From Candidatus Latescibacterota bacterium (GTDB lineage Bacteria; Latescibacterota; UBA2968; UBA8231): DNA of 64,000 bases. The position numbers and the translations under genes were made by a program. Of the stretch, positions 1 through 64,000 are shown piece after piece. The stretch is from NCBI GenBank assembly GCA_965197905.1, contig CBDAOB010000002.1, forward strand, positions 256,001 through 320,000, read 5' to 3'. The notes beneath the pieces were generated by a model. The model did not search any database, was not told the origin of the DNA, and saw nothing but the letters and a program-made list of their open reading frames with translations. Numbering within the stretch: position 1 is the first letter of the stretch; each line of letters begins with the position of its first letter.

Positions 1-1860
1 GGTGTCGGGGGCGCCATCGTTGTCTGTGTCCTGATTCACAAAGACGCCGTTGAGGTCAGTGCCGACGCGGTCTCGGGGTATGCCCGGAGCGTTGCCGTAT
101 TTGATGTCGGGATAGCGATCACCGTCGTCGTTGTCATCCACCGTCTGCCAGTACATGGTGTCGTTGAGCATGCCGTCCAGATGGCTTAGCCACAAGCTGG
201 ATTCACCATGAAGAAAAGTGCGCATCTCGGTCTGGAAATCTGGATTGACAGAAAACAGCTCGGCGCCAATTCGTCCGCGGCCGAAGCGTCGAACGGCGTT
301 GAGGAAGTAGGCCCCGCCGCGATCGGCAAAACGCGGTGCATCGTCAAAGGCCGGCTGTCCGTCGATGCGGGCGGGATAGCGGGAATACACACTCGAGCGC
401 GCGTATTCGGCCGAGATCTCAAGATCCAGAAGCGTGAGATTGGCGTCGGCGCTGTAGACGAAATTACCGGTGTTTTCCCCCACATGGAAGCGTACCCGAC
501 GCAGATTCGTGAGATCCCGAACATTGCCCCTGGCACGCCGCACCGTCTGGTAATAGGTGCTCGAGAAGCGGTCGGCGTAGAAGTTGGCAGTTTCGGATTT
601 GGTGTATAAAGTGGCCACGTCCACCAGGTAGTCGTTCCCCAACAGACCCTCCACAGCCACTGATTGGACGTCAGGTTCGCGGGAAAGGTCGAATAGAAAT
701 ACGATCTGCGTCTCGCCATCTGCCTGCAGCATGCGCTGCGGTGACTCCACCGTATGGAGAGTCTCGAGGACGGGAATATTGGCCTGTTTCCCGACATCGA
801 CGCCGGCCTCGTGATCCAGGCGCGCGAGATAGTCCGCAAACAGCGGGAAGTCGCGATTGCGGTAGTAGAATTCGTTGAAATATGGGGTGGCGGCGGAGGA
901 AGCAGTGAATAGGTCGTAGCCCAAGGGGGTGAAAGCACCCGTGACCTGCGAGACGAATCCCACCTGAATCGGCGGTTCGCCGACATGGCTGATCACCTGG
1001 GGCACGAGGTCGGGCCGCGCCTGGTCATTGATCACCAGCTGAAGATCCTGCACCGCCGCGCCGCCGACGCCATCATCAGGCGAATCATCCCGGAAGCGCA
1101 CGATGATCCAGTCCATCGTCGGCTGATCCGGCTTCAGTCGGCCCTTGAGACTGTTCCCGGTGCTCTGCGTGCTCTGGTAGACGTGCTGGTTCACCCAGTT
1201 CAAGCCCAGATGCAATGCGCCGAAATCCGCTTGGGCCCGCGTGCCCATAAGCAAGGTGGAATCATCAGCAAAATGGGCAAGGGCTTGAAATGCATCGCCA
1301 TAAGCAGAAATTTCGTCTTTGGGCCGCTCTTGTCGCGATGCGACACCGGTGAATTTCAGATAGGTCGTCGCCAGGTCGAAGCGCATGCCGTTGAAGTTCA
1401 CCTTCGACAGGGTCAATGGCGTGAAGCGTGCTTGCAGTGCGTCGCCGACAATGAGATGATAGCCCCAGTCGCCATAACCATCCTTACCCGCCACCACATA
1501 ATCGAACACGTTGATCCACGTGAGGCTGGTCCCTCCCGATTGCTTGAAAATGGAGCTGCCATACTTCAACCCCCCGGTCCGGACTTCGTCCCAGCCATAG
1601 AGATCGTAGCCGGTCATAAGGTGGTTGCCGAGGGGGTCGACGTGGGCTTTGGGGATGTCCCAATAGGGGAAGGTGTGGTTGAGGTAATTCTCGTAGTGGT
1701 TTATCGCGTAGTTGTCGTACGCGGTCCGCTGCAGGCGAAGGTAGGGCCGCGATTGATCTACCTCATTGAGAGGTATCTCGACGCCCGCCGCCTCACCTCC
1801 CGCTAAGGCGAGTGCCAGCAACAGGCCCCATCTTCTTCGCCACAGCTGTTCGGTCTTCAT
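1..1860 (-). CDS. Large exported protein of unknown function, paralogue 1 of the 8691/34688 family (C-terminus runs off the window)
   Basis: Not in the ORF track because it has no stop inside the window. Manual translation from ATG at 1860 (GGAGGAAGG RBS upstream) gives MKTEQLWRRRWGLLLALALAGG...RPYLRLQRTAYDNYAINHYENYLNHTFPYW. The same frame at the window edge reads DDNDDGDRYPDIKYG...DTDNDGAPDT, colinear with 8691..11675. Confidence 0.9.
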   Translation of the reverse strand, partial: MKTEQLWRRRWGLLLALALAGGEAAGVEIPLNEVDQSRPYLRLQRTAYDNYAINHYENYLNHTFPYWDIPKAHVDPLGNHLMTGYDLYGWDEVRTGGLKYGSSIFKQSGGTSLTWINVFDYVVAGKDGYGDWGYHLIVGDALQARFTPLTLSKVNFNGMRFDLATTYLKFTGVASRQERPKDEISAYGDAFQALAHFADDSTLLMGTRAQADFGALHLGLNWVNQHVYQSTQSTGNSLKGRLKPDQPTMDWIIVRFRDDSPDDGVGGAAVQDLQLVINDQARPDLVPQVISHVGEPPIQVGFVSQVTGAFTPLGYDLFTASSAATPYFNEFYYRNRDFPLFADYLARLDHEAGVDVGKQANIPVLETLHTVESPQRMLQADGETQIVFLFDLSREPDVQSVAVEGLLGNDYLVDVATLYTKSETANFYADRFSSTYYQTVRRARGNVRDLTNLRRVRFHVGENTGNFVYSADANLTLLDLEISAEYARSSVYSRYPARIDGQPAFDDAPRFADRGGAYFLNAVRRFGRGRIGAELFSVNPDFQTEMRTFLHGESSLWLSHLDGMLNDTMYWQTVDDNDDGDRYPDIKYGNAPGIPRDRVGTDLNGVFVNQDTDNDGAPDT

Positions 1861-2053
1861 CCTTCCTCCGATGGTTACCGATACGGCCTGAACACCTTCC
1901 GAGCCTATCGAGACAGATATAGGTACGCAAGCACTTTGCTTGAGACAAGCAATTAATTCTCTACCGATCTGGCGAGGAGACTGAGTTTGTAGACTTTAGT
2001 GTAGTTTCGTTTGAACCCGATCAATATATTCTTGGCTCGACGAAAGGAAAACC

Positions 2054-3097
2054 ATGGACATTCTCGAACGATATGTGGCGATAGACAACAAGTGCGCCTG
2101 GCCGAATCTCACCCTGATGCCTGACGGCAGTATTCTGGCCGCGATTTTTGGAGAGCCGTGCCATCAGCTGTGGGAGGGTTCGTCCGAGTGTTGGATGAGC
2201 CGGGACGGGGGCAGGCTCTGGTCCTTTGCCAGTGTGCCGGCGCACCACGAACCTGCCCGCACCCGCGGCGATCTTGCGGCGGGGTTGACGCAGGAAGGTG
2301 CCTACGTGGTCCTGTGCAGCGGTCGCAAGTTCGCGCCCCCTCGCGGGCAGAAGCTCGACCGGGAGCGGACGGAAGATGAAAAAGGCAACCAGGAAGCGGT
2401 GGTCTGTCGCACCGAAGACGGCTGCAAGACCTGGACCAAGTCAGTGGGGCAGTTCACCTACCCACCAAATGTGAGCAATGCCGTGCCGTTCGGGGATGTG
2501 GTGCAGCTCCCGGGAAATCGCCTCGCCGTTTCCTGCTATTCGGCGCCAGCAGGCCACATCGAGGACGAAACTGCCGATGGTGCCTGGATCTATTTCAGCG
2601 ACGATGACGGACGCACCTGGGGTGACGCCCGGCTCATTGGTGCAAATCGGTACAACGAAACGGACCTGCTGGCGCTGGGGGGAGGCAAGATGCTGGCTGC
2701 CAGTCGCACGGCGCGAACGGCGGAGACCGAGATCTTCGCCTCGGATGACGGCGGCCAGACGTGGACCTGCCGCGGCCCGGTGACACCGGCACGGCATATG
2801 CCTGCTCATCTGCTGGAACTGCAGGACAAGTCGATTCTCCTCACTTACGGCGTCCGTCTCAGGGGCATGCTCGGTGTCTGCGCGATGATCAGTTGCGACG
2901 AGGGAGTCACCTGGGATGCCCCCCGGGTACTGTTCAATACGGACGTTTACCAGTCAAATACCAGTCCCGAAGGCACAGACGGGGGTTATCCATCCAGCTT
3001 GCAGTTGGCAGACGGCACCATTCTGACGGCTTACTACTGTCAGCGCGTTCCTTCCCACCAACGTTACCACATGGGCGTTGTCCTCTGGCGGGATTGA
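2054..3097 (+). CDS. BNR/Asp-box repeat sialidase-like beta-propeller protein
   Basis: Asp-boxes SRDGGRLW, SDDDGRTW, SDDGGQTW and SCDEGVTW; C-terminal DGGYPSSLQLADGTILTAYY; AAGGA RBS; no signal peptide. Confidence 0.85.
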   Translation: MDILERYVAIDNKCAWPNLTLMPDGSILAAIFGEPCHQLWEGSSECWMSRDGGRLWSFASVPAHHEPARTRGDLAAGLTQEGAYVVLCSGRKFAPPRGQKLDRERTEDEKGNQEAVVCRTEDGCKTWTKSVGQFTYPPNVSNAVPFGDVVQLPGNRLAVSCYSAPAGHIEDETADGAWIYFSDDDGRTWGDARLIGANRYNETDLLALGGGKMLAASRTARTAETEIFASDDGGQTWTCRGPVTPARHMPAHLLELQDKSILLTYGVRLRGMLGVCAMISCDEGVTWDAPRVLFNTDVYQSNTSPEGTDGGYPSSLQLADGTILTAYYCQRVPSHQRYHMGVVLWRD

Positions 3098-3168
3098 GTC
3101 GCTGGTGAAGCAACTCAAGGAAGAGCCGCATCACAGGTGCCCAGATCTCCTCTCGCTGACAAGCCCAG

Positions 3169-4584
3169 ATGAGACCCGGTAGGACGCACCTCATTGCGCT
3201 ATTGCTGGCGGCAGGAGTAGTCGCCGCTGGATATTCCGCTTTCTGGCGTCTCCCTCCACCACCCATTGCCGAGTTTCCGGCTGTTCTCGAGGGCAAAGAC
3301 CCGATGGTCGTCGCTCTGGTGGAGAAAGCGCTCGTAAGGGTCGCTACTGATCCCGGGAAGCCGGAGCCCTGGATGCATCTGGGCTACGTCTACGAAGCTA
3401 ATGACCTGGACTCTCTCGCCCGCGAGTGTTACGAGAACGCTGTAGCGATGGATGACGCTCGGCCGAAGTGGTGGTATCGTCTGGCGCGCATCAAGATGCA
3501 GCTGGGCGACCGCCCGGGGGCCGTTGATGCTGCGCACCGTGTCATCGGGTTGCAAGCAGACTACCCACCGGTCCACTGGCGGCTCGGTTTTCTACATCTG
3601 GAGCAGAATGCGCTCGAAGAAGCCCGCCGGCAGTTCGAGCGCGCTGTCGATCTGGATGCCAACGACCCCGCCGGCCGGTGGGGATTGGCCCGAGTATGGC
3701 TGCAGGCAGGTCAACCAGAAAAAACCGCCGAGCTGCTTGCGGCCTTCGTTCAGGTGCATCCGGCCGATGCTTATTCCCACCTGCTCCTGGGAACCGCATA
3801 TCGTCAGCTGACGAAGAGGGAAAAAGCTGCGTTCCACCTCGAGCGGGGCCTGGGTGGTGAGCCCGAGTTTCGCGATCCATGGGACGAAGGACTGAAGCCG
3901 TATCGGGCGGGTCTTCCCCACAAGGTCTTTGACGCCATTGCACTGATCGATGCGGGAGAGCTGGCAGAGGCTGCGGAGTTACTGGAAGAGTTGGCCCGCC
4001 ATCATCCGGACGATCTGACCGTCCTGAACAATCTGGCAGCGGTGTACGTCGCCCGGAAGCAGCTACAGCGGGCCCTGAAATTATTCGACAGCGCCCTGCA
4101 GACCCACCCCGACAATGCCTATCTCCACCTGAACGCGGCTTCCGTCGATCAGCAACTGAACCAACCGTCCCAGGCCATTGAACACCTCGATCGCGTGATC
4201 GCCTTGGATCCGCGGCTGGGCGATGCCCTGCGAAAGAAAGGCGACCTACTGACCTCCATGGGAAAACACGAAGCCGCCGCTGCCGCCTACGAAACAGCGC
4301 TTGAAAACGAACCGCACGATGCATCGCTGCTAGTGAGCCTGGGCCTTGCAAGACTGGAACTCAAGCAGTGGGAGGCCGGACTCAATAGCTTCCGGCGCGC
4401 CGCGGCGCTGGATTCGACGCTCGCACGGTCGTACGTGGGCATTGCGGTCGCGGCAAGGAATCTCGGCTTTTTTAGAGAGGCGGAAGCGGCGCTCGTCAGG
4501 GCGGCTACACTGGGTCCCAAAGCGACCAAAATCCAGTCCATGCTGGCGCAGATTCGCAAGCTGGCCGCCGCAAAGGCCCGTTGA
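3169..4584 (+). CDS. Tetratricopeptide repeat protein with N-terminal membrane anchor or signal
   Basis: Hydrophobic N-terminus followed by many TPR-like units (e.g. LNNLAAVY, HWRLGFLHL, YVGIAVA); 4-nt overlap with the next gene. Confidence 0.88.
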   Translation: MRPGRTHLIALLLAAGVVAAGYSAFWRLPPPPIAEFPAVLEGKDPMVVALVEKALVRVATDPGKPEPWMHLGYVYEANDLDSLARECYENAVAMDDARPKWWYRLARIKMQLGDRPGAVDAAHRVIGLQADYPPVHWRLGFLHLEQNALEEARRQFERAVDLDANDPAGRWGLARVWLQAGQPEKTAELLAAFVQVHPADAYSHLLLGTAYRQLTKREKAAFHLERGLGGEPEFRDPWDEGLKPYRAGLPHKVFDAIALIDAGELAEAAELLEELARHHPDDLTVLNNLAAVYVARKQLQRALKLFDSALQTHPDNAYLHLNAASVDQQLNQPSQAIEHLDRVIALDPRLGDALRKKGDLLTSMGKHEAAAAAYETALENEPHDASLLVSLGLARLELKQWEAGLNSFRRAAALDSTLARSYVGIAVAARNLGFFREAEAALVRAATLGPKATKIQSMLAQIRKLAAAKAR

Positions 4585-6305
4585 ACAGGATTGATTCGAT
4601 ACTAAGACGTCGGCTCTCTGTCGCCGGAGTGGGCGCGGTCTGCCTCTTGATCGGCGCATGTGGCGAACCCCAGGAAACCGCGCCCGCAGTGTTGCCGCAT
4701 ATTTCGGTGCCCTCATCCGCAGTCTGGTTCGCGGAAGTGGCGGCGGAGCGAGGCATCGAATTTCGCTTCGAGTCCGGCCATCTCGAAAACTACTACATGC
4801 CGGAAATCATGGCTGGGGGAGCCGCTCTCTTCGACATGGACAGCGACGGGGACCTGGACGCCTATCTGGTGCAAGGCGGGTCCCTGACAACCGCGCCGCA
4901 TTCGCGTCCTTCCAATCAGCTGTACCGCAACAACGGGGGCGGCGACTTTGAAAACGTCGCTGAGAAGAGCGGCAGCGCCGACAGGGGGTATGGCATGGGC
5001 GTGGCCACTGGCGACTACGACAGTGACGGCGACCCCGATCTCTATGTCACCAACGTGGGAGCCAACGTGCTTCTGCGCAACGAGGGAGAAGGCCGTTTCC
5101 GGGATGCAACCGCCACGGCGGGGGTCGGCGACGAAGCCTGGAGCGCCAGCGCCGCATTCGTGGACTACGATGCCGACGGCGATCTCGATCTGTTCGCCAC
5201 CAAATACATGAACTGGTCAGTGGCGCTTGAAAGGCCCTGTTTTTCGCCCGTGGGCGACTTGGATTACTGTTACCCGCCGGTCTATAATGCGGAGGCACCG
5301 GATCTGCTCTATCGCAACAACGGTGACGGCACCTTTGCGGAGATCGCCTTTGAAGCAGGGCTGCACGAGGCCTACGGCAACGGTCTTGGCGTGGTCACCG
5401 GAGACTTCAATGCAGACGGCAGGACCGATATCTTCGTGGCCAACGACGGTTCCAAGAACCAGCTGTGGGTCAACCGGGGCGACGGCACTTTCGCGGACGA
5501 AGCTCTGTTGCGAGGATGTGCGGTGGACGAAACCGGAAGAGCTAAGGCGGGCATGGGCGTGGATGCCATCGATGTGGACGATAATTCGACGCTCGATCTG
5601 ATCATCGTAAACCTGCGCGAAGAAACCAACTCGTTCTTTCTCAATCAAGGCCAGTATTTCGTCGATGCCACCGCTTCCGCGGGATTAACTACAGGAAGCG
5701 ATCTGCTCACCCGTTTCGGGGTGGCATTCATCGATTTCGACAACGATGCCCTGCTGGACCTGTATGCGGCCAATGGGCGCATCGCCAAGAGCAACTCAAC
5801 TCAAGACGATCGCTTTGCGCTCCCGAACATCCTGTTCAAGGGCGCGACTGGGGGCCGCTTTGAGGAAGTCTGGCCCATGGGGGGGACGGTGAAGCCGCTG
5901 GTAGCAACTAGCCGGGCAGCGGCATTTGGCGATGTGGACAACGACGGCGGCATCGATCTCTTGGTGGTCAACCGGGATGCCCCGGCGTACCTGCTTCACA
6001 ACATTGTAATCAACCGCGGCCACTGGATCAGCTTTCGGGTGCTGAACGAGCACGGCGCCGAGGCCCTGGGCGCCAACGTGACGTTTGAGGTGGGTGAGGC
6101 TGCTAAGACTCGCGACGTTAAGTCTGCGTACAGCTATCAGGCTGCCAACGACCCGCGGATTCACTCCGGATTGGGCGAGGTGGACCGAGTCTCAAGGGTC
6201 AGGGTGCGCTGGCTCGATGGGCAGATCGAACACTTTGGGTCCTTCGCAGCCGATCAGATCGTCGATCTTCGGCGGGGGGCGGGCAACACCCAGGCACAAC
6301 CGTAG
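4581..6305 (+). CDS. CRTAC1-family (FG-GAP repeats plus ASPIC/UnbV) probable lipoprotein
   Basis: Repeated DxDxDGDxDL motifs, SRAAAFGDVDNDGGIDLLVVN, C-terminal SYQAANDPRIHSGLG...VRW; lipobox-like LIGAC. Confidence 0.88.
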   Translation: MNRIDSILRRRLSVAGVGAVCLLIGACGEPQETAPAVLPHISVPSSAVWFAEVAAERGIEFRFESGHLENYYMPEIMAGGAALFDMDSDGDLDAYLVQGGSLTTAPHSRPSNQLYRNNGGGDFENVAEKSGSADRGYGMGVATGDYDSDGDPDLYVTNVGANVLLRNEGEGRFRDATATAGVGDEAWSASAAFVDYDADGDLDLFATKYMNWSVALERPCFSPVGDLDYCYPPVYNAEAPDLLYRNNGDGTFAEIAFEAGLHEAYGNGLGVVTGDFNADGRTDIFVANDGSKNQLWVNRGDGTFADEALLRGCAVDETGRAKAGMGVDAIDVDDNSTLDLIIVNLREETNSFFLNQGQYFVDATASAGLTTGSDLLTRFGVAFIDFDNDALLDLYAANGRIAKSNSTQDDRFALPNILFKGATGGRFEEVWPMGGTVKPLVATSRAAAFGDVDNDGGIDLLVVNRDAPAYLLHNIVINRGHWISFRVLNEHGAEALGANVTFEVGEAAKTRDVKSAYSYQAANDPRIHSGLGEVDRVSRVRVRWLDGQIEHFGSFAADQIVDLRRGAGNTQAQP

Positions 6306-6392
6306 TCTGCCCGGGATCGGGTGTAGCCGTCCTTTGGAAATCCGGAGTCATAATTCTGGCACAGATGCGCGAATCTGGAATAAATTTCTTTC

Positions 6393-6421
6393 TTGATCCC
6401 ACTCGTCGTTCTTTATATACT
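6393..6421 (+). promoter_or_regulatory. Candidate sigma70 promoter for the FlgD-Ig protein gene
   Basis: TTGATC (6393-6398), 17-nt spacer, TATACT (6416-6421), preceded by an AT-rich tract. Confidence 0.55.
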
Positions 6422-6446
6422 CTCCCGGTTAAATGTATTTGTGGGC

Positions 6447-6573
6447 GACTGCACCTTACTTAATCGCTGTTCGCCCTCACCGGAGGGGGTAAGAGATGGT
6501 GAGTTGGTAAACACCTGAACTCCGGAGAAAGGAGTAGAGCGACAACAACAATTAGTTTGACGTAAATGCAGTT
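6447..6573 (+). ncRNA. Candidate structured 5' leader RNA, not matched to a known family
   Basis: Nested complementary segments seen by eye: GACTGCA/TGCAGTT, TTAC/GTAA, TTAAT/ATTAG, CGCT/AGCG, GTTC/GAAC, CTCACC/GGTGAG, ACTCC/GGAGT. Confidence 0.35.
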
Positions 6574-6633
6574 AAATCATGTCCTTAGGTAAAACTCGGT
6601 TTCCCTTCACTATCCCTCAAGGAGTTTGCAGAA

Positions 6634-8592
6634 ATGCAGAAGTTACGCAGCTTGTTTCTTGGCATGGCAATAGTCGTGCTGGCTATTGGTGCTGTGGGCG
6701 CGGAGAACTTTCCGTCTTCTGCTCCGGTAGACGAAAATTTCGACTCGCAGGCCCGCGTGCCAGATCGCTCCGGTACCCCAAATCCGTTGCGTCTCACGAC
6801 CAATGACGTGTCGTGGAACGGAAGCGGCCCCGTGGGCATCAGTTTCAATATGAACCAGCGCGCCCGCGTCTGGATTGCCATCTATGAAGTGGGTTCGGAT
6901 GCAACCGGTCCTTACGGTCCCAACGGCGCGGTCGCTCGCGCGGTGCCGCAGGACAGGTTCGTTGCTGTGTTCCCCCCTGGTGGTGCCGATTTCGAAGCCG
7001 GTAACAGCACCATCACCTGGGATGGTCGCGACTGGGAAGGCAATGCCGCCGGCGCTGGCAGCTATTCGTTCGACGTCATCGCCTTCAACCTTCTCGATCC
7101 CGCGACGTTGATGTATGGTGGAAATGGCCAGTTCGACGACCACGAAATCGACATGCGCGACCAGACGGTGTGGACGCATCGGCAGGGTCGGTTCAGGGAA
7201 GCTACTGGCGACGGCCCCCAGAATGTACAAGTCTTCAAGCTGGGCACCGACTACATCGCCAATCCCACCGCCTATGACACTTGGGATGCCAGCGCTGTGT
7301 GGGAGGTCACGGAAGAGGCCGGCAGCCGCGGTGGCCCGAAGCCCGATCCCGAGGATCCCAACATCATCTACCTGGTCAACTCCAACTGGGACAATGAGTT
7401 CACCGGTATTTACAAGGCGCGCAAGAACGAGGCGGCCAAGAGCCTGGAGCGGGTGACGGAATGGGGCGCCAACGGTTTTGCAGACGTGCCCGGGCCGACC
7501 ACCGAGAACGCCATGCAGATATTGGTCTACAACGACCAGATCATCTCGCCCAACTGGTCTCAGGCCGATCCGCCGGCCAGTGGCCTGAATTTCTGGGACA
7601 AGGGCTCCGGTGAGTTCCTCAAGTCGTTCGATGTCCGCGAATTCTTCCTGCGCTGGCGCGTCGATGACAATGGCAACCAGACCTTCAGTGGCGGCGGACC
7701 GTCTTCTGTTTCAGCCGATGACACCGGTCTGTGGCTTTGCGGTTGGAGGTCGACCTCGATCATCAAGTTGGACTGGGACGGCAATCTCATCTGGTTCAAT
7801 GGTCCCGGCGATCTCTACTCCGACCAGTTCTCCGAAGAGCGCGCTACGGCTCTCGGCCTTACCGGTCCGGCCGCGGGGGGCTCGTTTCAGCTGTCCATCC
7901 GCATAACCAACGACCGCTCGGGACACCTTGCCGTGTACAGCCCGCGCCACAATCAGTTCGGCAATCAGTACTCGGCGCTGGGTCGCGACGGTTCGGGCGT
8001 CTTGCGGCTGTTCATGGATCATACCAAGATGGGTCCGTTCAAGGCCTCTCTCGGTACCCACATCTCCTGGGTCGATGAGAACCAGGGCCGGGTGAACGGC
8101 CATTGGATCGGTCCGGATCGGCGGCCCGGCCCGTTCGACGGCATCTACCTGGACGCCAAGTGGGAACTTGAGGTCAATGGTCCGGCGCCAGAGCGCGAAT
8201 CCAGCGAGATTCGCGGGATGGAGCAGAAGTTTCACGTACCGTTCGATCTGGCCGTAGGTCGTCTGGGTGCTGGCGTAACCGCAGTCGAAGCCGACGCCAG
8301 CGCGGGCACGCCCGACAGCCATGCGCTGAGCGAGGCGTATCCCAACCCGTTCAATCCCGAGACCATCATCGATTTCAGCGTGCCGACGGACGGCCACGTT
8401 TCGATCAACGTGTTCAACACAGCTGGTCAGCTCGTGGCCACGCTGGTCGACAAAGAGCTGAGTGCAGGTGCGTACAAGTCGACTTGGGATGCCCGTGACA
8501 CACAGGGTCAACTGGTGTCGAGCGGTGTTTACTTCTATCGAATGGAAGCTGGGGATTTCTCCGCCACGCATTCGATGACCTTGCTGAAGTAA
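6634..8592 (+). CDS. Secreted protein with N-terminal FlgD-Ig-like domain, central propeller-like region and C-terminal FlgD-Ig/Por-secretion-tail-like domain
   Basis: Signal peptide; ITWDGRDWEGNAAGAGSYSF; C-terminus LSEAYPNPFNPETIIDF...WDARDTQGQLVSSGVYFYRMEAGDFSATHSMTLLK; AAGGAG RBS. Confidence 0.88.
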   Translation: MQKLRSLFLGMAIVVLAIGAVGAENFPSSAPVDENFDSQARVPDRSGTPNPLRLTTNDVSWNGSGPVGISFNMNQRARVWIAIYEVGSDATGPYGPNGAVARAVPQDRFVAVFPPGGADFEAGNSTITWDGRDWEGNAAGAGSYSFDVIAFNLLDPATLMYGGNGQFDDHEIDMRDQTVWTHRQGRFREATGDGPQNVQVFKLGTDYIANPTAYDTWDASAVWEVTEEAGSRGGPKPDPEDPNIIYLVNSNWDNEFTGIYKARKNEAAKSLERVTEWGANGFADVPGPTTENAMQILVYNDQIISPNWSQADPPASGLNFWDKGSGEFLKSFDVREFFLRWRVDDNGNQTFSGGGPSSVSADDTGLWLCGWRSTSIIKLDWDGNLIWFNGPGDLYSDQFSEERATALGLTGPAAGGSFQLSIRITNDRSGHLAVYSPRHNQFGNQYSALGRDGSGVLRLFMDHTKMGPFKASLGTHISWVDENQGRVNGHWIGPDRRPGPFDGIYLDAKWELEVNGPAPERESSEIRGMEQKFHVPFDLAVGRLGAGVTAVEADASAGTPDSHALSEAYPNPFNPETIIDFSVPTDGHVSINVFNTAGQLVATLVDKELSAGAYKSTWDARDTQGQLVSSGVYFYRMEAGDFSATHSMTLLK

Positions 8593-8621
8593 GCTCGACC
8601 AGTTCAGCAGTTTGATTGATT

Positions 8622-8659
8622 GTAAGGGGGTAGATTGTGAAATCTACCCCCTTACTTTT
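8622..8659 (+). terminator. Rho-independent terminator
   Basis: Perfect 15-bp stem GTAAGGGGGTAGATT, loop GTGA, AATCTACCCCCTTAC, then TTTT; about 30 nt after the stop of 6634..8592. Confidence 0.9.
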
Positions 8660-8690
8660 GTGCCTGCTGGCGAGACGGCACTCGCGTGCC

Positions 8691-11663
8691 TCAAATCGGT
8701 CGTCCGAATTCCGTAAATCCTACGAGCACCCTCACGAAGAACGTTTGCGCGTGGATGTCGCGGTCGTCTCGAAATGTTGAGTCGTACTTGATTCTGTCGG
8801 AGTTCAGCCCGACAAAGGTCACGAGGTCGTAGCCAAAATAACGCGAGCTGTTGGTGAGAGAAACGAAAGCGGTGCGCTGCTCAAAGCTGTTGCGTTTTGA
8901 GGTGTCGTCCCGGCGCCGATAGGGAATGGGTCCTATGCCTTGAAATCCGATGCGCAGGTGTGTCCTGGTGAGGAGCGGATATTCAACGCGTAGAATCGGG
9001 ATAGAGCGCAGCTCCGACTGCAGCCGCACATCGCGCTCCCGATCCACCTGACGCAACAGCATGAGCTTGTACTGGGGGGTAACCTCCAACTGGCCCCAAT
9101 GCCAGACGTACTGGATGCGACTGGCCGAGGTCCAGAAATCGACCCGGCGCTGGCGCTGGAAGATGCCGTTTTGCTTGCCGCCTTGCTGCCAGTTGAACCG
9201 TCCGCGCAGCTTCTGCACGATCTCCAGGGATGACCACGGCAAAACGCGGCCTTGCAGGTAGGTGTCGCTGACGATGCTGTCGCGGTAGAACAGTTGATCG
9301 GGCAGGAACTCCACTACCATGTGCACCGGCAGGCCAAAGCCCTGGAGGACGGGCCGGCTGTAGGCAATGCCGCGGCCGCCAAAGCGGACATCGCGCTGTC
9401 CGGCGTCATCGTCGAACACCATGATCTCATCGGCGATGTCGTCTTGCACCTGGCGCACATTGCTCTCGAAAAACAGGTTTCTGAGCCTTCCCCTGCCCTG
9501 GCGCCGATAACTCAACAGAGCATAGGTTGAGCGGTTGTGCCCGCTGCCGGCAATTTCCTCGATGTCGTAACGGCCGGCGGCGGCGGACCAGTGTGGCGTC
9601 AGATGCCACTGCCCGAACAGGTGGTAGCCGCCCTCGTCGTGCTCGTAGGGGTAGTCCACTTCGGCGTCGTCCTCGCGCTGGTCCGGATCGTCATTGTTGT
9701 TGCGGTCCAAACCATACACGTAACTATTGGGCTCCACATCGAACATTAAAAACGGCTCCTCGTAGTCGGGCAGCCGGTTCAGATTGCGATTAGTATCCGG
9801 GGCGCCATCGTTGTCCGCGTCCTGATTCACAAAGACCCCGTCGAGGTCGGTGCCTACGCGATCGGGTGGTATGCCCACGGCGTTGCCGTATTTGATGTCC
9901 GGGTAGCGATCGCCGTCGTCGTTGTCATCCACCGTCTTCCAGTACATGGTGCTGTTGAGCACCATGTCGAGATGGCCCATCCACAAGCTGGATTCACTAT
10001 GCAGAAAAGAGCGCATCTCGGTCTGGAAATCGGGATTGATGGAAAACAGCTCGGCGCCGAGCCTTCCGCGGCCAAAGCGTCGGACGACGTTGAGGAAGTA
10101 AGCCCCCCCGCGATCGGCAAAACGGGGTGCATCGTCGAACGCCGCCTCTCCGCCGACGCGCGCGGGATAGCGCGAATAGACGCTCGAACGGGCGTACTCG
10201 GCGGAAATCTCCAGACTCTTCAGCTCCAGAAGGACGTCGGCACTGTAGACAAAATTGCCGGTGTGTTCCCCCACGTTGAATCGCACCCGGCGCAGATTCG
10301 TGAGATCCCGAACATTGCCCCTGGCACGCCGCACCGTCTGGTAATAGGTGCCCGAGAAGCGGTCGGCGTAGAAGTTGGCAGTTTCGGACTTGGTGTACAA
10401 CGTTGCCACGTCCACCAGGTAGTCGTTCCCCAACAAAGCCTCCACAGCCACTGATTGGACGTCAGGTTCGCGGGAAACGTCGAATAGAAATACGATCTGC
10501 GTCTCGCCATCTGCCTGCAGCATGCTCTGCGGTGACTCCACCGTATAGAGAGTCTCGAGGCCGGGAATATTGGCCTGTTTCCCGACATCGACGCCGGCCT
10601 CGTGATCCAACCGCGCCAGGTAGTCCGCAAACCGCGGGAAATCACGATCGCGGTAGTAGAACTCGTTGAAGGCCGGGGTGCTGGCCTCGGAGGCGGTGAA
10701 TAGGTCGTAGGCCAGCGGGGTGAAGGCCCCCGTGACCGCCGAGACGAATCCCACCTGAATCGGCGGCTTGCCCAGATGGCTGATCACCTGGGGCACGAGG
10801 TCGGGCCGCGCCTGGTCATTGATCACCAGCTGAAGATCCTGCACCGCCGCGCCGCCAACGCCATCACCGGGCGACTCGTCTCTGAAGCGCACGATGATCC
10901 AGTCCATCGTGGGTTGATCCGGCTTCAGTCTTCCCTTAAGACTATTTCCGGTGGTCCTCGTGCTCTGGTAAACGTGTTGATTTACCCAGTTCAAGCCCAG
11001 GTGCAACCCACCGAAGTCCGCCTGGGCGCGCGTACCCATGAGCATGGTAGAATCATCCGAAAAGTGGTCCCGCGGCTGAAATGGCTCTGTGATGTACCTG
11101 CCGGTGACGGCGTCCTTGGGCCGCTCCTGTCGCGAGGCGACACCGGTGAATTTCAGATGGGTCGTCGACAGGTCGAACCGCATGCCGTTGAAATTCACCT
11201 TCGACAGGGTCAGTGGCGTGAAGCGCGCTTGCATCGCGTCGCCGACAATCAGGTGATAGCCCCAGCTGCCGTGGCCGTCGCGTGCGGCTACCACATTGTC
11301 GAACGCGTTGGGCCACGAACCACCGGAGGCATCTGCACCAGAATCCTTGAAAATGGAGCTGCCAAACTTTCGCCCCTCGGTGCGGACTTCGTTCCAGCCA
11401 TACAGATCATAGCCGGTAACGAGATGGTTGCCGAGGGGGTCGAATTGGGCTTTGGGGTTGTCCCAATATGGGAAGGTGTGGTTGAGGTAATTCTCGTAGT
11501 GCTCTAGAGCATAGTTGGCGTACGAGGTCCGCTGCAGGCGCAAGTACGGCCGCGGTTGATCCACCTCTTGGAGCGGAAGATCACTGCCATTCGCCGCACT
11601 ACCCCCAATGACCAGCGCCAACAGGACGGTCCGATGCGTCCGCCACAGCTGCTCTGTTATCAT
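8691..11663 (-). CDS. Large exported protein of unknown function, paralogue 2 (probable outer-membrane beta-barrel with Asp-rich Ca-binding-like region)
   Basis: 994-aa ORF. Start placed at 11663 (MITEQLW) by alignment to paralogue 1 (MKTEQLW); the track start is 11675. Signal-like N-terminus, amphipathic aromatic strands, DDNDDGDRYPD/DADNDGAPD motifs, ends VGFTEFGRPI. Confidence 0.88.
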   Translation of the reverse strand: MITEQLWRTHRTVLLALVIGGSAANGSDLPLQEVDQPRPYLRLQRTSYANYALEHYENYLNHTFPYWDNPKAQFDPLGNHLVTGYDLYGWNEVRTEGRKFGSSIFKDSGADASGGSWPNAFDNVVAARDGHGSWGYHLIVGDAMQARFTPLTLSKVNFNGMRFDLSTTHLKFTGVASRQERPKDAVTGRYITEPFQPRDHFSDDSTMLMGTRAQADFGGLHLGLNWVNQHVYQSTRTTGNSLKGRLKPDQPTMDWIIVRFRDESPGDGVGGAAVQDLQLVINDQARPDLVPQVISHLGKPPIQVGFVSAVTGAFTPLAYDLFTASEASTPAFNEFYYRDRDFPRFADYLARLDHEAGVDVGKQANIPGLETLYTVESPQSMLQADGETQIVFLFDVSREPDVQSVAVEALLGNDYLVDVATLYTKSETANFYADRFSGTYYQTVRRARGNVRDLTNLRRVRFNVGEHTGNFVYSADVLLELKSLEISAEYARSSVYSRYPARVGGEAAFDDAPRFADRGGAYFLNVVRRFGRGRLGAELFSINPDFQTEMRSFLHSESSLWMGHLDMVLNSTMYWKTVDDNDDGDRYPDIKYGNAVGIPPDRVGTDLDGVFVNQDADNDGAPDTNRNLNRLPDYEEPFLMFDVEPNSYVYGLDRNNNDDPDQREDDAEVDYPYEHDEGGYHLFGQWHLTPHWSAAAGRYDIEEIAGSGHNRSTYALLSYRRQGRGRLRNLFFESNVRQVQDDIADEIMVFDDDAGQRDVRFGGRGIAYSRPVLQGFGLPVHMVVEFLPDQLFYRDSIVSDTYLQGRVLPWSSLEIVQKLRGRFNWQQGGKQNGIFQRQRRVDFWTSASRIQYVWHWGQLEVTPQYKLMLLRQVDRERDVRLQSELRSIPILRVEYPLLTRTHLRIGFQGIGPIPYRRRDDTSKRNSFEQRTAFVSLTNSSRYFGYDLVTFVGLNSDRIKYDSTFRDDRDIHAQTFFVRVLVGFTEFGRPI

Positions 11664-11903
11664 AGTTCGGACCATGGATCGTCTTTCCTAATTCGCTACT
11701 CGATTTTGAGGTGACTGACTGTGGCCTAGAAGACCATTCTTGTGCGTCACGCGAGCATCTCCGGCCTCAACAATAACGAAAGCGACTCGCGCGAGACAAG
11801 CAAATAACGTCTGATACCCGTTGTATTGGGCTGTAATTTTCCTACGTTGGAACCGAATCAACATCCTGTCGTGACGTCCCATCCTAATCAGAGAGGATTG
11901 GTA

Positions 11904-12479
11904 ATGAGATTCACCAGTTTGGTTCTTTTTTTAGCCGTCGCGGTATTGGGCATCGGGGATGTTGCCAGGGGACAGGAATGGGTGCCGTATGTAGGCGAAA
12001 TGCCGGCAAATGCCTTCATGCCTACCCGTGACAATCCCAGCGCGGGCGCGATCTGTCGAATGACGGGACCATCCGACGTTTCGCAGAAGCATTTACTCGG
12101 TTCAGTCCACGAAAAAGAGGGCGAATTAGTCTGCCGTGGCGTCACGTATCCTACTGGCAAATACACTCTGGAAAGCGGCAGCAGAATTATCGCCGATCCA
12201 CAATTTGACGTGCTTGTCGTGGATCTACTAGCAGCGGTGCAGCGGGGACCGGCAGGCATGGCGCCTGAGACGAAGGTAGATGCGGCAGGCGAATGTCCGT
12301 GGGAGACCCATTACGCGGGGCATTTGTTTTGTGAGGGGTCGGTCCAGTGGGAGAATCTCAAACCTAAAGTGGGTGTTGAGGAAATCTGGCAAGGCCTATT
12401 GTGTGTTCGGGCGTTGCAAGACTGCGGGGAAAGAGGGGGAAACGGCAGCGTGGTCTGTCGGAGATGGGATGAAGAGTGA
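11904..12479 (+). CDS. Secreted protein with a DM9/DUF3421-like repeat and Cys-rich C-terminal part
   Basis: GAGAGGA RBS before ATG 11904; signal peptide MRFTSLVLFLAVAVLGIGDVARG; pattern EWVPYVGEMPANA...AICR...LLGSV...C...FDVLV resembles a DM9 unit. Confidence 0.6.
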   Translation: MRFTSLVLFLAVAVLGIGDVARGQEWVPYVGEMPANAFMPTRDNPSAGAICRMTGPSDVSQKHLLGSVHEKEGELVCRGVTYPTGKYTLESGSRIIADPQFDVLVVDLLAAVQRGPAGMAPETKVDAAGECPWETHYAGHLFCEGSVQWENLKPKVGVEEIWQGLLCVRALQDCGERGGNGSVVCRRWDEE

Positions 12480-12550
12480 GCGAGAAGGAGGCGAAACTCG
12501 ACCCCCAGGCGCTTTCGGACTTTCGGGTCACAAGAAATCGCGGAGTCCTC

Positions 12551-14401
12551 TCACATCCGACTCTGCGCTCCGGAGATTTCGCCTTCGATGACCGTCACCG
12601 TCTGATCGGCGCGCACATCGAGCATCAGATCAGCGGTGCCACCGGGCCAGCCAATCTCCAGACTGTCCACCTGTGTAGCCGTTCCGAGGCCGAAGAGCTC
12701 CTCGCCTAGCGCGTGCTGTGAATAATAGGAGGAGGTGGCTCCCACCTCGCGGTGGAATTCCCGCTCGCCCACCACCGCGCGCAACCTGACATTCAGACCA
12801 TCCCGATTACTGTCGCGCCCCTGCAGGCGTACCTTGAGCCAGTGGTTGCGTGGCGGAGCGTCGTTGCGCAGCAATTGAGCCATGCCGCCATTGACCACAA
12901 CTAAAGCGTCGGCGTCACCATCGTTATCGTAGTCCCCTACAGCCAGGCCGCGTCCTACCTCTTTTCTTTTGAAAACCTCCCCGCTGCCCAACCCCACCTC
13001 GAAGAAACCTTCGCGTTGTCCTTTGTTCCAAAACAGCAGATTGCGCATGGGGATCAGTAGAGTCGGATCGTCGCTCCGCTGCATGGTGCTGCCATTGACC
13101 ACCAGAATGTCCTGCTTGCCGTCGTTGTCATAATCGAGAAATGCCGTCCCCCAGCCAATGTAGTTGCCGGATATCTGGCCCAGACCTATCTGGTCACCGA
13201 TCTCCATGAAGCGCAGCCTCCCGCCCTGCGTGTTCATGCCTGCTTCAGCGTACTCCTGCGTCATATTGTTGTAGAACGAGTTCTCCTGGGCGACCCAATT
13301 GGTGACGAGGAGATCCTGGTCGCCGTCGGCATCCCAGTCGGCTACGGCCAGACCCATGCCGCCGCGGTAGTCGGCGACCCAGGCGCTGTGGCTGATATCG
13401 GCGAAACTTCCGTTGGCCTGGTTGAGAAAAAGGGCGTTCTCGGACACGTCGTTGGCGACGTAAAGGTCGATCCAACCGTCGTTGTCAAAGTCGCACCAGG
13501 AAGCGGAGAGGCTGCGGCCGGTACTGTTGGCTACGCCGGCCTCGCCGCCGCGCTCGGTGAATTTCACGCCGTCGTTGCGGTAGAGAAGATTCTGCTCCGG
13601 GCTGTAGGTGGCGGGATTCAGGGAGGCGCGAATCAGGGCACCGTACTGCTTCGTTTCGGCCTGCACGTGAGCCGGATCGAAGTGGTATTTGACGTAGCCG
13701 GCCACGTAGAGGTCGAGATCGCCGTCGCGATCGTAGTCGCCCCACGAGGCTCCGGCCCAGAAGCCCTGTTTCGCTCCGATTCCAGCAGTTGCGGTGATGT
13801 CGGCAAACGTTCCATCGCCGCGACTGCGGTAGAGCAAGTTCTCGCCATAGTTGGTCACGACCAGATCGACAAAACCATCGTTGTCGTAGTCACCCCAGGC
13901 GGCAGCCTGACCGTAGCCCCGATAGTCGACACCGGCGGCTTCCGCCACTTCTACAAAGCCACCTGATCCTTCGTTGTGGTAGAGGGAATTGTGGGCTGGT
14001 GACATCGCCAGCTCCGCCGCGTCCATGGTCAGAGGGCCCGCCATGTTGACGGTGTAGAGGTCCAGGAGGCCATCGTTGTCATAGTCAGCCCACGCAGCGC
14101 CGGAGCCCATATCTTCGGGCAGCTGCATAGAGCGCGTGCCGTGGAAGTGCTGGAAATCGATACCCGCTTCCCGTGCCACTTCAACGAACTCGATCCTCGG
14201 ATAGTCCGGGGGAAGCGACCGATCGTCGGTGAGCGCTTCGATTTTTTCGCCGGGGCTGTACGGTTTGGGAGCTGGTTGGTCAGAGCGGTTGAGCAGCAGC
14301 ATCGCCGCTACCGCCAGAAGTGCGCCCACGCTGACTGCAACCGTGAGCACCACCAATCGCTGGCGACGCGACCGCGTTCCGGGCATGTCCGTATTCGTCA
14401 T
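12551..14401 (-). CDS. CRTAC1-family (FG-GAP plus ASPIC/UnbV) membrane-anchored protein
   Basis: N-terminal TM helix; EDMGSGAAWADYDNDG; GRGLAVGDYDNDGDAD; SYYSQH...FGLG tail. Confidence 0.88.
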   Translation of the reverse strand: MTNTDMPGTRSRRQRLVVLTVAVSVGALLAVAAMLLLNRSDQPAPKPYSPGEKIEALTDDRSLPPDYPRIEFVEVAREAGIDFQHFHGTRSMQLPEDMGSGAAWADYDNDGLLDLYTVNMAGPLTMDAAELAMSPAHNSLYHNEGSGGFVEVAEAAGVDYRGYGQAAAWGDYDNDGFVDLVVTNYGENLLYRSRGDGTFADITATAGIGAKQGFWAGASWGDYDRDGDLDLYVAGYVKYHFDPAHVQAETKQYGALIRASLNPATYSPEQNLLYRNDGVKFTERGGEAGVANSTGRSLSASWCDFDNDGWIDLYVANDVSENALFLNQANGSFADISHSAWVADYRGGMGLAVADWDADGDQDLLVTNWVAQENSFYNNMTQEYAEAGMNTQGGRLRFMEIGDQIGLGQISGNYIGWGTAFLDYDNDGKQDILVVNGSTMQRSDDPTLLIPMRNLLFWNKGQREGFFEVGLGSGEVFKRKEVGRGLAVGDYDNDGDADALVVVNGGMAQLLRNDAPPRNHWLKVRLQGRDSNRDGLNVRLRAVVGEREFHREVGATSSYYSQHALGEELFGLGTATQVDSLEIGWPGGTADLMLDVRADQTVTVIEGEISGAQSRM

Positions 14402-14598
14402 ATCACATCGGTCGACTCAGAGCGGGCGTCCGAACTCGGTGGAACAAATACGTAAGTGCCTGATTTAAAGCAATAGGGAAGCCGATGCGCGGCCACGTTG
14501 ACCTGCGACCCCTACACGCGTATGATGACGAACGGTGAGTTCGTAAGCGAGCCCCGCGGTATTGGTACCTGAAGAATCTTCGCAGGAGGAGCTCGACG

Positions 14599-16101
14599 AT
14601 GGCGCCACCAAACCTTCTTTTCATATACACCGACCAGCAAAGGTCAGACTCGCTCGCTGCCTACGGCAACGACCTGATCCAGATGCCGAACCTGAACAGG
14701 CTGGCCGAGGAGAGCGTCGTTTTCGAGCAAACCTATGTCGCCCAGCCAGTGTGCCAGCCTTCGCGCGCGACCATACAGACGGGTCTCTATCCCCATACGG
14801 CGGGCGTCACCACCGGCCACATCTACGATACCCTCAAAACAGAGACTCCCTGCCTGCCCGAGATGGTGGATAGTGATTACTACATCTGCGGTCACTACGG
14901 CAAATGGCACCTGGGTGACGATGTCTGGGCCCAGCACGGGTTTGACGATTGGATCAGTATCGAGGATATGCAACATCGCCCGGTCTATACTGAGGGCCGG
15001 GATTCGTTTCAGCACTGCAGCTATCACGATTTCGCGGTGGGCCAGGGTTATGAGCCGGACCAGGTAGCAGATGATGGGTTCCGGGCGTTCAGCTCCGGGT
15101 TTTGCGCGCGGCTGCCCGAGGAGTTCGGCAAACCGGCGTATCTTGCGCGCGAGGCATCGCGCTTTATCCGCGAGAACAAAGCTCGGCCCTTCGTCCTGTA
15201 TGTGAGCATCTTCGAGCCCCACCAACCGTATTTTGGACCCCGCGACGATCAGTACGACCCTGCGCAGATCGCCTTGCCCCCCAACTTCGCGAACCCACCG
15301 GGAGAGGATCAGGCACTCAAGGCTCGCGTCCTCTACCACTATTACAATGAGTGCGGATTCGGCGAGCGCGGATACAGCAACTCCGGCCTCAGTACGGAGC
15401 AGGACTGGCGGGGGTTGATCGCCAGGTATTGGGGGTTATGCAGTCTGGTGGACACCCATGTAGGCACGATCCTGGACACGTTGGATCAGTGCGGTTTGGC
15501 CGACGACACCATCGTCGTCTTCACCTCCGATCACGGCGACTTGATGGGTAGCCACCGGCTGCGTGGCAAAGGACTCATGTTCGAGGAGTCGGTGCGGGTG
15601 CCGTTGCTGATCCGTGTGCCCGGAGAAACCAGCAAGCACGTCAAAGGACCGGTAGGTCACGTGGATCTCATGCCCACGCTGCTGGATATGTTGGATCAGC
15701 AAATCCCCGATCATCTCCCGGGAAAGAGCTTGCTCCCCCTCATCCGGCAGGGCGGTATCCCGTCTGCCGACCGGGACGTGTTCATTGAGTGGCAGGGTCC
15801 GCAGCCGCCAGAAGATTTTGTTCCCAAAGCCATGAAGGGAATCGTTTCCGAGGAGGAGATCCGGGCAAGTACCCTCGACCAGGTGCGGACTATCGTGACG
15901 CCGGATGGCTGGAAGTTCACCTGCAGCCCGCTGGGGGAGCACGAACTCTACAATCTCGTGCAAGACCCTATCGAAACTCGAAACCTGGCGCGAAATTCAA
16001 CCTACCGCTCTCTCATCCGAGATCTCACCGCGCGCATACAGCGCTGGCAGGAGGAAACGGGCGACACCGTAGACCTGTCGTCGGCGAGCTACCTGAACTG
16101 A
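14599..16101 (+). CDS. Formylglycine-dependent (Cys-type) sulfatase, cytoplasmic
   Basis: PNLLFIYTDQQR, CQPSRATIQTG (CxPxR), GKWHLG, FTSDHGD; AGGAGGAG RBS. Confidence 0.92.
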   Translation: MAPPNLLFIYTDQQRSDSLAAYGNDLIQMPNLNRLAEESVVFEQTYVAQPVCQPSRATIQTGLYPHTAGVTTGHIYDTLKTETPCLPEMVDSDYYICGHYGKWHLGDDVWAQHGFDDWISIEDMQHRPVYTEGRDSFQHCSYHDFAVGQGYEPDQVADDGFRAFSSGFCARLPEEFGKPAYLAREASRFIRENKARPFVLYVSIFEPHQPYFGPRDDQYDPAQIALPPNFANPPGEDQALKARVLYHYYNECGFGERGYSNSGLSTEQDWRGLIARYWGLCSLVDTHVGTILDTLDQCGLADDTIVVFTSDHGDLMGSHRLRGKGLMFEESVRVPLLIRVPGETSKHVKGPVGHVDLMPTLLDMLDQQIPDHLPGKSLLPLIRQGGIPSADRDVFIEWQGPQPPEDFVPKAMKGIVSEEEIRASTLDQVRTIVTPDGWKFTCSPLGEHELYNLVQDPIETRNLARNSTYRSLIRDLTARIQRWQEETGDTVDLSSASYLN

Positions 16102-17609
16102 AACGAGTAGAGCTTGGCATTCTTGAGGTAGAAGCGCAGCTTGATCGGCTTGCCGGCCAGCGCACTCAAATCGGAATTGCCCTTCCACGATACGACCTGG
16201 TCGAGGCTAGACTCCGTCATCGGGTCGGCGTCGTCGAAGGTGAATCCCGCCAGCTTCTTGTAGTTTGGCCGCAGGATCTCAACCCGCACCTCTCCCGGTC
16301 CGGGCCCGGCGGCGAGTGGGGCCATGCTCGCATTCAGGTGCAGATGCGACCCCGAGAATCCGAAGGGCCGCGTCACCATCTGGCCGAACGATTCGGGTTC
16401 GTCGAAGAGGACCCGTTCGCCGAACGTCTTCTCCAGCTCGTCATCGGACCGATCGGCGACGATCCAGCCTTTGCCGCTGTCCAATGAAACGAAACCGTCG
16501 ATGCGCGACGTGGCCAGACCGATGCCTTCCCTGGACTTGTCGCCCAGCTCGAAGGCGACTTCGGGCGAGCGCATGTTGGCGCCGAGGTAATAGGTCAAAA
16601 TGCGGTCCCCGTGAACGAGCATATCCATTGGGTACAAGCTGCTCGAGTCGAAGTCTGCCAGCGCGCCGCCGCGCGGGATGAACGGCTCCCGGTAGTTCCG
16701 TGGGTAGCGAAATCCGTCGCGGCTGAACACGACTTCCGGATGATGGGTGACATTCGTGGTGTGAAAGATGAACAACTGGGCGACGTAGATCCCTTCGTAA
16801 GGAAACGTCGGCATGCTGTAGAATTCGGTGTCTGGGGCATCATCGGCATCCGGCACGATAACGATCTCGGGCTCGCTCCAATGGATCATGTCCGGGCTTT
16901 CCGCCCTGCCGACAAGGCGCTTGCCGTAGGGACCGCGCCAGTGGTGGCTGGCCTCCATCGTCGCGAAGTAGGTCTCTCGGATCGGGTCCCACTCGTGGAA
17001 CCTGCCCGACCACCGGCCCAGCTCCTTCCCGGTATCGATGACGGGATTGCCCTCGAACGGGGTCCACTCGAGGGCGTCAGGAGAATAGAAGAGGTTATAC
17101 TGCATGCCCCGTGTCGCCGTACCTCCGGTCATGCACATCGCTTTGTAGAGTTTTGCCGGGTCCTTCTCGTGGAGATCCTGAAAAGCCGGTACCGTGGGCA
17201 GGTTTTCCCTCTCCGGAAGAATGTTGTTATCCGTCGACCCCTCGAACTCCACCAGGCCCAGCGACGGCCGATCCCAATTCACCCCGTCTCGCGACGTCGC
17301 CAGGCAGGTAGCCTCGCCCGTCGAGTCCCATAGATATCCGTCGAAACCACCGCGAACAGGCTTGCCATCCTCAACGAGCACGTATCGAGTCTCCGTCGAG
17401 TACCACATCTTGAACAGTTGATCGTGCGGGTCGAAAATCACCTTCAACGGCCGCAGGCAGTTTCCCTCCCACAGCCGTTCCGGTCGCATGACGGGATTGT
17501 CATCCGCCTTGATCGCCGGGTTCATGCACTGTTTGAGCCGAATCAGGCTCTCGATCAGGTAATCGTCGAAGAGGAGTTGCTTGTTGGATCCTATCTCTAT
17601 CGCCGGCAT
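16089..17609 (-). CDS. GH32/GH43-like five-bladed propeller plus C-terminal beta-sandwich protein, function unknown
   Basis: QLLFDDYLIE, SRDGVNWDRPSLGLVEFEGSTDNNI, RIDGFVSL, IKLRFYLKNAKLYSFQF; paralogous to 20054 and 24056. Confidence 0.75.
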   Translation of the reverse strand: MPAIEIGSNKQLLFDDYLIESLIRLKQCMNPAIKADDNPVMRPERLWEGNCLRPLKVIFDPHDQLFKMWYSTETRYVLVEDGKPVRGGFDGYLWDSTGEATCLATSRDGVNWDRPSLGLVEFEGSTDNNILPERENLPTVPAFQDLHEKDPAKLYKAMCMTGGTATRGMQYNLFYSPDALEWTPFEGNPVIDTGKELGRWSGRFHEWDPIRETYFATMEASHHWRGPYGKRLVGRAESPDMIHWSEPEIVIVPDADDAPDTEFYSMPTFPYEGIYVAQLFIFHTTNVTHHPEVVFSRDGFRYPRNYREPFIPRGGALADFDSSSLYPMDMLVHGDRILTYYLGANMRSPEVAFELGDKSREGIGLATSRIDGFVSLDSGKGWIVADRSDDELEKTFGERVLFDEPESFGQMVTRPFGFSGSHLHLNASMAPLAAGPGPGEVRVEILRPNYKKLAGFTFDDADPMTESSLDQVVSWKGNSDLSALAGKPIKLRFYLKNAKLYSFQFR

Positions 17610-17689
17610 TGGTGATGATCTCCTGTTCGTTGCCTTCTGGTTACTCCCAGCCGGTCACGGAGCCGGCATGATCGACAGTGCGACGACTC

Positions 17690-18927
17690 CTAAGCCCGTG
17701 TCACGGTACCGTCAGCGCGTCGTGCTACTCCACCGGCAGATCCCGGATCTTTGAGCGGATACCGGGCCGCCAGCTGCTCATCGATGTCCACCCCCAGACC
17801 CGGCTTGCCATTCGGCCACATGTAACCACCGCGCACTTCAGGTGTTCCAGGGAACACCTCCTTCAATGTCTCATGCGTGTCCAGATAACACGAAGCCTCC
17901 TGAATGCCGAAATTCCACACATTCATATCCAGCATGAGGTTGGCCGCGTGGCCGACAGGGGAAACATCGGCGGAGCCGTGCCAGGCGGTGCGGACATTGA
18001 AGGCTTCGCACAGCGCCGCCAGCTTCCGTGCAGGAGTCAGCCCGCCCATGGTCGAAATGTGCAACCGGAGAAAGTCCAGTAGACGGTCCTTAATCATCGG
18101 AACGATCTCCTGGGGGTTGCTGTACAACTCGCCCATGGCGATCGGCGTGCTGGTCTGCTCGCGTAGGAGGCGATAGTAGTCGTTGTCCTCCGGTGCGAAA
18201 AGGTCTTCCATGAAGTATGGCTTGAATTGCTCCACGTCCTTGGCCATTGAGAGTGCTTGGATAGGCGGCATACGCGACTTGACATCGAAGAGAATCTCCG
18301 GATTGGGGCCAAAGGTGGAGCGGAACTGCTCAAAGCATGCACGATACTGCGCGCGACCGCCGTTGGCTCGAAAATGGTTCCGTCGCTTATGGACGCCTTG
18401 TTGGTGATGACGGTTGGTTCATAGTGATCTTTGTCGTGTTCCGTCAACCGACCACCCCATCCGAACTTGATGTGAAGGAAACCTCGTTCCAAGAGCATGC
18501 GGACGTGTTCCTCGTACTCTACATGGTTTTGTCCTCGAGGGATCACGTACACCGCCGCTGCCTCTCTGGACTTGCCGCCGAACAGCTCGTAAACGGGCAT
18601 CCCCGCCACCTTGCCCTTGATGTCCCATAGTGCTTGATCTACGCCGCTTAGGGCATTGTTGAGCACGGGTCCACTGCGCCAATAGGAGGACGCATAACAT
18701 GACTGCCATATATCCTCGATGTCGCTCGGGTCTTTGCCGGACAGAAAAGGCTTCAGATAATCGTCCACCGCTGCTGCAACAGCCGTCGGTCGCGTGCAGA
18801 ATGAGGCGCAGCCCACTCCGTGCAGCTCTGGCTCGTTGGTCTCCACCTTCACCACCGTGAGAGTACGAGCACCGGGTGGCTGCGTGATAATCGCCCTCAC
18901 ATCGCGAATCTTCAAATTGCTCATCAT
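17690..18927 (-). pseudogene. Enolase-superfamily dehydratase (RspA/ManD-like), split by one frameshift near 18332-18334
   Basis: N-half 18094..18927 (YWRSGPVLNNALSGVDQALWDIKGKVAGMPVYELFGG) and C-half 17690..18271 (FMED, GELY, RTAWHG, PGLGVDIDE). Adding one T (GCTTTGAG to GCT TTT GAG) fuses them as SIVHA-FEQFRSTFGPNPEILFDVKSR. May be a sequencing error. Confidence 0.85.
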
Positions 18928-19146
18928 AGCCCCTTGACGAGAAAAACGGGATGGCCAGCAAACGAGTTCTCATAACGTGTGGTTATCCAGTGCGAGCAGC
19001 AAGGGGACGCAGCATGACGTCGGAGTGGGCTAAGGGGTGGGACTCTCTTTCACGCAGGCGATGAAATGACGATTTTCATGCCAGCGTTCAGTGAAAGGCC
19101 CCGGTGGGCTTCACCGAGTTCGGACGGCCGATTTAAGGAAACCGCA

Positions 19147-20046
19147 ATGAAAAAAGAAAATTACGATTTCTTCAAGGCAAACGGCTACCTGTCGCTTGGA
19201 AAGATCCTGAGCGATGACGAGGTAACCCGTTTCGCGGATCTTTTCGACCGCAATCGACGGGACTTCGACCGTTTCTGGAACGACAACGGCACCTGGCAAA
19301 CCCAACACTGTGAGTCGCTCCTGACAGCGCCGGAGTTTGATGAACTGATTCGCCATCCCAAGGCCATTGAACCTCTAAAGGGCCTGATGGGCGACGAGGT
19401 CTGTTTTTCAGAGATCAGCCTGCGGCACATGGGGCCGTACGTGGGTGAGCCGCTTCCCGGAATGACGTCGTGGGAAGGGTCCGTAGGGCGACGCTGGCAT
19501 CGCGACAGTGGGGACCTCGTGTGGCCGGAACATCCGCTGCGAATCTGCTATCTCCAGATGATGGTCTACCTGGAAGATGTGGACGATACAACCCATAGCT
19601 TCGCCGTTTCGCCCCAATCGGTCGATCAGGAGATGTTTGATACGGAAGCTCAGCTTGAGTGCGGCGGCATCCACGACTATCACGGCGTTGCAGGAACAGC
19701 TATACTGTTTAACCTCTCTCGTCTACACACGGTTACCGTGCGTCCAACGCAGTCCGAACGCAAAACTGCGCAGATCTACTACGGCCACCGGCACCGCGAG
19801 TACCTCAGCGAGAGTACCTACATACCCACTCAACTATGGCGGGACCATCCCGACGAGGAAGTGCGTGGATTCTACAGCGTTCTCAATGGGAAAACCCGGG
19901 AATATTTGGAGCGTACAGCCGCCGGCGACGAGGTCCCTGTGAACGAGGTGCTGGAAATCTTGGCCGATATTGGGAAGAATGTGAACCTGCCGAGAAAATA
20001 TGGACCCCGCTGGCGTTACACTGTGCGCGGAACGAGGAGGAAATGA
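19147..20046 (+). CDS. Phytanoyl-CoA dioxygenase (PhyH) family Fe(II)/2OG enzyme
   Basis: FFKANGYL, WHRD (HxD), distal RLHT, terminal R in SERKT; start moved to the ATG after the AAGGA RBS. Confidence 0.85.
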   Translation: MKKENYDFFKANGYLSLGKILSDDEVTRFADLFDRNRRDFDRFWNDNGTWQTQHCESLLTAPEFDELIRHPKAIEPLKGLMGDEVCFSEISLRHMGPYVGEPLPGMTSWEGSVGRRWHRDSGDLVWPEHPLRICYLQMMVYLEDVDDTTHSFAVSPQSVDQEMFDTEAQLECGGIHDYHGVAGTAILFNLSRLHTVTVRPTQSERKTAQIYYGHRHREYLSESTYIPTQLWRDHPDEEVRGFYSVLNGKTREYLERTAAGDEVPVNEVLEILADIGKNVNLPRKYGPRWRYTVRGTRRK

Positions 20047-20053
20047 AGGAATC

Positions 20054-21640
20054 ATGGTAACGGATCCGACAACTGGGAACCCGACGACAGGGCCGCTGCT
20101 CGACTGGTGGTATGTTCACGCCGGCTACATGGGATTCAAGGACGGCACTTCGAAGTCGTGGGACGTGCCGATGGGAATTGAGATCGAGGCGCAGGAAGCG
20201 GAAAAGAGCGACCCAATACTGCTGCCCGACCGCCCATGGGAAAAAGAAGGAAGCGGGCCGGTCACCTCCTTCTACGTCAAGAGTGGTAGATACATCATCG
20301 ACTACTACACGCCCGCAGGTCTATGCCGCGCGGAAAGCGAAGATGGCTACAACTGGACCAAACCGGAGCTCGGAGCCGTCGAATTCGAGGGGTCGACGAG
20401 GAACAACATCATCACTACGAAATACGCTCGCATCTTCGAAGATCCTTCGGCGCCGGCGGAGGAGCGTTTCAAGGCGATAGGAAGCAGGTCGGGCTTCTAC
20501 GCTCGCGAACGGGACGCAGATGGCAATTACGTCGAGGTCCACCTGGACAAAGATGCGGTCGCCGGCCTGGGTGACCCGGATGTTCAAGATCAGCTGAGAC
20601 TTCAGGAGTGGCACAGGGAGAGCTTCGAGGGCGAGTGGGGGACGTTGAAAGCTTTCATGACCGGTGCCGTCTCACCTGACGGGCTCAACTGGACGGATCT
20701 GGAGGAGCCGCTACTAGAGGAGTTCGTCGATGGGGACAAAGTCGTCTTCTACGACGAGGCGCTGGGAAAGTATGTCGCCTACCTCCGTTTTCATGTGGCC
20801 GGCAGGCGCTGTGCGGGCAGGTGCGAGAGCGACGACTTCCGCACGTTCACACCGGAGCGGGTCGTGGTGATGCCAGACGCCCTCGACCCGCCTGACCTCT
20901 CTTTCTACAATCACGGCTACACCCGCTATCCGGGTCGCCACGATCTGCACCTGATGTTCCTGTCGCGGTACGTGCAGTCAGCGGCAACCAAGGACATTCA
21001 GCTCGCGGTCAGTCACGACGGCATCGACTGGGAGAGGCCGGACCGCAACAATCACCTCCTCGACAACTACGCCGAAGGAGCCGGCTACGGTAGCATGCTC
21101 TATGTCGGGCCAGGCCTGCTGGAGATGCCGGACGGACGCTACGCGGCCACCTACTGGGGCACCGCGCGCAAGTGCCTGCACGACAATCCCAACCAGCATC
21201 TGCCGGTTCGCTACGCCTTGTGGGAAAAGGATCGCCTCGCGGGAATTCGCGCCAAAGGGGACGGACGGCTGACCCTGCGGCAGGACCACTATCGCTCGCC
21301 GCCCGACTGCCCCGACTCCATCCCAGCGCCAATACACAATCGCTTTCCGCCCCTCGCCGACCCGAACGAGCCACCGAGGCAGCTGCGGCTCAACTACAAG
21401 ACGGAAACCGGTGGTTTCGTCAAGGTCGAGCTCATCACCCATATCGGGCCGAAGCCACACCTGTCCGGTTCCCTCGGTGCGATCGACGGTTACAGCTTCG
21501 AAGACTGCGACGTCCTCCAGGGAGACGAGGTGAACCGCGTCGTCTCCTGGAACGGCAACGACAATGTTGCCCGCCTGTCGGATTCCCTGGCGATTCGCAT
21601 CGAGATGTACAAAGCGACGCTTTTCGCGTTCAGTCTGTAG
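20054..21640 (+). CDS. GH32-like propeller plus beta-sandwich protein, paralogue
   Basis: SEDGYNWTKPELGAVEFEGSTRNNI, FEDPSAPAEERFKA, SHDGIDWERP, LRLNYKT...IRIEMYKATLFAF; start at ATG 20054 after AAGGA. Confidence 0.75.
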   Translation: MVTDPTTGNPTTGPLLDWWYVHAGYMGFKDGTSKSWDVPMGIEIEAQEAEKSDPILLPDRPWEKEGSGPVTSFYVKSGRYIIDYYTPAGLCRAESEDGYNWTKPELGAVEFEGSTRNNIITTKYARIFEDPSAPAEERFKAIGSRSGFYARERDADGNYVEVHLDKDAVAGLGDPDVQDQLRLQEWHRESFEGEWGTLKAFMTGAVSPDGLNWTDLEEPLLEEFVDGDKVVFYDEALGKYVAYLRFHVAGRRCAGRCESDDFRTFTPERVVVMPDALDPPDLSFYNHGYTRYPGRHDLHLMFLSRYVQSAATKDIQLAVSHDGIDWERPDRNNHLLDNYAEGAGYGSMLYVGPGLLEMPDGRYAATYWGTARKCLHDNPNQHLPVRYALWEKDRLAGIRAKGDGRLTLRQDHYRSPPDCPDSIPAPIHNRFPPLADPNEPPRQLRLNYKTETGGFVKVELITHIGPKPHLSGSLGAIDGYSFEDCDVLQGDEVNRVVSWNGNDNVARLSDSLAIRIEMYKATLFAFSL

Positions 21641-21654
21641 GAATCTTAGCGGCG

Positions 21655-23010
21655 ATGGAATCGAAACGAACGGTCGGCGTACGCCAAGCCGAGGTCAGCG
21701 ACGTCAGGCATATCAAGATCCACCATGACGACCATCTTTACCTGTTCGCCCCGAACCGCGGTGGAATTTGGAGTTTCGGCGACGGTGAGATCGCCATCGC
21801 CTACATCGCCGTACCCATGAACTACACGGACGATCTGCCAGCGGGGTACAACCGCCACGGCGGGGGAGATCGCTCCTTTCGAGGCGCCCACGAGAAATGG
21901 GGCGGCGAGACCGGGGTGATGTTGAGCCGCTCCCTCGACTGGGGCGAGACCTGGCCCGAGAACGAACGCCAGTGGATCTGGAACAACAACCGAACGATCG
22001 ACGAAACCCTCGACTGGCTGCGCCCGCGCGACCGCGGCGAGCGCGAGGAGATCGACCTGGGTGACCCGGACTCTATCATCCACTTCTGCGAAGCCGAGAG
22101 CAGCGTGAAATTTCCGCTCGGAGGGTCGCTGAACCAGCCGAACGAGGGGATCAACTTCCACCTGGGCAAACCGAAGCACTGCGTGTCTTTCTGTGTGCGC
22201 AGCACCGACCGCGGCCGCAGCTGGGAGAAGCACGCAACGCTGTTAGACGCGCCCAGGTGGGCGCCCGGCGGCGGTTTCCTGTCGGTCAACCTCGGCCACG
22301 TCCGCTTCGACAACGGAGTGCTCGGCATCGTCGGCGGCATCTACCGGCGCAATATCTGCGCCTATTACGCCAGCTACAACAACGGGGTCAGCTTCGAGTA
22401 TGTCAGCAACGTTGCGCGGATCAGCCCGAACATAACGCCCATCGGCGGCGACATGCTTGCCGGCTACAACTACTCGGGGGTGCACAAGCTGCCGGACGGG
22501 CGATTGATGGTCTGCATGCACCAGCACTGGGGGGCAACGCCGGACTTCGAAACCCCCTGCGTCGCATTCTCCACCAACGACGGCATGACCTGGTCGGCTC
22601 CTGAATTCGTTACCACGCCTGGCACGTTTGGCGGTCCGGTCACCGGTCCGCGTGCGGAATCGGCGCCGCGCAACGAGGAGGGGATGAAAGACAACTCCCG
22701 ACAACGCTGTCCGGTGGCATTGGTCACCCGCGACGGGCGCATCATCATCTTGTTCGCGCGGCGCACGGCGGATCGAGGATGTCGTGGCATCATCGGCGTC
22801 GTCAGCGATGACCTGGGTCAGACGTGGAGCGAGGAGTTCGTAGTTCGCGGCGACGCCTACTGCTGGGATCTGGGTTATCCGGTGCTAACGGAACTTGCAG
22901 ACGGACGGATTCTCACAGCCTACTGGTGGACGGAGAAGGAGGGAGGCGAGCCAATTCCCGAGCCAGAGCTCGTCCGCTTTATCGCGGGGACGACCTTTCG
23001 GATAGATTGA
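21655..23010 (+). CDS. BNR/Asp-box sialidase-like protein
   Basis: SLDWGETW, STDRGRSW, STNDGMTW, SDDLGQTW, DLGYPVLTELADGRILTAYW. Start set at ATG 21655 because the upstream part of the track ORF overlaps the previous gene. Confidence 0.8.
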   Translation: MESKRTVGVRQAEVSDVRHIKIHHDDHLYLFAPNRGGIWSFGDGEIAIAYIAVPMNYTDDLPAGYNRHGGGDRSFRGAHEKWGGETGVMLSRSLDWGETWPENERQWIWNNNRTIDETLDWLRPRDRGEREEIDLGDPDSIIHFCEAESSVKFPLGGSLNQPNEGINFHLGKPKHCVSFCVRSTDRGRSWEKHATLLDAPRWAPGGGFLSVNLGHVRFDNGVLGIVGGIYRRNICAYYASYNNGVSFEYVSNVARISPNITPIGGDMLAGYNYSGVHKLPDGRLMVCMHQHWGATPDFETPCVAFSTNDGMTWSAPEFVTTPGTFGGPVTGPRAESAPRNEEGMKDNSRQRCPVALVTRDGRIIILFARRTADRGCRGIIGVVSDDLGQTWSEEFVVRGDAYCWDLGYPVLTELADGRILTAYWWTEKEGGEPIPEPELVRFIAGTTFRID

Positions 23011-23058
23011 GACCCGTTCGCGCCGCCATCGTTGCGCTCACCATTGGCTTTGGTAGGT

Positions 23059-23874
23059 TCAAGCCTTCGCTAATTCGCCGACGTGCTGCTTGATCACTTC
23101 CTTCAAGTTCACACTGAGCCCCTTCTGCTTGAACGCCATGAACTCAAGGGTATCCTCTTCAAGATCGATTCCCTGGTTGCGCGCTTTTTCGAGCTCACCT
23201 TCCAGGGTTTCGCTGTAGATATCCTGCGGTGCATAGGAATACATCATCACCCGTCGATCGCGGTCCTTGGGGACCCACTTGTGGGCCGCGTGCACCAGGC
23301 GCAACGGCATGATAATCATGTCGCCGGCGTTGACGGTAACGGTGACGGCACCCTCCATGTCGAGGGGAAAGGGATTCTCCTTCGGATAGTAGAACTCGGA
23401 CTTGTGGGAACCGGGAATCACCACCAGGCCTCCATCTCCGGGCCGCACGTCGGTGAGATAGAGAAAGGCGGTGAATAAGTCGCAGAAAATCGAGCGGGTG
23501 CCGTAGCTGGCGAAGAACCCGGGCGCGTTCTCCACCCGGTAGCGGTCGATCTCCTTTTGACAGTGAAATTTGTGGTCGGTGTGCTGAGCTCCGTTTATCA
23601 TCATGGTGCCGCCGAGAAGGCGCGGCATGTTGTTCAGCAGAGGGCAGACGTAGTCGAGCATATTGGAGCAGCTGGCGATCTTTTCCAGCGTCTTGTCATA
23701 CAGCATGGCGTTGCCGTACTTGTCGCCGTAGACGGCATCCTGATAGAGACTCTGATAATCGTTTACGATGCGCTCCGAAGCCTCGAACGCCTTTTTTGTG
23801 GTCACCTCATCGATGACCTTCTCCACCTTGAGATATCCAAAGGTATCGAAGAAATACAGTTCCTCGTCTGTCAT
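23059..23874 (-). CDS. PhyH-family dioxygenase with atypical first metal motif
   Basis: FFDTFGYL, YLTDVRPGDGGLVVIPGSHK, AGDMII...LVHAA...RR; FHCQ where HxD is expected. Confidence 0.82.
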   Translation of the reverse strand: MTDEELYFFDTFGYLKVEKVIDEVTTKKAFEASERIVNDYQSLYQDAVYGDKYGNAMLYDKTLEKIASCSNMLDYVCPLLNNMPRLLGGTMMINGAQHTDHKFHCQKEIDRYRVENAPGFFASYGTRSIFCDLFTAFLYLTDVRPGDGGLVVIPGSHKSEFYYPKENPFPLDMEGAVTVTVNAGDMIIMPLRLVHAAHKWVPKDRDRRVMMYSYAPQDIYSETLEGELEKARNQGIDLEEDTLEFMAFKQKGLSVNLKEVIKQHVGELAKA

Positions 23875-24055
23875 GGCTCTGGTGACCTTTCACAGTTTAA
23901 CGCGGGTGGTGGTGAAGAAGCCGTGCCTTCATCGCCTGAGATGACCGGGGCACAGGAAGGCGGACCTTGTCGTGACAATCTAAACAACCGAATTATTGCG
24001 AAAAAGCTTTCCGCACCGCGCGCGAAGCCGGTGACGGATTCAAAGGAGAGAAAAT

Positions 24056-25642
24056 ATGGCAGCTGAACGAGTTCTGAGCGGGACGTGGCAAGGGTTTTAT
24101 CCGGGTGACTGGGTAAGGCCGCGAAGTAATCCCGGTACCTGGATAGCCCTCGTGGACGTCTCGGAGGTCTTTCCCGGCAACAGGTCTGTTTCTCGACAGG
24201 GCGTGTACAACCTCTACGATGCGCCCGTGGGTGTCGAGCTAAAAATCGAACAGGCCACCAGAGCGCCCATGACCTTCGAGGGCGAGGTGGAATGGGAGAG
24301 TGGTGGGCTTTCTCCAGGCGACCTTTGGTACGAAGATGGTCGCTACCACATGTTCTACCATGCCATGGGGCAGGGCACATGCTACGCCGTCAGCGATGAC
24401 TGCTACCACTGGACCCGTCCCGAGCTCGGTGAGGTGGAGTACAACGGCTCGAAGAAAAACAATCTCCACGCCAACCACCCGGAGGGAGGAATTTTTGAGG
24501 ACCCCTCAGCACCTCCGGAGGAGCGCTTCAAAGCCATGGGGGCAGGATCTGGCTGGTACGACCCAGACAACTGGGAAAAGCTCGACGAGGAAGAGGCCAA
24601 TAAGCGCTGGGACGCCATGCAGTACGAGGGGCTCGACTATAAAGGCCCCAAGGTAGTGCTGCGGGGATGGATGGTCGGCTGGACATCTCCGGATCGATTT
24701 CATGGCTGGAAGCAGATAGAGGAGCCGCTGGCCGAGTACTCGGTCAACGGGGGCATTTGCGCCGGGTACGATGAGGAAAGCGGGACCTACTTCGCCTATA
24801 TGCAGCCGCAGGGGTTTCCTCCGGAGGATCCGAAGGGCATCGGGACTGGTGTTCAGGAGGTAGAGATGGTGCGCCGGGCAAACGGCTTTTGCCGAACGAA
24901 AGACTTCCGCCACTGGCCGGGATCCAAGCTCATCATGCACCCTGATTCTCAGGACGAGCTGGACATCGCCTTCTACGCTCATAACTACTTCCCCTATCCG
25001 GGGCGCACGGACCTCCATGTCATGCTCACGCCCGTATTTCATCACATGACCGGCACGATGGATGTACAGATCGCCTTCAGCCGGGATGGGCTCATCTGGT
25101 CGCGCCCCGAACGCCGCCCCATCTTGACGGTGGGATCTCCGGGCAGTGGGCAGGAGGGCATGATCGGCGCCTCTGGCATCACGGAGCTGCCCGACGGGCA
25201 TTGGGGGGCCAAGTACTGGGGGGAATCCAGACTCCATAACGTCAAGGAAGAGTATACGGTCTCTCTTTTCCCGCAGAATCAGCCCAGAACGATGGGATGG
25301 GCTCTGTGGCAGCCGCATCGCTTCTGCGGATTCGAGGCGCAGACGGAGGGCCAGTTCACCATACCGACCATCTTTCGCCGCAACAACGAGCTGCGGCTGA
25401 ATTACCGCTGCCAGCCCGGTGGTTGGGTGAGCGTGGAACTCATGCGTTTGATGCCTTCGATGTTTCACGGAGACGTCGACCCGCTTGCCGGTTTCACCTT
25501 TGAGGAATGTGACCGGTTGCAGGGCGATTCATTTGATCAGGCCGTCACCTGGAAGGGGAACAGCGACATCTCCAGCATCGGCGAGATGGTGGCTATCCGG
25601 CTGAAGATGTTCCAGGCGAAGGTATTTGCCTATCAGGTGTGA
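24056..25642 (+). CDS. GH32-like propeller plus beta-sandwich protein, paralogue
   Basis: SDDCYHWTRPELGEVEYNGSKKNN, FEDPSAPPEERFKA, SRDGLIWSRP, LRLNYRC...IRLKMFQAKVFAY; AAGGAG RBS. Confidence 0.75.
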   Translation: MAAERVLSGTWQGFYPGDWVRPRSNPGTWIALVDVSEVFPGNRSVSRQGVYNLYDAPVGVELKIEQATRAPMTFEGEVEWESGGLSPGDLWYEDGRYHMFYHAMGQGTCYAVSDDCYHWTRPELGEVEYNGSKKNNLHANHPEGGIFEDPSAPPEERFKAMGAGSGWYDPDNWEKLDEEEANKRWDAMQYEGLDYKGPKVVLRGWMVGWTSPDRFHGWKQIEEPLAEYSVNGGICAGYDEESGTYFAYMQPQGFPPEDPKGIGTGVQEVEMVRRANGFCRTKDFRHWPGSKLIMHPDSQDELDIAFYAHNYFPYPGRTDLHVMLTPVFHHMTGTMDVQIAFSRDGLIWSRPERRPILTVGSPGSGQEGMIGASGITELPDGHWGAKYWGESRLHNVKEEYTVSLFPQNQPRTMGWALWQPHRFCGFEAQTEGQFTIPTIFRRNNELRLNYRCQPGGWVSVELMRLMPSMFHGDVDPLAGFTFEECDRLQGDSFDQAVTWKGNSDISSIGEMVAIRLKMFQAKVFAYQV

Positions 25643-25673
25643 CCAGCGCGTGAGGGATCTGCGATCTTGTTCT

Positions 25674-26276
25674 TTAGAAGTCGAGTCCCAACGATTTCAA
25701 TTCACGCTTGAGCTGCTCGGGGCTCTCAAAAGCGATTACGCTCATACCCAACATCCTTGCCGGCTCTAAGAAATGAGGTTTGTCGTCGACAAACAGGCAC
25801 TCTTGAGCGGGATGAGAGCTCTTTTCGAGTACCATTTCGTAGATCTTCGGATCTGGCTTTCGGGTCCCGGCCACATGCGAGAAGACGCCGTCCTTGAATC
25901 TGTGTCTGAAGCGGTACTTCTCCTCCAGATACTCGATTCTTTCCTGAACATTGTCTGATAGAAAGAGCATCTCGTACCCGGCCATATTGAGGCGGTCGAC
26001 CATCTCTACCGTGCCTTGAATCGGTTCATAGGCTTGAATCCACACAGGCGAGAGCCGGCTGTTCTCTGCCTCGATACCCCAATACTCCTTGGCGCCGCTC
26101 CAAAACTGATCCGCCGAAATTCCGCCGATGCGGTATGCTGTTCCGAGGTCGCCATGCAGCACGTCTGTTACTCTCTGCTCCGAAACGCCGTAGGTTGCGG
26201 TTATCTCTTTGATCGCTTTAGAGGTGCCGTCGGTGAAATAGACCCCCCCAAAATCGAGAATAACAGTTCTGATCAT
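25674..26276 (-). CDS. HAD-superfamily phosphatase
   Basis: ILDFGGV, LSDN, RKPDPKIY, FVDD. Confidence 0.88.
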   Translation of the reverse strand: MIRTVILDFGGVYFTDGTSKAIKEITATYGVSEQRVTDVLHGDLGTAYRIGGISADQFWSGAKEYWGIEAENSRLSPVWIQAYEPIQGTVEMVDRLNMAGYEMLFLSDNVQERIEYLEEKYRFRHRFKDGVFSHVAGTRKPDPKIYEMVLEKSSHPAQECLFVDDKPHFLEPARMLGMSVIAFESPEQLKRELKSLGLDF

Positions 26277-27565
26277 GGCCGTCTGTTTTCGAGCTGATTT
26301 TGGAGGTCGTCGACAATCTGTCGGAATCTGGGAGCGCCTACCAGGTTGCGGAACTCGCCCGGATCGTCGTTGAGATCATATAACTCGCCCGGAACGCCCT
26401 CGTAGAGATTGAGTTTCCAATCTTCGGTCCGGATCATCTGCAGATCGCCCAGTTGCGCGAGCACAGACCGGCGCCAAGCCGCCGGCCTCGCGTTCGACCC
26501 CAATAGCGGGGCCAACGACCGGCCCTGCACCGTCTCCGGAATCGGCGCTCCGATCAGCTCGCCGATCGTCGGGAACAGGTCCACATGTTCCACCAGCTCG
26601 CTTCGCCGCACCGGCGCGACCCCGGGCATGCTGACAAACAGCGGCACGTGGACCGAACCCTCGTACATACATCCCTTCAAGAAGATTTGATGCTCCCATA
26701 GCTGATCGCCGTGATCGGCTGTGCACATAACGATGGTCTCATCGAGCACGCCAAGACGGTCGAGCGCTTCGAGAATGAGCCCGCAATAGGCATCGGCGAG
26801 TGAGGCCAATCCATGGTATGCGGCGACCATTTGTCGCAGCTCAATCTCGGTGAGATGCGCCCAATCTCGCTGCCTGACTGAAATCGATTGATGGGGAACG
26901 GCACCCGGCGGAGCCTGCTCGGGGAGTTGGATCGCGTTCTGATCGATAGCCTCGTAATATTCCCGCGGCGGGTAGAAGGGGGGATGAGGTTCCGTTATAT
27001 CCACCCAGCAGAAGAAGGGCTCGCTGTCCCTCACTGCCCTTTCGATCTGGGCAATCGCATGGTCGGCAACGAACTGTCCGCGATACTCAGCCCTGGTGCG
27101 CGTGCTGGGGCCTCCCGTGGTGCGGCGGGTGGTATCTTGCCACTCCCATGCGTATCGGTCGCGCGCTGCGGAGGATATATGGTCGCGCCACGGTGTCGTG
27201 TCGATGGTGACATCGTACCCCGAACCGATGGCGGGGTCGTTCCAGTGGGGACGTCCGACATCTATACGGCAATAATCCAGCGGTTCGAGGGCATGGGCGA
27301 TCTGGGAGATACCCGAGGTGGGAGCATGACCGGACGCGATCAATCCGTTGTCGTAGGGATACCGACCCGTGGCGATCGAGTGGCGGGCAGGTACACAGGC
27401 GGGGGACTGGGTATAACAGCGATCGAAGCAAACGCTGCGGCTTGAGAGGAGATCCAGATTGGGGGTCCGGGCTACGGGGTTGCCAGTACACCCTAGGGCA
27501 TCATAGCGCAGCTGATCACACGTCAACACCAGCACGTTCATCGGCCCTCGGACGTGCTTCTGCAT
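26273..27565 (-). CDS. Cys-type sulfatase (choline-sulfatase-like), cytoplasmic
   Basis: NVLVLTCDQLR, CVPARHSIATG, EPHPPF, ADHGD, ELYDLNDDPGE. Confidence 0.9.
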   Translation of the reverse strand: MQKHVRGPMNVLVLTCDQLRYDALGCTGNPVARTPNLDLLSSRSVCFDRCYTQSPACVPARHSIATGRYPYDNGLIASGHAPTSGISQIAHALEPLDYCRIDVGRPHWNDPAIGSGYDVTIDTTPWRDHISSAARDRYAWEWQDTTRRTTGGPSTRTRAEYRGQFVADHAIAQIERAVRDSEPFFCWVDITEPHPPFYPPREYYEAIDQNAIQLPEQAPPGAVPHQSISVRQRDWAHLTEIELRQMVAAYHGLASLADAYCGLILEALDRLGVLDETIVMCTADHGDQLWEHQIFLKGCMYEGSVHVPLFVSMPGVAPVRRSELVEHVDLFPTIGELIGAPIPETVQGRSLAPLLGSNARPAAWRRSVLAQLGDLQMIRTEDWKLNLYEGVPGELYDLNDDPGEFRNLVGAPRFRQIVDDLQNQLENRRP

Positions 27566-27573
27566 CGTATCTT

Positions 27574-28446
27574 TTACAGGTCTATGTCGACATGCAGCGA
27601 CTGATGGTTGGAAGCTTGTCTTTCCGTACCCACGTGTGCGGACTGCACCTTGTCCGCCAGCCAGGCGCTAACGAAGCAGTAGTCGATGCGCCTACCTTGT
27701 CCGTCGGTCGAAACGGTCGCCCCATCCTCCTCCTCATGTCCGGCGGCGACCCAGGCGTCGGCCAGACCTGCAACGTTTACCAGGCGCCCACGCTTCGAGT
27801 CGTGGGGGCCTACCATCCGTTCGTACTCTACGGACTGACTGGTGAAGTTGAAGTCCCCCAGCAGGATTGTCTCCGCCGGCATGGGCGGTGCGGGTTCATC
27901 GGTCCATCCGGCCGCAGGGTTGTAATGTTTGCCACACCAGACCCCGCCTGCCCGGGGGGCCTGCGCGATCACTTCGAGTAAGGTGTCCACCTGCGCCAGG
28001 CGCAGGTCCCGGGCGAGGTGGTGCAGGTGCAAGGTGTAGACCTTGACCGCCCCGGAAGGAAGTGAGATGACCCCTTCCAGGGCACTCCGCTGCAGACTGA
28101 TCTGGTCTACCGTGCCCCACTTTGGCAGCAGATGGTTGCGCCGGCTCAGGATGGGATATCGGGAAAGCAGCATGTTGCCAAATTGCCGCCGACGATTGTC
28201 GACCTGTCCGTCGGGGGCGACGCTGCTGGCATCCACGTCCAATCCCTCGCCGTAAATCCAGTAGTACTCCGGCAGCAGGGCGGCGAACTCCGCCACCTGG
28301 TCGGTCATCCCGGAGCGCCGAAAGAACCGTTCCACCTCCTGCAAGGCGATGATGTCCGCCCCACGAACGGCGTCGGCAATCCGGGGCAGGTCGTAACGGG
28401 CGTCCATGCCCAACCCGAAGTGGATGTTGTAGGAAGCCAGCTTCAT
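27574..28446 (-). CDS. Endonuclease/exonuclease/phosphatase family protein
   Basis: SYNIH, ALQEV, GDFN, RIDY, ASNH. Confidence 0.9.
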   Translation of the reverse strand: MKLASYNIHFGLGMDARYDLPRIADAVRGADIIALQEVERFFRRSGMTDQVAEFAALLPEYYWIYGEGLDVDASSVAPDGQVDNRRRQFGNMLLSRYPILSRRNHLLPKWGTVDQISLQRSALEGVISLPSGAVKVYTLHLHHLARDLRLAQVDTLLEVIAQAPRAGGVWCGKHYNPAAGWTDEPAPPMPAETILLGDFNFTSQSVEYERMVGPHDSKRGRLVNVAGLADAWVAAGHEEEDGATVSTDGQGRRIDYCFVSAWLADKVQSAHVGTERQASNHQSLHVDIDL

Positions 28447-29069
28447 TTCAGCGTGATCTTGTCATCGCGATTCAGCTTCGATTGCTCGAGTATTCCGTAG
28501 AGTACCAGTGAGAGAGAACACAACAGAAGTATCGATGCCAACCCATAGGTAATCATGCGGGAACCGAATCTTGGTATGAGGAAGAAGGTGGTGAACAGGA
28601 TGCCGAAGATATTGCCGGTGGTCGAAACGGCGTATATCGTGCCCGATACGGTACCAGCTCGACCGCTTCTGGCGAGCACCAGGCGAACGCCGAACGGGGT
28701 GAAGATCGCCAAACACATCAAGGGGAGAAACAGCACGGCGGCGCACGCTATAAGCCCTCCGAGGGCGGGGTCCGTCACGAGCATGGCAACCTTCATACAA
28801 ATGGCGTCCAAGAACCGCGGAATGAACGCGACGTAACCGAAGGCCAAGAATATCACACCCCCAAGAACCCTAGTGGAACCCGATCGATCCGCGAGGTGCC
28901 CGCCCAGGAAATACCCGATGGCGAGGGCCGCCAAAACGGTGGAGATCAGTGCCGCCCAAATGTGAATCGTGTAACCGAAGTATGGACCGAGATACCGGCT
29001 GCCGAGCATTTCCAGCGACATAAGCACGGCGCCCAAGATGAACGCATTGATGTATACGAGCGCCTTCAT
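28443..29069 (-). CDS. Membrane protein resembling the N-terminal membrane module of fused MFS/spermidine synthases
   Basis: MSLEMLGSRYLGPYFGYTIHIWAALISTVLAALAIGYFLGG and GTIYAVSTTGNIFG; about 6 hydrophobic helices; no catalytic domain. Start may be 29129. Confidence 0.78.
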   Translation of the reverse strand: MKALVYINAFILGAVLMSLEMLGSRYLGPYFGYTIHIWAALISTVLAALAIGYFLGGHLADRSGSTRVLGGVIFLAFGYVAFIPRFLDAICMKVAMLVTDPALGGLIACAAVLFLPLMCLAIFTPFGVRLVLARSGRAGTVSGTIYAVSTTGNIFGILFTTFFLIPRFGSRMITYGLASILLLCSLSLVLYGILEQSKLNRDDKITLK

Positions 29070-29226
29070 AATCAAAACGAATGGGTCAAATACCGCGTTA
29101 TAGGTCCTGGAGTCAAGTACATCCCCCATCTTGACCCGAGTTCCCGTGGCGCGGTTTATTTGACCCTGGTCGGATCCCGGAACATTCGAACATGCTGCTT
29201 TAGGCGATCGCTAAACGAGGCATACC

Positions 29227-30090
29227 ATGGATCGAAAAACATTACTGGAGGAAGTCCGATTCTACTTTGCCGATTCGGATCACTGGCACCGTCTGTGTGC
29301 CGCATTGCCAGATCCGGATCCCCAAAGCAGCCACCTCCACGCCTATGTGGAAACGTCAGTGCACCCGAACTCCATCGAAGCTATCATGGTAGGTTACTTC
29401 GAGAGAGTAGGGTGGCCATCCAGCCGCAAGATCGACCATATGTCGCCCAGGGAGGGCATGGGAAGCCTGCATGGGATAGAGCCGCAAGGCAAACTCCACT
29501 TCGATTACAATTGGTTCTTTCAGAAGGATGCAGGGCTGCGACCATTGGACGGTGGAGAGTCGGGTTGCAACCTGCTGGTTTGGAATCGCTGGTATATCAA
29601 TCAGTTCTACCGCCAGTTCCCCTTTCGAGAGGTCGGCGCAGACGAAGAGAGGGCGTTACAAACCTACTTCCAATCCGATCATTTCTTGAAAGGTCTGGAG
29701 TTTCCCGTCAAGCCGACTACGTGCCATATGCACATTAACGTACATACCAGTATCCATCCCGATATCATTCAACCGCAGGCCGAAGCAGCCCTCTCTCGTG
29801 AGGGTTTTAGGATTTACTACACCTGTCCCAACGTGTATCTAGTGAACGGCAACTATCGCGGCAAGCTGGTTTTCATGGGACAAGACCCCGAGGTGGTCTT
29901 CGACATCGGCTGGGAGTTCACCCCGGACGTGCTCATCGAACCCGCCTGGGAACCGTGGATTTACGAAGATCATCCGGGTTATGATGTATGGACTGCGCAG
30001 ATGTTGGCTGAAGTGATGAACGAGGACTACGTTCGTCTCAATGACGAAGAGATATCGAGCGTGTTGGACGCTTGCTGCTTTCCGAAGTAG
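29227..30090 (+). CDS. Hypothetical protein with internally duplicated His-rich domain
   Basis: GAGG RBS; 287 aa; HLHAYVETSVHP and HMHINVHTSIHP motifs in two similar halves. Confidence 0.75.
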   Translation: MDRKTLLEEVRFYFADSDHWHRLCAALPDPDPQSSHLHAYVETSVHPNSIEAIMVGYFERVGWPSSRKIDHMSPREGMGSLHGIEPQGKLHFDYNWFFQKDAGLRPLDGGESGCNLLVWNRWYINQFYRQFPFREVGADEERALQTYFQSDHFLKGLEFPVKPTTCHMHINVHTSIHPDIIQPQAEAALSREGFRIYYTCPNVYLVNGNYRGKLVFMGQDPEVVFDIGWEFTPDVLIEPAWEPWIYEDHPGYDVWTAQMLAEVMNEDYVRLNDEEISSVLDACCFPK

Positions 30091-30162
30091 CGAAGGAGCT
30101 CGACGTCTCTTTAACTCTGGGCACGACCGAGTTTGCACTATCATGAACGGAGTCTAATTGAC

Positions 30163-30741
30163 ATGGTGACTAACCGTTTCGACAAGGGGCCGGAGGGCTG
30201 GTGTTCCTACGACTACCACGCGAGTGTAACTTCCGGTGATGAAATCTTTGTGTTGACTAGCTGGAGTTCCCGCGGCGGCGTCGACGATTCGGGGTATGTC
30301 TGGGCGGATCATCACCGGTGGAGCGCCGATACCCCCGAAAAGCCGGTCTCCATCCTTCCGTTAATCCACTATCGCAGCTGGGTCGAAGCCGATCCGGTAG
30401 ACTTGAGGGATGCTGCGGTCTCCTTCTATCTGCGGGGGGACAACCTGAACATCAACACGGCGCAATGCTACTTCTGGGCGCACACCCACGGCAACCGCTG
30501 GCATTGCCATGACCAACCGATCGTCATCCCCGAAGGCAGGTGGGGCGACGAACCAACAGTAGTTACAACGTCGGCAGATGAGAGCCAATGGTATTGCAGC
30601 TGGCAGAATCCCAGTCATGAGCCCGCGTCGCTGTTACAGGTGCTGTCTGGGGCGCACAGCTACGGGTTCTCCTTCGTCGGTTTCGGATCCGAGGTCAGTG
30701 GACGACTCTCGCTGGCCCGGTTCGAAATCCAAACAGAGTAG
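30163..30741 (+). CDS. Hypothetical Trp-rich protein, possibly galactose-binding-like jelly roll (laminin IV/CBM-like)
   Basis: FDKGPEGW...GG...GYV...DLRDAAVSFYLRG...LLQVLS...GRLSLARFEI pattern; start at ATG 30163 or TTG 30133. Confidence 0.55.
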   Translation: MVTNRFDKGPEGWCSYDYHASVTSGDEIFVLTSWSSRGGVDDSGYVWADHHRWSADTPEKPVSILPLIHYRSWVEADPVDLRDAAVSFYLRGDNLNINTAQCYFWAHTHGNRWHCHDQPIVIPEGRWGDEPTVVTTSADESQWYCSWQNPSHEPASLLQVLSGAHSYGFSFVGFGSEVSGRLSLARFEIQTE

Positions 30742-30793
30742 GGCCTCTACTCGGTCCGCATTCCTAATTCCATTCATTCGATGAGATAATGAC

Positions 30794-33700
30794 ATGAGCA
30801 GCTCAACAGTTGATCGGTCCTTCATGAAAGGGCTCAAGTGGCGAAACATCGGTCCCCCGCGAGGAGGACGCACAAGCGCGGTCGTCGGCCATCCCACAGA
30901 GCAAGCGGTGTTCTATTTTGGAGCGTGTGGCGGCGGTGTGTGGAAATCGGACGATGCAGGGACCTACTGGGAGAACATCTCAGACGGCTACTTCACCTCG
31001 GCGGCGGTCGGGGCTATCGCCGTAGCCGAATCCGATCCCAATGTGATCTATGTAGGCACCGGGGAGACGGCGATCAGGAAAGACGTGACCGGCGGAGACG
31101 GCGTTTACCGCTCGGCGGACGGCGGGGCGTCATGGGAGAACGTCGGGCTGTCGGACACGAGGTACATCGGCAAGATCCGCGTCCACCCAAGGGACGCCGA
31201 TCTGGTCTACGTCGCGGCGTTGGGACACATCTTCGGACCGAACGAGGAGCGGGGTCTCTTTCGCTCCAAGAACGGCGGCAAAAGCTGGGAGAAGGTCCTC
31301 TACAAGAGCGACAAAGCCGGGGCGGTGGATATTTCCATGGATCCGACCAACCCGCGCCGCCTCTTCGCATCGGTGTGGGAAACCTCCAGATCGTTCTGGG
31401 ACCTGTCGAGCGGCGGTCCGGACAGCGGGCTGCACCGTTCGACGGCCGGGGGAGATACGTGGACGGACATCTCGAACAATCCAGGATTGCCGAAGGGAAT
31501 GAAAGGCAAGATCGGGGTGGCCATTTCTCCGGCACGGCCGCAGCGGGTGTGGGCGATCATCGAGGCCGACAACCACGACGGTGGTCTCTACCGCTCAGAC
31601 GACGGGGGCGACACCTGGACATTGATGAGCGATAAACGGGAGCTGATCGGCCGTCCGTTCTACTACTGCCACGTGTACGCCGACCCGCTGGACGCAGACA
31701 CCATGTACGTCCTCGACTTCAAGATGTGGAAGTCAACGGATGGGGGTTCCGGCTTCACCGAGATTACCACGCCTCACGGCGATAATCACGACCTGTGGAT
31801 CGATCCAAATAACACTCAGCGCATGATCCAGGGAAACGACGGCGGCGCCTGCGTTTCGCTCAACGGGGGACGCTCATGGACCACAATCTACAACCAGCTA
31901 ACGTCCCAGTTCTACAGAATGGATGTGGACAACCAGTTTCCGTATCACGTCTACGCCACCCAGCAGGACAACTCGAGCATCTGCGTCCCCAGCGCTACGG
32001 AGCAGGGCACGATTACCTGGTCCCGATGTTATGCCCCGGGGTCCGGCGAGAGCGGCGACATCGCGGTTCATCCGGACGACGAGAACATCGTCTACATCGG
32101 GTCGATTGGCAGCTCTCACGGGGGTAGCGGTGTCCTCCAGGCATACGATCACCGCACCAAACAGTATCGGCTGGTCTCGGTTTGGCCGGAGGAGTATTTC
32201 GGCAGGCACGACTGCGATCTGAAATACCGCTTCAACTGGACCTTTCCGATTCTCATCTCCCAGCACGACCCATCTGTGCTCTACGTGGCGGGCAACATCG
32301 TGTTTCGATCGACCGACGGCGGCGTGAACTGGGATGCGATCAGCCCCGATCTAACTCGAGACGATACTGAGAAGCAGATGGCCTCGGGTGGACCGATAAC
32401 GATCGACGCCAGCGGCGCCGAGACCTACTGCACGGTCTACGCCCTCGCAGAATCGCCCTTCCAGCAGGGCGAGCTGTGGGCCGGAAGCGACGACGGCCTG
32501 GTGCATATATCCCAGGACAACGGGAAAAACTGGACTGCGGTGACGCCCCCCGAGTTGATCGAGTGGTCCCGCGTCGGGTGTATCGAGGTCTCCCGCCACA
32601 GTGCGGGCACGGCCTACGTGGCTGCCTCGCGACACAAGCTGGACGATTTCAGTGGTTACATCTACAAGACCGAGGATTTCGGCCAGAGCTGGCGGGTTTT
32701 GAGCGGCGGTTTTCCCGAGGGCGAGATCTCCAGAGTCATCCGCGAGGATCCGGTACGCCCGGGGCTGTTGTACGTCGGAACGGAGTCGGGGATCTGCGTC
32801 TCACTGGACGACGGCGAAGGGTGGACGAAGCTCGAGACCAATCTGCCGGTGGTGCCGGTGTACGATCTGAAGGTGAAGGACAACGATCTGGTGGCCGGCA
32901 CCCACGGCCGCTCATTCTGGATTCTGGACGACCTGACGCCGCTGCGCGACGCGGCCCAGGGAACGGATAGACCACCGCAGCTGTTTCGGCCCGTGCCGAC
33001 CTATCGGCGTCTGGTGGACTGGCGCGCGAAGGACGCGAGATTGGCAGCGCCGCAGGACACATGCTATCTACTTACTCTGGGCTGCACCGCGGCGTGGCGT
33101 GAGAAGGACTCCGAGGATGGCGAGCTGATTCGTTTCTTTATAGATGCGGGCGAGAATCCGCCCCTGGGAGTCATCGTTTATTATCTCTTCGACGACGAAC
33201 CGGGGGGAGTGATCGAGCTGTCGTTCCTCGACGACGACGGTGAGGTCATCAAGAGCTTCACCAGCAGGCCGGCCGAAGAGGAAGAGAAGGACGATGACGC
33301 GGATGAGGATGAAGAGGAAAAGGGAACACGTTTTGCGCCGGCCACGAAAGGACTGAACAGGTTCGTGTGGGACATGCACCACGAAAACGCGGAAAGGTCA
33401 ACCGAAGACAGTCCGATCCGCGACAAGTACGAATCGCTGATGAAGTCGCGGCCGGGGACGAACGGACCGGTGGCGGTGCCGGGAAGATATACGGTGCGAT
33501 TGACTGTAGGTGATTCGATGCAGACCGAATCGTTCGAGATCCTGCCCGATCCGCGTCTGAAAATCACGCAGGAGGATTTTGAAGCGGAGTTCGATCTGCT
33601 GCGGAAGGTGCGAGACAAACTCTCAGAAGCGAATGCCGCAATCGACAGACTGCGCCGGATTCAGCGCCAGAGTCTGGAGGCGTCCGCGCGCGCCAAGAAG

Positions 33701-34042
33701 GCGGAAGCGATTGGCGAACGCGACCGTGAAGCGATTTCAGGCGCGGCACGAGAGTTGAACAAGACTCTGGAGGTTGTCGAAGCCGAGCTCGTTCAGATCG
33801 AACGGGAGGGCCCATCAGATTTCGTGCGCGCGCCGGTCAAACTGGTGGATATGCTGAGCGGTCTGATCAGCGGCATCGCGATGGCAGACGCCCCTCCGAC
33901 GACGCCGATGCTGGAGCTCTTCGTGCATCTGTCGGAGCTGGTCGACGACCAACTAGCGCGACTTCAGGCGGTCGTCGACCGGGAGGTCGTGGAGTTCAAC
34001 GAGCTGGTGAGCGACGCCGAGCTACCGGCGGTATCGCTGTAG
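30794..34042 (+). CDS. VPS10/BNR-repeat glycosyl hydrolase-like protein
   Basis: WRNIGPPRGGR, many S/TxDGGxxW boxes, PHGDNHDLWIDP, GTHGRSFWILDD, C-terminal coiled coil; no signal peptide. Confidence 0.88.
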   Translation: MSSSTVDRSFMKGLKWRNIGPPRGGRTSAVVGHPTEQAVFYFGACGGGVWKSDDAGTYWENISDGYFTSAAVGAIAVAESDPNVIYVGTGETAIRKDVTGGDGVYRSADGGASWENVGLSDTRYIGKIRVHPRDADLVYVAALGHIFGPNEERGLFRSKNGGKSWEKVLYKSDKAGAVDISMDPTNPRRLFASVWETSRSFWDLSSGGPDSGLHRSTAGGDTWTDISNNPGLPKGMKGKIGVAISPARPQRVWAIIEADNHDGGLYRSDDGGDTWTLMSDKRELIGRPFYYCHVYADPLDADTMYVLDFKMWKSTDGGSGFTEITTPHGDNHDLWIDPNNTQRMIQGNDGGACVSLNGGRSWTTIYNQLTSQFYRMDVDNQFPYHVYATQQDNSSICVPSATEQGTITWSRCYAPGSGESGDIAVHPDDENIVYIGSIGSSHGGSGVLQAYDHRTKQYRLVSVWPEEYFGRHDCDLKYRFNWTFPILISQHDPSVLYVAGNIVFRSTDGGVNWDAISPDLTRDDTEKQMASGGPITIDASGAETYCTVYALAESPFQQGELWAGSDDGLVHISQDNGKNWTAVTPPELIEWSRVGCIEVSRHSAGTAYVAASRHKLDDFSGYIYKTEDFGQSWRVLSGGFPEGEISRVIREDPVRPGLLYVGTESGICVSLDDGEGWTKLETNLPVVPVYDLKVKDNDLVAGTHGRSFWILDDLTPLRDAAQGTDRPPQLFRPVPTYRRLVDWRAKDARLAAPQDTCYLLTLGCTAAWREKDSEDGELIRFFIDAGENPPLGVIVYYLFDDEPGGVIELSFLDDDGEVIKSFTSRPAEEEEKDDDADEDEEEKGTRFAPATKGLNRFVWDMHHENAERSTEDSPIRDKYESLMKSRPGTNGPVAVPGRYTVRLTVGDSMQTESFEILPDPRLKITQEDFEAEFDLLRKVRDKLSEANAAIDRLRRIQRQSLEASARAKKAEAIGERDREAISGAARELNKTLEVVEAELVQIEREGPSDFVRAPVKLVDMLSGLISGIAMADAPPTTPMLELFVHLSELVDDQLARLQAVVDREVVEFNELVSDAELPAVSL

Positions 34043-34094
34043 CGCCCTTCCGGGTGTGGAGCTGTGGTAAACCCGTATTGCCGCAAGGTTCGAC

Positions 34095-34619
34095 ATGCCT
34101 AATCCGATCACTCCCGAGGGCGTAACGCTCTACAGGTTTACCGACGACGGCACCATTCCGAACAGCGAGCTGCCGCTGTTGGCTTATCGGTCAGCGCTGA
34201 GTGACGATAGGGCTGATCTGGCGCGCGGTTTCGAAGAGTTTTTTGACGCCAACGGATGGAGCGGTTCGTGGCGTAACGGCATCTACACCTTCCGCCACTA
34301 CCACAGTAATGCGCACGAGGTGCTCGGGATTGCAAGAGGACAAGCCCATGTCGAGTTCGGCGGCCCCGACGGCAAGGAGCTGGATGTCGTTGCCGGCGAC
34401 GCCGTCGTCATACCGGCGGGGGTCAGTCACTTCAATCTTGGTGCGAGCGACGATCTCTTGGTGATAGGGGCCTATCCGGCGGGCGACGTTCCGGACCTGT
34501 GCCGCGATTCAGGCGGAGATCGCCTAGCTGCGCTGCCGAGGCTGCAAGCATTGACCATCCCGGCGAGTGATCCGATCTATGGCACAAACGGTCCGCTGAC
34601 CCAGGCCTGGCGGCCCTGA
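34095..34619 (+). CDS. Cupin-domain protein (YjlB-like)
   Basis: DDGTIPNS, WRNGIYTFRHYHSNAHEVLG, IPAGVSH, DPIYGTNGPL. Confidence 0.88.
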   Translation: MPNPITPEGVTLYRFTDDGTIPNSELPLLAYRSALSDDRADLARGFEEFFDANGWSGSWRNGIYTFRHYHSNAHEVLGIARGQAHVEFGGPDGKELDVVAGDAVVIPAGVSHFNLGASDDLLVIGAYPAGDVPDLCRDSGGDRLAALPRLQALTIPASDPIYGTNGPLTQAWRP

Positions 34620-34687
34620 AACCTGGTGCCGGTGCACCTCCGGTTCTGGCGGACGCTCACAAGCGAATCCAACGGCTTGAATTCGCG

Positions 34688-37600
34688 ATGACCAAACTGG
34701 CCGCTTGCTTCGCATCAATAATTCTGACGCTTGTTTCAGCGCTCGCGGCCGAGGAGCTTCGGAGTATCGAAGTGGCCTCGGCGCGGCCCTACCTGCGCTG
34801 GGACCGTCCTGCCTACCGCAACTACGCGCTCGCGCATTACAGCAATTATCCTAACCACACCGCTCCCTACCGGGACGCACCGCGTACATTCTACGGACCC
34901 ATCGGAAACGAGCTGATCACCGGATACGATCTCTATTCATGGAATGAAACCCGCCAACCCGGCCAGGAGTACGGAAGCTCCATATTCAAGCCGAACGTGA
35001 TGTACAACCTGGTGTGGGAAAAGGTCTACGACGCCACCGTGATCGGCCGCGATGGGTATGGCAACTGGGGATATAGCCTGATCGTGGCGGACAATGTGAT
35101 CGCCCGTCTGTCGCCCCTGACCATGTCGATGACCGATTTCGCCGGATTCCGGCTGGACGTCTCCCTACCCCGTCTGAAACTCACGGGCCTGGCATCCCGC
35201 ATCGAACGTCCCCACGTCTATACCGGCCGTCCCACCATCTGGTCCGTCGATATGACCCATTTTGCGGACGACTCTACCTTGCTTCTGGGCGGCCGCATGG
35301 AGACGGAAGCGGGGCTGGCGCGTCTGGGGTTGAATTTCGCCAACTCCCATGTCTACCGTAGCACGCAGCCAGGCAATGGCATGAAAGGGGTACTGCGGCC
35401 GGACCAACCCCTGATGGACTGGGTGATCGTGCGTTTTTCCGACGATTCTCCCGCCGACGATAGCGATGGGGCGGTTGTGCACGAAACGGTGTTGTACATC
35501 GACGGCAAACCGCGGCCTGATCTGCGACCGTCCGTGATTCGACACCGGGCCGGGGCGACACCGCAGGTGGGTTCCGTGTCGGTAGCCACCGGACGTTTTC
35601 GCGCCGTGGATTACACCGTCTTTTCGGGACATCGCCGGTTCTACCGCGGACGCGAAGAGATCCCACTGTATGCCGACTACTTCTACCGGCTGGACCACGA
35701 TGAGGGGGTCGATGTGAGCGACGCCACCCTGCTCGAAGGGCTGCTGGCAAGTTTCCAGCTGGAATCAGCAGATGAGCTGCTGACGGCCGACGGAGAGGAG
35801 CAACTGGTTTTCCTGTTCGACGTGTCAGGCGAGCGACAAGTGAAATCGGTTGAGGTGGAAGCGGTGCTGGCCAACGACTACCGCGCCGAAGTCGCCCTGC
35901 TCACGCTTATCAATCCGCGCGGAAGGACTTATAACGCGCGCTATAGATCCACCTTTTACCGCACGCTCAAGCGCGCGCCGGGCAACGTGCGCGATCAATC
36001 AAATCTCAAGCGCATCCGTCTTCCAATCGGAGAGGATACCGCAATCTTTACCTACAGTGCGGATGCTGCACTGCTTCTCCCCGGCCTTGAGCTCAACGCA
36101 GAATTCGCTCGGTCTGCTCTCTATTCGCGCTACCCGGCCGAGATTGACGAAGCGCCTGCTTTCGATCGGAGTCCGCGTTTTTCCAAGCGCGGCACTGCTT
36201 ATTACGTCAATGCCACCCACCATCAGGGTAGAGGCCGCGTCGGCGCCGAGCTGTTTTCCATCAATCCCGGGTTTGCCACCAGCTTTCGCACCACCCTCGA
36301 CGAAACCTCCCATAATCTCTCGGGTGTGTACAATGAAACGGTCTACTGGGATCTGGTGGAAGACAACGACGACGGCGACCGCTATCCCGATCGGCGCGTC
36401 GGCAGCGTGGCCGGTGCGGCCGTCGACTTCGAGGACTTCGACCTGGATGGCGTTTTCCTGGCACAGGACGATGACAAAGACGGCCACCCTGATATCAACC
36501 GGGACGGCGATCGCATTCCCGACTTCGAGGAGCCGTTCCTGATGTTCGACGTGGAGCCCAACGTCTACGTCTATGGGCTCGACCGGAACAACAACGACGA
36601 ACCCGACAAAAGGGAGGATGATGGTCAGGTCGACTACCCATACGATCCCGATCAAAGGGGTTATCATCTGTTTGCACAGATCGATCTGTCGCGCCATTCG
36701 GCACTCGCGGTCGGACGTTTTCATGTAAACGAGGTGGCGGGCAACGGCCGTAACCGCGCCATGTATGCCCTTGCAACCTTCGACGTTGCCACCCGGGACG
36801 GGAGTCAACGGCTGTTTTTCGAGAACAACCTCCGCCGGGTTCAGGACGACATCCCCGATGAGTATTTGGTTATGAACTCGCTATCCGACCGCACCCGGAT
36901 TTTCAGTGTTTTCGGCCTGTCCGCCGGCAATAATCCTGAGTTCATTCTCGAGGACAAACCGCCCATCTTCTCCAGCCAGTTCGTCGCCGACATCCCGTCC
37001 TACCAGAGCAGTTATGTTAACGAGAGTTATCTGGAGACGGAATTCCGTCCTTCGCCGGGTGTGAGTGTGGTGCAGAAACTGAGAGCCCGGTTCAACTGGC
37101 AGGACGGGGGATGGCTGTATAACGGTCTGTTTCAGCGTCAGCGCCGCCTCGACTTCTGGACTTGGGTGAGTCGACTGGAGTACACCCATAGCTGGGGGAA
37201 GCTGCGATTTACCTCCCAGTACAAGCTCATGCTATTGCGCCTCATCGACCGGGAGCGAGACACCCGATTGCGATCCGAGATGCGCTCCATTCCCATTTTA
37301 CGAGCGGAGTACACGCTGCTGCCACGCACCCGCCTCAAGGTTGGTATGCAAGGTGTCGGTTCGTTTCCGTATCGGCATCGCAACCATATCTCCGATCACA
37401 AGAGCTTTGACCGGCACACCGCATTTGTTACCGTAACCAACCTTTCCAGCTATTTCGGCTACGAGCTCGTGACCATCGCCGGCGTCCGCAAAGACCACCG
37501 GGATTTCGAAACGAGGTTCCAGGACAACCGAGATTTCGACTTTCTGAACTTCTTTATTCGCGGCATGATCGGTTTCACCGAGTTCGGCCGGCCCATTTGA
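34688..37600 (+). CDS. Large exported protein of unknown function, paralogue 3
   Basis: Signal peptide (..VSALA-AEE); colinear with 8691 over its full length (RPYLR, GYDLYSWNE, GSSIFK, EDNDDGDRYPD, EEPFLMFDVEP); identical C-terminus GFTEFGRPI. Confidence 0.9.
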   Translation: MTKLAACFASIILTLVSALAAEELRSIEVASARPYLRWDRPAYRNYALAHYSNYPNHTAPYRDAPRTFYGPIGNELITGYDLYSWNETRQPGQEYGSSIFKPNVMYNLVWEKVYDATVIGRDGYGNWGYSLIVADNVIARLSPLTMSMTDFAGFRLDVSLPRLKLTGLASRIERPHVYTGRPTIWSVDMTHFADDSTLLLGGRMETEAGLARLGLNFANSHVYRSTQPGNGMKGVLRPDQPLMDWVIVRFSDDSPADDSDGAVVHETVLYIDGKPRPDLRPSVIRHRAGATPQVGSVSVATGRFRAVDYTVFSGHRRFYRGREEIPLYADYFYRLDHDEGVDVSDATLLEGLLASFQLESADELLTADGEEQLVFLFDVSGERQVKSVEVEAVLANDYRAEVALLTLINPRGRTYNARYRSTFYRTLKRAPGNVRDQSNLKRIRLPIGEDTAIFTYSADAALLLPGLELNAEFARSALYSRYPAEIDEAPAFDRSPRFSKRGTAYYVNATHHQGRGRVGAELFSINPGFATSFRTTLDETSHNLSGVYNETVYWDLVEDNDDGDRYPDRRVGSVAGAAVDFEDFDLDGVFLAQDDDKDGHPDINRDGDRIPDFEEPFLMFDVEPNVYVYGLDRNNNDEPDKREDDGQVDYPYDPDQRGYHLFAQIDLSRHSALAVGRFHVNEVAGNGRNRAMYALATFDVATRDGSQRLFFENNLRRVQDDIPDEYLVMNSLSDRTRIFSVFGLSAGNNPEFILEDKPPIFSSQFVADIPSYQSSYVNESYLETEFRPSPGVSVVQKLRARFNWQDGGWLYNGLFQRQRRLDFWTWVSRLEYTHSWGKLRFTSQYKLMLLRLIDRERDTRLRSEMRSIPILRAEYTLLPRTRLKVGMQGVGSFPYRHRNHISDHKSFDRHTAFVTVTNLSSYFGYELVTIAGVRKDHRDFETRFQDNRDFDFLNFFIRGMIGFTEFGRPI

Positions 37601-37638
37601 TCCGGACCGCGCCTTTATTCATCGAAGACAGGAGAACC

Positions 37639-38754
37639 ATGAAGATCACCGATGTGAAGACTTATCTGGTCAACGCGAACGAGGGGTCGTCGATGAATAC
37701 GCGCCCTCGCGGGCGGAACTGGCTGTTCGTCAAGGTTTTCACGGACGAAGGCGTGACTGGCGTGGGCGAAGGGGGCGGTTGGCCGTATATCGTGGAGAAG
37801 GCGATTCAGGAGATGAAACACTTTCTGATCGGCGAAAACCCCTTCCAGATAGAGAAGCTCTGGCTCAGGCTCTACGACATCCTGCATGGTCATGGGGTCA
37901 CGGGGTCGGTGCGGGGAGGCATGATCAGCGCTCTCGATTGCGCGCTTTGGGATATCAAAGGCAAGGCGCTCGGGGTACCGGTTTGGGAGCTGCTCGGCGG
38001 CAAGATGCGGGACAGCATTCCGGTGTACGGACACGCCAGCACACCCACAGAAGCAGAGCGGCTGATCGACCGCGGTTACCGATTCTTCAAGTGCGGACCC
38101 AAGATCGAAACGCTGAGGAGACTGCGCGAGACCGTCGGTTACGAGGTCGAGATCGGCGTCCACTGCCATGCGGAGATGACGCCGTCCGCCGCCATCCAAC
38201 TCGGCCGGGGATGCGAACCGTATCGCCCCATGTTTCTAGAAGATCCTGTGGTGCCGGAAAACGTGGAGGCGTTCGCCAAGGTAGCGGAAAAGGTCTCGAT
38301 CCCACTGGCAACGGGAGAGCGCTTCGCCACCAAGTGGGCATTCGCGGAACTATTAGCGCGCAACCTCGTGGATATCGTACAGCCGGAGACGACCCGTCTC
38401 GGCGGGATCACCGAACTCAAGAAGCTGGCAGCCATGGCCGAAGCGCAGGCGGTGACGGTGGCCCCCCACGACGGCTCGGTAGGGCCGATCATTGAGATGG
38501 CGAACGTCCACGTGCTCGCGTCGATTCCGAACTGCATCTTCCTCGAGCACAAGGCCGACGACGTCGCGTGGCGATACGATGTGGCGCCGGGATGTGTGGA
38601 GGAAAGGGGGGGGTCAATCAGAGTGCCCGATGCTCCCGGTCTGGGTTGCGACGTGGATGAGGCGATTGCAGCGGCGCACCCGATTCCGGACATCGATGCG
38701 TTCGAATACACCCACCGGACACCCGAGCAGATTCAGCAGTCTTTCGTTCGTTAG
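37639..38754 (+). CDS. Mandelate racemase/galactonate dehydratase-like enolase-superfamily enzyme
   Basis: MKITDVKT, KVFTDEGVTGVGE, SALDCALWDIKGKALGVPVWELLGG, FLED, TGER, APH, PGLG; AGGAG RBS. Confidence 0.9.
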   Translation: MKITDVKTYLVNANEGSSMNTRPRGRNWLFVKVFTDEGVTGVGEGGGWPYIVEKAIQEMKHFLIGENPFQIEKLWLRLYDILHGHGVTGSVRGGMISALDCALWDIKGKALGVPVWELLGGKMRDSIPVYGHASTPTEAERLIDRGYRFFKCGPKIETLRRLRETVGYEVEIGVHCHAEMTPSAAIQLGRGCEPYRPMFLEDPVVPENVEAFAKVAEKVSIPLATGERFATKWAFAELLARNLVDIVQPETTRLGGITELKKLAAMAEAQAVTVAPHDGSVGPIIEMANVHVLASIPNCIFLEHKADDVAWRYDVAPGCVEERGGSIRVPDAPGLGCDVDEAIAAAHPIPDIDAFEYTHRTPEQIQQSFVR

Positions 38755-38770
38755 TCCGGGCGCAAGGGTT

Positions 38771-40699
38771 TCACCACCCGTGCACGTAGTGGGCTTCGAC
38801 GGGAAACCAGATCGCATCTGCGATCATCGACAAACCAACGCCGACGGCGTACGCCACCGCCAGGCCGTAGAAGAACGGCTTGCCATTCAAATATGCCCGC
38901 ACTCCTCCGAACCGGAGCAGGGCATATTTAGACAACCACACTAACAACAGACTAAACCAGTAGAGACGGGTGCCAAAGGTGTCCTGGAAAGCCAGGCCGA
39001 TCGGGTGGAGCGGGAACCAGTGGAAACGAGCCCGCAATGCTGCCATTACCGCCGCTTCGCAAAAGCCGAAAGACCATAGCGCCCACTTGGCCAGACTGGT
39101 GGTAGTGCGGTGGTCGATCATAAACGCCATGGCGTCGAACACCCAGGTTGCCTTGCGGTCCAGGGTGATTTCGCCACCGAGCCGGTAAGCCCGCTCGACG
39201 GTAGCGCCGAATGACACCAGGTATCCCGCTATGAACGCTACGATCACCACGAGGACCACTGCCAGCGGCTGCCGATTCATGGTGAAGATGCGCAGGTCGT
39301 GGGTGATGGCAGGCCAGGCGGGCATGCAGAAGTTGCCAAAGAAAGCATTGCTGGTGAGCACCTTGAAGGCGATCAAGCTGCGAGGCGCGAGGAATTCCGT
39401 ACCCACCAGATCGCTGACGAATGACTCGCCGCGCAGATGGGGCCGGTTTGGAAACAGGTAGGCAAAACCGGTCGCCGCAATCAGCTTGACGACGACGAAG
39501 TAGGTAAGCCAGATCAACACCAGGACCCCCGCCGCGACCGGGAGACTCATTCCCAACCCCACGGCCCAAACGAGCAGGTAGATCCCGGATCCCGCCAGCC
39601 CGAGGAGCGCCAGCCGGTAGCGCAGAACTTCCCGGGGTTCGCCTTCGGCCGTCACCGACTGTCTCCAGATCCGGCGCAGATGGCCCCGCGCTACGTAGAC
39701 GGACCAGAGGGCGACGAACAACAGCGCGCCGTAACTCTCCATGTTGATCATAAGCCGGTGCTCGGACAGCATGCCTGTGGCACCGACGGAAGAGAGACCG
39801 GGAAGCGAGAACCCGGTTCGATGCAGGAAACCCTGCTTGATCACCGACAGCAGGTAGAAAGCCAAAAGGCTTCCCATGATATCGAGCGGGCAGAGGTAGG
39901 TCACCGCCATCATGGTGGGCAACAGCCGGATGGTAAGGCCGCCGAACGGTTCTGGAAGATCCAGCGGAAATCGCAGGGAGTACAAAACCACAGCTGGCAG
40001 TCCGGACATGAAGTAGGTGATGACGTTGTACCCCATGGGGCCGAATACCACCGTGAACCCCAGCCAGAACAGGCGGGAGCGAAAGAGCTTGGGCACCCGA
40101 CGGACGCCGGCGAAACCCGCCGTTAGGTCCAGCGGCATCTGGGCCAGCGGGAAGGTCAGTTTTTCCGCTCGTTCCCACTGGCGCTGAAACAGCAGCATAA
40201 GGCAGAATCCGAAGACCACCATGCCCAGGGAAGCACCCAGCCACTGAGCCAGCACCGCCAGCCATTGGTGCCAGGGGACGGCCGTTCCCTCTTCCAGACC
40301 GAACCAGAACGGCTTGATCACTTCGGCCCTGGGGGGAGCAAAGACATGCCAGGGCAGATAATCGAAGATCTGGTAAGCCCACTTGTTCTCGGCGCTGGCG
40401 AAATGCGTCGGCGCCGCTGTAATCGAAGCCCAGAACTGGGCCCACATGGGGATGGTGCCCACCACCCAGAGCATGGAGAACACGGTCAGCAATTCTCCCT
40501 GCCGCAGCGATATCCCCGGCCATACGAGAAGCAGCACGAGATTGAGCAGGAGAAGTGCCACGAACGGCATGAAAGCGGCCATCGGAAACTGGGAGCGGAC
40601 GGCGACGGTCACCCAGTAGAAATTGGCGGCGATGATCAGGACTCCGATCACCAGGGCTCGCAAGGTAATTCTGGATGCGGATGGAGCGTTCGTCGTCAT
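38771..40699 (-). CDS. Polytopic membrane protein, DUF6785/DUF6784-like (putative transporter)
   Basis: More than 15 hydrophobic segments; QWERAEKLTFPLAQMP and RARFHWFPLHPIGLA...WFSLLLVWLSK...RFGG...KPFFYGL motifs. Confidence 0.75.
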   Translation of the reverse strand: MTTNAPSASRITLRALVIGVLIIAANFYWVTVAVRSQFPMAAFMPFVALLLLNLVLLLVWPGISLRQGELLTVFSMLWVVGTIPMWAQFWASITAAPTHFASAENKWAYQIFDYLPWHVFAPPRAEVIKPFWFGLEEGTAVPWHQWLAVLAQWLGASLGMVVFGFCLMLLFQRQWERAEKLTFPLAQMPLDLTAGFAGVRRVPKLFRSRLFWLGFTVVFGPMGYNVITYFMSGLPAVVLYSLRFPLDLPEPFGGLTIRLLPTMMAVTYLCPLDIMGSLLAFYLLSVIKQGFLHRTGFSLPGLSSVGATGMLSEHRLMINMESYGALLFVALWSVYVARGHLRRIWRQSVTAEGEPREVLRYRLALLGLAGSGIYLLVWAVGLGMSLPVAAGVLVLIWLTYFVVVKLIAATGFAYLFPNRPHLRGESFVSDLVGTEFLAPRSLIAFKVLTSNAFFGNFCMPAWPAITHDLRIFTMNRQPLAVVLVVIVAFIAGYLVSFGATVERAYRLGGEITLDRKATWVFDAMAFMIDHRTTTSLAKWALWSFGFCEAAVMAALRARFHWFPLHPIGLAFQDTFGTRLYWFSLLLVWLSKYALLRFGGVRAYLNGKPFFYGLAVAYAVGVGLSMIADAIWFPVEAHYVHGW

Positions 40700-40853
40700 T
40701 GACTTGACCCGAGTACCTATAACCGCAAATTGGCGATGTTCAGTGAGCAGATTAACAAGCTATGTTGCCAGAAGAAAAGGACCAATCCATGAGCAAAAAG
40801 TTGGCGTTTGATGCGAAGAAGTGTTGGATCCTTCCACCATGTTGGAGAACAGA

Positions 40854-41258
40854 ATGACCTACAACCTGAACCACATTCACCTGAAGTCGCTCGATCCCGG
40901 TAAAACCGCAAACTGGTGGGTCGATACCTTCAACTTCGAGATCGTCGCGGACTCTACGCGAGACACGGGCGACCGTTTCATTCGCTGCCGCGCCGAGAAC
41001 GGCTTTGGGGTGAACATCTCCGGACCATTAACCGGTCAGACGCTCCCCGAAAGCGACGCGGAGCCGAAGCTGGGTCTTGAGCATCTCGCGTTCGAGGTTG
41101 ACGATGTCGATGGCGAGATCGAGCGGCTGGAAGGCCGTAGCGCGCCGCTCCTGGAGGGGCCGCATCAGCTTCCGGGCGGAACTCGCATCTGCTGGGTACA
41201 GGCGCCGGATAACGTGCGGGTAGAGCTGATCCAGTGGGCCAAAGAAGAGGACGACTGA
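40854..41258 (+). CDS. VOC (glyoxalase) family protein
   Basis: LNHIHL, GLEHLAFEVDD, APDNVRVELIQ; GGAG RBS. Confidence 0.88.
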   Translation: MTYNLNHIHLKSLDPGKTANWWVDTFNFEIVADSTRDTGDRFIRCRAENGFGVNISGPLTGQTLPESDAEPKLGLEHLAFEVDDVDGEIERLEGRSAPLLEGPHQLPGGTRICWVQAPDNVRVELIQWAKEEDD

Positions 41259-41260
41259 TT

Positions 41261-42112
41261 ATGGCACGTATCGGAGTTCTGCATCCTGGAAACATGGGGA
41301 TTTCTCTGGCGGTATCAGCCAAGGCAACCGGACACGATGTCTGCTGGGCTTCAGATGGCAGAAGCGAACAGACGCGTGCCCGCGCCGAGGAACATGGGCT
41401 GACCGAGCTCGAGTCGGTAGAGGAGCTCTGTGCAACAACGGAGGGCATCATCAGCATCTGTCCCCCTCACGCAACCGAACAGGTGGCCCGGGACGTGGCT
41501 GACCTTGGCTTCGAAGGAGTTTACCTGGAGGCCAACGCGATCTCACCAGCACGGGCACAAGGCATTGCCGCGACGATCTCGGAGGCCGGGGCTCAGTACG
41601 TCGATGGCGGGGTTATCGGAAGTCCGGCGTGGCAGGCGGGTAAGACCTATCTCTACCTCTCCGGCGAGCGCGCCGAGTTGGTAGCAGATTGGTTCCGCGA
41701 CGGCTTGCTCGCGACCGACGTAGTCGGACCAGGTGTGAGCGAAGCGTCGGCGCTCAAGATGTGTTTCGCCGCCTACACCAAAGGCACCACAGCTCTGTTC
41801 TTCGGCATTCTGGCAACCTCAGAAGCCTTCGGGGTGCGTGAGGACCTGATAAAAGAGTGGTCTCGACACGCCGGACTGGCGGATATGGCCGAGCGCGCAG
41901 GGGGGAGCGCTGGCGGCATGACCGCCAAGGCCTGGCGCTGGGTCGATGAGATGGAGCAGATTTCGCAAACCTTCGAAGCGGCCGGTCTGCACGGGGGATT
42001 CCACGCATCGGCGGCGGAGATTTTTCGTCGCAGCGCACCGCTGCGCGACGTCGACGACCCGAGCGTCGAGGCTGTCCTGCAGGCCCTGTTGCGCAAGGAT
42101 GTCTCAGAATAG
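41261..42112 (+). CDS. NAD(P)-dependent beta-hydroxyacid dehydrogenase-like protein (DUF1932 C-terminus)
   Basis: IGVLHPGNMG, ANAISP, YVDGGVIG, ASALKMCFAAYTKG, KAWRWVDEMEQI. Confidence 0.85.
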   Translation: MARIGVLHPGNMGISLAVSAKATGHDVCWASDGRSEQTRARAEEHGLTELESVEELCATTEGIISICPPHATEQVARDVADLGFEGVYLEANAISPARAQGIAATISEAGAQYVDGGVIGSPAWQAGKTYLYLSGERAELVADWFRDGLLATDVVGPGVSEASALKMCFAAYTKGTTALFFGILATSEAFGVREDLIKEWSRHAGLADMAERAGGSAGGMTAKAWRWVDEMEQISQTFEAAGLHGGFHASAAEIFRRSAPLRDVDDPSVEAVLQALLRKDVSE

Positions 42113-42172
42113 ACGTTGCCAGCTCAGACGAACGACCCCAATTGAAGCGAAGCCTACTCAGCGGAACGAACG

Positions 42173-43114
42173 GTGTTTTTGGGAATCGAGATCGGTGGCA
42201 CGAAGCTGCAGCTGGGAGTAGGGCGGGGAGACGGCGAGCTGTTGGCACTGGAGCGGTACGAGGTGGTGCCAGCGCAGGGTGCAACCGGGATCCTGCGCGA
42301 GATTGAGACCAGCGGCGCAGACTTGATTCAGCGCTTCGATATCCAGCGTGCAGGACTCGGCTTTGGTGGTCCCGTCGATCGGCAGACCGGTCATATAACC
42401 AAGAGTCATCAGATCAGCGGTTGGGATCAATTCCCTTTTGTCGAATGGGGTCGGCAGCACCTCGGAATCCCGGTTGTGCTGGGAAACGATTGCGACTCGG
42501 CGGCGCTGGCCGAGGCCCTGTTCGGCGCTGGAAAGGGGGCGTCACGGGTGTTTTACGTGACGGTTGGGACTGGCATAGGCGGAGGTTTTGTGGTTGACGG
42601 CAAAATTCAGGGCACGCAGCGGGCCGCCATCGCCGAAATTGGCCATCTTCGCCCCGGGCCGAAGCATCGCCGCCCAGAAGAGACGATCGAGGCCGTCGCC
42701 AGCGGCTCGGGAATCGTCGCACAGGCTAGACAACGGCTGGAAACCCTTTCCGGCGTCGACAAGGATTACGAGACGGACCTGTTAAGCCGCTGCGACGGCA
42801 ATAAGGACCGGTTGACCGCCAAGATCATTGCAAGGGCTGCCGAGGAGGGGAACGAAGTCGCTCGTCAGGTGTTAGCTCATGCCACCGAGACCCTCGGATG
42901 GGGGATTGCACAGGTGATTACGCTGTTGGCGCCCCAGGTGGTGGTAGTCGGCGGCGGAGTTTCGCTGATGCCCGAGTCGCTGTTCTTCGAGCCGCTCGAG
43001 CAAGCGGTGGCGGATTTTGTGTTTCCTCCTCTGGCGCAGTCCTACCGACTGGAACGGGCGATGCTGGGCGAGGAAGTCGTCGTCCACGGTGCCCTTGCCC
43101 TTTGCCGCGACTGA
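42173..43114 (+). CDS. ROK-family sugar kinase
   Basis: GIEIGGTK, GFGGPVD, NDCDSAALAE, GTGIGGG, EIGH, GGGV. Confidence 0.9.
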   Translation: MFLGIEIGGTKLQLGVGRGDGELLALERYEVVPAQGATGILREIETSGADLIQRFDIQRAGLGFGGPVDRQTGHITKSHQISGWDQFPFVEWGRQHLGIPVVLGNDCDSAALAEALFGAGKGASRVFYVTVGTGIGGGFVVDGKIQGTQRAAIAEIGHLRPGPKHRRPEETIEAVASGSGIVAQARQRLETLSGVDKDYETDLLSRCDGNKDRLTAKIIARAAEEGNEVARQVLAHATETLGWGIAQVITLLAPQVVVVGGGVSLMPESLFFEPLEQAVADFVFPPLAQSYRLERAMLGEEVVVHGALALCRD

Positions 43115-43157
43115 TGGTTGTATCCGCGGATCAATATGAGAACATCTGGAGGACGAT

Positions 43158-43997
43158 ATGGAACAGTTCAGTCTGACCCCACAGCAGACAAGCTTCTTCG
43201 ACACCTTCGGCTTCATACGCCTGCCCGGCCTAATGGCCGACTGCATCGGCGAGATAACGGATGCCTTCGAAGAGGTCTGGGAAGAGCGGGGAGGCGGGCA
43301 CAACGGCCAACCGCACGACGGGGAGAGCCGATCCTGTATTGTGCCGTTCATCGATCAGCACGAGCGGTTGTGCGCGTTACTCGACGATCCCAGAATCGAG
43401 GGATTGCTGAGCAGCCTTCTGGGCGATGACTTCAACTACACCGGATCCGACGGGAATTATTACGCCGGCGATACCAAGTGGCACTCGGACGGCTACGGGA
43501 ATGAGCTCCGCTTCGTGAAGATCGCCTTCTATCTCGACAAGCTGACGCGGGACAGTGGATGTCTCCGAGTTATTCCGGGCAGCCATCGGCGGGGGGAAGG
43601 GTACGCGGAGGCATTGGAAACGGAAGCACGCGCCTCGGAAGAGCATTGGGGACTTACGGGGTCAGAGGTGCCTGCCGCCGCGATCGAAACCACACCCGGC
43701 GACATACTGGCTTTTCAGCACAACCTCAAACACGCCGCCTTTGGCGGCGGCGGCTGGCGCCGAATGTTCACCATCAATTGCAGCGTTCGATTCAAACCAG
43801 ACCAGATCCCGATACTGCGAAAATATATGGGGCATTTGGCCCGGTTTTGGGTAGACCGGGCGTACGGCGAGAAGATGATCGCCACCGCCACCGAGCAGCG
43901 CATGGTCCACTTGGAACAGGTGATGGCCAACGACGACCACATCGCCGCGCTGAGCGCCAAGGCGCGCGCGGAGATGCCCGAACCTTCCCGGGGATAG
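43158..43997 (+). CDS. PhyH-family dioxygenase
   Basis: FFDTFGF, WHSD, LRVIPGSH, PGD...LKHAAFGG..RRMF; GGAGG RBS. Confidence 0.88.
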   Translation: MEQFSLTPQQTSFFDTFGFIRLPGLMADCIGEITDAFEEVWEERGGGHNGQPHDGESRSCIVPFIDQHERLCALLDDPRIEGLLSSLLGDDFNYTGSDGNYYAGDTKWHSDGYGNELRFVKIAFYLDKLTRDSGCLRVIPGSHRRGEGYAEALETEARASEEHWGLTGSEVPAAAIETTPGDILAFQHNLKHAAFGGGGWRRMFTINCSVRFKPDQIPILRKYMGHLARFWVDRAYGEKMIATATEQRMVHLEQVMANDDHIAALSAKARAEMPEPSRG

Positions 43998-44000
43998 GTA

Positions 44001-45437
44001 TCAGCGGTCGGCTTCTTCTCTCCACGTCAACGCCGAGATCTGACCCTGCCTCGCGTAATCCACCGCCTCGCCCAGAATTCTAGCCGCCTCCTGGGGGGCA
44101 TGGAACCCCATCGAGTTTTCAGCCGCGATAAAGTCCAATCGCCATTGCGCCCGGCGCTGGAGCTGCAAGCTTTTCGCCAGGTCCTGCTGGGACGCGCCGG
44201 CCTGTTTCGCCTGCGCGATGGCGTCAAGCTGATCCATCAAAGCCGCCCCGGCGCGCTGCAGCAGATCGAAATTCCGCTGCTGGATTCCGTCCACTCGCTC
44301 TCTCAACTCTTCCTCCGAGAAGTGATGGCAGGTTTGACAGGCTCGATTGACGTTGAGCAGCGGACTGCGCGCCCAGTGGTCTGAAACCTTGCTGGCCCCA
44401 TCGCGCATGTAAGGCATATGACAATCGGCGCACGCCACGCCGCTGCGTGCGTGAATACCCATGCTCCAGAGCTCGAACTCCGGGTGCTGTGCCTTCAGGA
44501 TCTTTGCCCCACTCTCCTTGTGTGTATAGTCGAAGAATTGCTGGCCGTCCGAAAACGTCGTCTCGTCCCAAAACCGCTCCAACTCCTCCGCCTTCAAGCC
44601 GTTTCCCCAAGGAAAGGTCAGCTTCATGTTGCTGGCGCAGTAATACTCCACATGACATTGGGCACATACGTAGGAGCGCATCTCGCTGCGAGAGGCGTCG
44701 GTGTTGGGATCGTAGGCGGCCGTCCTGGCGCTCTTTCGCCACCTCTCCACCGACGGTAGGTGAGGGGTCGCGGCGTCAGAAGCGGCGAGCGCCTGGATTC
44801 CCTGAATGAAACCGGGACGGGACACCCGCAGCCCCATGGTTTCGGGGGTATGGCAATCAACGCAGCTCACCGGATGCGCGTGCCCCGATTCGTGCAGCAT
44901 CCGGTTCAGCTCTTTATAGCTGTATTCATATGACTTCTCGAATCCTGCCGTGGCGTCACCGTCTCCAAGGCTGCGGTAGAGAGGCATGATCGAGGCGTGG
45001 CAGTGAAGGCACGATCCGGATTGAGGTTTAGATTGGCGCTCCGTCTGTTCCTGATCCTCGAGCATGTAAGCGTGACCACGCCGGTCTCTGTAGTCGATAG
45101 AGAACGCGTACCCACGGAACATGCGCTGCAGCCAGGGATCCCGCTCGATCTTCTGTTCGGGGAGGGCTTCACTTCCTCCGTGACCCCCGAAACGGGTCCG
45201 CGTCGCGATCGCCGTGCGGCGGTAGGATTCGAACTGCCGTGGCCAGTTCGCACCCCACAGTGCAGGATCGGTGGTATCCTCGGTTACCTCGACGGGCCGC
45301 ACATATGGATCTCTGGCTTCTGATTTTCGCTCGAAGATGTTGACGAGCAGTCCGGTAACCAGGGCGCTCGCAGCGGCGACGCCTACAACAATCGCGAGTA
45401 GGGTCGATCTCTTTGGACCGCTCGATGTGTTGTTCAT
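44001..45437 (-). CDS. nrfA: Pentaheme ammonia-forming cytochrome c nitrite reductase, CxxCH variant
   Basis: Five heme motifs CLHCH, CVDCH, CAQCH(VEYY), [33 protein letters not shown]-terminal TM helix. Start 45437 overlaps the nrfH stop. Confidence 0.93.
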
Positions 45438-45916
45438 CTCTCGTCCCCTGTTTCGTCCCAAAGGTTCTCCGGCCCACCCAATCCTACAGTCTCGCCGTGG
45501 CCGGCGGTTCGATGGCAGTGCACGCAACGGATCGAGCCGGCGTCGGCACTGTTTCCGATGGCGATTTCGTGAACCATATTGCGGTGACACCTGAGGCAGT
45601 TCGACTGCAGGATCTGGCCATTTTTGCGGGTGATCTTGATCGGCTCGTGGAAGTTCTGCAGCGTAAATGCCTTGGAATGATTCCAGCCGTTCTCTGCTTT
45701 AGAGAGGTACTTGCTAAAGAATCCCTGGGGCAGGTGGCAATCTACACATCCGGCAGCCGTATGGTGGCTCGCCTTTTGCCAGGAGTCGAACTGTGGTCTC
45801 ATGATGTGGCAGTTGGTACAGGCCGCGGGGTCGCTGCTGAAATAGGACAAACCCTCACCGTAGTACCCCGTGAAGCCGCCAACGCCAAGCAGGATTCCAA
45901 CCAGGATAGCTATCAA
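45434..45916 (-). CDS. nrfH: Tetraheme NapC/NirT-family quinol dehydrogenase subunit
   Basis: TM helix, [33 protein letters not shown]; directly upstream of nrfA; only a TTG start is available. Confidence 0.92.
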
Positions 45917-45953
45917 GGCCCCGCCGGTAGCTGCTCCGAAGTGGCGAGGTGTG

Positions 45954-46904
45954 TTACGGATAGGGACCCTCGATCTGGTCGATCAAACGCATGGTGTGGA
46001 TGACGTCTCGCAGATCGGTAATGGGTCGGTCGCCACTTTTTACGCACTCCAGAAAATGTTCGTGCATGGTTAGGGTGCCGTCGTAGCGGCGCACATCCTT
46101 CTCGTCGACACCGTCGACTTCCCAGCCGCCCATTACAGTACTCACGTCGTCTTCGACGATTTCGATCTCTTCGGGAATCTTGGTGTAACAGCCGATACCT
46201 GTACCGTGCAGTTCGGATCGGATCACCCGGCCCCCCGAAGCGCGGTTCCCGAAGACGACCCCGGTAGCGCCGTTGTCGAACCGAATCAACGAGGTGTAGC
46301 AGTTGCGACTTTCGCTGCCAAACGAGTCGCGGTAGGCAGTCACCTCGGTCGGCTCACCGCCGGCCAGGTAACGGAGCAAGTCGACTACGTGGACCACATC
46401 GTTCCACAAGGTAGTGGTGCGCTCGGTGCCGTCGCCGCCGAGCATCTGCTTGTTGAAGGTGGTGCTGGCCATCGACGTCGGCCCTTTTTCGGCGACGCGG
46501 CGCATTGCCTCCTGGGTGACCGAGGCGTAGCGGCGCTGCAACCCCACACAACAGTGCACGTCATTGCCGATGGCCGCGTCGAGCATCTGCTGGGCTTCGG
46601 CGGTAGTGGCAGCGGGCGGTTTTTCGATGAACAGGTGTTTGCCGGCATTCAAGCAGTCGAGCGCCGGCTGCAATAGGACCCACTCGCGCATGATGCAGTA
46701 GACCATATCCAGGTCGACCGTTGCGAGCATCTCGCGGTGGTCGGTGAAGGTTTTTTCGATGCCGTATTGGTCGACGACGACCTTCATCCGCTCTTCATCC
46801 AGCTCACACACGGAGACGATCTCGACGTCGTCGATGGCGTCCAGGGCCGGGTAATGGGCGCCACGGGCGCGGCCACCGGCCCCGATAAATCCTGCCTTGA
46901 GCAT
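45954..46904 (-). CDS. Gfo/Idh/MocA oxidoreductase, copy 1
   Basis: GFIGAGG, EKPP, QRRY, NDVVH; AAGGA RBS. Confidence 0.9.
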
Positions 46905-47000
46905 GTGAATATCCTTTCGTGGGGTTGCGTTCAGGCTGTAAGAACGGCATCCTCGAGCCTCAAGGCAACGTTGTGTTTAACATGTCGACAGGAGAGAACC

Positions 47001-48002
47001 ATGGAAATTGCTCTTTGGGGTCGGGGGGGAGACGAGTCCTATCTGCGTTATGTGAGCCAGCTAGGCGCCAAGGGTGTCATTCACTGGGGCCTGTTGCCCA
47101 GGCCCGGCGAAGAGGTGCTCAACTACTTGGATCTGGTGCAACTGCGCGAGCTCTATGAGAATGCCGGATTGAAGCTCGTATCGATCGAAAACCTGGGCGA
47201 CCAGCCCCGTTTCTACGATTCGATCATCCTGGGAAAGCCCGATCGCGACCAGCACATAGAGCACATCGCCGACTCCATTCGCATCCTGGGACGCGCCGGC
47301 GTTCCATTCTTCGGCTACCACTGGATGACCGCTCCCACCGTCGAGGGAACAAATCCGGTGTTCAACACCTCCAGCACTACCCGCTGGCGCGGCGGTTCGT
47401 TAGTGCGTGCCTTCGACATGGCGAAAGCGGATAAATCACCCCTGTTCCGCGACAGGGAGTACAGCGAGGAAGAGATGTGGGACAACTTAGCCTACTTTCT
47501 GCGTGCGATCGTGCCGGTGGCCGAAGAGTCCGGGGTCACCATTTCGCTACACCCCCATGACCCTCCGGTAGATCGGTTCGGCGGGATCCCGCGGCTGTTT
47601 GTAAACCTCGACGCGTTCAAGCGGGCGATGGATATCGTCGACAGTCCCAATTCGGGTCTGACGTTCTGTCTTGGGAACTGGAGTCTCATGGGGCCCGGGG
47701 TCGCCGAAGAGGGTTTGCGTTATTTCGGCGAGCGAAAGCGGATATGCTACCTCCATTTTCAAGCCGTGCAGGGCACGCCCGAGAAATTCGTAGAGTGTTT
47801 CTTCGAGGAGGGTCAGCTCGACTTCCTCAACATCATGCGGATCCTCAAAGAGATGGATTTCTCCGGGTACATGATGCCCGCTCACGCACCGACATTCGAA
47901 GGGGAGCCGCATGGCGAAGGAGGGCGCGCCATGGCCTACAGCGTCGGTTATCTGCAGGCCTTGAGGAAGATCGTGAGGACGGAAAAGGGAGGCGGTCCAT
48001 GA
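47001..48002 (+). CDS. uxuA: Mannonate dehydratase (UxuA) family protein
   Basis: IILGKPDRDQHIE, YHWM, MWDNLAYFLRAIVPVAEESGV...LHPHDPP, GLTFCLG, ECFFEEG, AYSVGYLQAL; AGGAG RBS before ATG 47001. Substrate uncertain. Confidence 0.82.
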   Translation: MEIALWGRGGDESYLRYVSQLGAKGVIHWGLLPRPGEEVLNYLDLVQLRELYENAGLKLVSIENLGDQPRFYDSIILGKPDRDQHIEHIADSIRILGRAGVPFFGYHWMTAPTVEGTNPVFNTSSTTRWRGGSLVRAFDMAKADKSPLFRDREYSEEEMWDNLAYFLRAIVPVAEESGVTISLHPHDPPVDRFGGIPRLFVNLDAFKRAMDIVDSPNSGLTFCLGNWSLMGPGVAEEGLRYFGERKRICYLHFQAVQGTPEKFVECFFEEGQLDFLNIMRILKEMDFSGYMMPAHAPTFEGEPHGEGGRAMAYSVGYLQALRKIVRTEKGGGP

Positions 48003-48125
48003 ATTGACGCTACGCGGGGAGACAAGGGGTTCCTCGTATGATCACATTGTTCGATGTCGGGTCGAAAGTGGCGTCGTCGGAAGGCGAACTGCCACTCGGC
48101 CAAATCGTAGTTGAGGAGGGATATC

Positions 48126-48538
48126 ATGCGTATCATCGGGCTTATCATAACCATCGCTCTGATTACAACTGGCATGGGAGACGTCACGGCCTTCATCGAC
48201 ATACCTTCGTTGTTGATCGTGTTGGGGGGAACCCTGGGCATGCTGATATTCGGCTGCAGCAGCATCCCCAACATGGTCAGCGCAGTGCTCTCTGGTGACG
48301 CAACCAATGAGCAACTGACGGCAGCGGCCAAGGGCTGGAGGATGGCGCGTTCCTACACCCTGGCGTTCGGAGTGATCGGGACGCTTATAGGTGGGGTGAT
48401 CATGCTGAAGAACATGGATGACCCCGCTGCCATAGGACCGGAATAGCGCTCGCCATCTTGACCATTTTGTATTCGCTCTTGTTATCCTTCGCCGTCTACC
48501 TGCCGTTGCAATCTCGTTTAGAGGATAGAATCCAGTAG
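48126..48538 (+). pseudogene. Short MotA/TolQ/ExbB-family membrane protein with a one-base frameshift at 48440-48441
   Basis: FIDIPSLLIVLGGT and FGVIGTLIGGVIMLKNMDDPAAIGP. Adding one G (CCG GAA TAG to CCG GGA ATA GCG) continues GIALAILTILYSLLLSFAVYLPLQSRLEDRIQ*, the expected last helix. GAGGAGG RBS. Confidence 0.82.
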
Positions 48539-48648
48539 GCTCCCACGCAGGTCCTAGCATACCCCGCGCACTTCGCGGGCCGTATGGCGAGCCATCAGGC
48601 AGGAAAACAGAGATAACCACCCCCGCTACACCGCGGGTTGCGCTCCAT

Positions 48649-49599
48649 TCAGGGTAGAGGACCTTCGATCTGGTCGATCAGGCGCATGGTGTGAATGACA
48701 TCGCGTAGATCGCTAGCCGGTAGGTTGCCGCTTTTGATGCAGTCCAGAAAATGCTCGTGCATGGTGAGGGTGCCGTCGTAACGGCGCGTGTCTTTCTCGT
48801 CGACTCCGTCGACTTCCCAGCCGCCTATGACGGTGCTCTGGTCGTCTTCGAGGATTTCGATCTCCCTGGCGATCTTCACGTAGCAGCCGATGCCCGTACC
48901 GTGTAGCTCGGCACGCAGCACGCGACCTCCCGAAGCCCGGTTTCCGAAGACGGCACCGGCAACGCCGTTGTCGAAACGGATCAACGAGGTGTAGCAGTTA
49001 CGGCTCTCACTGCCAAACGAGTCGCGATAGGCCGTCACCTCGGTCGGCTCGCCGCCAACCATATAACGCAACAGGTCGACCGCGTGGATGACGTCATTCC
49101 ACAAGGTGGTGGTGGGCTCGGTGCCATCGCCGCCGAGTATCTGTTTGTTGTAGGTGACGTTGGCCATCGAGGTGGGACCTTTGCCGGCGACGCGGCGCAT
49201 TGCCTCTCGGGTGACAGCGGAGTAGCGGCGCTGGACGCCGACGATGCAGTAGACGTCGTTGGCGACCGCGGCGTCGAGGATCTGCTGGGCTTCGGCCGTA
49301 GTGGCACCGGGAGGTTTTTCGATAAACAGGTGTTTGCCGGCGTTGAGACAATCGAGTGCTGGTTGCAGCAGAGATTTCTCGTGAGTGATGCAGTAGACCA
49401 GGTCGAGGTCGACGGTGGCCAGCATTTCGCGGTGATCGGTGAAGGATTGTTCGATGCCGTACTCGTCAACCACTGCCTGCATGCGCTCTTCATCGAGCTC
49501 ACACACCGCAACCAGGTCAGCGTCGTCGATTCGGGCAAGGGCCGGGTAATGGGCGTCACAGGCGCGGAGGCCGGCCCCGATGAAACCCGCTCTTAGCAT
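48649..49599 (-). CDS. Gfo/Idh/MocA oxidoreductase, copy 2
   Basis: Same length (316 aa) and colinear with 45954..46904. Confidence 0.9.
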   Translation of the reverse strand: MLRAGFIGAGLRACDAHYPALARIDDADLVAVCELDEERMQAVVDEYGIEQSFTDHREMLATVDLDLVYCITHEKSLLQPALDCLNAGKHLFIEKPPGATTAEAQQILDAAVANDVYCIVGVQRRYSAVTREAMRRVAGKGPTSMANVTYNKQILGGDGTEPTTTLWNDVIHAVDLLRYMVGGEPTEVTAYRDSFGSESRNCYTSLIRFDNGVAGAVFGNRASGGRVLRAELHGTGIGCYVKIAREIEILEDDQSTVIGGWEVDGVDEKDTRRYDGTLTMHEHFLDCIKSGNLPASDLRDVIHTMRLIDQIEGPLP

Positions 49600-49874
49600 C
49601 TGAATATCCTTCCTTCGGGGTTGCTTTCAGGCTGCAAGAACGGCATCCTCGAGGCTGACGGCAACATCGTGCGAGATTCCGTCAGATGAATCGCGGCTAC
49701 GAAATTCGGTGTGCCATCGGCATCCGTCCAGGTCCTCCTCGCTTTACCAGCATTCGTATTAGAGCGAGCTTGATGTTCTCAGGAGCGCCTCCCGAGCTGA
49801 GAGATTCGGTCTGGACGATCTCAACGATCCGGATCTTCTATCCATTCTTTCTCAGCCAACTGTGCTTAGGCTAA

Positions 49875-51329
49875 ATGGACGCTTCCTACAACTCAGAATG
49901 TCCACCACCGGGAACCACGTGGGGAGTCAACGGACTGACTGGTATCTGGCATGCAGTCAATCTTCCTCCTGACGAGCACCTTCTTTCTCGTGCCTGGCGA
50001 CTGGACACGGCCAGGCCACTCTTCGATCTTGACACCAACGCCGGCGAACTCGCTGCGTTGATCGAAAGCCTGCGCAAAAAATGCGCAGAGAAAACGCTTC
50101 TTGATGACCGTTCGCGTGGCGCTGCCATGAGCGCCTGGGTGAGCGCCCTTCTGGCGCTTTCTCCGAACGTTTCGCACGTGCTGACGGTCCTTGAGTCTAC
50201 CGGGCACCTTCGCACCTCTGCGGACGAGCTGAGAGATAAACTGTACGCGATGTTGAGGTCTTCCGTCAGCGCAGACTCGGCTGACCCAACGCGGACCGTT
50301 TTCGAATGGCTGAAAGAAACATGCGACTATTCGTGGACACCGACTCCGAACAGCATCCTTGAATCTCTGACCGAAGGGCGGGAAACGATTCACGACGTCT
50401 TCCTCGGCCGCCTCAACCCCGGGGAGGCTCCCGACTTGAGAATTCTGGGGCACTCTCTCGCAGATACCCCGAGAGAGGCCGTCGCCAGATTAGCTGGCGC
50501 ACGAACCATAGCGTGGTCGAAAGCGGGTTGCATACATCTCGTTTTCGATATCATACCGTTCCTTCAGGATCTTGAGCTTGAAACGGACCTCGAGAAGCGA
50601 AGGATAAGCCTTCTTGAGATCCTGCTGGCTCAGCAGCTACTGGACCTGATTCTTGTCGAGACCACGGATCTGCCTCGACAGATCCGCCAAACTGTTGTTG
50701 AAACGCTGATAAAAAGTTTAGGCGGTGGCCGCCTGCAAGGAGCGGCCACTGCGTTTTTTGCACGCTGGGAAGGAGAAAGTGACTCGACTATTCAGCAGCA
50801 TCCGAAAACGTCAACTGCGCATGAAACTGGCAACCTTTGGGAGGGTACCCTTCGTCACATAGTGAACGCGCCCAAAGCCGCTGGTAGCAGAGAACCCACA
50901 AGCGATCGTCGCGCGGCTCGCGCCGCACTGCCGAAGCAACCGAAAGTTAGTCCCAGAGTGGCGCGCAAGACGGTCCTCGTGGTGGACGATGCGCGCCTGG
51001 TTCGCCGGCAGGTGACCCAATCGGTCGCGAATTTGGGACACGACTATTTCGAAGCTGCCAATGGCCACGAAGCGCTGAAGATCGCGCTGCAAAGAAAACC
51101 CGATCTAATCATTCTTGACCTGTATATGGAGGAGATGAACGGCTTCGAGATGTTGCGGGAATTGCGGGACAACCCGCTGCTCAAAGAAACCCTCGTCCTG
51201 GTGCTTACAGTGACCGGCAATCCAATGGATATCCAAGAAGCGCAGAGCCACGGAATCGTCGACTACCTTGTGAAACCGATCGACTCCGCCAGGCTTAGCA
51301 AGAAAATCGCCGGATTTCTGGGACAGTGA
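49875..51329 (+). CDS. Response regulator: unrecognised helical N-terminal region plus C-terminal receiver domain
   Basis: VLVVDD, PDLIILDLYMEEMNG, DYLVKP at the C-terminus. Confidence 0.8.
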   Translation: MDASYNSECPPPGTTWGVNGLTGIWHAVNLPPDEHLLSRAWRLDTARPLFDLDTNAGELAALIESLRKKCAEKTLLDDRSRGAAMSAWVSALLALSPNVSHVLTVLESTGHLRTSADELRDKLYAMLRSSVSADSADPTRTVFEWLKETCDYSWTPTPNSILESLTEGRETIHDVFLGRLNPGEAPDLRILGHSLADTPREAVARLAGARTIAWSKAGCIHLVFDIIPFLQDLELETDLEKRRISLLEILLAQQLLDLILVETTDLPRQIRQTVVETLIKSLGGGRLQGAATAFFARWEGESDSTIQQHPKTSTAHETGNLWEGTLRHIVNAPKAAGSREPTSDRRAARAALPKQPKVSPRVARKTVLVVDDARLVRRQVTQSVANLGHDYFEAANGHEALKIALQRKPDLIILDLYMEEMNGFEMLRELRDNPLLKETLVLVLTVTGNPMDIQEAQSHGIVDYLVKPIDSARLSKKIAGFLGQ

Positions 51330-51475
51330 AGTGAAATATCTTCTATCGGCGATCACCACTTCGACACTACATCAACCCTCGGACGAGAACGTCCGGAGGG
51401 TCAGTCGCCGGGATGCCCTCGATGAAGCTCGAGCATAGTCGAAGGGTCTCTCAACCGAGGCCCGTCAGCCGGGAA

Positions 51476-52261
51476 TCAGTCATTCATCTCAGCCTGCATA
51501 ATAGGCTTTAGTCGCTCCAGTTCGCCGCGCAGGGCGGTGTACACCGACTCGGCGTCTTCCAACGATTCCGACGACTCTCCTAGCTTTTGCAGCTCCAAAA
51601 CGGATGCCAGGGCGTTGCTCAAGCTCAAGGTGCTCACCACACCTTTGAATCCGTGGGCCGCTCTTCTCAGTGCCTCGGGATCTCCGTCGTCCAATGCCGC
51701 GCGTATCTGCCTCAGGTACTTCGGACAATCTTCGAAGAAAATCCCCACCAGTTCGCTCAGGAGGACCTCATTTCCGTTCAGCCGGCTCAGTACCTGCTGG
51801 CGTCCGAATCCGTCAACTTCATCCGCGGCCGGTGTTGGTATATTCACCGTTTCGCCTACGTTGCCCTCAATCAACTGCGCCAACGTCGCGAATAGCAGAT
51901 CGCGCTTGATCGGTTTCGGCACGTAAGCGTCCATTCCCGCTTCCAAGCAGCGCTCCTTGTCTCCCTGCTTGGAACGGGCCGTAAGGCCGACAATCGGAAT
52001 GTGTTCCTGCGTACCCTGCTCGCGCACCCGTATGCTCTGGGTGGCCTCGAATCCGTTCATCTCTGGCATCTCCACATCCATGAGCACGACGTCGAAGCTA
52101 CCTTTTTCCACAAGCTCAAGTCCGTCGCTCCCGTTGCTGGCAACCGTGACCTCGTGACCTTCCTGTTCCAGGATTCCCGCTACCAGCATCTGATTGAAGC
52201 TGTTGTCTTCAACCAGCAGAACCCTCCATGTGGTTGTCACGGATTCTGCGCCTAACGACAA
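51476..52261 (-). CDS. Receiver plus Hpt phosphorelay protein
   Basis: VLLVEDN, DVVLMDVEMPEMNG, AGMDAYVPKP; Hpt motif RRAAHGFKG; start uncertain (TTG or GTG). Confidence 0.88.
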   Translation of the reverse strand: MSLGAESVTTTWRVLLVEDNSFNQMLVAGILEQEGHEVTVASNGSDGLELVEKGSFDVVLMDVEMPEMNGFEATQSIRVREQGTQEHIPIVGLTARSKQGDKERCLEAGMDAYVPKPIKRDLLFATLAQLIEGNVGETVNIPTPAADEVDGFGRQQVLSRLNGNEVLLSELVGIFFEDCPKYLRQIRAALDDGDPEALRRAAHGFKGVVSTLSLSNALASVLELQKLGESSESLEDAESVYTALRGELERLKPIMQAEMND

Positions 52262-52370
52262 TGCTGCCGATGAGGTGTAAGCTGCACCATGTGCATCGGA
52301 TCTATCCGCTCTTCAAAACAGGGGTAAGTGGAAAGGTGGTGCCGCCGTATTGCCTCGTCTTCGAGCGACG

Positions 52371-53738
52371 TCAGCCGTCGATCTCGTAGGTTTTGATCTT
52401 CTGCACCAGCCCCCAACGGCTCATTCCCAATGCTTCGGCGGCGCGGGTGCGGTTGCCGTCGTTCTCTTCTAGGGCCGTGATGATCATCTCGCGCTCGACC
52501 TGGGCAAGGACATCCTTCAGCTTGCCTTTGCGCGGCACGTGAGCGGCCCCGCCGCCGGCACTCCCGATCCGTTCGGAAAGGTGGGTTACGTCGATGCGCT
52601 CGTCGTCACACAGCAGCGCGGCTCGCTCTATCTCGTTCTCCAGCTCGCGGCTGTTGCCGGGCCACTCGTAGGCGCCGAGGGCGTCCATGGCATGGGCGGT
52701 GAACCCCTGGGGACCTGCGCCCTCCCCATCTTTCTTGCCCAGAAAGTACAGCGCGAATTCCGGAATGTCCTCTTTGCGCTCGCGCAGAGGGGGTAGTGTG
52801 ATGGGAAAGACGTTGAGGCGGTAGAACAGGTCCTCGCGAAAGTCGCCCTTCTCTACTTCCGCTTTCAGATCGCGATTGGTCGCGGCGATGAGACGCACGT
52901 TCACCTTGCGGTCGCGGTCTTCTCCCACGCGACGGATCTCCCTCTCCTGGATGGCGCGCAGGAGGCGCACCTGCAGGGCGGCGCTGGTCTCGCCGATCTC
53001 GTCGAGAAACAGGGTACCGCCATTGGCGGACTCGAAGAGGCCGGGACGATCACTCACCGCGCCGGTAAAGGCGCCCTTGCGATGGCCAAAGAGCTCGCTC
53101 TCCAGCAGCTGTTCGGTCATGGCCCCGCAGTTGACGGCGACAAACGAATTGTCGCGCCGCGGACCTTCCTTGTGAATGCCACGGGCGAGGACCTCCTTGC
53201 CGGTGCCGGTCTCGCCGCCCAACAGAACGGTGGTGTCGCTGTCCATCACCTTGGTCAGCAGGTTGTAGACCCCTGCCATGGCGTGGCTCTTGCCGATGAC
53301 GCCGGCAAACTCCGCCCGGCCCTCGATCTCCTGGCGCAGGGAGAGGTTTTCTTTCTCCAGGCGGGCGATGCGCAGCATAGAGCGGATGCGGGCCCAAAGT
53401 TCGGCCTCGTCTATCGGTTTGGTCACGTAGTCGTCGGCGCCGGCGTCCAAACCGGCGACCTTGTCCTCGGTGGCGCCGCGGGCGGTGAGCATGATCACCG
53501 GCAGGGCGCGGCACTCGGGAGTGGCGCGCAACTTTTCGAGAACCTCGATGCCGCTCATCTCGGGCATCATCCAGTCGAGCAGGACCAGGTCGGGCTTGTG
53601 CTCGCTCAGTATCTGCAGGGCTTCAGCGCCGTTGGAGGCCGCAAGGGTATGGTAGCCCTGTTCCTCCAATTGCTGCTCTAGCAGGTCGACGTTGAAGGGT
53701 TCGTCGTCGACGATGAGTATGGTGGCGGGTGCGGCCAT
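52371..53738 (-). CDS. NtrC/AtoC-family sigma54-dependent response regulator
   Basis: Receiver domain, GETGTGKE, ESELFGH.KGAFTGA, LFLDEIG, WPGN.REL, C-terminal Fis-type HTH. Confidence 0.95.
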   Translation of the reverse strand: MAAPATILIVDDEPFNVDLLEQQLEEQGYHTLAASNGAEALQILSEHKPDLVLLDWMMPEMSGIEVLEKLRATPECRALPVIMLTARGATEDKVAGLDAGADDYVTKPIDEAELWARIRSMLRIARLEKENLSLRQEIEGRAEFAGVIGKSHAMAGVYNLLTKVMDSDTTVLLGGETGTGKEVLARGIHKEGPRRDNSFVAVNCGAMTEQLLESELFGHRKGAFTGAVSDRPGLFESANGGTLFLDEIGETSAALQVRLLRAIQEREIRRVGEDRDRKVNVRLIAATNRDLKAEVEKGDFREDLFYRLNVFPITLPPLRERKEDIPEFALYFLGKKDGEGAGPQGFTAHAMDALGAYEWPGNSRELENEIERAALLCDDERIDVTHLSERIGSAGGGAAHVPRKGKLKDVLAQVEREMIITALEENDGNRTRAAEALGMSRWGLVQKIKTYEIDG

Positions 53739-53746
53739 GGCCGTAT

Positions 53747-54106
53747 TCAGGCCATGTGTTTTTCGATCTTGGCCCAGAGTTCGTCCTCGTCGATGGGTTT
53801 GGAAAGGTAGTCCTTGCAGCCGTATTCGTAAGCCCTGTCCTCGTCGCCGGCCATGGCGTGGGCCGTGACCGCGATGATGGGGATGTGTTTGAGGGCGGTG
53901 TCGGCCTGGATCTTCTGGGTGACTTCCCAGCCGTCCATTTCGGGCAGGGAGATGTCCAGAAGGATGAGGTCGGGCCTTTCCTGCTCCGCCTTCTCCAGCC
54001 CCTGTTTGCCGTCTACGGCCTCGACCAATTCGTAGTCGTCTTCAAGGAGCTGGACGAGCAGGTCGCGGTTGATCTCTACATCTTCGACGATCAGGATCTT
54101 CTTCAT
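53747..54106 (-). CDS. Single-domain response regulator (DivK-like)
   Basis: ILIVED, LLDISLPEMDG, IIAVTAHAMAGD, YLSKP. Confidence 0.92.
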   Translation of the reverse strand: MKKILIVEDVEINRDLLVQLLEDDYELVEAVDGKQGLEKAEQERPDLILLDISLPEMDGWEVTQKIQADTALKHIPIIAVTAHAMAGDEDRAYEYGCKDYLSKPIDEDELWAKIEKHMA

Positions 54107-54153
54107 GATACGCTCTCTTTGCGGTTGAAGCCGTTAAAAAGGATCCGAACCCT

Positions 54154-58364
<4,211 letters not shown>

Positions 58365-59950
58365 TAACAAAGCCTCCTATGAGACGAACTGCTTTTCTCT
58401 GCAAGCCTGGGTGGTGGTTTCACGGTTCATAATCCTTGAGGCGCAGGGTGAAGGTCGTGCCTTTTCCTACTTCGCTCTCCACCGAAAGGGTGCCACCGAG
58501 AAGCGCTCCCGATTTCTGGGCAATGGCCAGCCCTAGGCCGGTGCCTTCCTGCGCGCCACCGCCCGGGCCATCCACCTGGTGGAATTCGTCAAAGATGTGC
58601 GGCAGCTCCTCGGAAGAAATCCCCACGCCCGTATCGGCAACCGCGAGTTCCGTCCACTCCCCAGCTGCCCGCAAGGACACCGTGATGTGGCCCTGTTCGG
58701 TGAACTTGACGGCGTTACTCAACAGGTTCATCAGGATGCGGCGCAGCCGATCTAGATCGGTGCGAACGGGGGCGACGTCCTCAACGTGCTGATCTAACTG
58801 CACGCCGGGTTTGACCAGCGAACAGATCGAAGTGACGCACTCGGCGACTAAGTGCTTCAGGTCTACCTGTTCGGGCTGAATATCCATGCGGCCAGCTTCG
58901 ATCTTGGACAGGTCCAGGATGTCGTTGATCAGGATGAGGAGGTGGTCGGCGCTGGTCTGGACGTTTTCCAGGTTGTGGTACTGGCGCTCGTCGATGCCGC
59001 CGCTGAGCTTGCGCAGGAGGATACGGGTGTAGCCGATGATGGCGTTCATGGGGGTGCGCAGGTCATGGGACATGCGCGCCAGGAAGTCGGATTTGTGGCG
59101 GTTGGCTTGCTGGATCTGCTGATTGGCCAGCTGGAGTTCCTGGTTGAGCCCAAAGAGTTCCTTGTTGGCCTCCGACAGGGCCTGATTGGATTCCTGCAGG
59201 CGGCGGTCGCGGCGGACCACACGGCCGCTCTGCCAGAGGATCAGCAAGACGGCCACACTCAGGGCGGAGATCCAGCCGACCTGCGCATACGGCAGATGGA
59301 CTTGTAAGACCACCGTGGCCGGCTCCGAGTAGTTGAGGTCGCGATCCACGGCCTTCACTTGAAAGACGTATTCGCCGCGGGGAAGATCGGTGTACTCCAC
59401 TTCGGTTGTGCGCGTGGTGCGCCACTCGTCGTCGTGGCCTTGCAAGCGGTAGATATAGACCATGCCGTCCGGGGGTGTGGTCATGCTCCTCCCCTGGAAC
59501 TCGAAGGTGAGAAATGCCTGCGACGACGGCAGGCGCAACTCCTGGACTGATCCGTAGCGGCGATCGGCGACTGCCTCCAGGTGAATGGCCGGGGGGATGG
59601 AAGAAGGTCGATAGCGAGTGATACCTCCGGATGTGGCGATCCAGATATCGCCGCGAGCGTCCTGGTGAAACTCACGAACCTCATCATTCACCAAGCCATC
59701 TTTCCTGGACAGGGTTTGGAACACCCTGCCATCATAGCGACTCACGCCGCCGCCGCGGGTAGCGAACCACAGATGGCCCTTTTGATCCTCCATGGCGGAC
59801 CACACCCAATCGTTCGCCAACCCATCCTCCGTAGTGAAGGTTGTAACCTGCTCTCCATCGTAGTGACTCACGCCCTTCTGTGTTGCAAACCACAGATGCC
59901 CTTGCCGGTCCTCCAACATGGCAAGTACGTTGTCCTCGACCAAACCCTCC

Positions 59951-60870
59951 GGACCGTGTCAAGAGAATGAGACACCTCCGTGAAATTTTAGAATATGGTC
60001 GCATTCGATGGCCGTTGTTCGGTTGGATGGATCCAGACTTCGCTGGGGACTTTGGGTGGCCGAGGTCTACCGTTGACGAAGCGCTCCGGATGCCTGCTGT
60101 AGGCGTCACAAGGACGTGTTGCCGGATGGAGTGCATCGGCGATCCAGAGCAACCCCAGGCCGCCGTGACGGTGTTCGTTGTACCAGCGTTTCGAAAGTAG
60201 GTCTGCGTGCAGAAACCCGGGTACTATTTGACGGTCTTGAACGATACGGGTTGTCTCATCGGCCGACTGTAACTGGCCAGGATGTCCAGGTCACCCAACT
60301 GGGAAAACGTCTTGGCCATCTTTCCTGGACAGTGAGGTCCCGGCACGATTGGCATGCAGCGCTGACAGACTCCCGCTGCCACCATCCAGGCATAGCGCGA
60401 GAACAGATCCAGTACCACGTAGAGCGCATAGGTGACCCACTTGCTGGACCCGGCAGGCGCGTGATGTCCCGTCCAAACCTGTTTCGGGGCGGTGGCCACC
60501 AGGCGCGGCGGCTCCCGCCGCCGCCGACGCTCGGTAGCGAACCACAGATGGCCCTTTTGATCCTCCATGGCGGACCACACCCAATCGTTCGCCAACCCAT
60601 CCTCCGGTAGTGAAGGTTGATCCCCAGGAGCTCGGAGGCTGTATCAGGATCGTCTCCGCCTGCTCGAGCCGTTGCCGCAGACTCTCCATCGTAGTGACTC
60701 ACGCCCTTCTGTGTTGCAAACCACAGATGCCCTTGCCGGTCCTCCAATGCCATGGCAAGTACTGGTTGTCCTCGACCAAACCCTGCCCTGGTACTCATCA
60801 TCTCGAACTCTCCGGTAAACTACAGTAAACTCGGAAGGGGAGATGTCTCACCTTAATTTGGCACGTAGGG
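59951..60870 (-). mobile_element. Degenerate or mosaic IS3-like (rve/DDE) insertion sequence
   Basis: Flanked by CTCC direct repeats (59947-59950, 60871-60874). Imperfect inverted repeats CGTGTCAAGAGAATGAGACA / CGTGCCAAATTAAGGTGAGACA. Transposase fragments LRQRLEQAETI, PRLVATAPKQVWT, YALYVVLDLFSRY, FKTVK, WYNEHRHGGLGLL, HPERFVNGRPRPPKVPSEVWI. Confidence 0.85.
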
Positions 60871-62289
60871 CTCCTCGGTTGTGAAGCCGGTGCCGTCATA
60901 GCGGCTTATGTCTGCATGGAGCCCTGCTATGCCAAACCACAGGTTTTCTTGTCGATCCTCCATCATCGAAGTCACCCAATTGCCTCCCAGGCCATCTTCG
61001 ATGGCGAAGGTGACAAATTCTCTCCCATCGTAGCGACTCACTCCGCCGCTGATGGTGCCGAACCACAGACGGCCTTGCCGATCCTCAAAAATGGACCACA
61101 CGTCATCCGCTGCGATGCCATCTTCGGTGGTGAAGGTGACAAACGCTTTCCCATCGTAGCGACTCAGCCCGTGTTGACTGCCGAACCACAGACGGCCCTC
61201 TTGATCCTCTATAGCGGTCCACACCCAGTTGCTCGCCAAACCGTCTTCAATGGTAAAGGTGACAAAATCCTTTCCGTCATAACGATGCACGCCGCCCCTG
61301 CTCGTGAACCACTTGGTTCCCTCCCGGTCCTCCAAAAGGGACCACATCCAATTGCTAAGGCCGTCCTGGGTGGTGAAAGTGGTGAGCTGGGCTCCATCGT
61401 AGCGACTTAGACCGCCACCCTGTGTCCCGATCCATAGGATCCCTTGCTCATCCTCACGTATTGAATTCACCCAGTTGTTCGCCAAGCCATCTTCAGTCGT
61501 GAACGTCGTGAAGTGTTCACCGTCGTAGCGACTTATGCCGCCGCCAAGTGTTCCGAACCACAGATGCCCCTGCCGGTCCTCCCAAATGGACCGAATTTGG
61601 TTATCTGTGAGGCCATCTTCGGTGGTGAAGTTGGTGAACTGTTTTCCATCATAACGAATGACCCCTGACTGTGCCCCAAACCACAAATGGCCCTGGCGAT
61701 CTTCACAAATGGAAATTACAGTATCGTCCACGAAGCCGTCTTCGGTGGTGAAGGTGGTGAAATAGGTTCCATCATAGCGGCTAATACCACCACCAGACTC
61801 AAGGACAGATCCCCCGCCAAACCACAGATTCCCTGCCCGATCCTCCAAGATGGAATCCACCAAATTGCGCAGCAGGCCATCCTCAGTGGTAAAGGTGCGG
61901 AACTCCTTTCCATCGTAGCGACTTACACCCTCAGTGGTGCCGAACCACAGATGGCCTTGCCGATCCTCCACTATAGACCGCACCTGATCGACCGGCAGGC
62001 CATCCTCGGTGGTAAAGGTGGTGAACTGCACTCCATCATAGCGACTGACCCCGCCACCCGTTCCAAGCCATAGATGCCCACGCGGATCTTCCCAAATTGC
62101 ACTTACACTATTATGAGCCAAGCCGTCTTCGGTGGTGAAGGTGGTGAACCGCACTCCATCATAGCGAATCAGCCCTCCTGACTGTGTCCCAAGCCACAGA
62201 TAGCCCTCCCGATCCTGCAGGATTTCAGTTACGAGTGTAGACGGGAGGCCATCCGGGACACTGAAGCTCTGCCACAATCCCTGTCGGAA

Positions 62290-62496
62290 CCCCCCTCCGG
62301 CCAGCACGCTCTTGCCAGATCCGGCGGGTGTGGTCTTGCCCGGACCTGCGGGTGTCATCCGGCCCGGTCCAGCCATTGTCCTCTTTCCCGGTCCAGCCGG
62401 TGTCGACCGGCCGGGTCCCGCTGCTTCCTGCCACATGCCCGAGCCGACCTCGACGGTTGATCCTGGACCGGCTAGCACCGACCTGCCCACTCCGGC
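62290..62496 (-). repeat. Coding tandem repeat of ~8-aa AGxGxxxx units
   Basis: AGVGRSVL AGPGSTVE VGSGMWQEA AGPGRSTP AGPGKRTM AGPGRMTP AGPGKTTP AGSGKSVL AGGG. Confidence 0.85.
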
Positions 62497-63052
62497 CGGA
62501 GCGGTGTAGAGCCCGAAACGATGGCGCAGGGCATCGTCTGCTCCGGCGGTTTCAAAGATCGTCCCCAAACCTCGCAAGAGGTTCTGCCAGGCCGGATCTT
62601 TTTGAACAGCCTCCTTTTTCTCGTTCCACTGGGCAGGCGTATCGAGCTCGAACAGCCGGCTGAAGACGCTGTCGATGGTAGCGCGGCCATGCTGAGAGGA
62701 TGCCACCAGGCCGTGTTGCTTCAGGATGGGTACGACCTGCTGCTGATAGGCGGATTCGAATTCGGCCATGCGCTCCGGCGGCATCCAGAAGGAAAGCCGG
62801 GCCAGGGTGGGCTCGGCGGCCCATCCCCGGGTAGTACCCAGTACCAGCACTATACCCGCTACAGCGACCGTGCGGATCAAAAAGGTCTCCAGTTTTTGCA
62901 TCTAGGTATCTCCCGTTGAGGTCACGCTACTAGGGTGCACCCCGTGTGCTGGGGCGCGACCGGCCTCCCCTTCCTGCCCAGCGCATAACCTGCGGACTCC
63001 CGGGAAATGTGTGTGAGAACACGGATATGTAATAGCCCCCAAGGCACACGCC

Positions 63053-63304
63053 TTAGCTTATGAGTGCGTCGACGTGCGTCAGTACGGCGCACACCCACCC
63101 AATGATCGCCGTCACCCCAACGACAGCTGTGATCCGTTCACGAGTGGGCAACGGTTTGTGGCTGGAAGACCTTTGAGGCCACAGGCCGAACGGGTTTGAC
63201 GGACATCTACGTTGCACGGAAGGACCACCCACTCGAAGATCGCCCGAAGCCACAGCGATGTAGTGGTCGAGGCCGAAGTCGCATTCGCGTCTTTGATTTC
63301 TCAT
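63053..63304 (-). CDS. Small hypothetical protein (83 aa) with C-terminal hydrophobic helix
   Basis: Strong RBS TGGAGGT just upstream of ATG; ITAVVGVTAIIGWVCAVL segment; lies directly downstream of a sigma54 promoter motif. Confidence 0.55.
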   Translation of the reverse strand: MRNQRRECDFGLDHYIAVASGDLRVGGPSVQRRCPSNPFGLWPQRSSSHKPLPTRERITAVVGVTAIIGWVCAVLTHVDALIS

Positions 63305-63343
63305 TTTGCACCTCCAGGCATTGGGTTTCTGGTAGGGTCTATC

Positions 63344-63358
63344 GCAAGGGCGGTGCCA
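63344..63358 (-). promoter_or_regulatory. Sigma54 (-24/-12) promoter
   Basis: Minus strand reads TGGCAC-CGCCC-TTGC, matching TGGCAC-N5-TTGC with exact GG-N10-GC spacing, 40 nt upstream of ATG 63304. Confidence 0.75.
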
Positions 63359-63529
63359 GGCCGGGAGCCGGGCAGAAACGAATGCGCCCAGGATAGGTAT
63401 ATGTTGTTTAAAAACAGAGAGTTGAAATTTTCGGACGAACCTTGACGCTGACCGGACAGAGGCAGCCTGCCGGGCTCGGAAGTGTCAATAAAGTGGACAG
63501 TCCAGACGGCAATATTGTATAAGTGCTTC

Positions 63530-63557
63530 ATTATTATCGAATTAACGCGGGTGTCAA
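63530..63557 (-). promoter_or_regulatory. Candidate sigma70 promoter
   Basis: Minus strand TTGACA, 16-nt spacer, AATAAT, in an AT-rich intergenic stretch. Confidence 0.45.
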
Positions 63558-63642
63558 GATACTTGTCGACGGTGCCAAAAAAATAGTCGGCCGTGCACTT
63601 CGCAGCCGGCGCATCTTGAAGCAATTTCAGCATTGCCCGAGC

Positions 63643-63999
63643 TCACCGATGCCACAGATAGGAGATCTTGGCCAGGAGCCGTCGATCCGAGGTAACCAAT
63701 CCCTCCGGTCTGTCGTCCCGGGTCTCTTTGTAGGAGAGATAGAGGACGCTGCCGGGATGGAATTCGTAGCGCACCAGGCTGTTGACCAGATAGCGATCTT
63801 CGGCGCTGTTTCCCTGAAACAAAACCCGCCAGTAGAGGTTTGGCGTGAAGAGATAGTCCACTCCCAGGACGGTGATGAGGTGGGTGGACGAACGCTCGGC
63901 CGCCTCAAAGGGATCGCGGTGCAGATGGAACGCCTGGCCCGTCCAGGTCATCCTCGCTGTCGGTTTGACACTGAGACTGGTCTCGACGAAGCGGATGAC
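63643..63999 (-). CDS. C-terminal end of an outer-membrane beta-barrel protein (DUF5916-like), start outside the window
   Basis: DYLFTPNLYWRVLFQ...NSLVRYEFHPGSVLYLSY...LLAKISYLWHR*. Confidence 0.7.
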   Translation of the reverse strand, partial: VIRFVETSLSVKPTARMTWTGQAFHLHRDPFEAAERSSTHLITVLGVDYLFTPNLYWRVLFQGNSAEDRYLVNSLVRYEFHPGSVLYLSYKETRDDRPEGLVTSDRRLLAKISYLWHR

Positions 64000-64000
64000 A

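Follow-up and report, generated by a model that had tools for sequence, protein, structure and literature searches.

The window, by which we mean the whole 64,000-nucleotide stretch analysed here (G000:C2:256001-320000, G000 being this genome), carries three ORFs of one protein family, designated copies A, B and C (Table 1). All three are present where an earlier note on this DNA had placed them, and the colinear blocks it described belong to an end-to-end alignment, in which copy A is 51% identical to copy B and 85% identical to copy C. The gene of copy A is at the place claimed, but the start given there, 11663, is the next ATG; we prefer the start at 11675, which has AGGAAAG 7 nt upstream. 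The middle domain of ~230 aa with its WIIVRF and LGNDY motifs was also found in copy A. Copy C is a complete 986-aa gene in the genome. Since copy A and the neighbouring propeller-tail gene converge across a terminator-like hairpin, they are not one transcript. Copy B faces a gene for a DUF6785 membrane protein.

Table 1. Positions of the barrel genes, their parts and adjoining features in the window
Feature	Position	Strand	Remarks
c-clade barrel copy C	1..1860	-	first 620 of 986 codons; gene extends past the window start
Secreted propeller-tail protein	6634..8592	+	FlgD-Ig-like domain at each end, probable NHL-like beta-propeller between
Terminator-like hairpin, 15 pairs	8622..8655	+	lies where copy A and the propeller gene converge
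c-clade barrel copy A, 994 aa	8691..11675	-	signal-like N-terminus, conserved N-terminal segment, predicted barrel of ~24-26 strands, three large inserts predicted to be external
Copy A residues 578-680, Asp/Asn-rich insert	9636..9944	-	23 D and 11 N in 103 aa
Copy A residues 244-470, predicted beta-sandwich insert	10266..10946	-	long-loop (external) side; best Z 5.8
Copy A residues 37-72, conserved Y-x-N-Y segment	11460..11567	-	model confidence low
c-clade barrel copy B, 970 aa	34688..37600	+	followed directly by an enolase-superfamily gene

The earlier note had proposed a family of three copies ending in GFTEFGRPI. The paralogy is real, but the copy number is far higher: searching every ORF in the 6.69-Mb genome gave 68 family ORFs at 59 loci, of which 44 are near full length, and a fourth copy lies ~2.9 kb past the window start. 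GFTEFGRPI does terminate the window copies, the complete gene of copy C included. It ends only 8 of the 68 ORFs, and the last residues are highly variable in the wider family, which led us to reject it as a family-wide sorting signal; it is a subfamily ending. About 170 kb of one genome is given to a family without a curated model, and its loci outnumber those of TonB-dependent transporters in this genome (59 versus ~24).

The 42 full-length paralogues, excluding the a and b genes described below, share 41-94% identity (median 50%). A profile search returned 806 barrel-family clusters at 50% identity, which indicates that the family is old and diverse. The closest relatives come from records titled Latescibacterota, plus one Gemmatimonadaceae MAG, while the named members are labelled Latescibacterota, Handelsmanbacteria, Gemmatimonadota and, once, Pirellulaceae; a plasmid search with one distant family member gave no match. 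In a midpoint-rooted FastTree tree of 73 sequences, the a and b barrels form separate clades, and the remaining 42 full-length copies from this genome are all placed with the c-type sequences (support for the c side 0.82). According to the tree, the c clade expanded separately in two families, the expansion in family f10 being one of its own. The window copies are, as judged from their sequences, members of the expanded c clade.

Predicted structure and relation to known families

An AlphaFold2 model built on 110 sequences has a pLDDT of 84.3 and a pTM of 0.83 for the barrel. The DSSP list of the model contains 23 consecutive strands over residues 128-986, to which 1 or 3 N-terminal strands are added, giving 24 or 26. 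The strands alternate in hydrophobicity, with short turns on one side of the model and all the large inserts (residues 240-468, 547-680 and 746-798) on the other. The long-loop side of outer-membrane barrels is the outside. A signal peptide and, in the model, antiparallel amphipathic strands and short turns opposite long loops are all present, as is usual for outer-membrane barrels.

The best Foldseek matches are the outer-membrane barrels MtrB (top, E 5.8e-8), SlpA and BtuB, all with TM-scores of at most 0.3, and SprA was matched with an E of 4e-4. A wide VIA-align search gave many barrels near Z 12, and a second look placed SlpA first (Z 14.4, rmsd 8.5, 418 residues in order, from 126 to 987). 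Nearly all of the top structural matches listed are outer-membrane barrels. AlphaFold2, Foldseek and VIA-align agree with the earlier description of a beta-barrel with inserted soluble domains: copy A is, as modelled, an outer-membrane beta-barrel of ~24-26 strands with external inserts, and we consider the barrel closed because of the pTM and the fold matches.

The first insert, modelled alone, folds as a beta-sandwich with a pLDDT of 88.9. Foldseek found nothing for the isolated sandwich at E <= 0.001, and VIA-align returned assorted beta-sandwiches with a best Z of 5.8. A CBM32 or F5/8-type jelly roll was considered for this domain but found no support in these searches, no such chain being among the 50 best VIA-align matches. 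Within the family, conservation peaks in the Asp/Asn-rich stretch of the second insert (0.46 in the wide alignment, versus 0.24-0.36 in the strands), and the DxDxDG-type motifs of this stretch suggest that it probably binds Ca. The external loops are the most variable regions among the 42 paralogues (0.22-0.34, versus 0.48-0.59 in the strands). When TonB-dependent transporters are superposed on the model, the plug residues of several of them fall on residues 37-44 and 613-646, which hints indirectly that these two parts of the model may lie in the barrel lumen. The Y-x-N-Y segment is a candidate for a luminal cork or for a contact with the motor arm.

The earlier note had recognised no known signature in these proteins, and searches of Pfam, NCBIfam and the PDB likewise gave no family match. 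Copy A had no Pfam match, and copy B matched SlpA_C below the threshold. Among 52 relatives SlpA_C matched weakly in 10 and reached the cut-off in none; the best score was 30.2 bits over a short stretch, against a cut-off of 35, with the weak profile match at about residues 450-590. NCBIfam returned no match for the 10 family members tested, and sequence and profile searches of the PDB found nothing significant for the barrels. The TonB-dependent barrel (PF00593) and plug (PF07715) profiles matched neither the window copies nor the 52 relatives, while PF00593 does match 27 other places in this genome. Profiles for BamA, autotransporters and ushers in Pfam and NCBIfam, POTRA and passenger domains included, did not match the barrels, and the corresponding structural matches are partial. 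The SprA model TIGR04189 did not match the barrels, which also fall short of the ~2000 aa of SprA, and the genome has a separate SprA. ESM Atlas offered unnamed clusters at 0.98 and DUF6029 at 0.89, the latter as a lead.

Two structural neighbours deserve a closer comparison. SlpA/OmpM (PF21620; PDB 8ae1, 7zgx) is the best whole-barrel structural match, and the pore of SlpA also holds metal-binding inserts (PMC9388160, as far as the part consulted goes), which may find a parallel in the probable Ca-binding insert described here. The barrels differ from it in that SlpA_C stays below the cut-off in every protein tested, in having fewer than 30 strands by the model count, and in their tie to a motor operon; relative to the definition in the same part of PMC9388160, they have neither an SLH match nor a long periplasmic helix after the signal. 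MtrB is a 26-strand barrel. From both MtrB and SprA the family is separated by the low TM-scores and by an identity of 5-9%, and from SprA also by the genome having its own. No description of the barrel family, or of a pairing of DUF4159 with ExbD, was found in the open-access literature. We conclude that the barrel family is real and previously undescribed, and that it fits among ExbBD-driven envelope machines as a variant.

Core operon, DUF4159 arm and distribution across genomes

A tandem of two divergent family copies, a and b, is found at G000:C5:478-483 kb, surrounded by a divergent exbB-exbD-exbD set, a 1085-aa TPR protein, a DUF4159 protein and a third barrel. The same operon encodes two proteins that combine a sugar-binding F5/8 domain with a T9SS-like tail, as well as a probable lipoprotein of 410 aa whose C-terminal domain matches AgmX/PglI and, far below the cut-off, GltG. 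We compared this locus with core loci from 15 other genomes, which were selected by search signals of the tandem copies and not randomly. Parts of the core block are present in all 15. ExbB with two ExbD was found within the stretch examined at 8 of the 16 core loci (this genome and 7 of the 15), the ExbD pair alone at 2 of the other 15, and neither ExbB nor ExbD within the stretch examined at 6. Barrels a and b are adjacent at every locus where both were seen. They are the single, ancestral copies in the core operon, and c is the multiplied barrel.

In G027, G006 and G012 the genes follow on one strand in the order tail protein, PorP/PorV-like protein, a, b, TPR protein, DUF5683 protein, small protein, motor (ExbB, ExbD, ExbD), arm (DUF4159) and lipoprotein, the G006 stretch starting at the PorP/PorV-like gene. 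The latter gene lies between the tail proteins and barrel a in G001, G027, G006 and G012, and the DUF4159 gene directly follows exbB-exbD-exbD in G019, G027, G006 and G012. It thereby occupies the usual place of TonB or TolA.

The DUF4159 arm has the anatomy of TonB: a single membrane helix, a Pro/Lys-rich linker and a head. A His at the TonB-like membrane position is present in 99 of 104 aligned arm sequences, mostly f10-like, and is missing in 4 of 15 arms of a separate alignment, the core copy of this genome among them. Genes for exbB/tolQ and exbD/tolR beside a single-helix, His-bearing, linker-plus-head protein are what characterises a Ton/Tol-type force transducer, and the core operon shows this arrangement. 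Pfam assigns DUF4159 to the clan of ThuA and GATaseI_like (PMC4702930, consulted in part). ExbD pairs number just two in this genome: one accompanies the sole TonB_C match and the other belongs to the barrel operon. The genome retains a canonical Ton system separately. When an f10 c barrel truncated to its first 218 residues was co-folded with the periplasmic part of the neighbouring DUF4159 arm, the run, without controls, scored 0.00 and gave no answer either way.

The distribution of these components was followed in 121 genomes of the phylum. Barrels occur in 71; the DUF4159 arm is found in 70 and the lipoprotein in 69 of these 71, and both are absent from all 50 barrel-negative genomes. No barrel-positive genome (n=71) is without both arm and lipoprotein. 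Barrels, arm and lipoprotein were found in none of the 49 genomes of families f2, f3, f4 and f8, which we consider searchable because SprA and DUF6785 were found there. A diverse profile, A4, found barrels in 0 of 5 re-tested negative genomes, a set containing no positive genome. Since the 121 genomes are kin, the co-occurrence represents few independent losses or events. SprA is present in 116 of the 121 genomes. Every one of the 49 genomes from the four barrel-negative families is among these, so that the barrels were rejected as a core component of the T9SS.

In five f10 genomes, a DUF4159 gene lies within 2 kb of 15 of the 41 c-type loci, and 18 of the 23 best DUF4159 matches in f10 adjoin a barrel or sit in the core operon. 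No other finding speaks as strongly as this pairing, read from gene positions, for dispersed c barrels still working with the arm. A single genome has 3-4 DUF4159 genes for ~57 c loci, the core one being without the His, and few dispersed barrel loci of this genome have a motor gene nearby. DUF6785 was rejected as an obligate partner, since barrel-negative f2 and f3 have it and no DUF6785 was found in f10, which has barrels. A replacement of TonB-dependent transporters by the barrels is not supported either: by rough counts, f2 and f3 show no clear compensating rise in transporter candidates.

Gene neighbourhoods and candidate role

Neighbourhoods were counted as genes within 4 kb, with gene calls and clusters made in this analysis. 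Of the 322 genes neighbouring barrels, 96 (30%) are of catabolic type or encode DUF6785; near TonB-dependent transporters the figure is 11 of 198 (6%), and among all genes it is 508 of 5440. The neighbouring catabolic enzymes are mostly without an N-terminal hydrophobic stretch. Under a region-preserving null, enrichment persists for sulfatases (p 0.01) and BNR proteins (p 0.005) and is borderline for DUF6785 (p 0.065), while none is left for the GH-like and PhyH groups. The catabolic enrichment near barrels is largely a regional effect. The association with CRTAC1 proteins suggested in the earlier note did not hold up (4 observed near barrels, 5.7 expected). Signalling genes are scarcer near barrels than expected (4 versus 13), and no gene for a multiheme partner was seen at the annotated barrel loci.

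The propeller-tail gene next to copy A encodes a C-terminal FlgD-Ig-like domain of T9SS type A-like character and, probably, a central NHL-like propeller, for which ESM Atlas scores below 0.9 provide a lead; its product is a candidate surface lid or adhesin. A propeller-only profile retrieved 17 paralogues. The link between such genes and barrels, already suspected from the window, is supported: a barrel is found within 3 kb of 10 of the 17 (null 3.0, p 0.0005) and within 500 bp of 7 (null 1.7, p 0.0005), with variable orientations, the window pair being convergent. Propellers and barrels also co-duplicate (Mantel r 0.83, p 0.0003, 10 pairs), although one recent triplet drives most of this signal. 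Seen from the barrels, 10 of 59 loci have a propeller gene within 3 kb and 49 have none; such genes occur at 19 of 67 related loci. The propeller query matches 9 of the 121 genomes, and the multicopy expansion is limited to this genus in the sample. T9SS-tail proteins as a class are weakly enriched near barrels, with 14 of 89 within 3 kb (p 0.04) and 16 of 89 within 6 kb (p 0.21). This, and the presence of SprA throughout the barrel-negative families, weakens the earlier proposal that the barrels export tail-bearing proteins. GldM and GldN gave no match in this genome, with controls that were weak or silent.

TonB-dependent transporters are the textbook route of active uptake across the outer membrane. 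The operon that unites the ancestral copies with a proton-driven motor, the main clue and one that the window alone does not reveal, suggests that the family is probably a second route of energised nutrient uptake. We give about an even chance to the reading that the giant barrels are substrate-specific entry points of uptake driven by the proton-motive force, with diversified specificity. In its favour are the barrel model, the core operon and its TonB-like arm, the co-occurrence of arm and lipoprotein with the barrels, the gene pairs of f10, the separate c expansions, the variable loops and the catabolic neighbours. The variable external loops and the beta-sandwich would bind a complex organic substrate, assisted in some copies by a T9SS-exported propeller protein. 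The N-terminal segment, together with part of the Asp-rich insert, would seal the pore in place of a TonB plug. ExbB-ExbD-ExbD would drive the membrane-anchored DUF4159 arm, which may act on the barrel directly or via the TPR protein and the lipoprotein, and the substrate would then pass to inner-membrane transporters, DUF6785 being a putative inner-membrane partner, and to cytoplasmic enzymes encoded nearby. In such a scheme a and b would be the fixed core and c the exchangeable, multiplied module. The SusC/SusD-like role raised earlier is plausible. Variable external loops are common to most barrels, whatever their role, which weakens the import argument. Against import also count the largely regional nature of the catabolic enrichment, the distribution of DUF6785, the transporter counts of f2 and f3, the missing His of the core arm in this genome, the few motor genes near dispersed loci, the 8 of 16 core loci with no ExbB in the stretch examined, and the kinship of the genomes behind the co-occurrence.

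The same core could serve other ends. A machine transmitting force for adhesion or surface motility, like Agl-Glt of Myxococcus, whose three outer-membrane barrels hold a surface adhesin, with the c copies and propellers as an adhesin repertoire, would have the same parts, namely three barrels, a TPR protein, a motor with two different ExbD and F5/8 surface proteins, as well as a lipoprotein with an AgmX/PglI domain and a weak GltG match. We nevertheless consider it rather unlikely, as no NCBIfam Glt model matches the barrels, and the copies are dispersed amid cytoplasmic catabolic genes in surroundings depleted of signalling genes. It is also improbable that the dispersed c barrels are passive selective large porins or structural SlpA/OmpM-like proteins and that the core operon alone is energised. 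SlpA is the nearest fold, the weak SlpA_C matches recur among the relatives, and the few DUF4159 genes per c locus, with a core arm devoid of His, would all suit passive pores; yet barrels without both arm and lipoprotein occur in none of the 71 genomes, the arm gene duplicates along with the c barrels in f10, and the barrels have no SLH domain and no long helical stalk.

For a T9SS anchoring or display platform, in which SprA exports the cargo and the barrels, together with the PorP/PorV-like barrel, hold or load it with motor energy, one can cite the tail proteins within the core operon, the PorP/PorV-like gene beside barrel a, the enriched and co-duplicating propeller genes, and the silence of GldM and GldN searches. 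SprA, however, occurs in all 49 genomes of four families in which no barrels were found, most barrel loci have no propeller within 3 kb, most of the 89 tail proteins are encoded elsewhere, and many propeller copies are found in this genus alone, so that we hold a platform of this kind to be quite improbable. Least probable by far is an energised export of polymer or protein via the barrels, be it TonB-type secretion or Nfs-like handling of surface polymer. The pore size could admit large cargo, and a TonB-dependent barrel serving secretion is described in the part of PMC6434023 consulted, but polymer-synthesis and export genes are not prominent near the copies, where the neighbours are degradative, and dozens of diverged copies suit many incoming substrates better than one product.

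Energised uptake by the giant barrels would resemble the Ton system in its ExbB/ExbD motor, its single-helix Pro-rich arm, the many barrels served by few arms, the catabolic neighbours, and possibly a propeller lid, as in BtuB/BtuG, BtuG being a seven-bladed propeller lid (bioRxiv 10.1101/2022.11.17.516869, consulted in part). It would differ from it in barrels that have no TonB barrel or plug Pfam match, exceed 22 strands by the model count and carry large external inserts, in a DUF4159 head in place of TonB_C, and in a partner with a T9SS-type tail instead of a lipid anchor. The vWA-headed transducers of Williams-Jones et al. 2025 (PMC12204202), to which the part consulted ascribes no known function, share a TPR gene, one tolQ-like and two tolR-like genes, a His-bearing arm and a non-TonB head, which is DUF4159 here; in the main-text portion consulted, neither "Latescibacter" nor "DUF" occurs, and barrels are mentioned in connections other than such partners. 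Agl-Glt (GltA/B/H, GltC, CglB, GltG, AglRQS), of which GltA/B/H, GltC and the CglB adhesin are described in the part of PMC11761067 consulted, is likewise built from three barrels, TPR scaffolds, a TonB-like arm, a 1+2 motor and a surface protein, but the barrels have no sequence match to the Glt models, the third barrel is here multiplied ~57-fold, and the arm has another head.

We tentatively propose, with distinctly less confidence than for uptake as such, that Latescibacterota possess a second class of energy-coupled outer-membrane importers, independent of TonB-dependent transporters, in which 24-26-strand barrels corked by a Ca-binding insert would be pulled by a DUF4159-headed arm and, beside a fixed core of two barrels, the exchangeable third was multiplied at least twice, to dozens of substrate-specific copies. 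The phylum with the barrels is uncultured and widespread, and the family is linked to a second ExbBD motor; if the barrels are importers, carbon-use predictions for Latescibacterota miss the main uptake genes. The window newly contributes three things: how far and in what pattern the c barrels have expanded, how they pair with arm or propeller genes, and how their neighbourhoods contrast with those of TonB-dependent transporters. DUF4159 gains a first testable role, for which the barrel-arm gene pairs of f10 form a compact test system.

Distribution of barrel loci and the middle domain

The loci of the giant outer-membrane beta-barrel family are unevenly spread over the contigs of the source genome: contig C1 carries none, C4 has none before 0.51 Mb or after 1.35 Mb, and on C5 only two lie beyond 1.39 Mb. 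The barrel's middle sandwich domain is also present at the C-terminus of P0256 (859 aa), a leucine-rich Recep_L_domain protein, and for this reason the domain may be a mobile module.

Secretion genes and putative partners

SprA and PorV-like genes are present in the source genome, and across the whole genome 89 of the encoded proteins carry a FlgD/T9SS-type tail at the C-terminus. Searches of the whole genome for GldM and GldN gave no match, with controls that were weak or silent. At one locus (L074), DUF4838 is fused to a propeller-plus-tail protein.

DUF6785, the putative inner-membrane partner, was matched in 107 of the 121 genomes of the phylum sample. Its copies are highly multiplied elsewhere in the phylum, outside f10, the family with its own c-type barrel expansion; within f10 (13 genomes) no match was found. 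Two f10 genomes (G012 and G006) carry DUF4159 genes as tandem arrays.

Other genes of the window and split reading frames

The two Gfo/Idh/MocA oxidoreductases of the window have identical domain boundaries, and a UxuA-like gene sits between them. The ORF divergent from copy A of the barrel gave no match in a Pfam search and was not retained by the coding model. The three proteins of about 500 aa, without a match in Pfam or NCBIfam, were treated as putative glycoside-hydrolase-like propellers on the basis of motif likeness.

Features of the window and of locus L074
Feature	Position	Strand	Remark
ORF with signal-like stretch	window 11826-12479	+	divergent from copy A
Protein, ~500 aa	window 16089-17609		member of large in-genome cluster
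Protein, ~500 aa	window 20000-21640		member of large in-genome cluster
Protein, ~500 aa	window 24056-25642		member of large in-genome cluster
Mandelate racemase/enolase-superfamily gene	window 17690-18927	-	split across two frames: N-domain 18094-18927, C-domain 17690-18271
Cytochrome c552 (NrfA-type nitrite reductase)	window 44001-45590	-	
Gfo/Idh/MocA oxidoreductase	window 45954-46904	-	316 aa
Gfo/Idh/MocA oxidoreductase	window 48649-49599	-	316 aa
Hybrid histidine kinases with propeller sensor	window 54154-62901	-	sensor and kinase apparently separate ORFs
DUF4838/propeller-plus-tail fusion	L074:2895-6500		1202 aa; barrel two genes downstream

The split of the mandelate racemase/enolase-superfamily gene is a frameshift or an assembly error, and the same kind of split occurs at nine barrel loci of the source genome.
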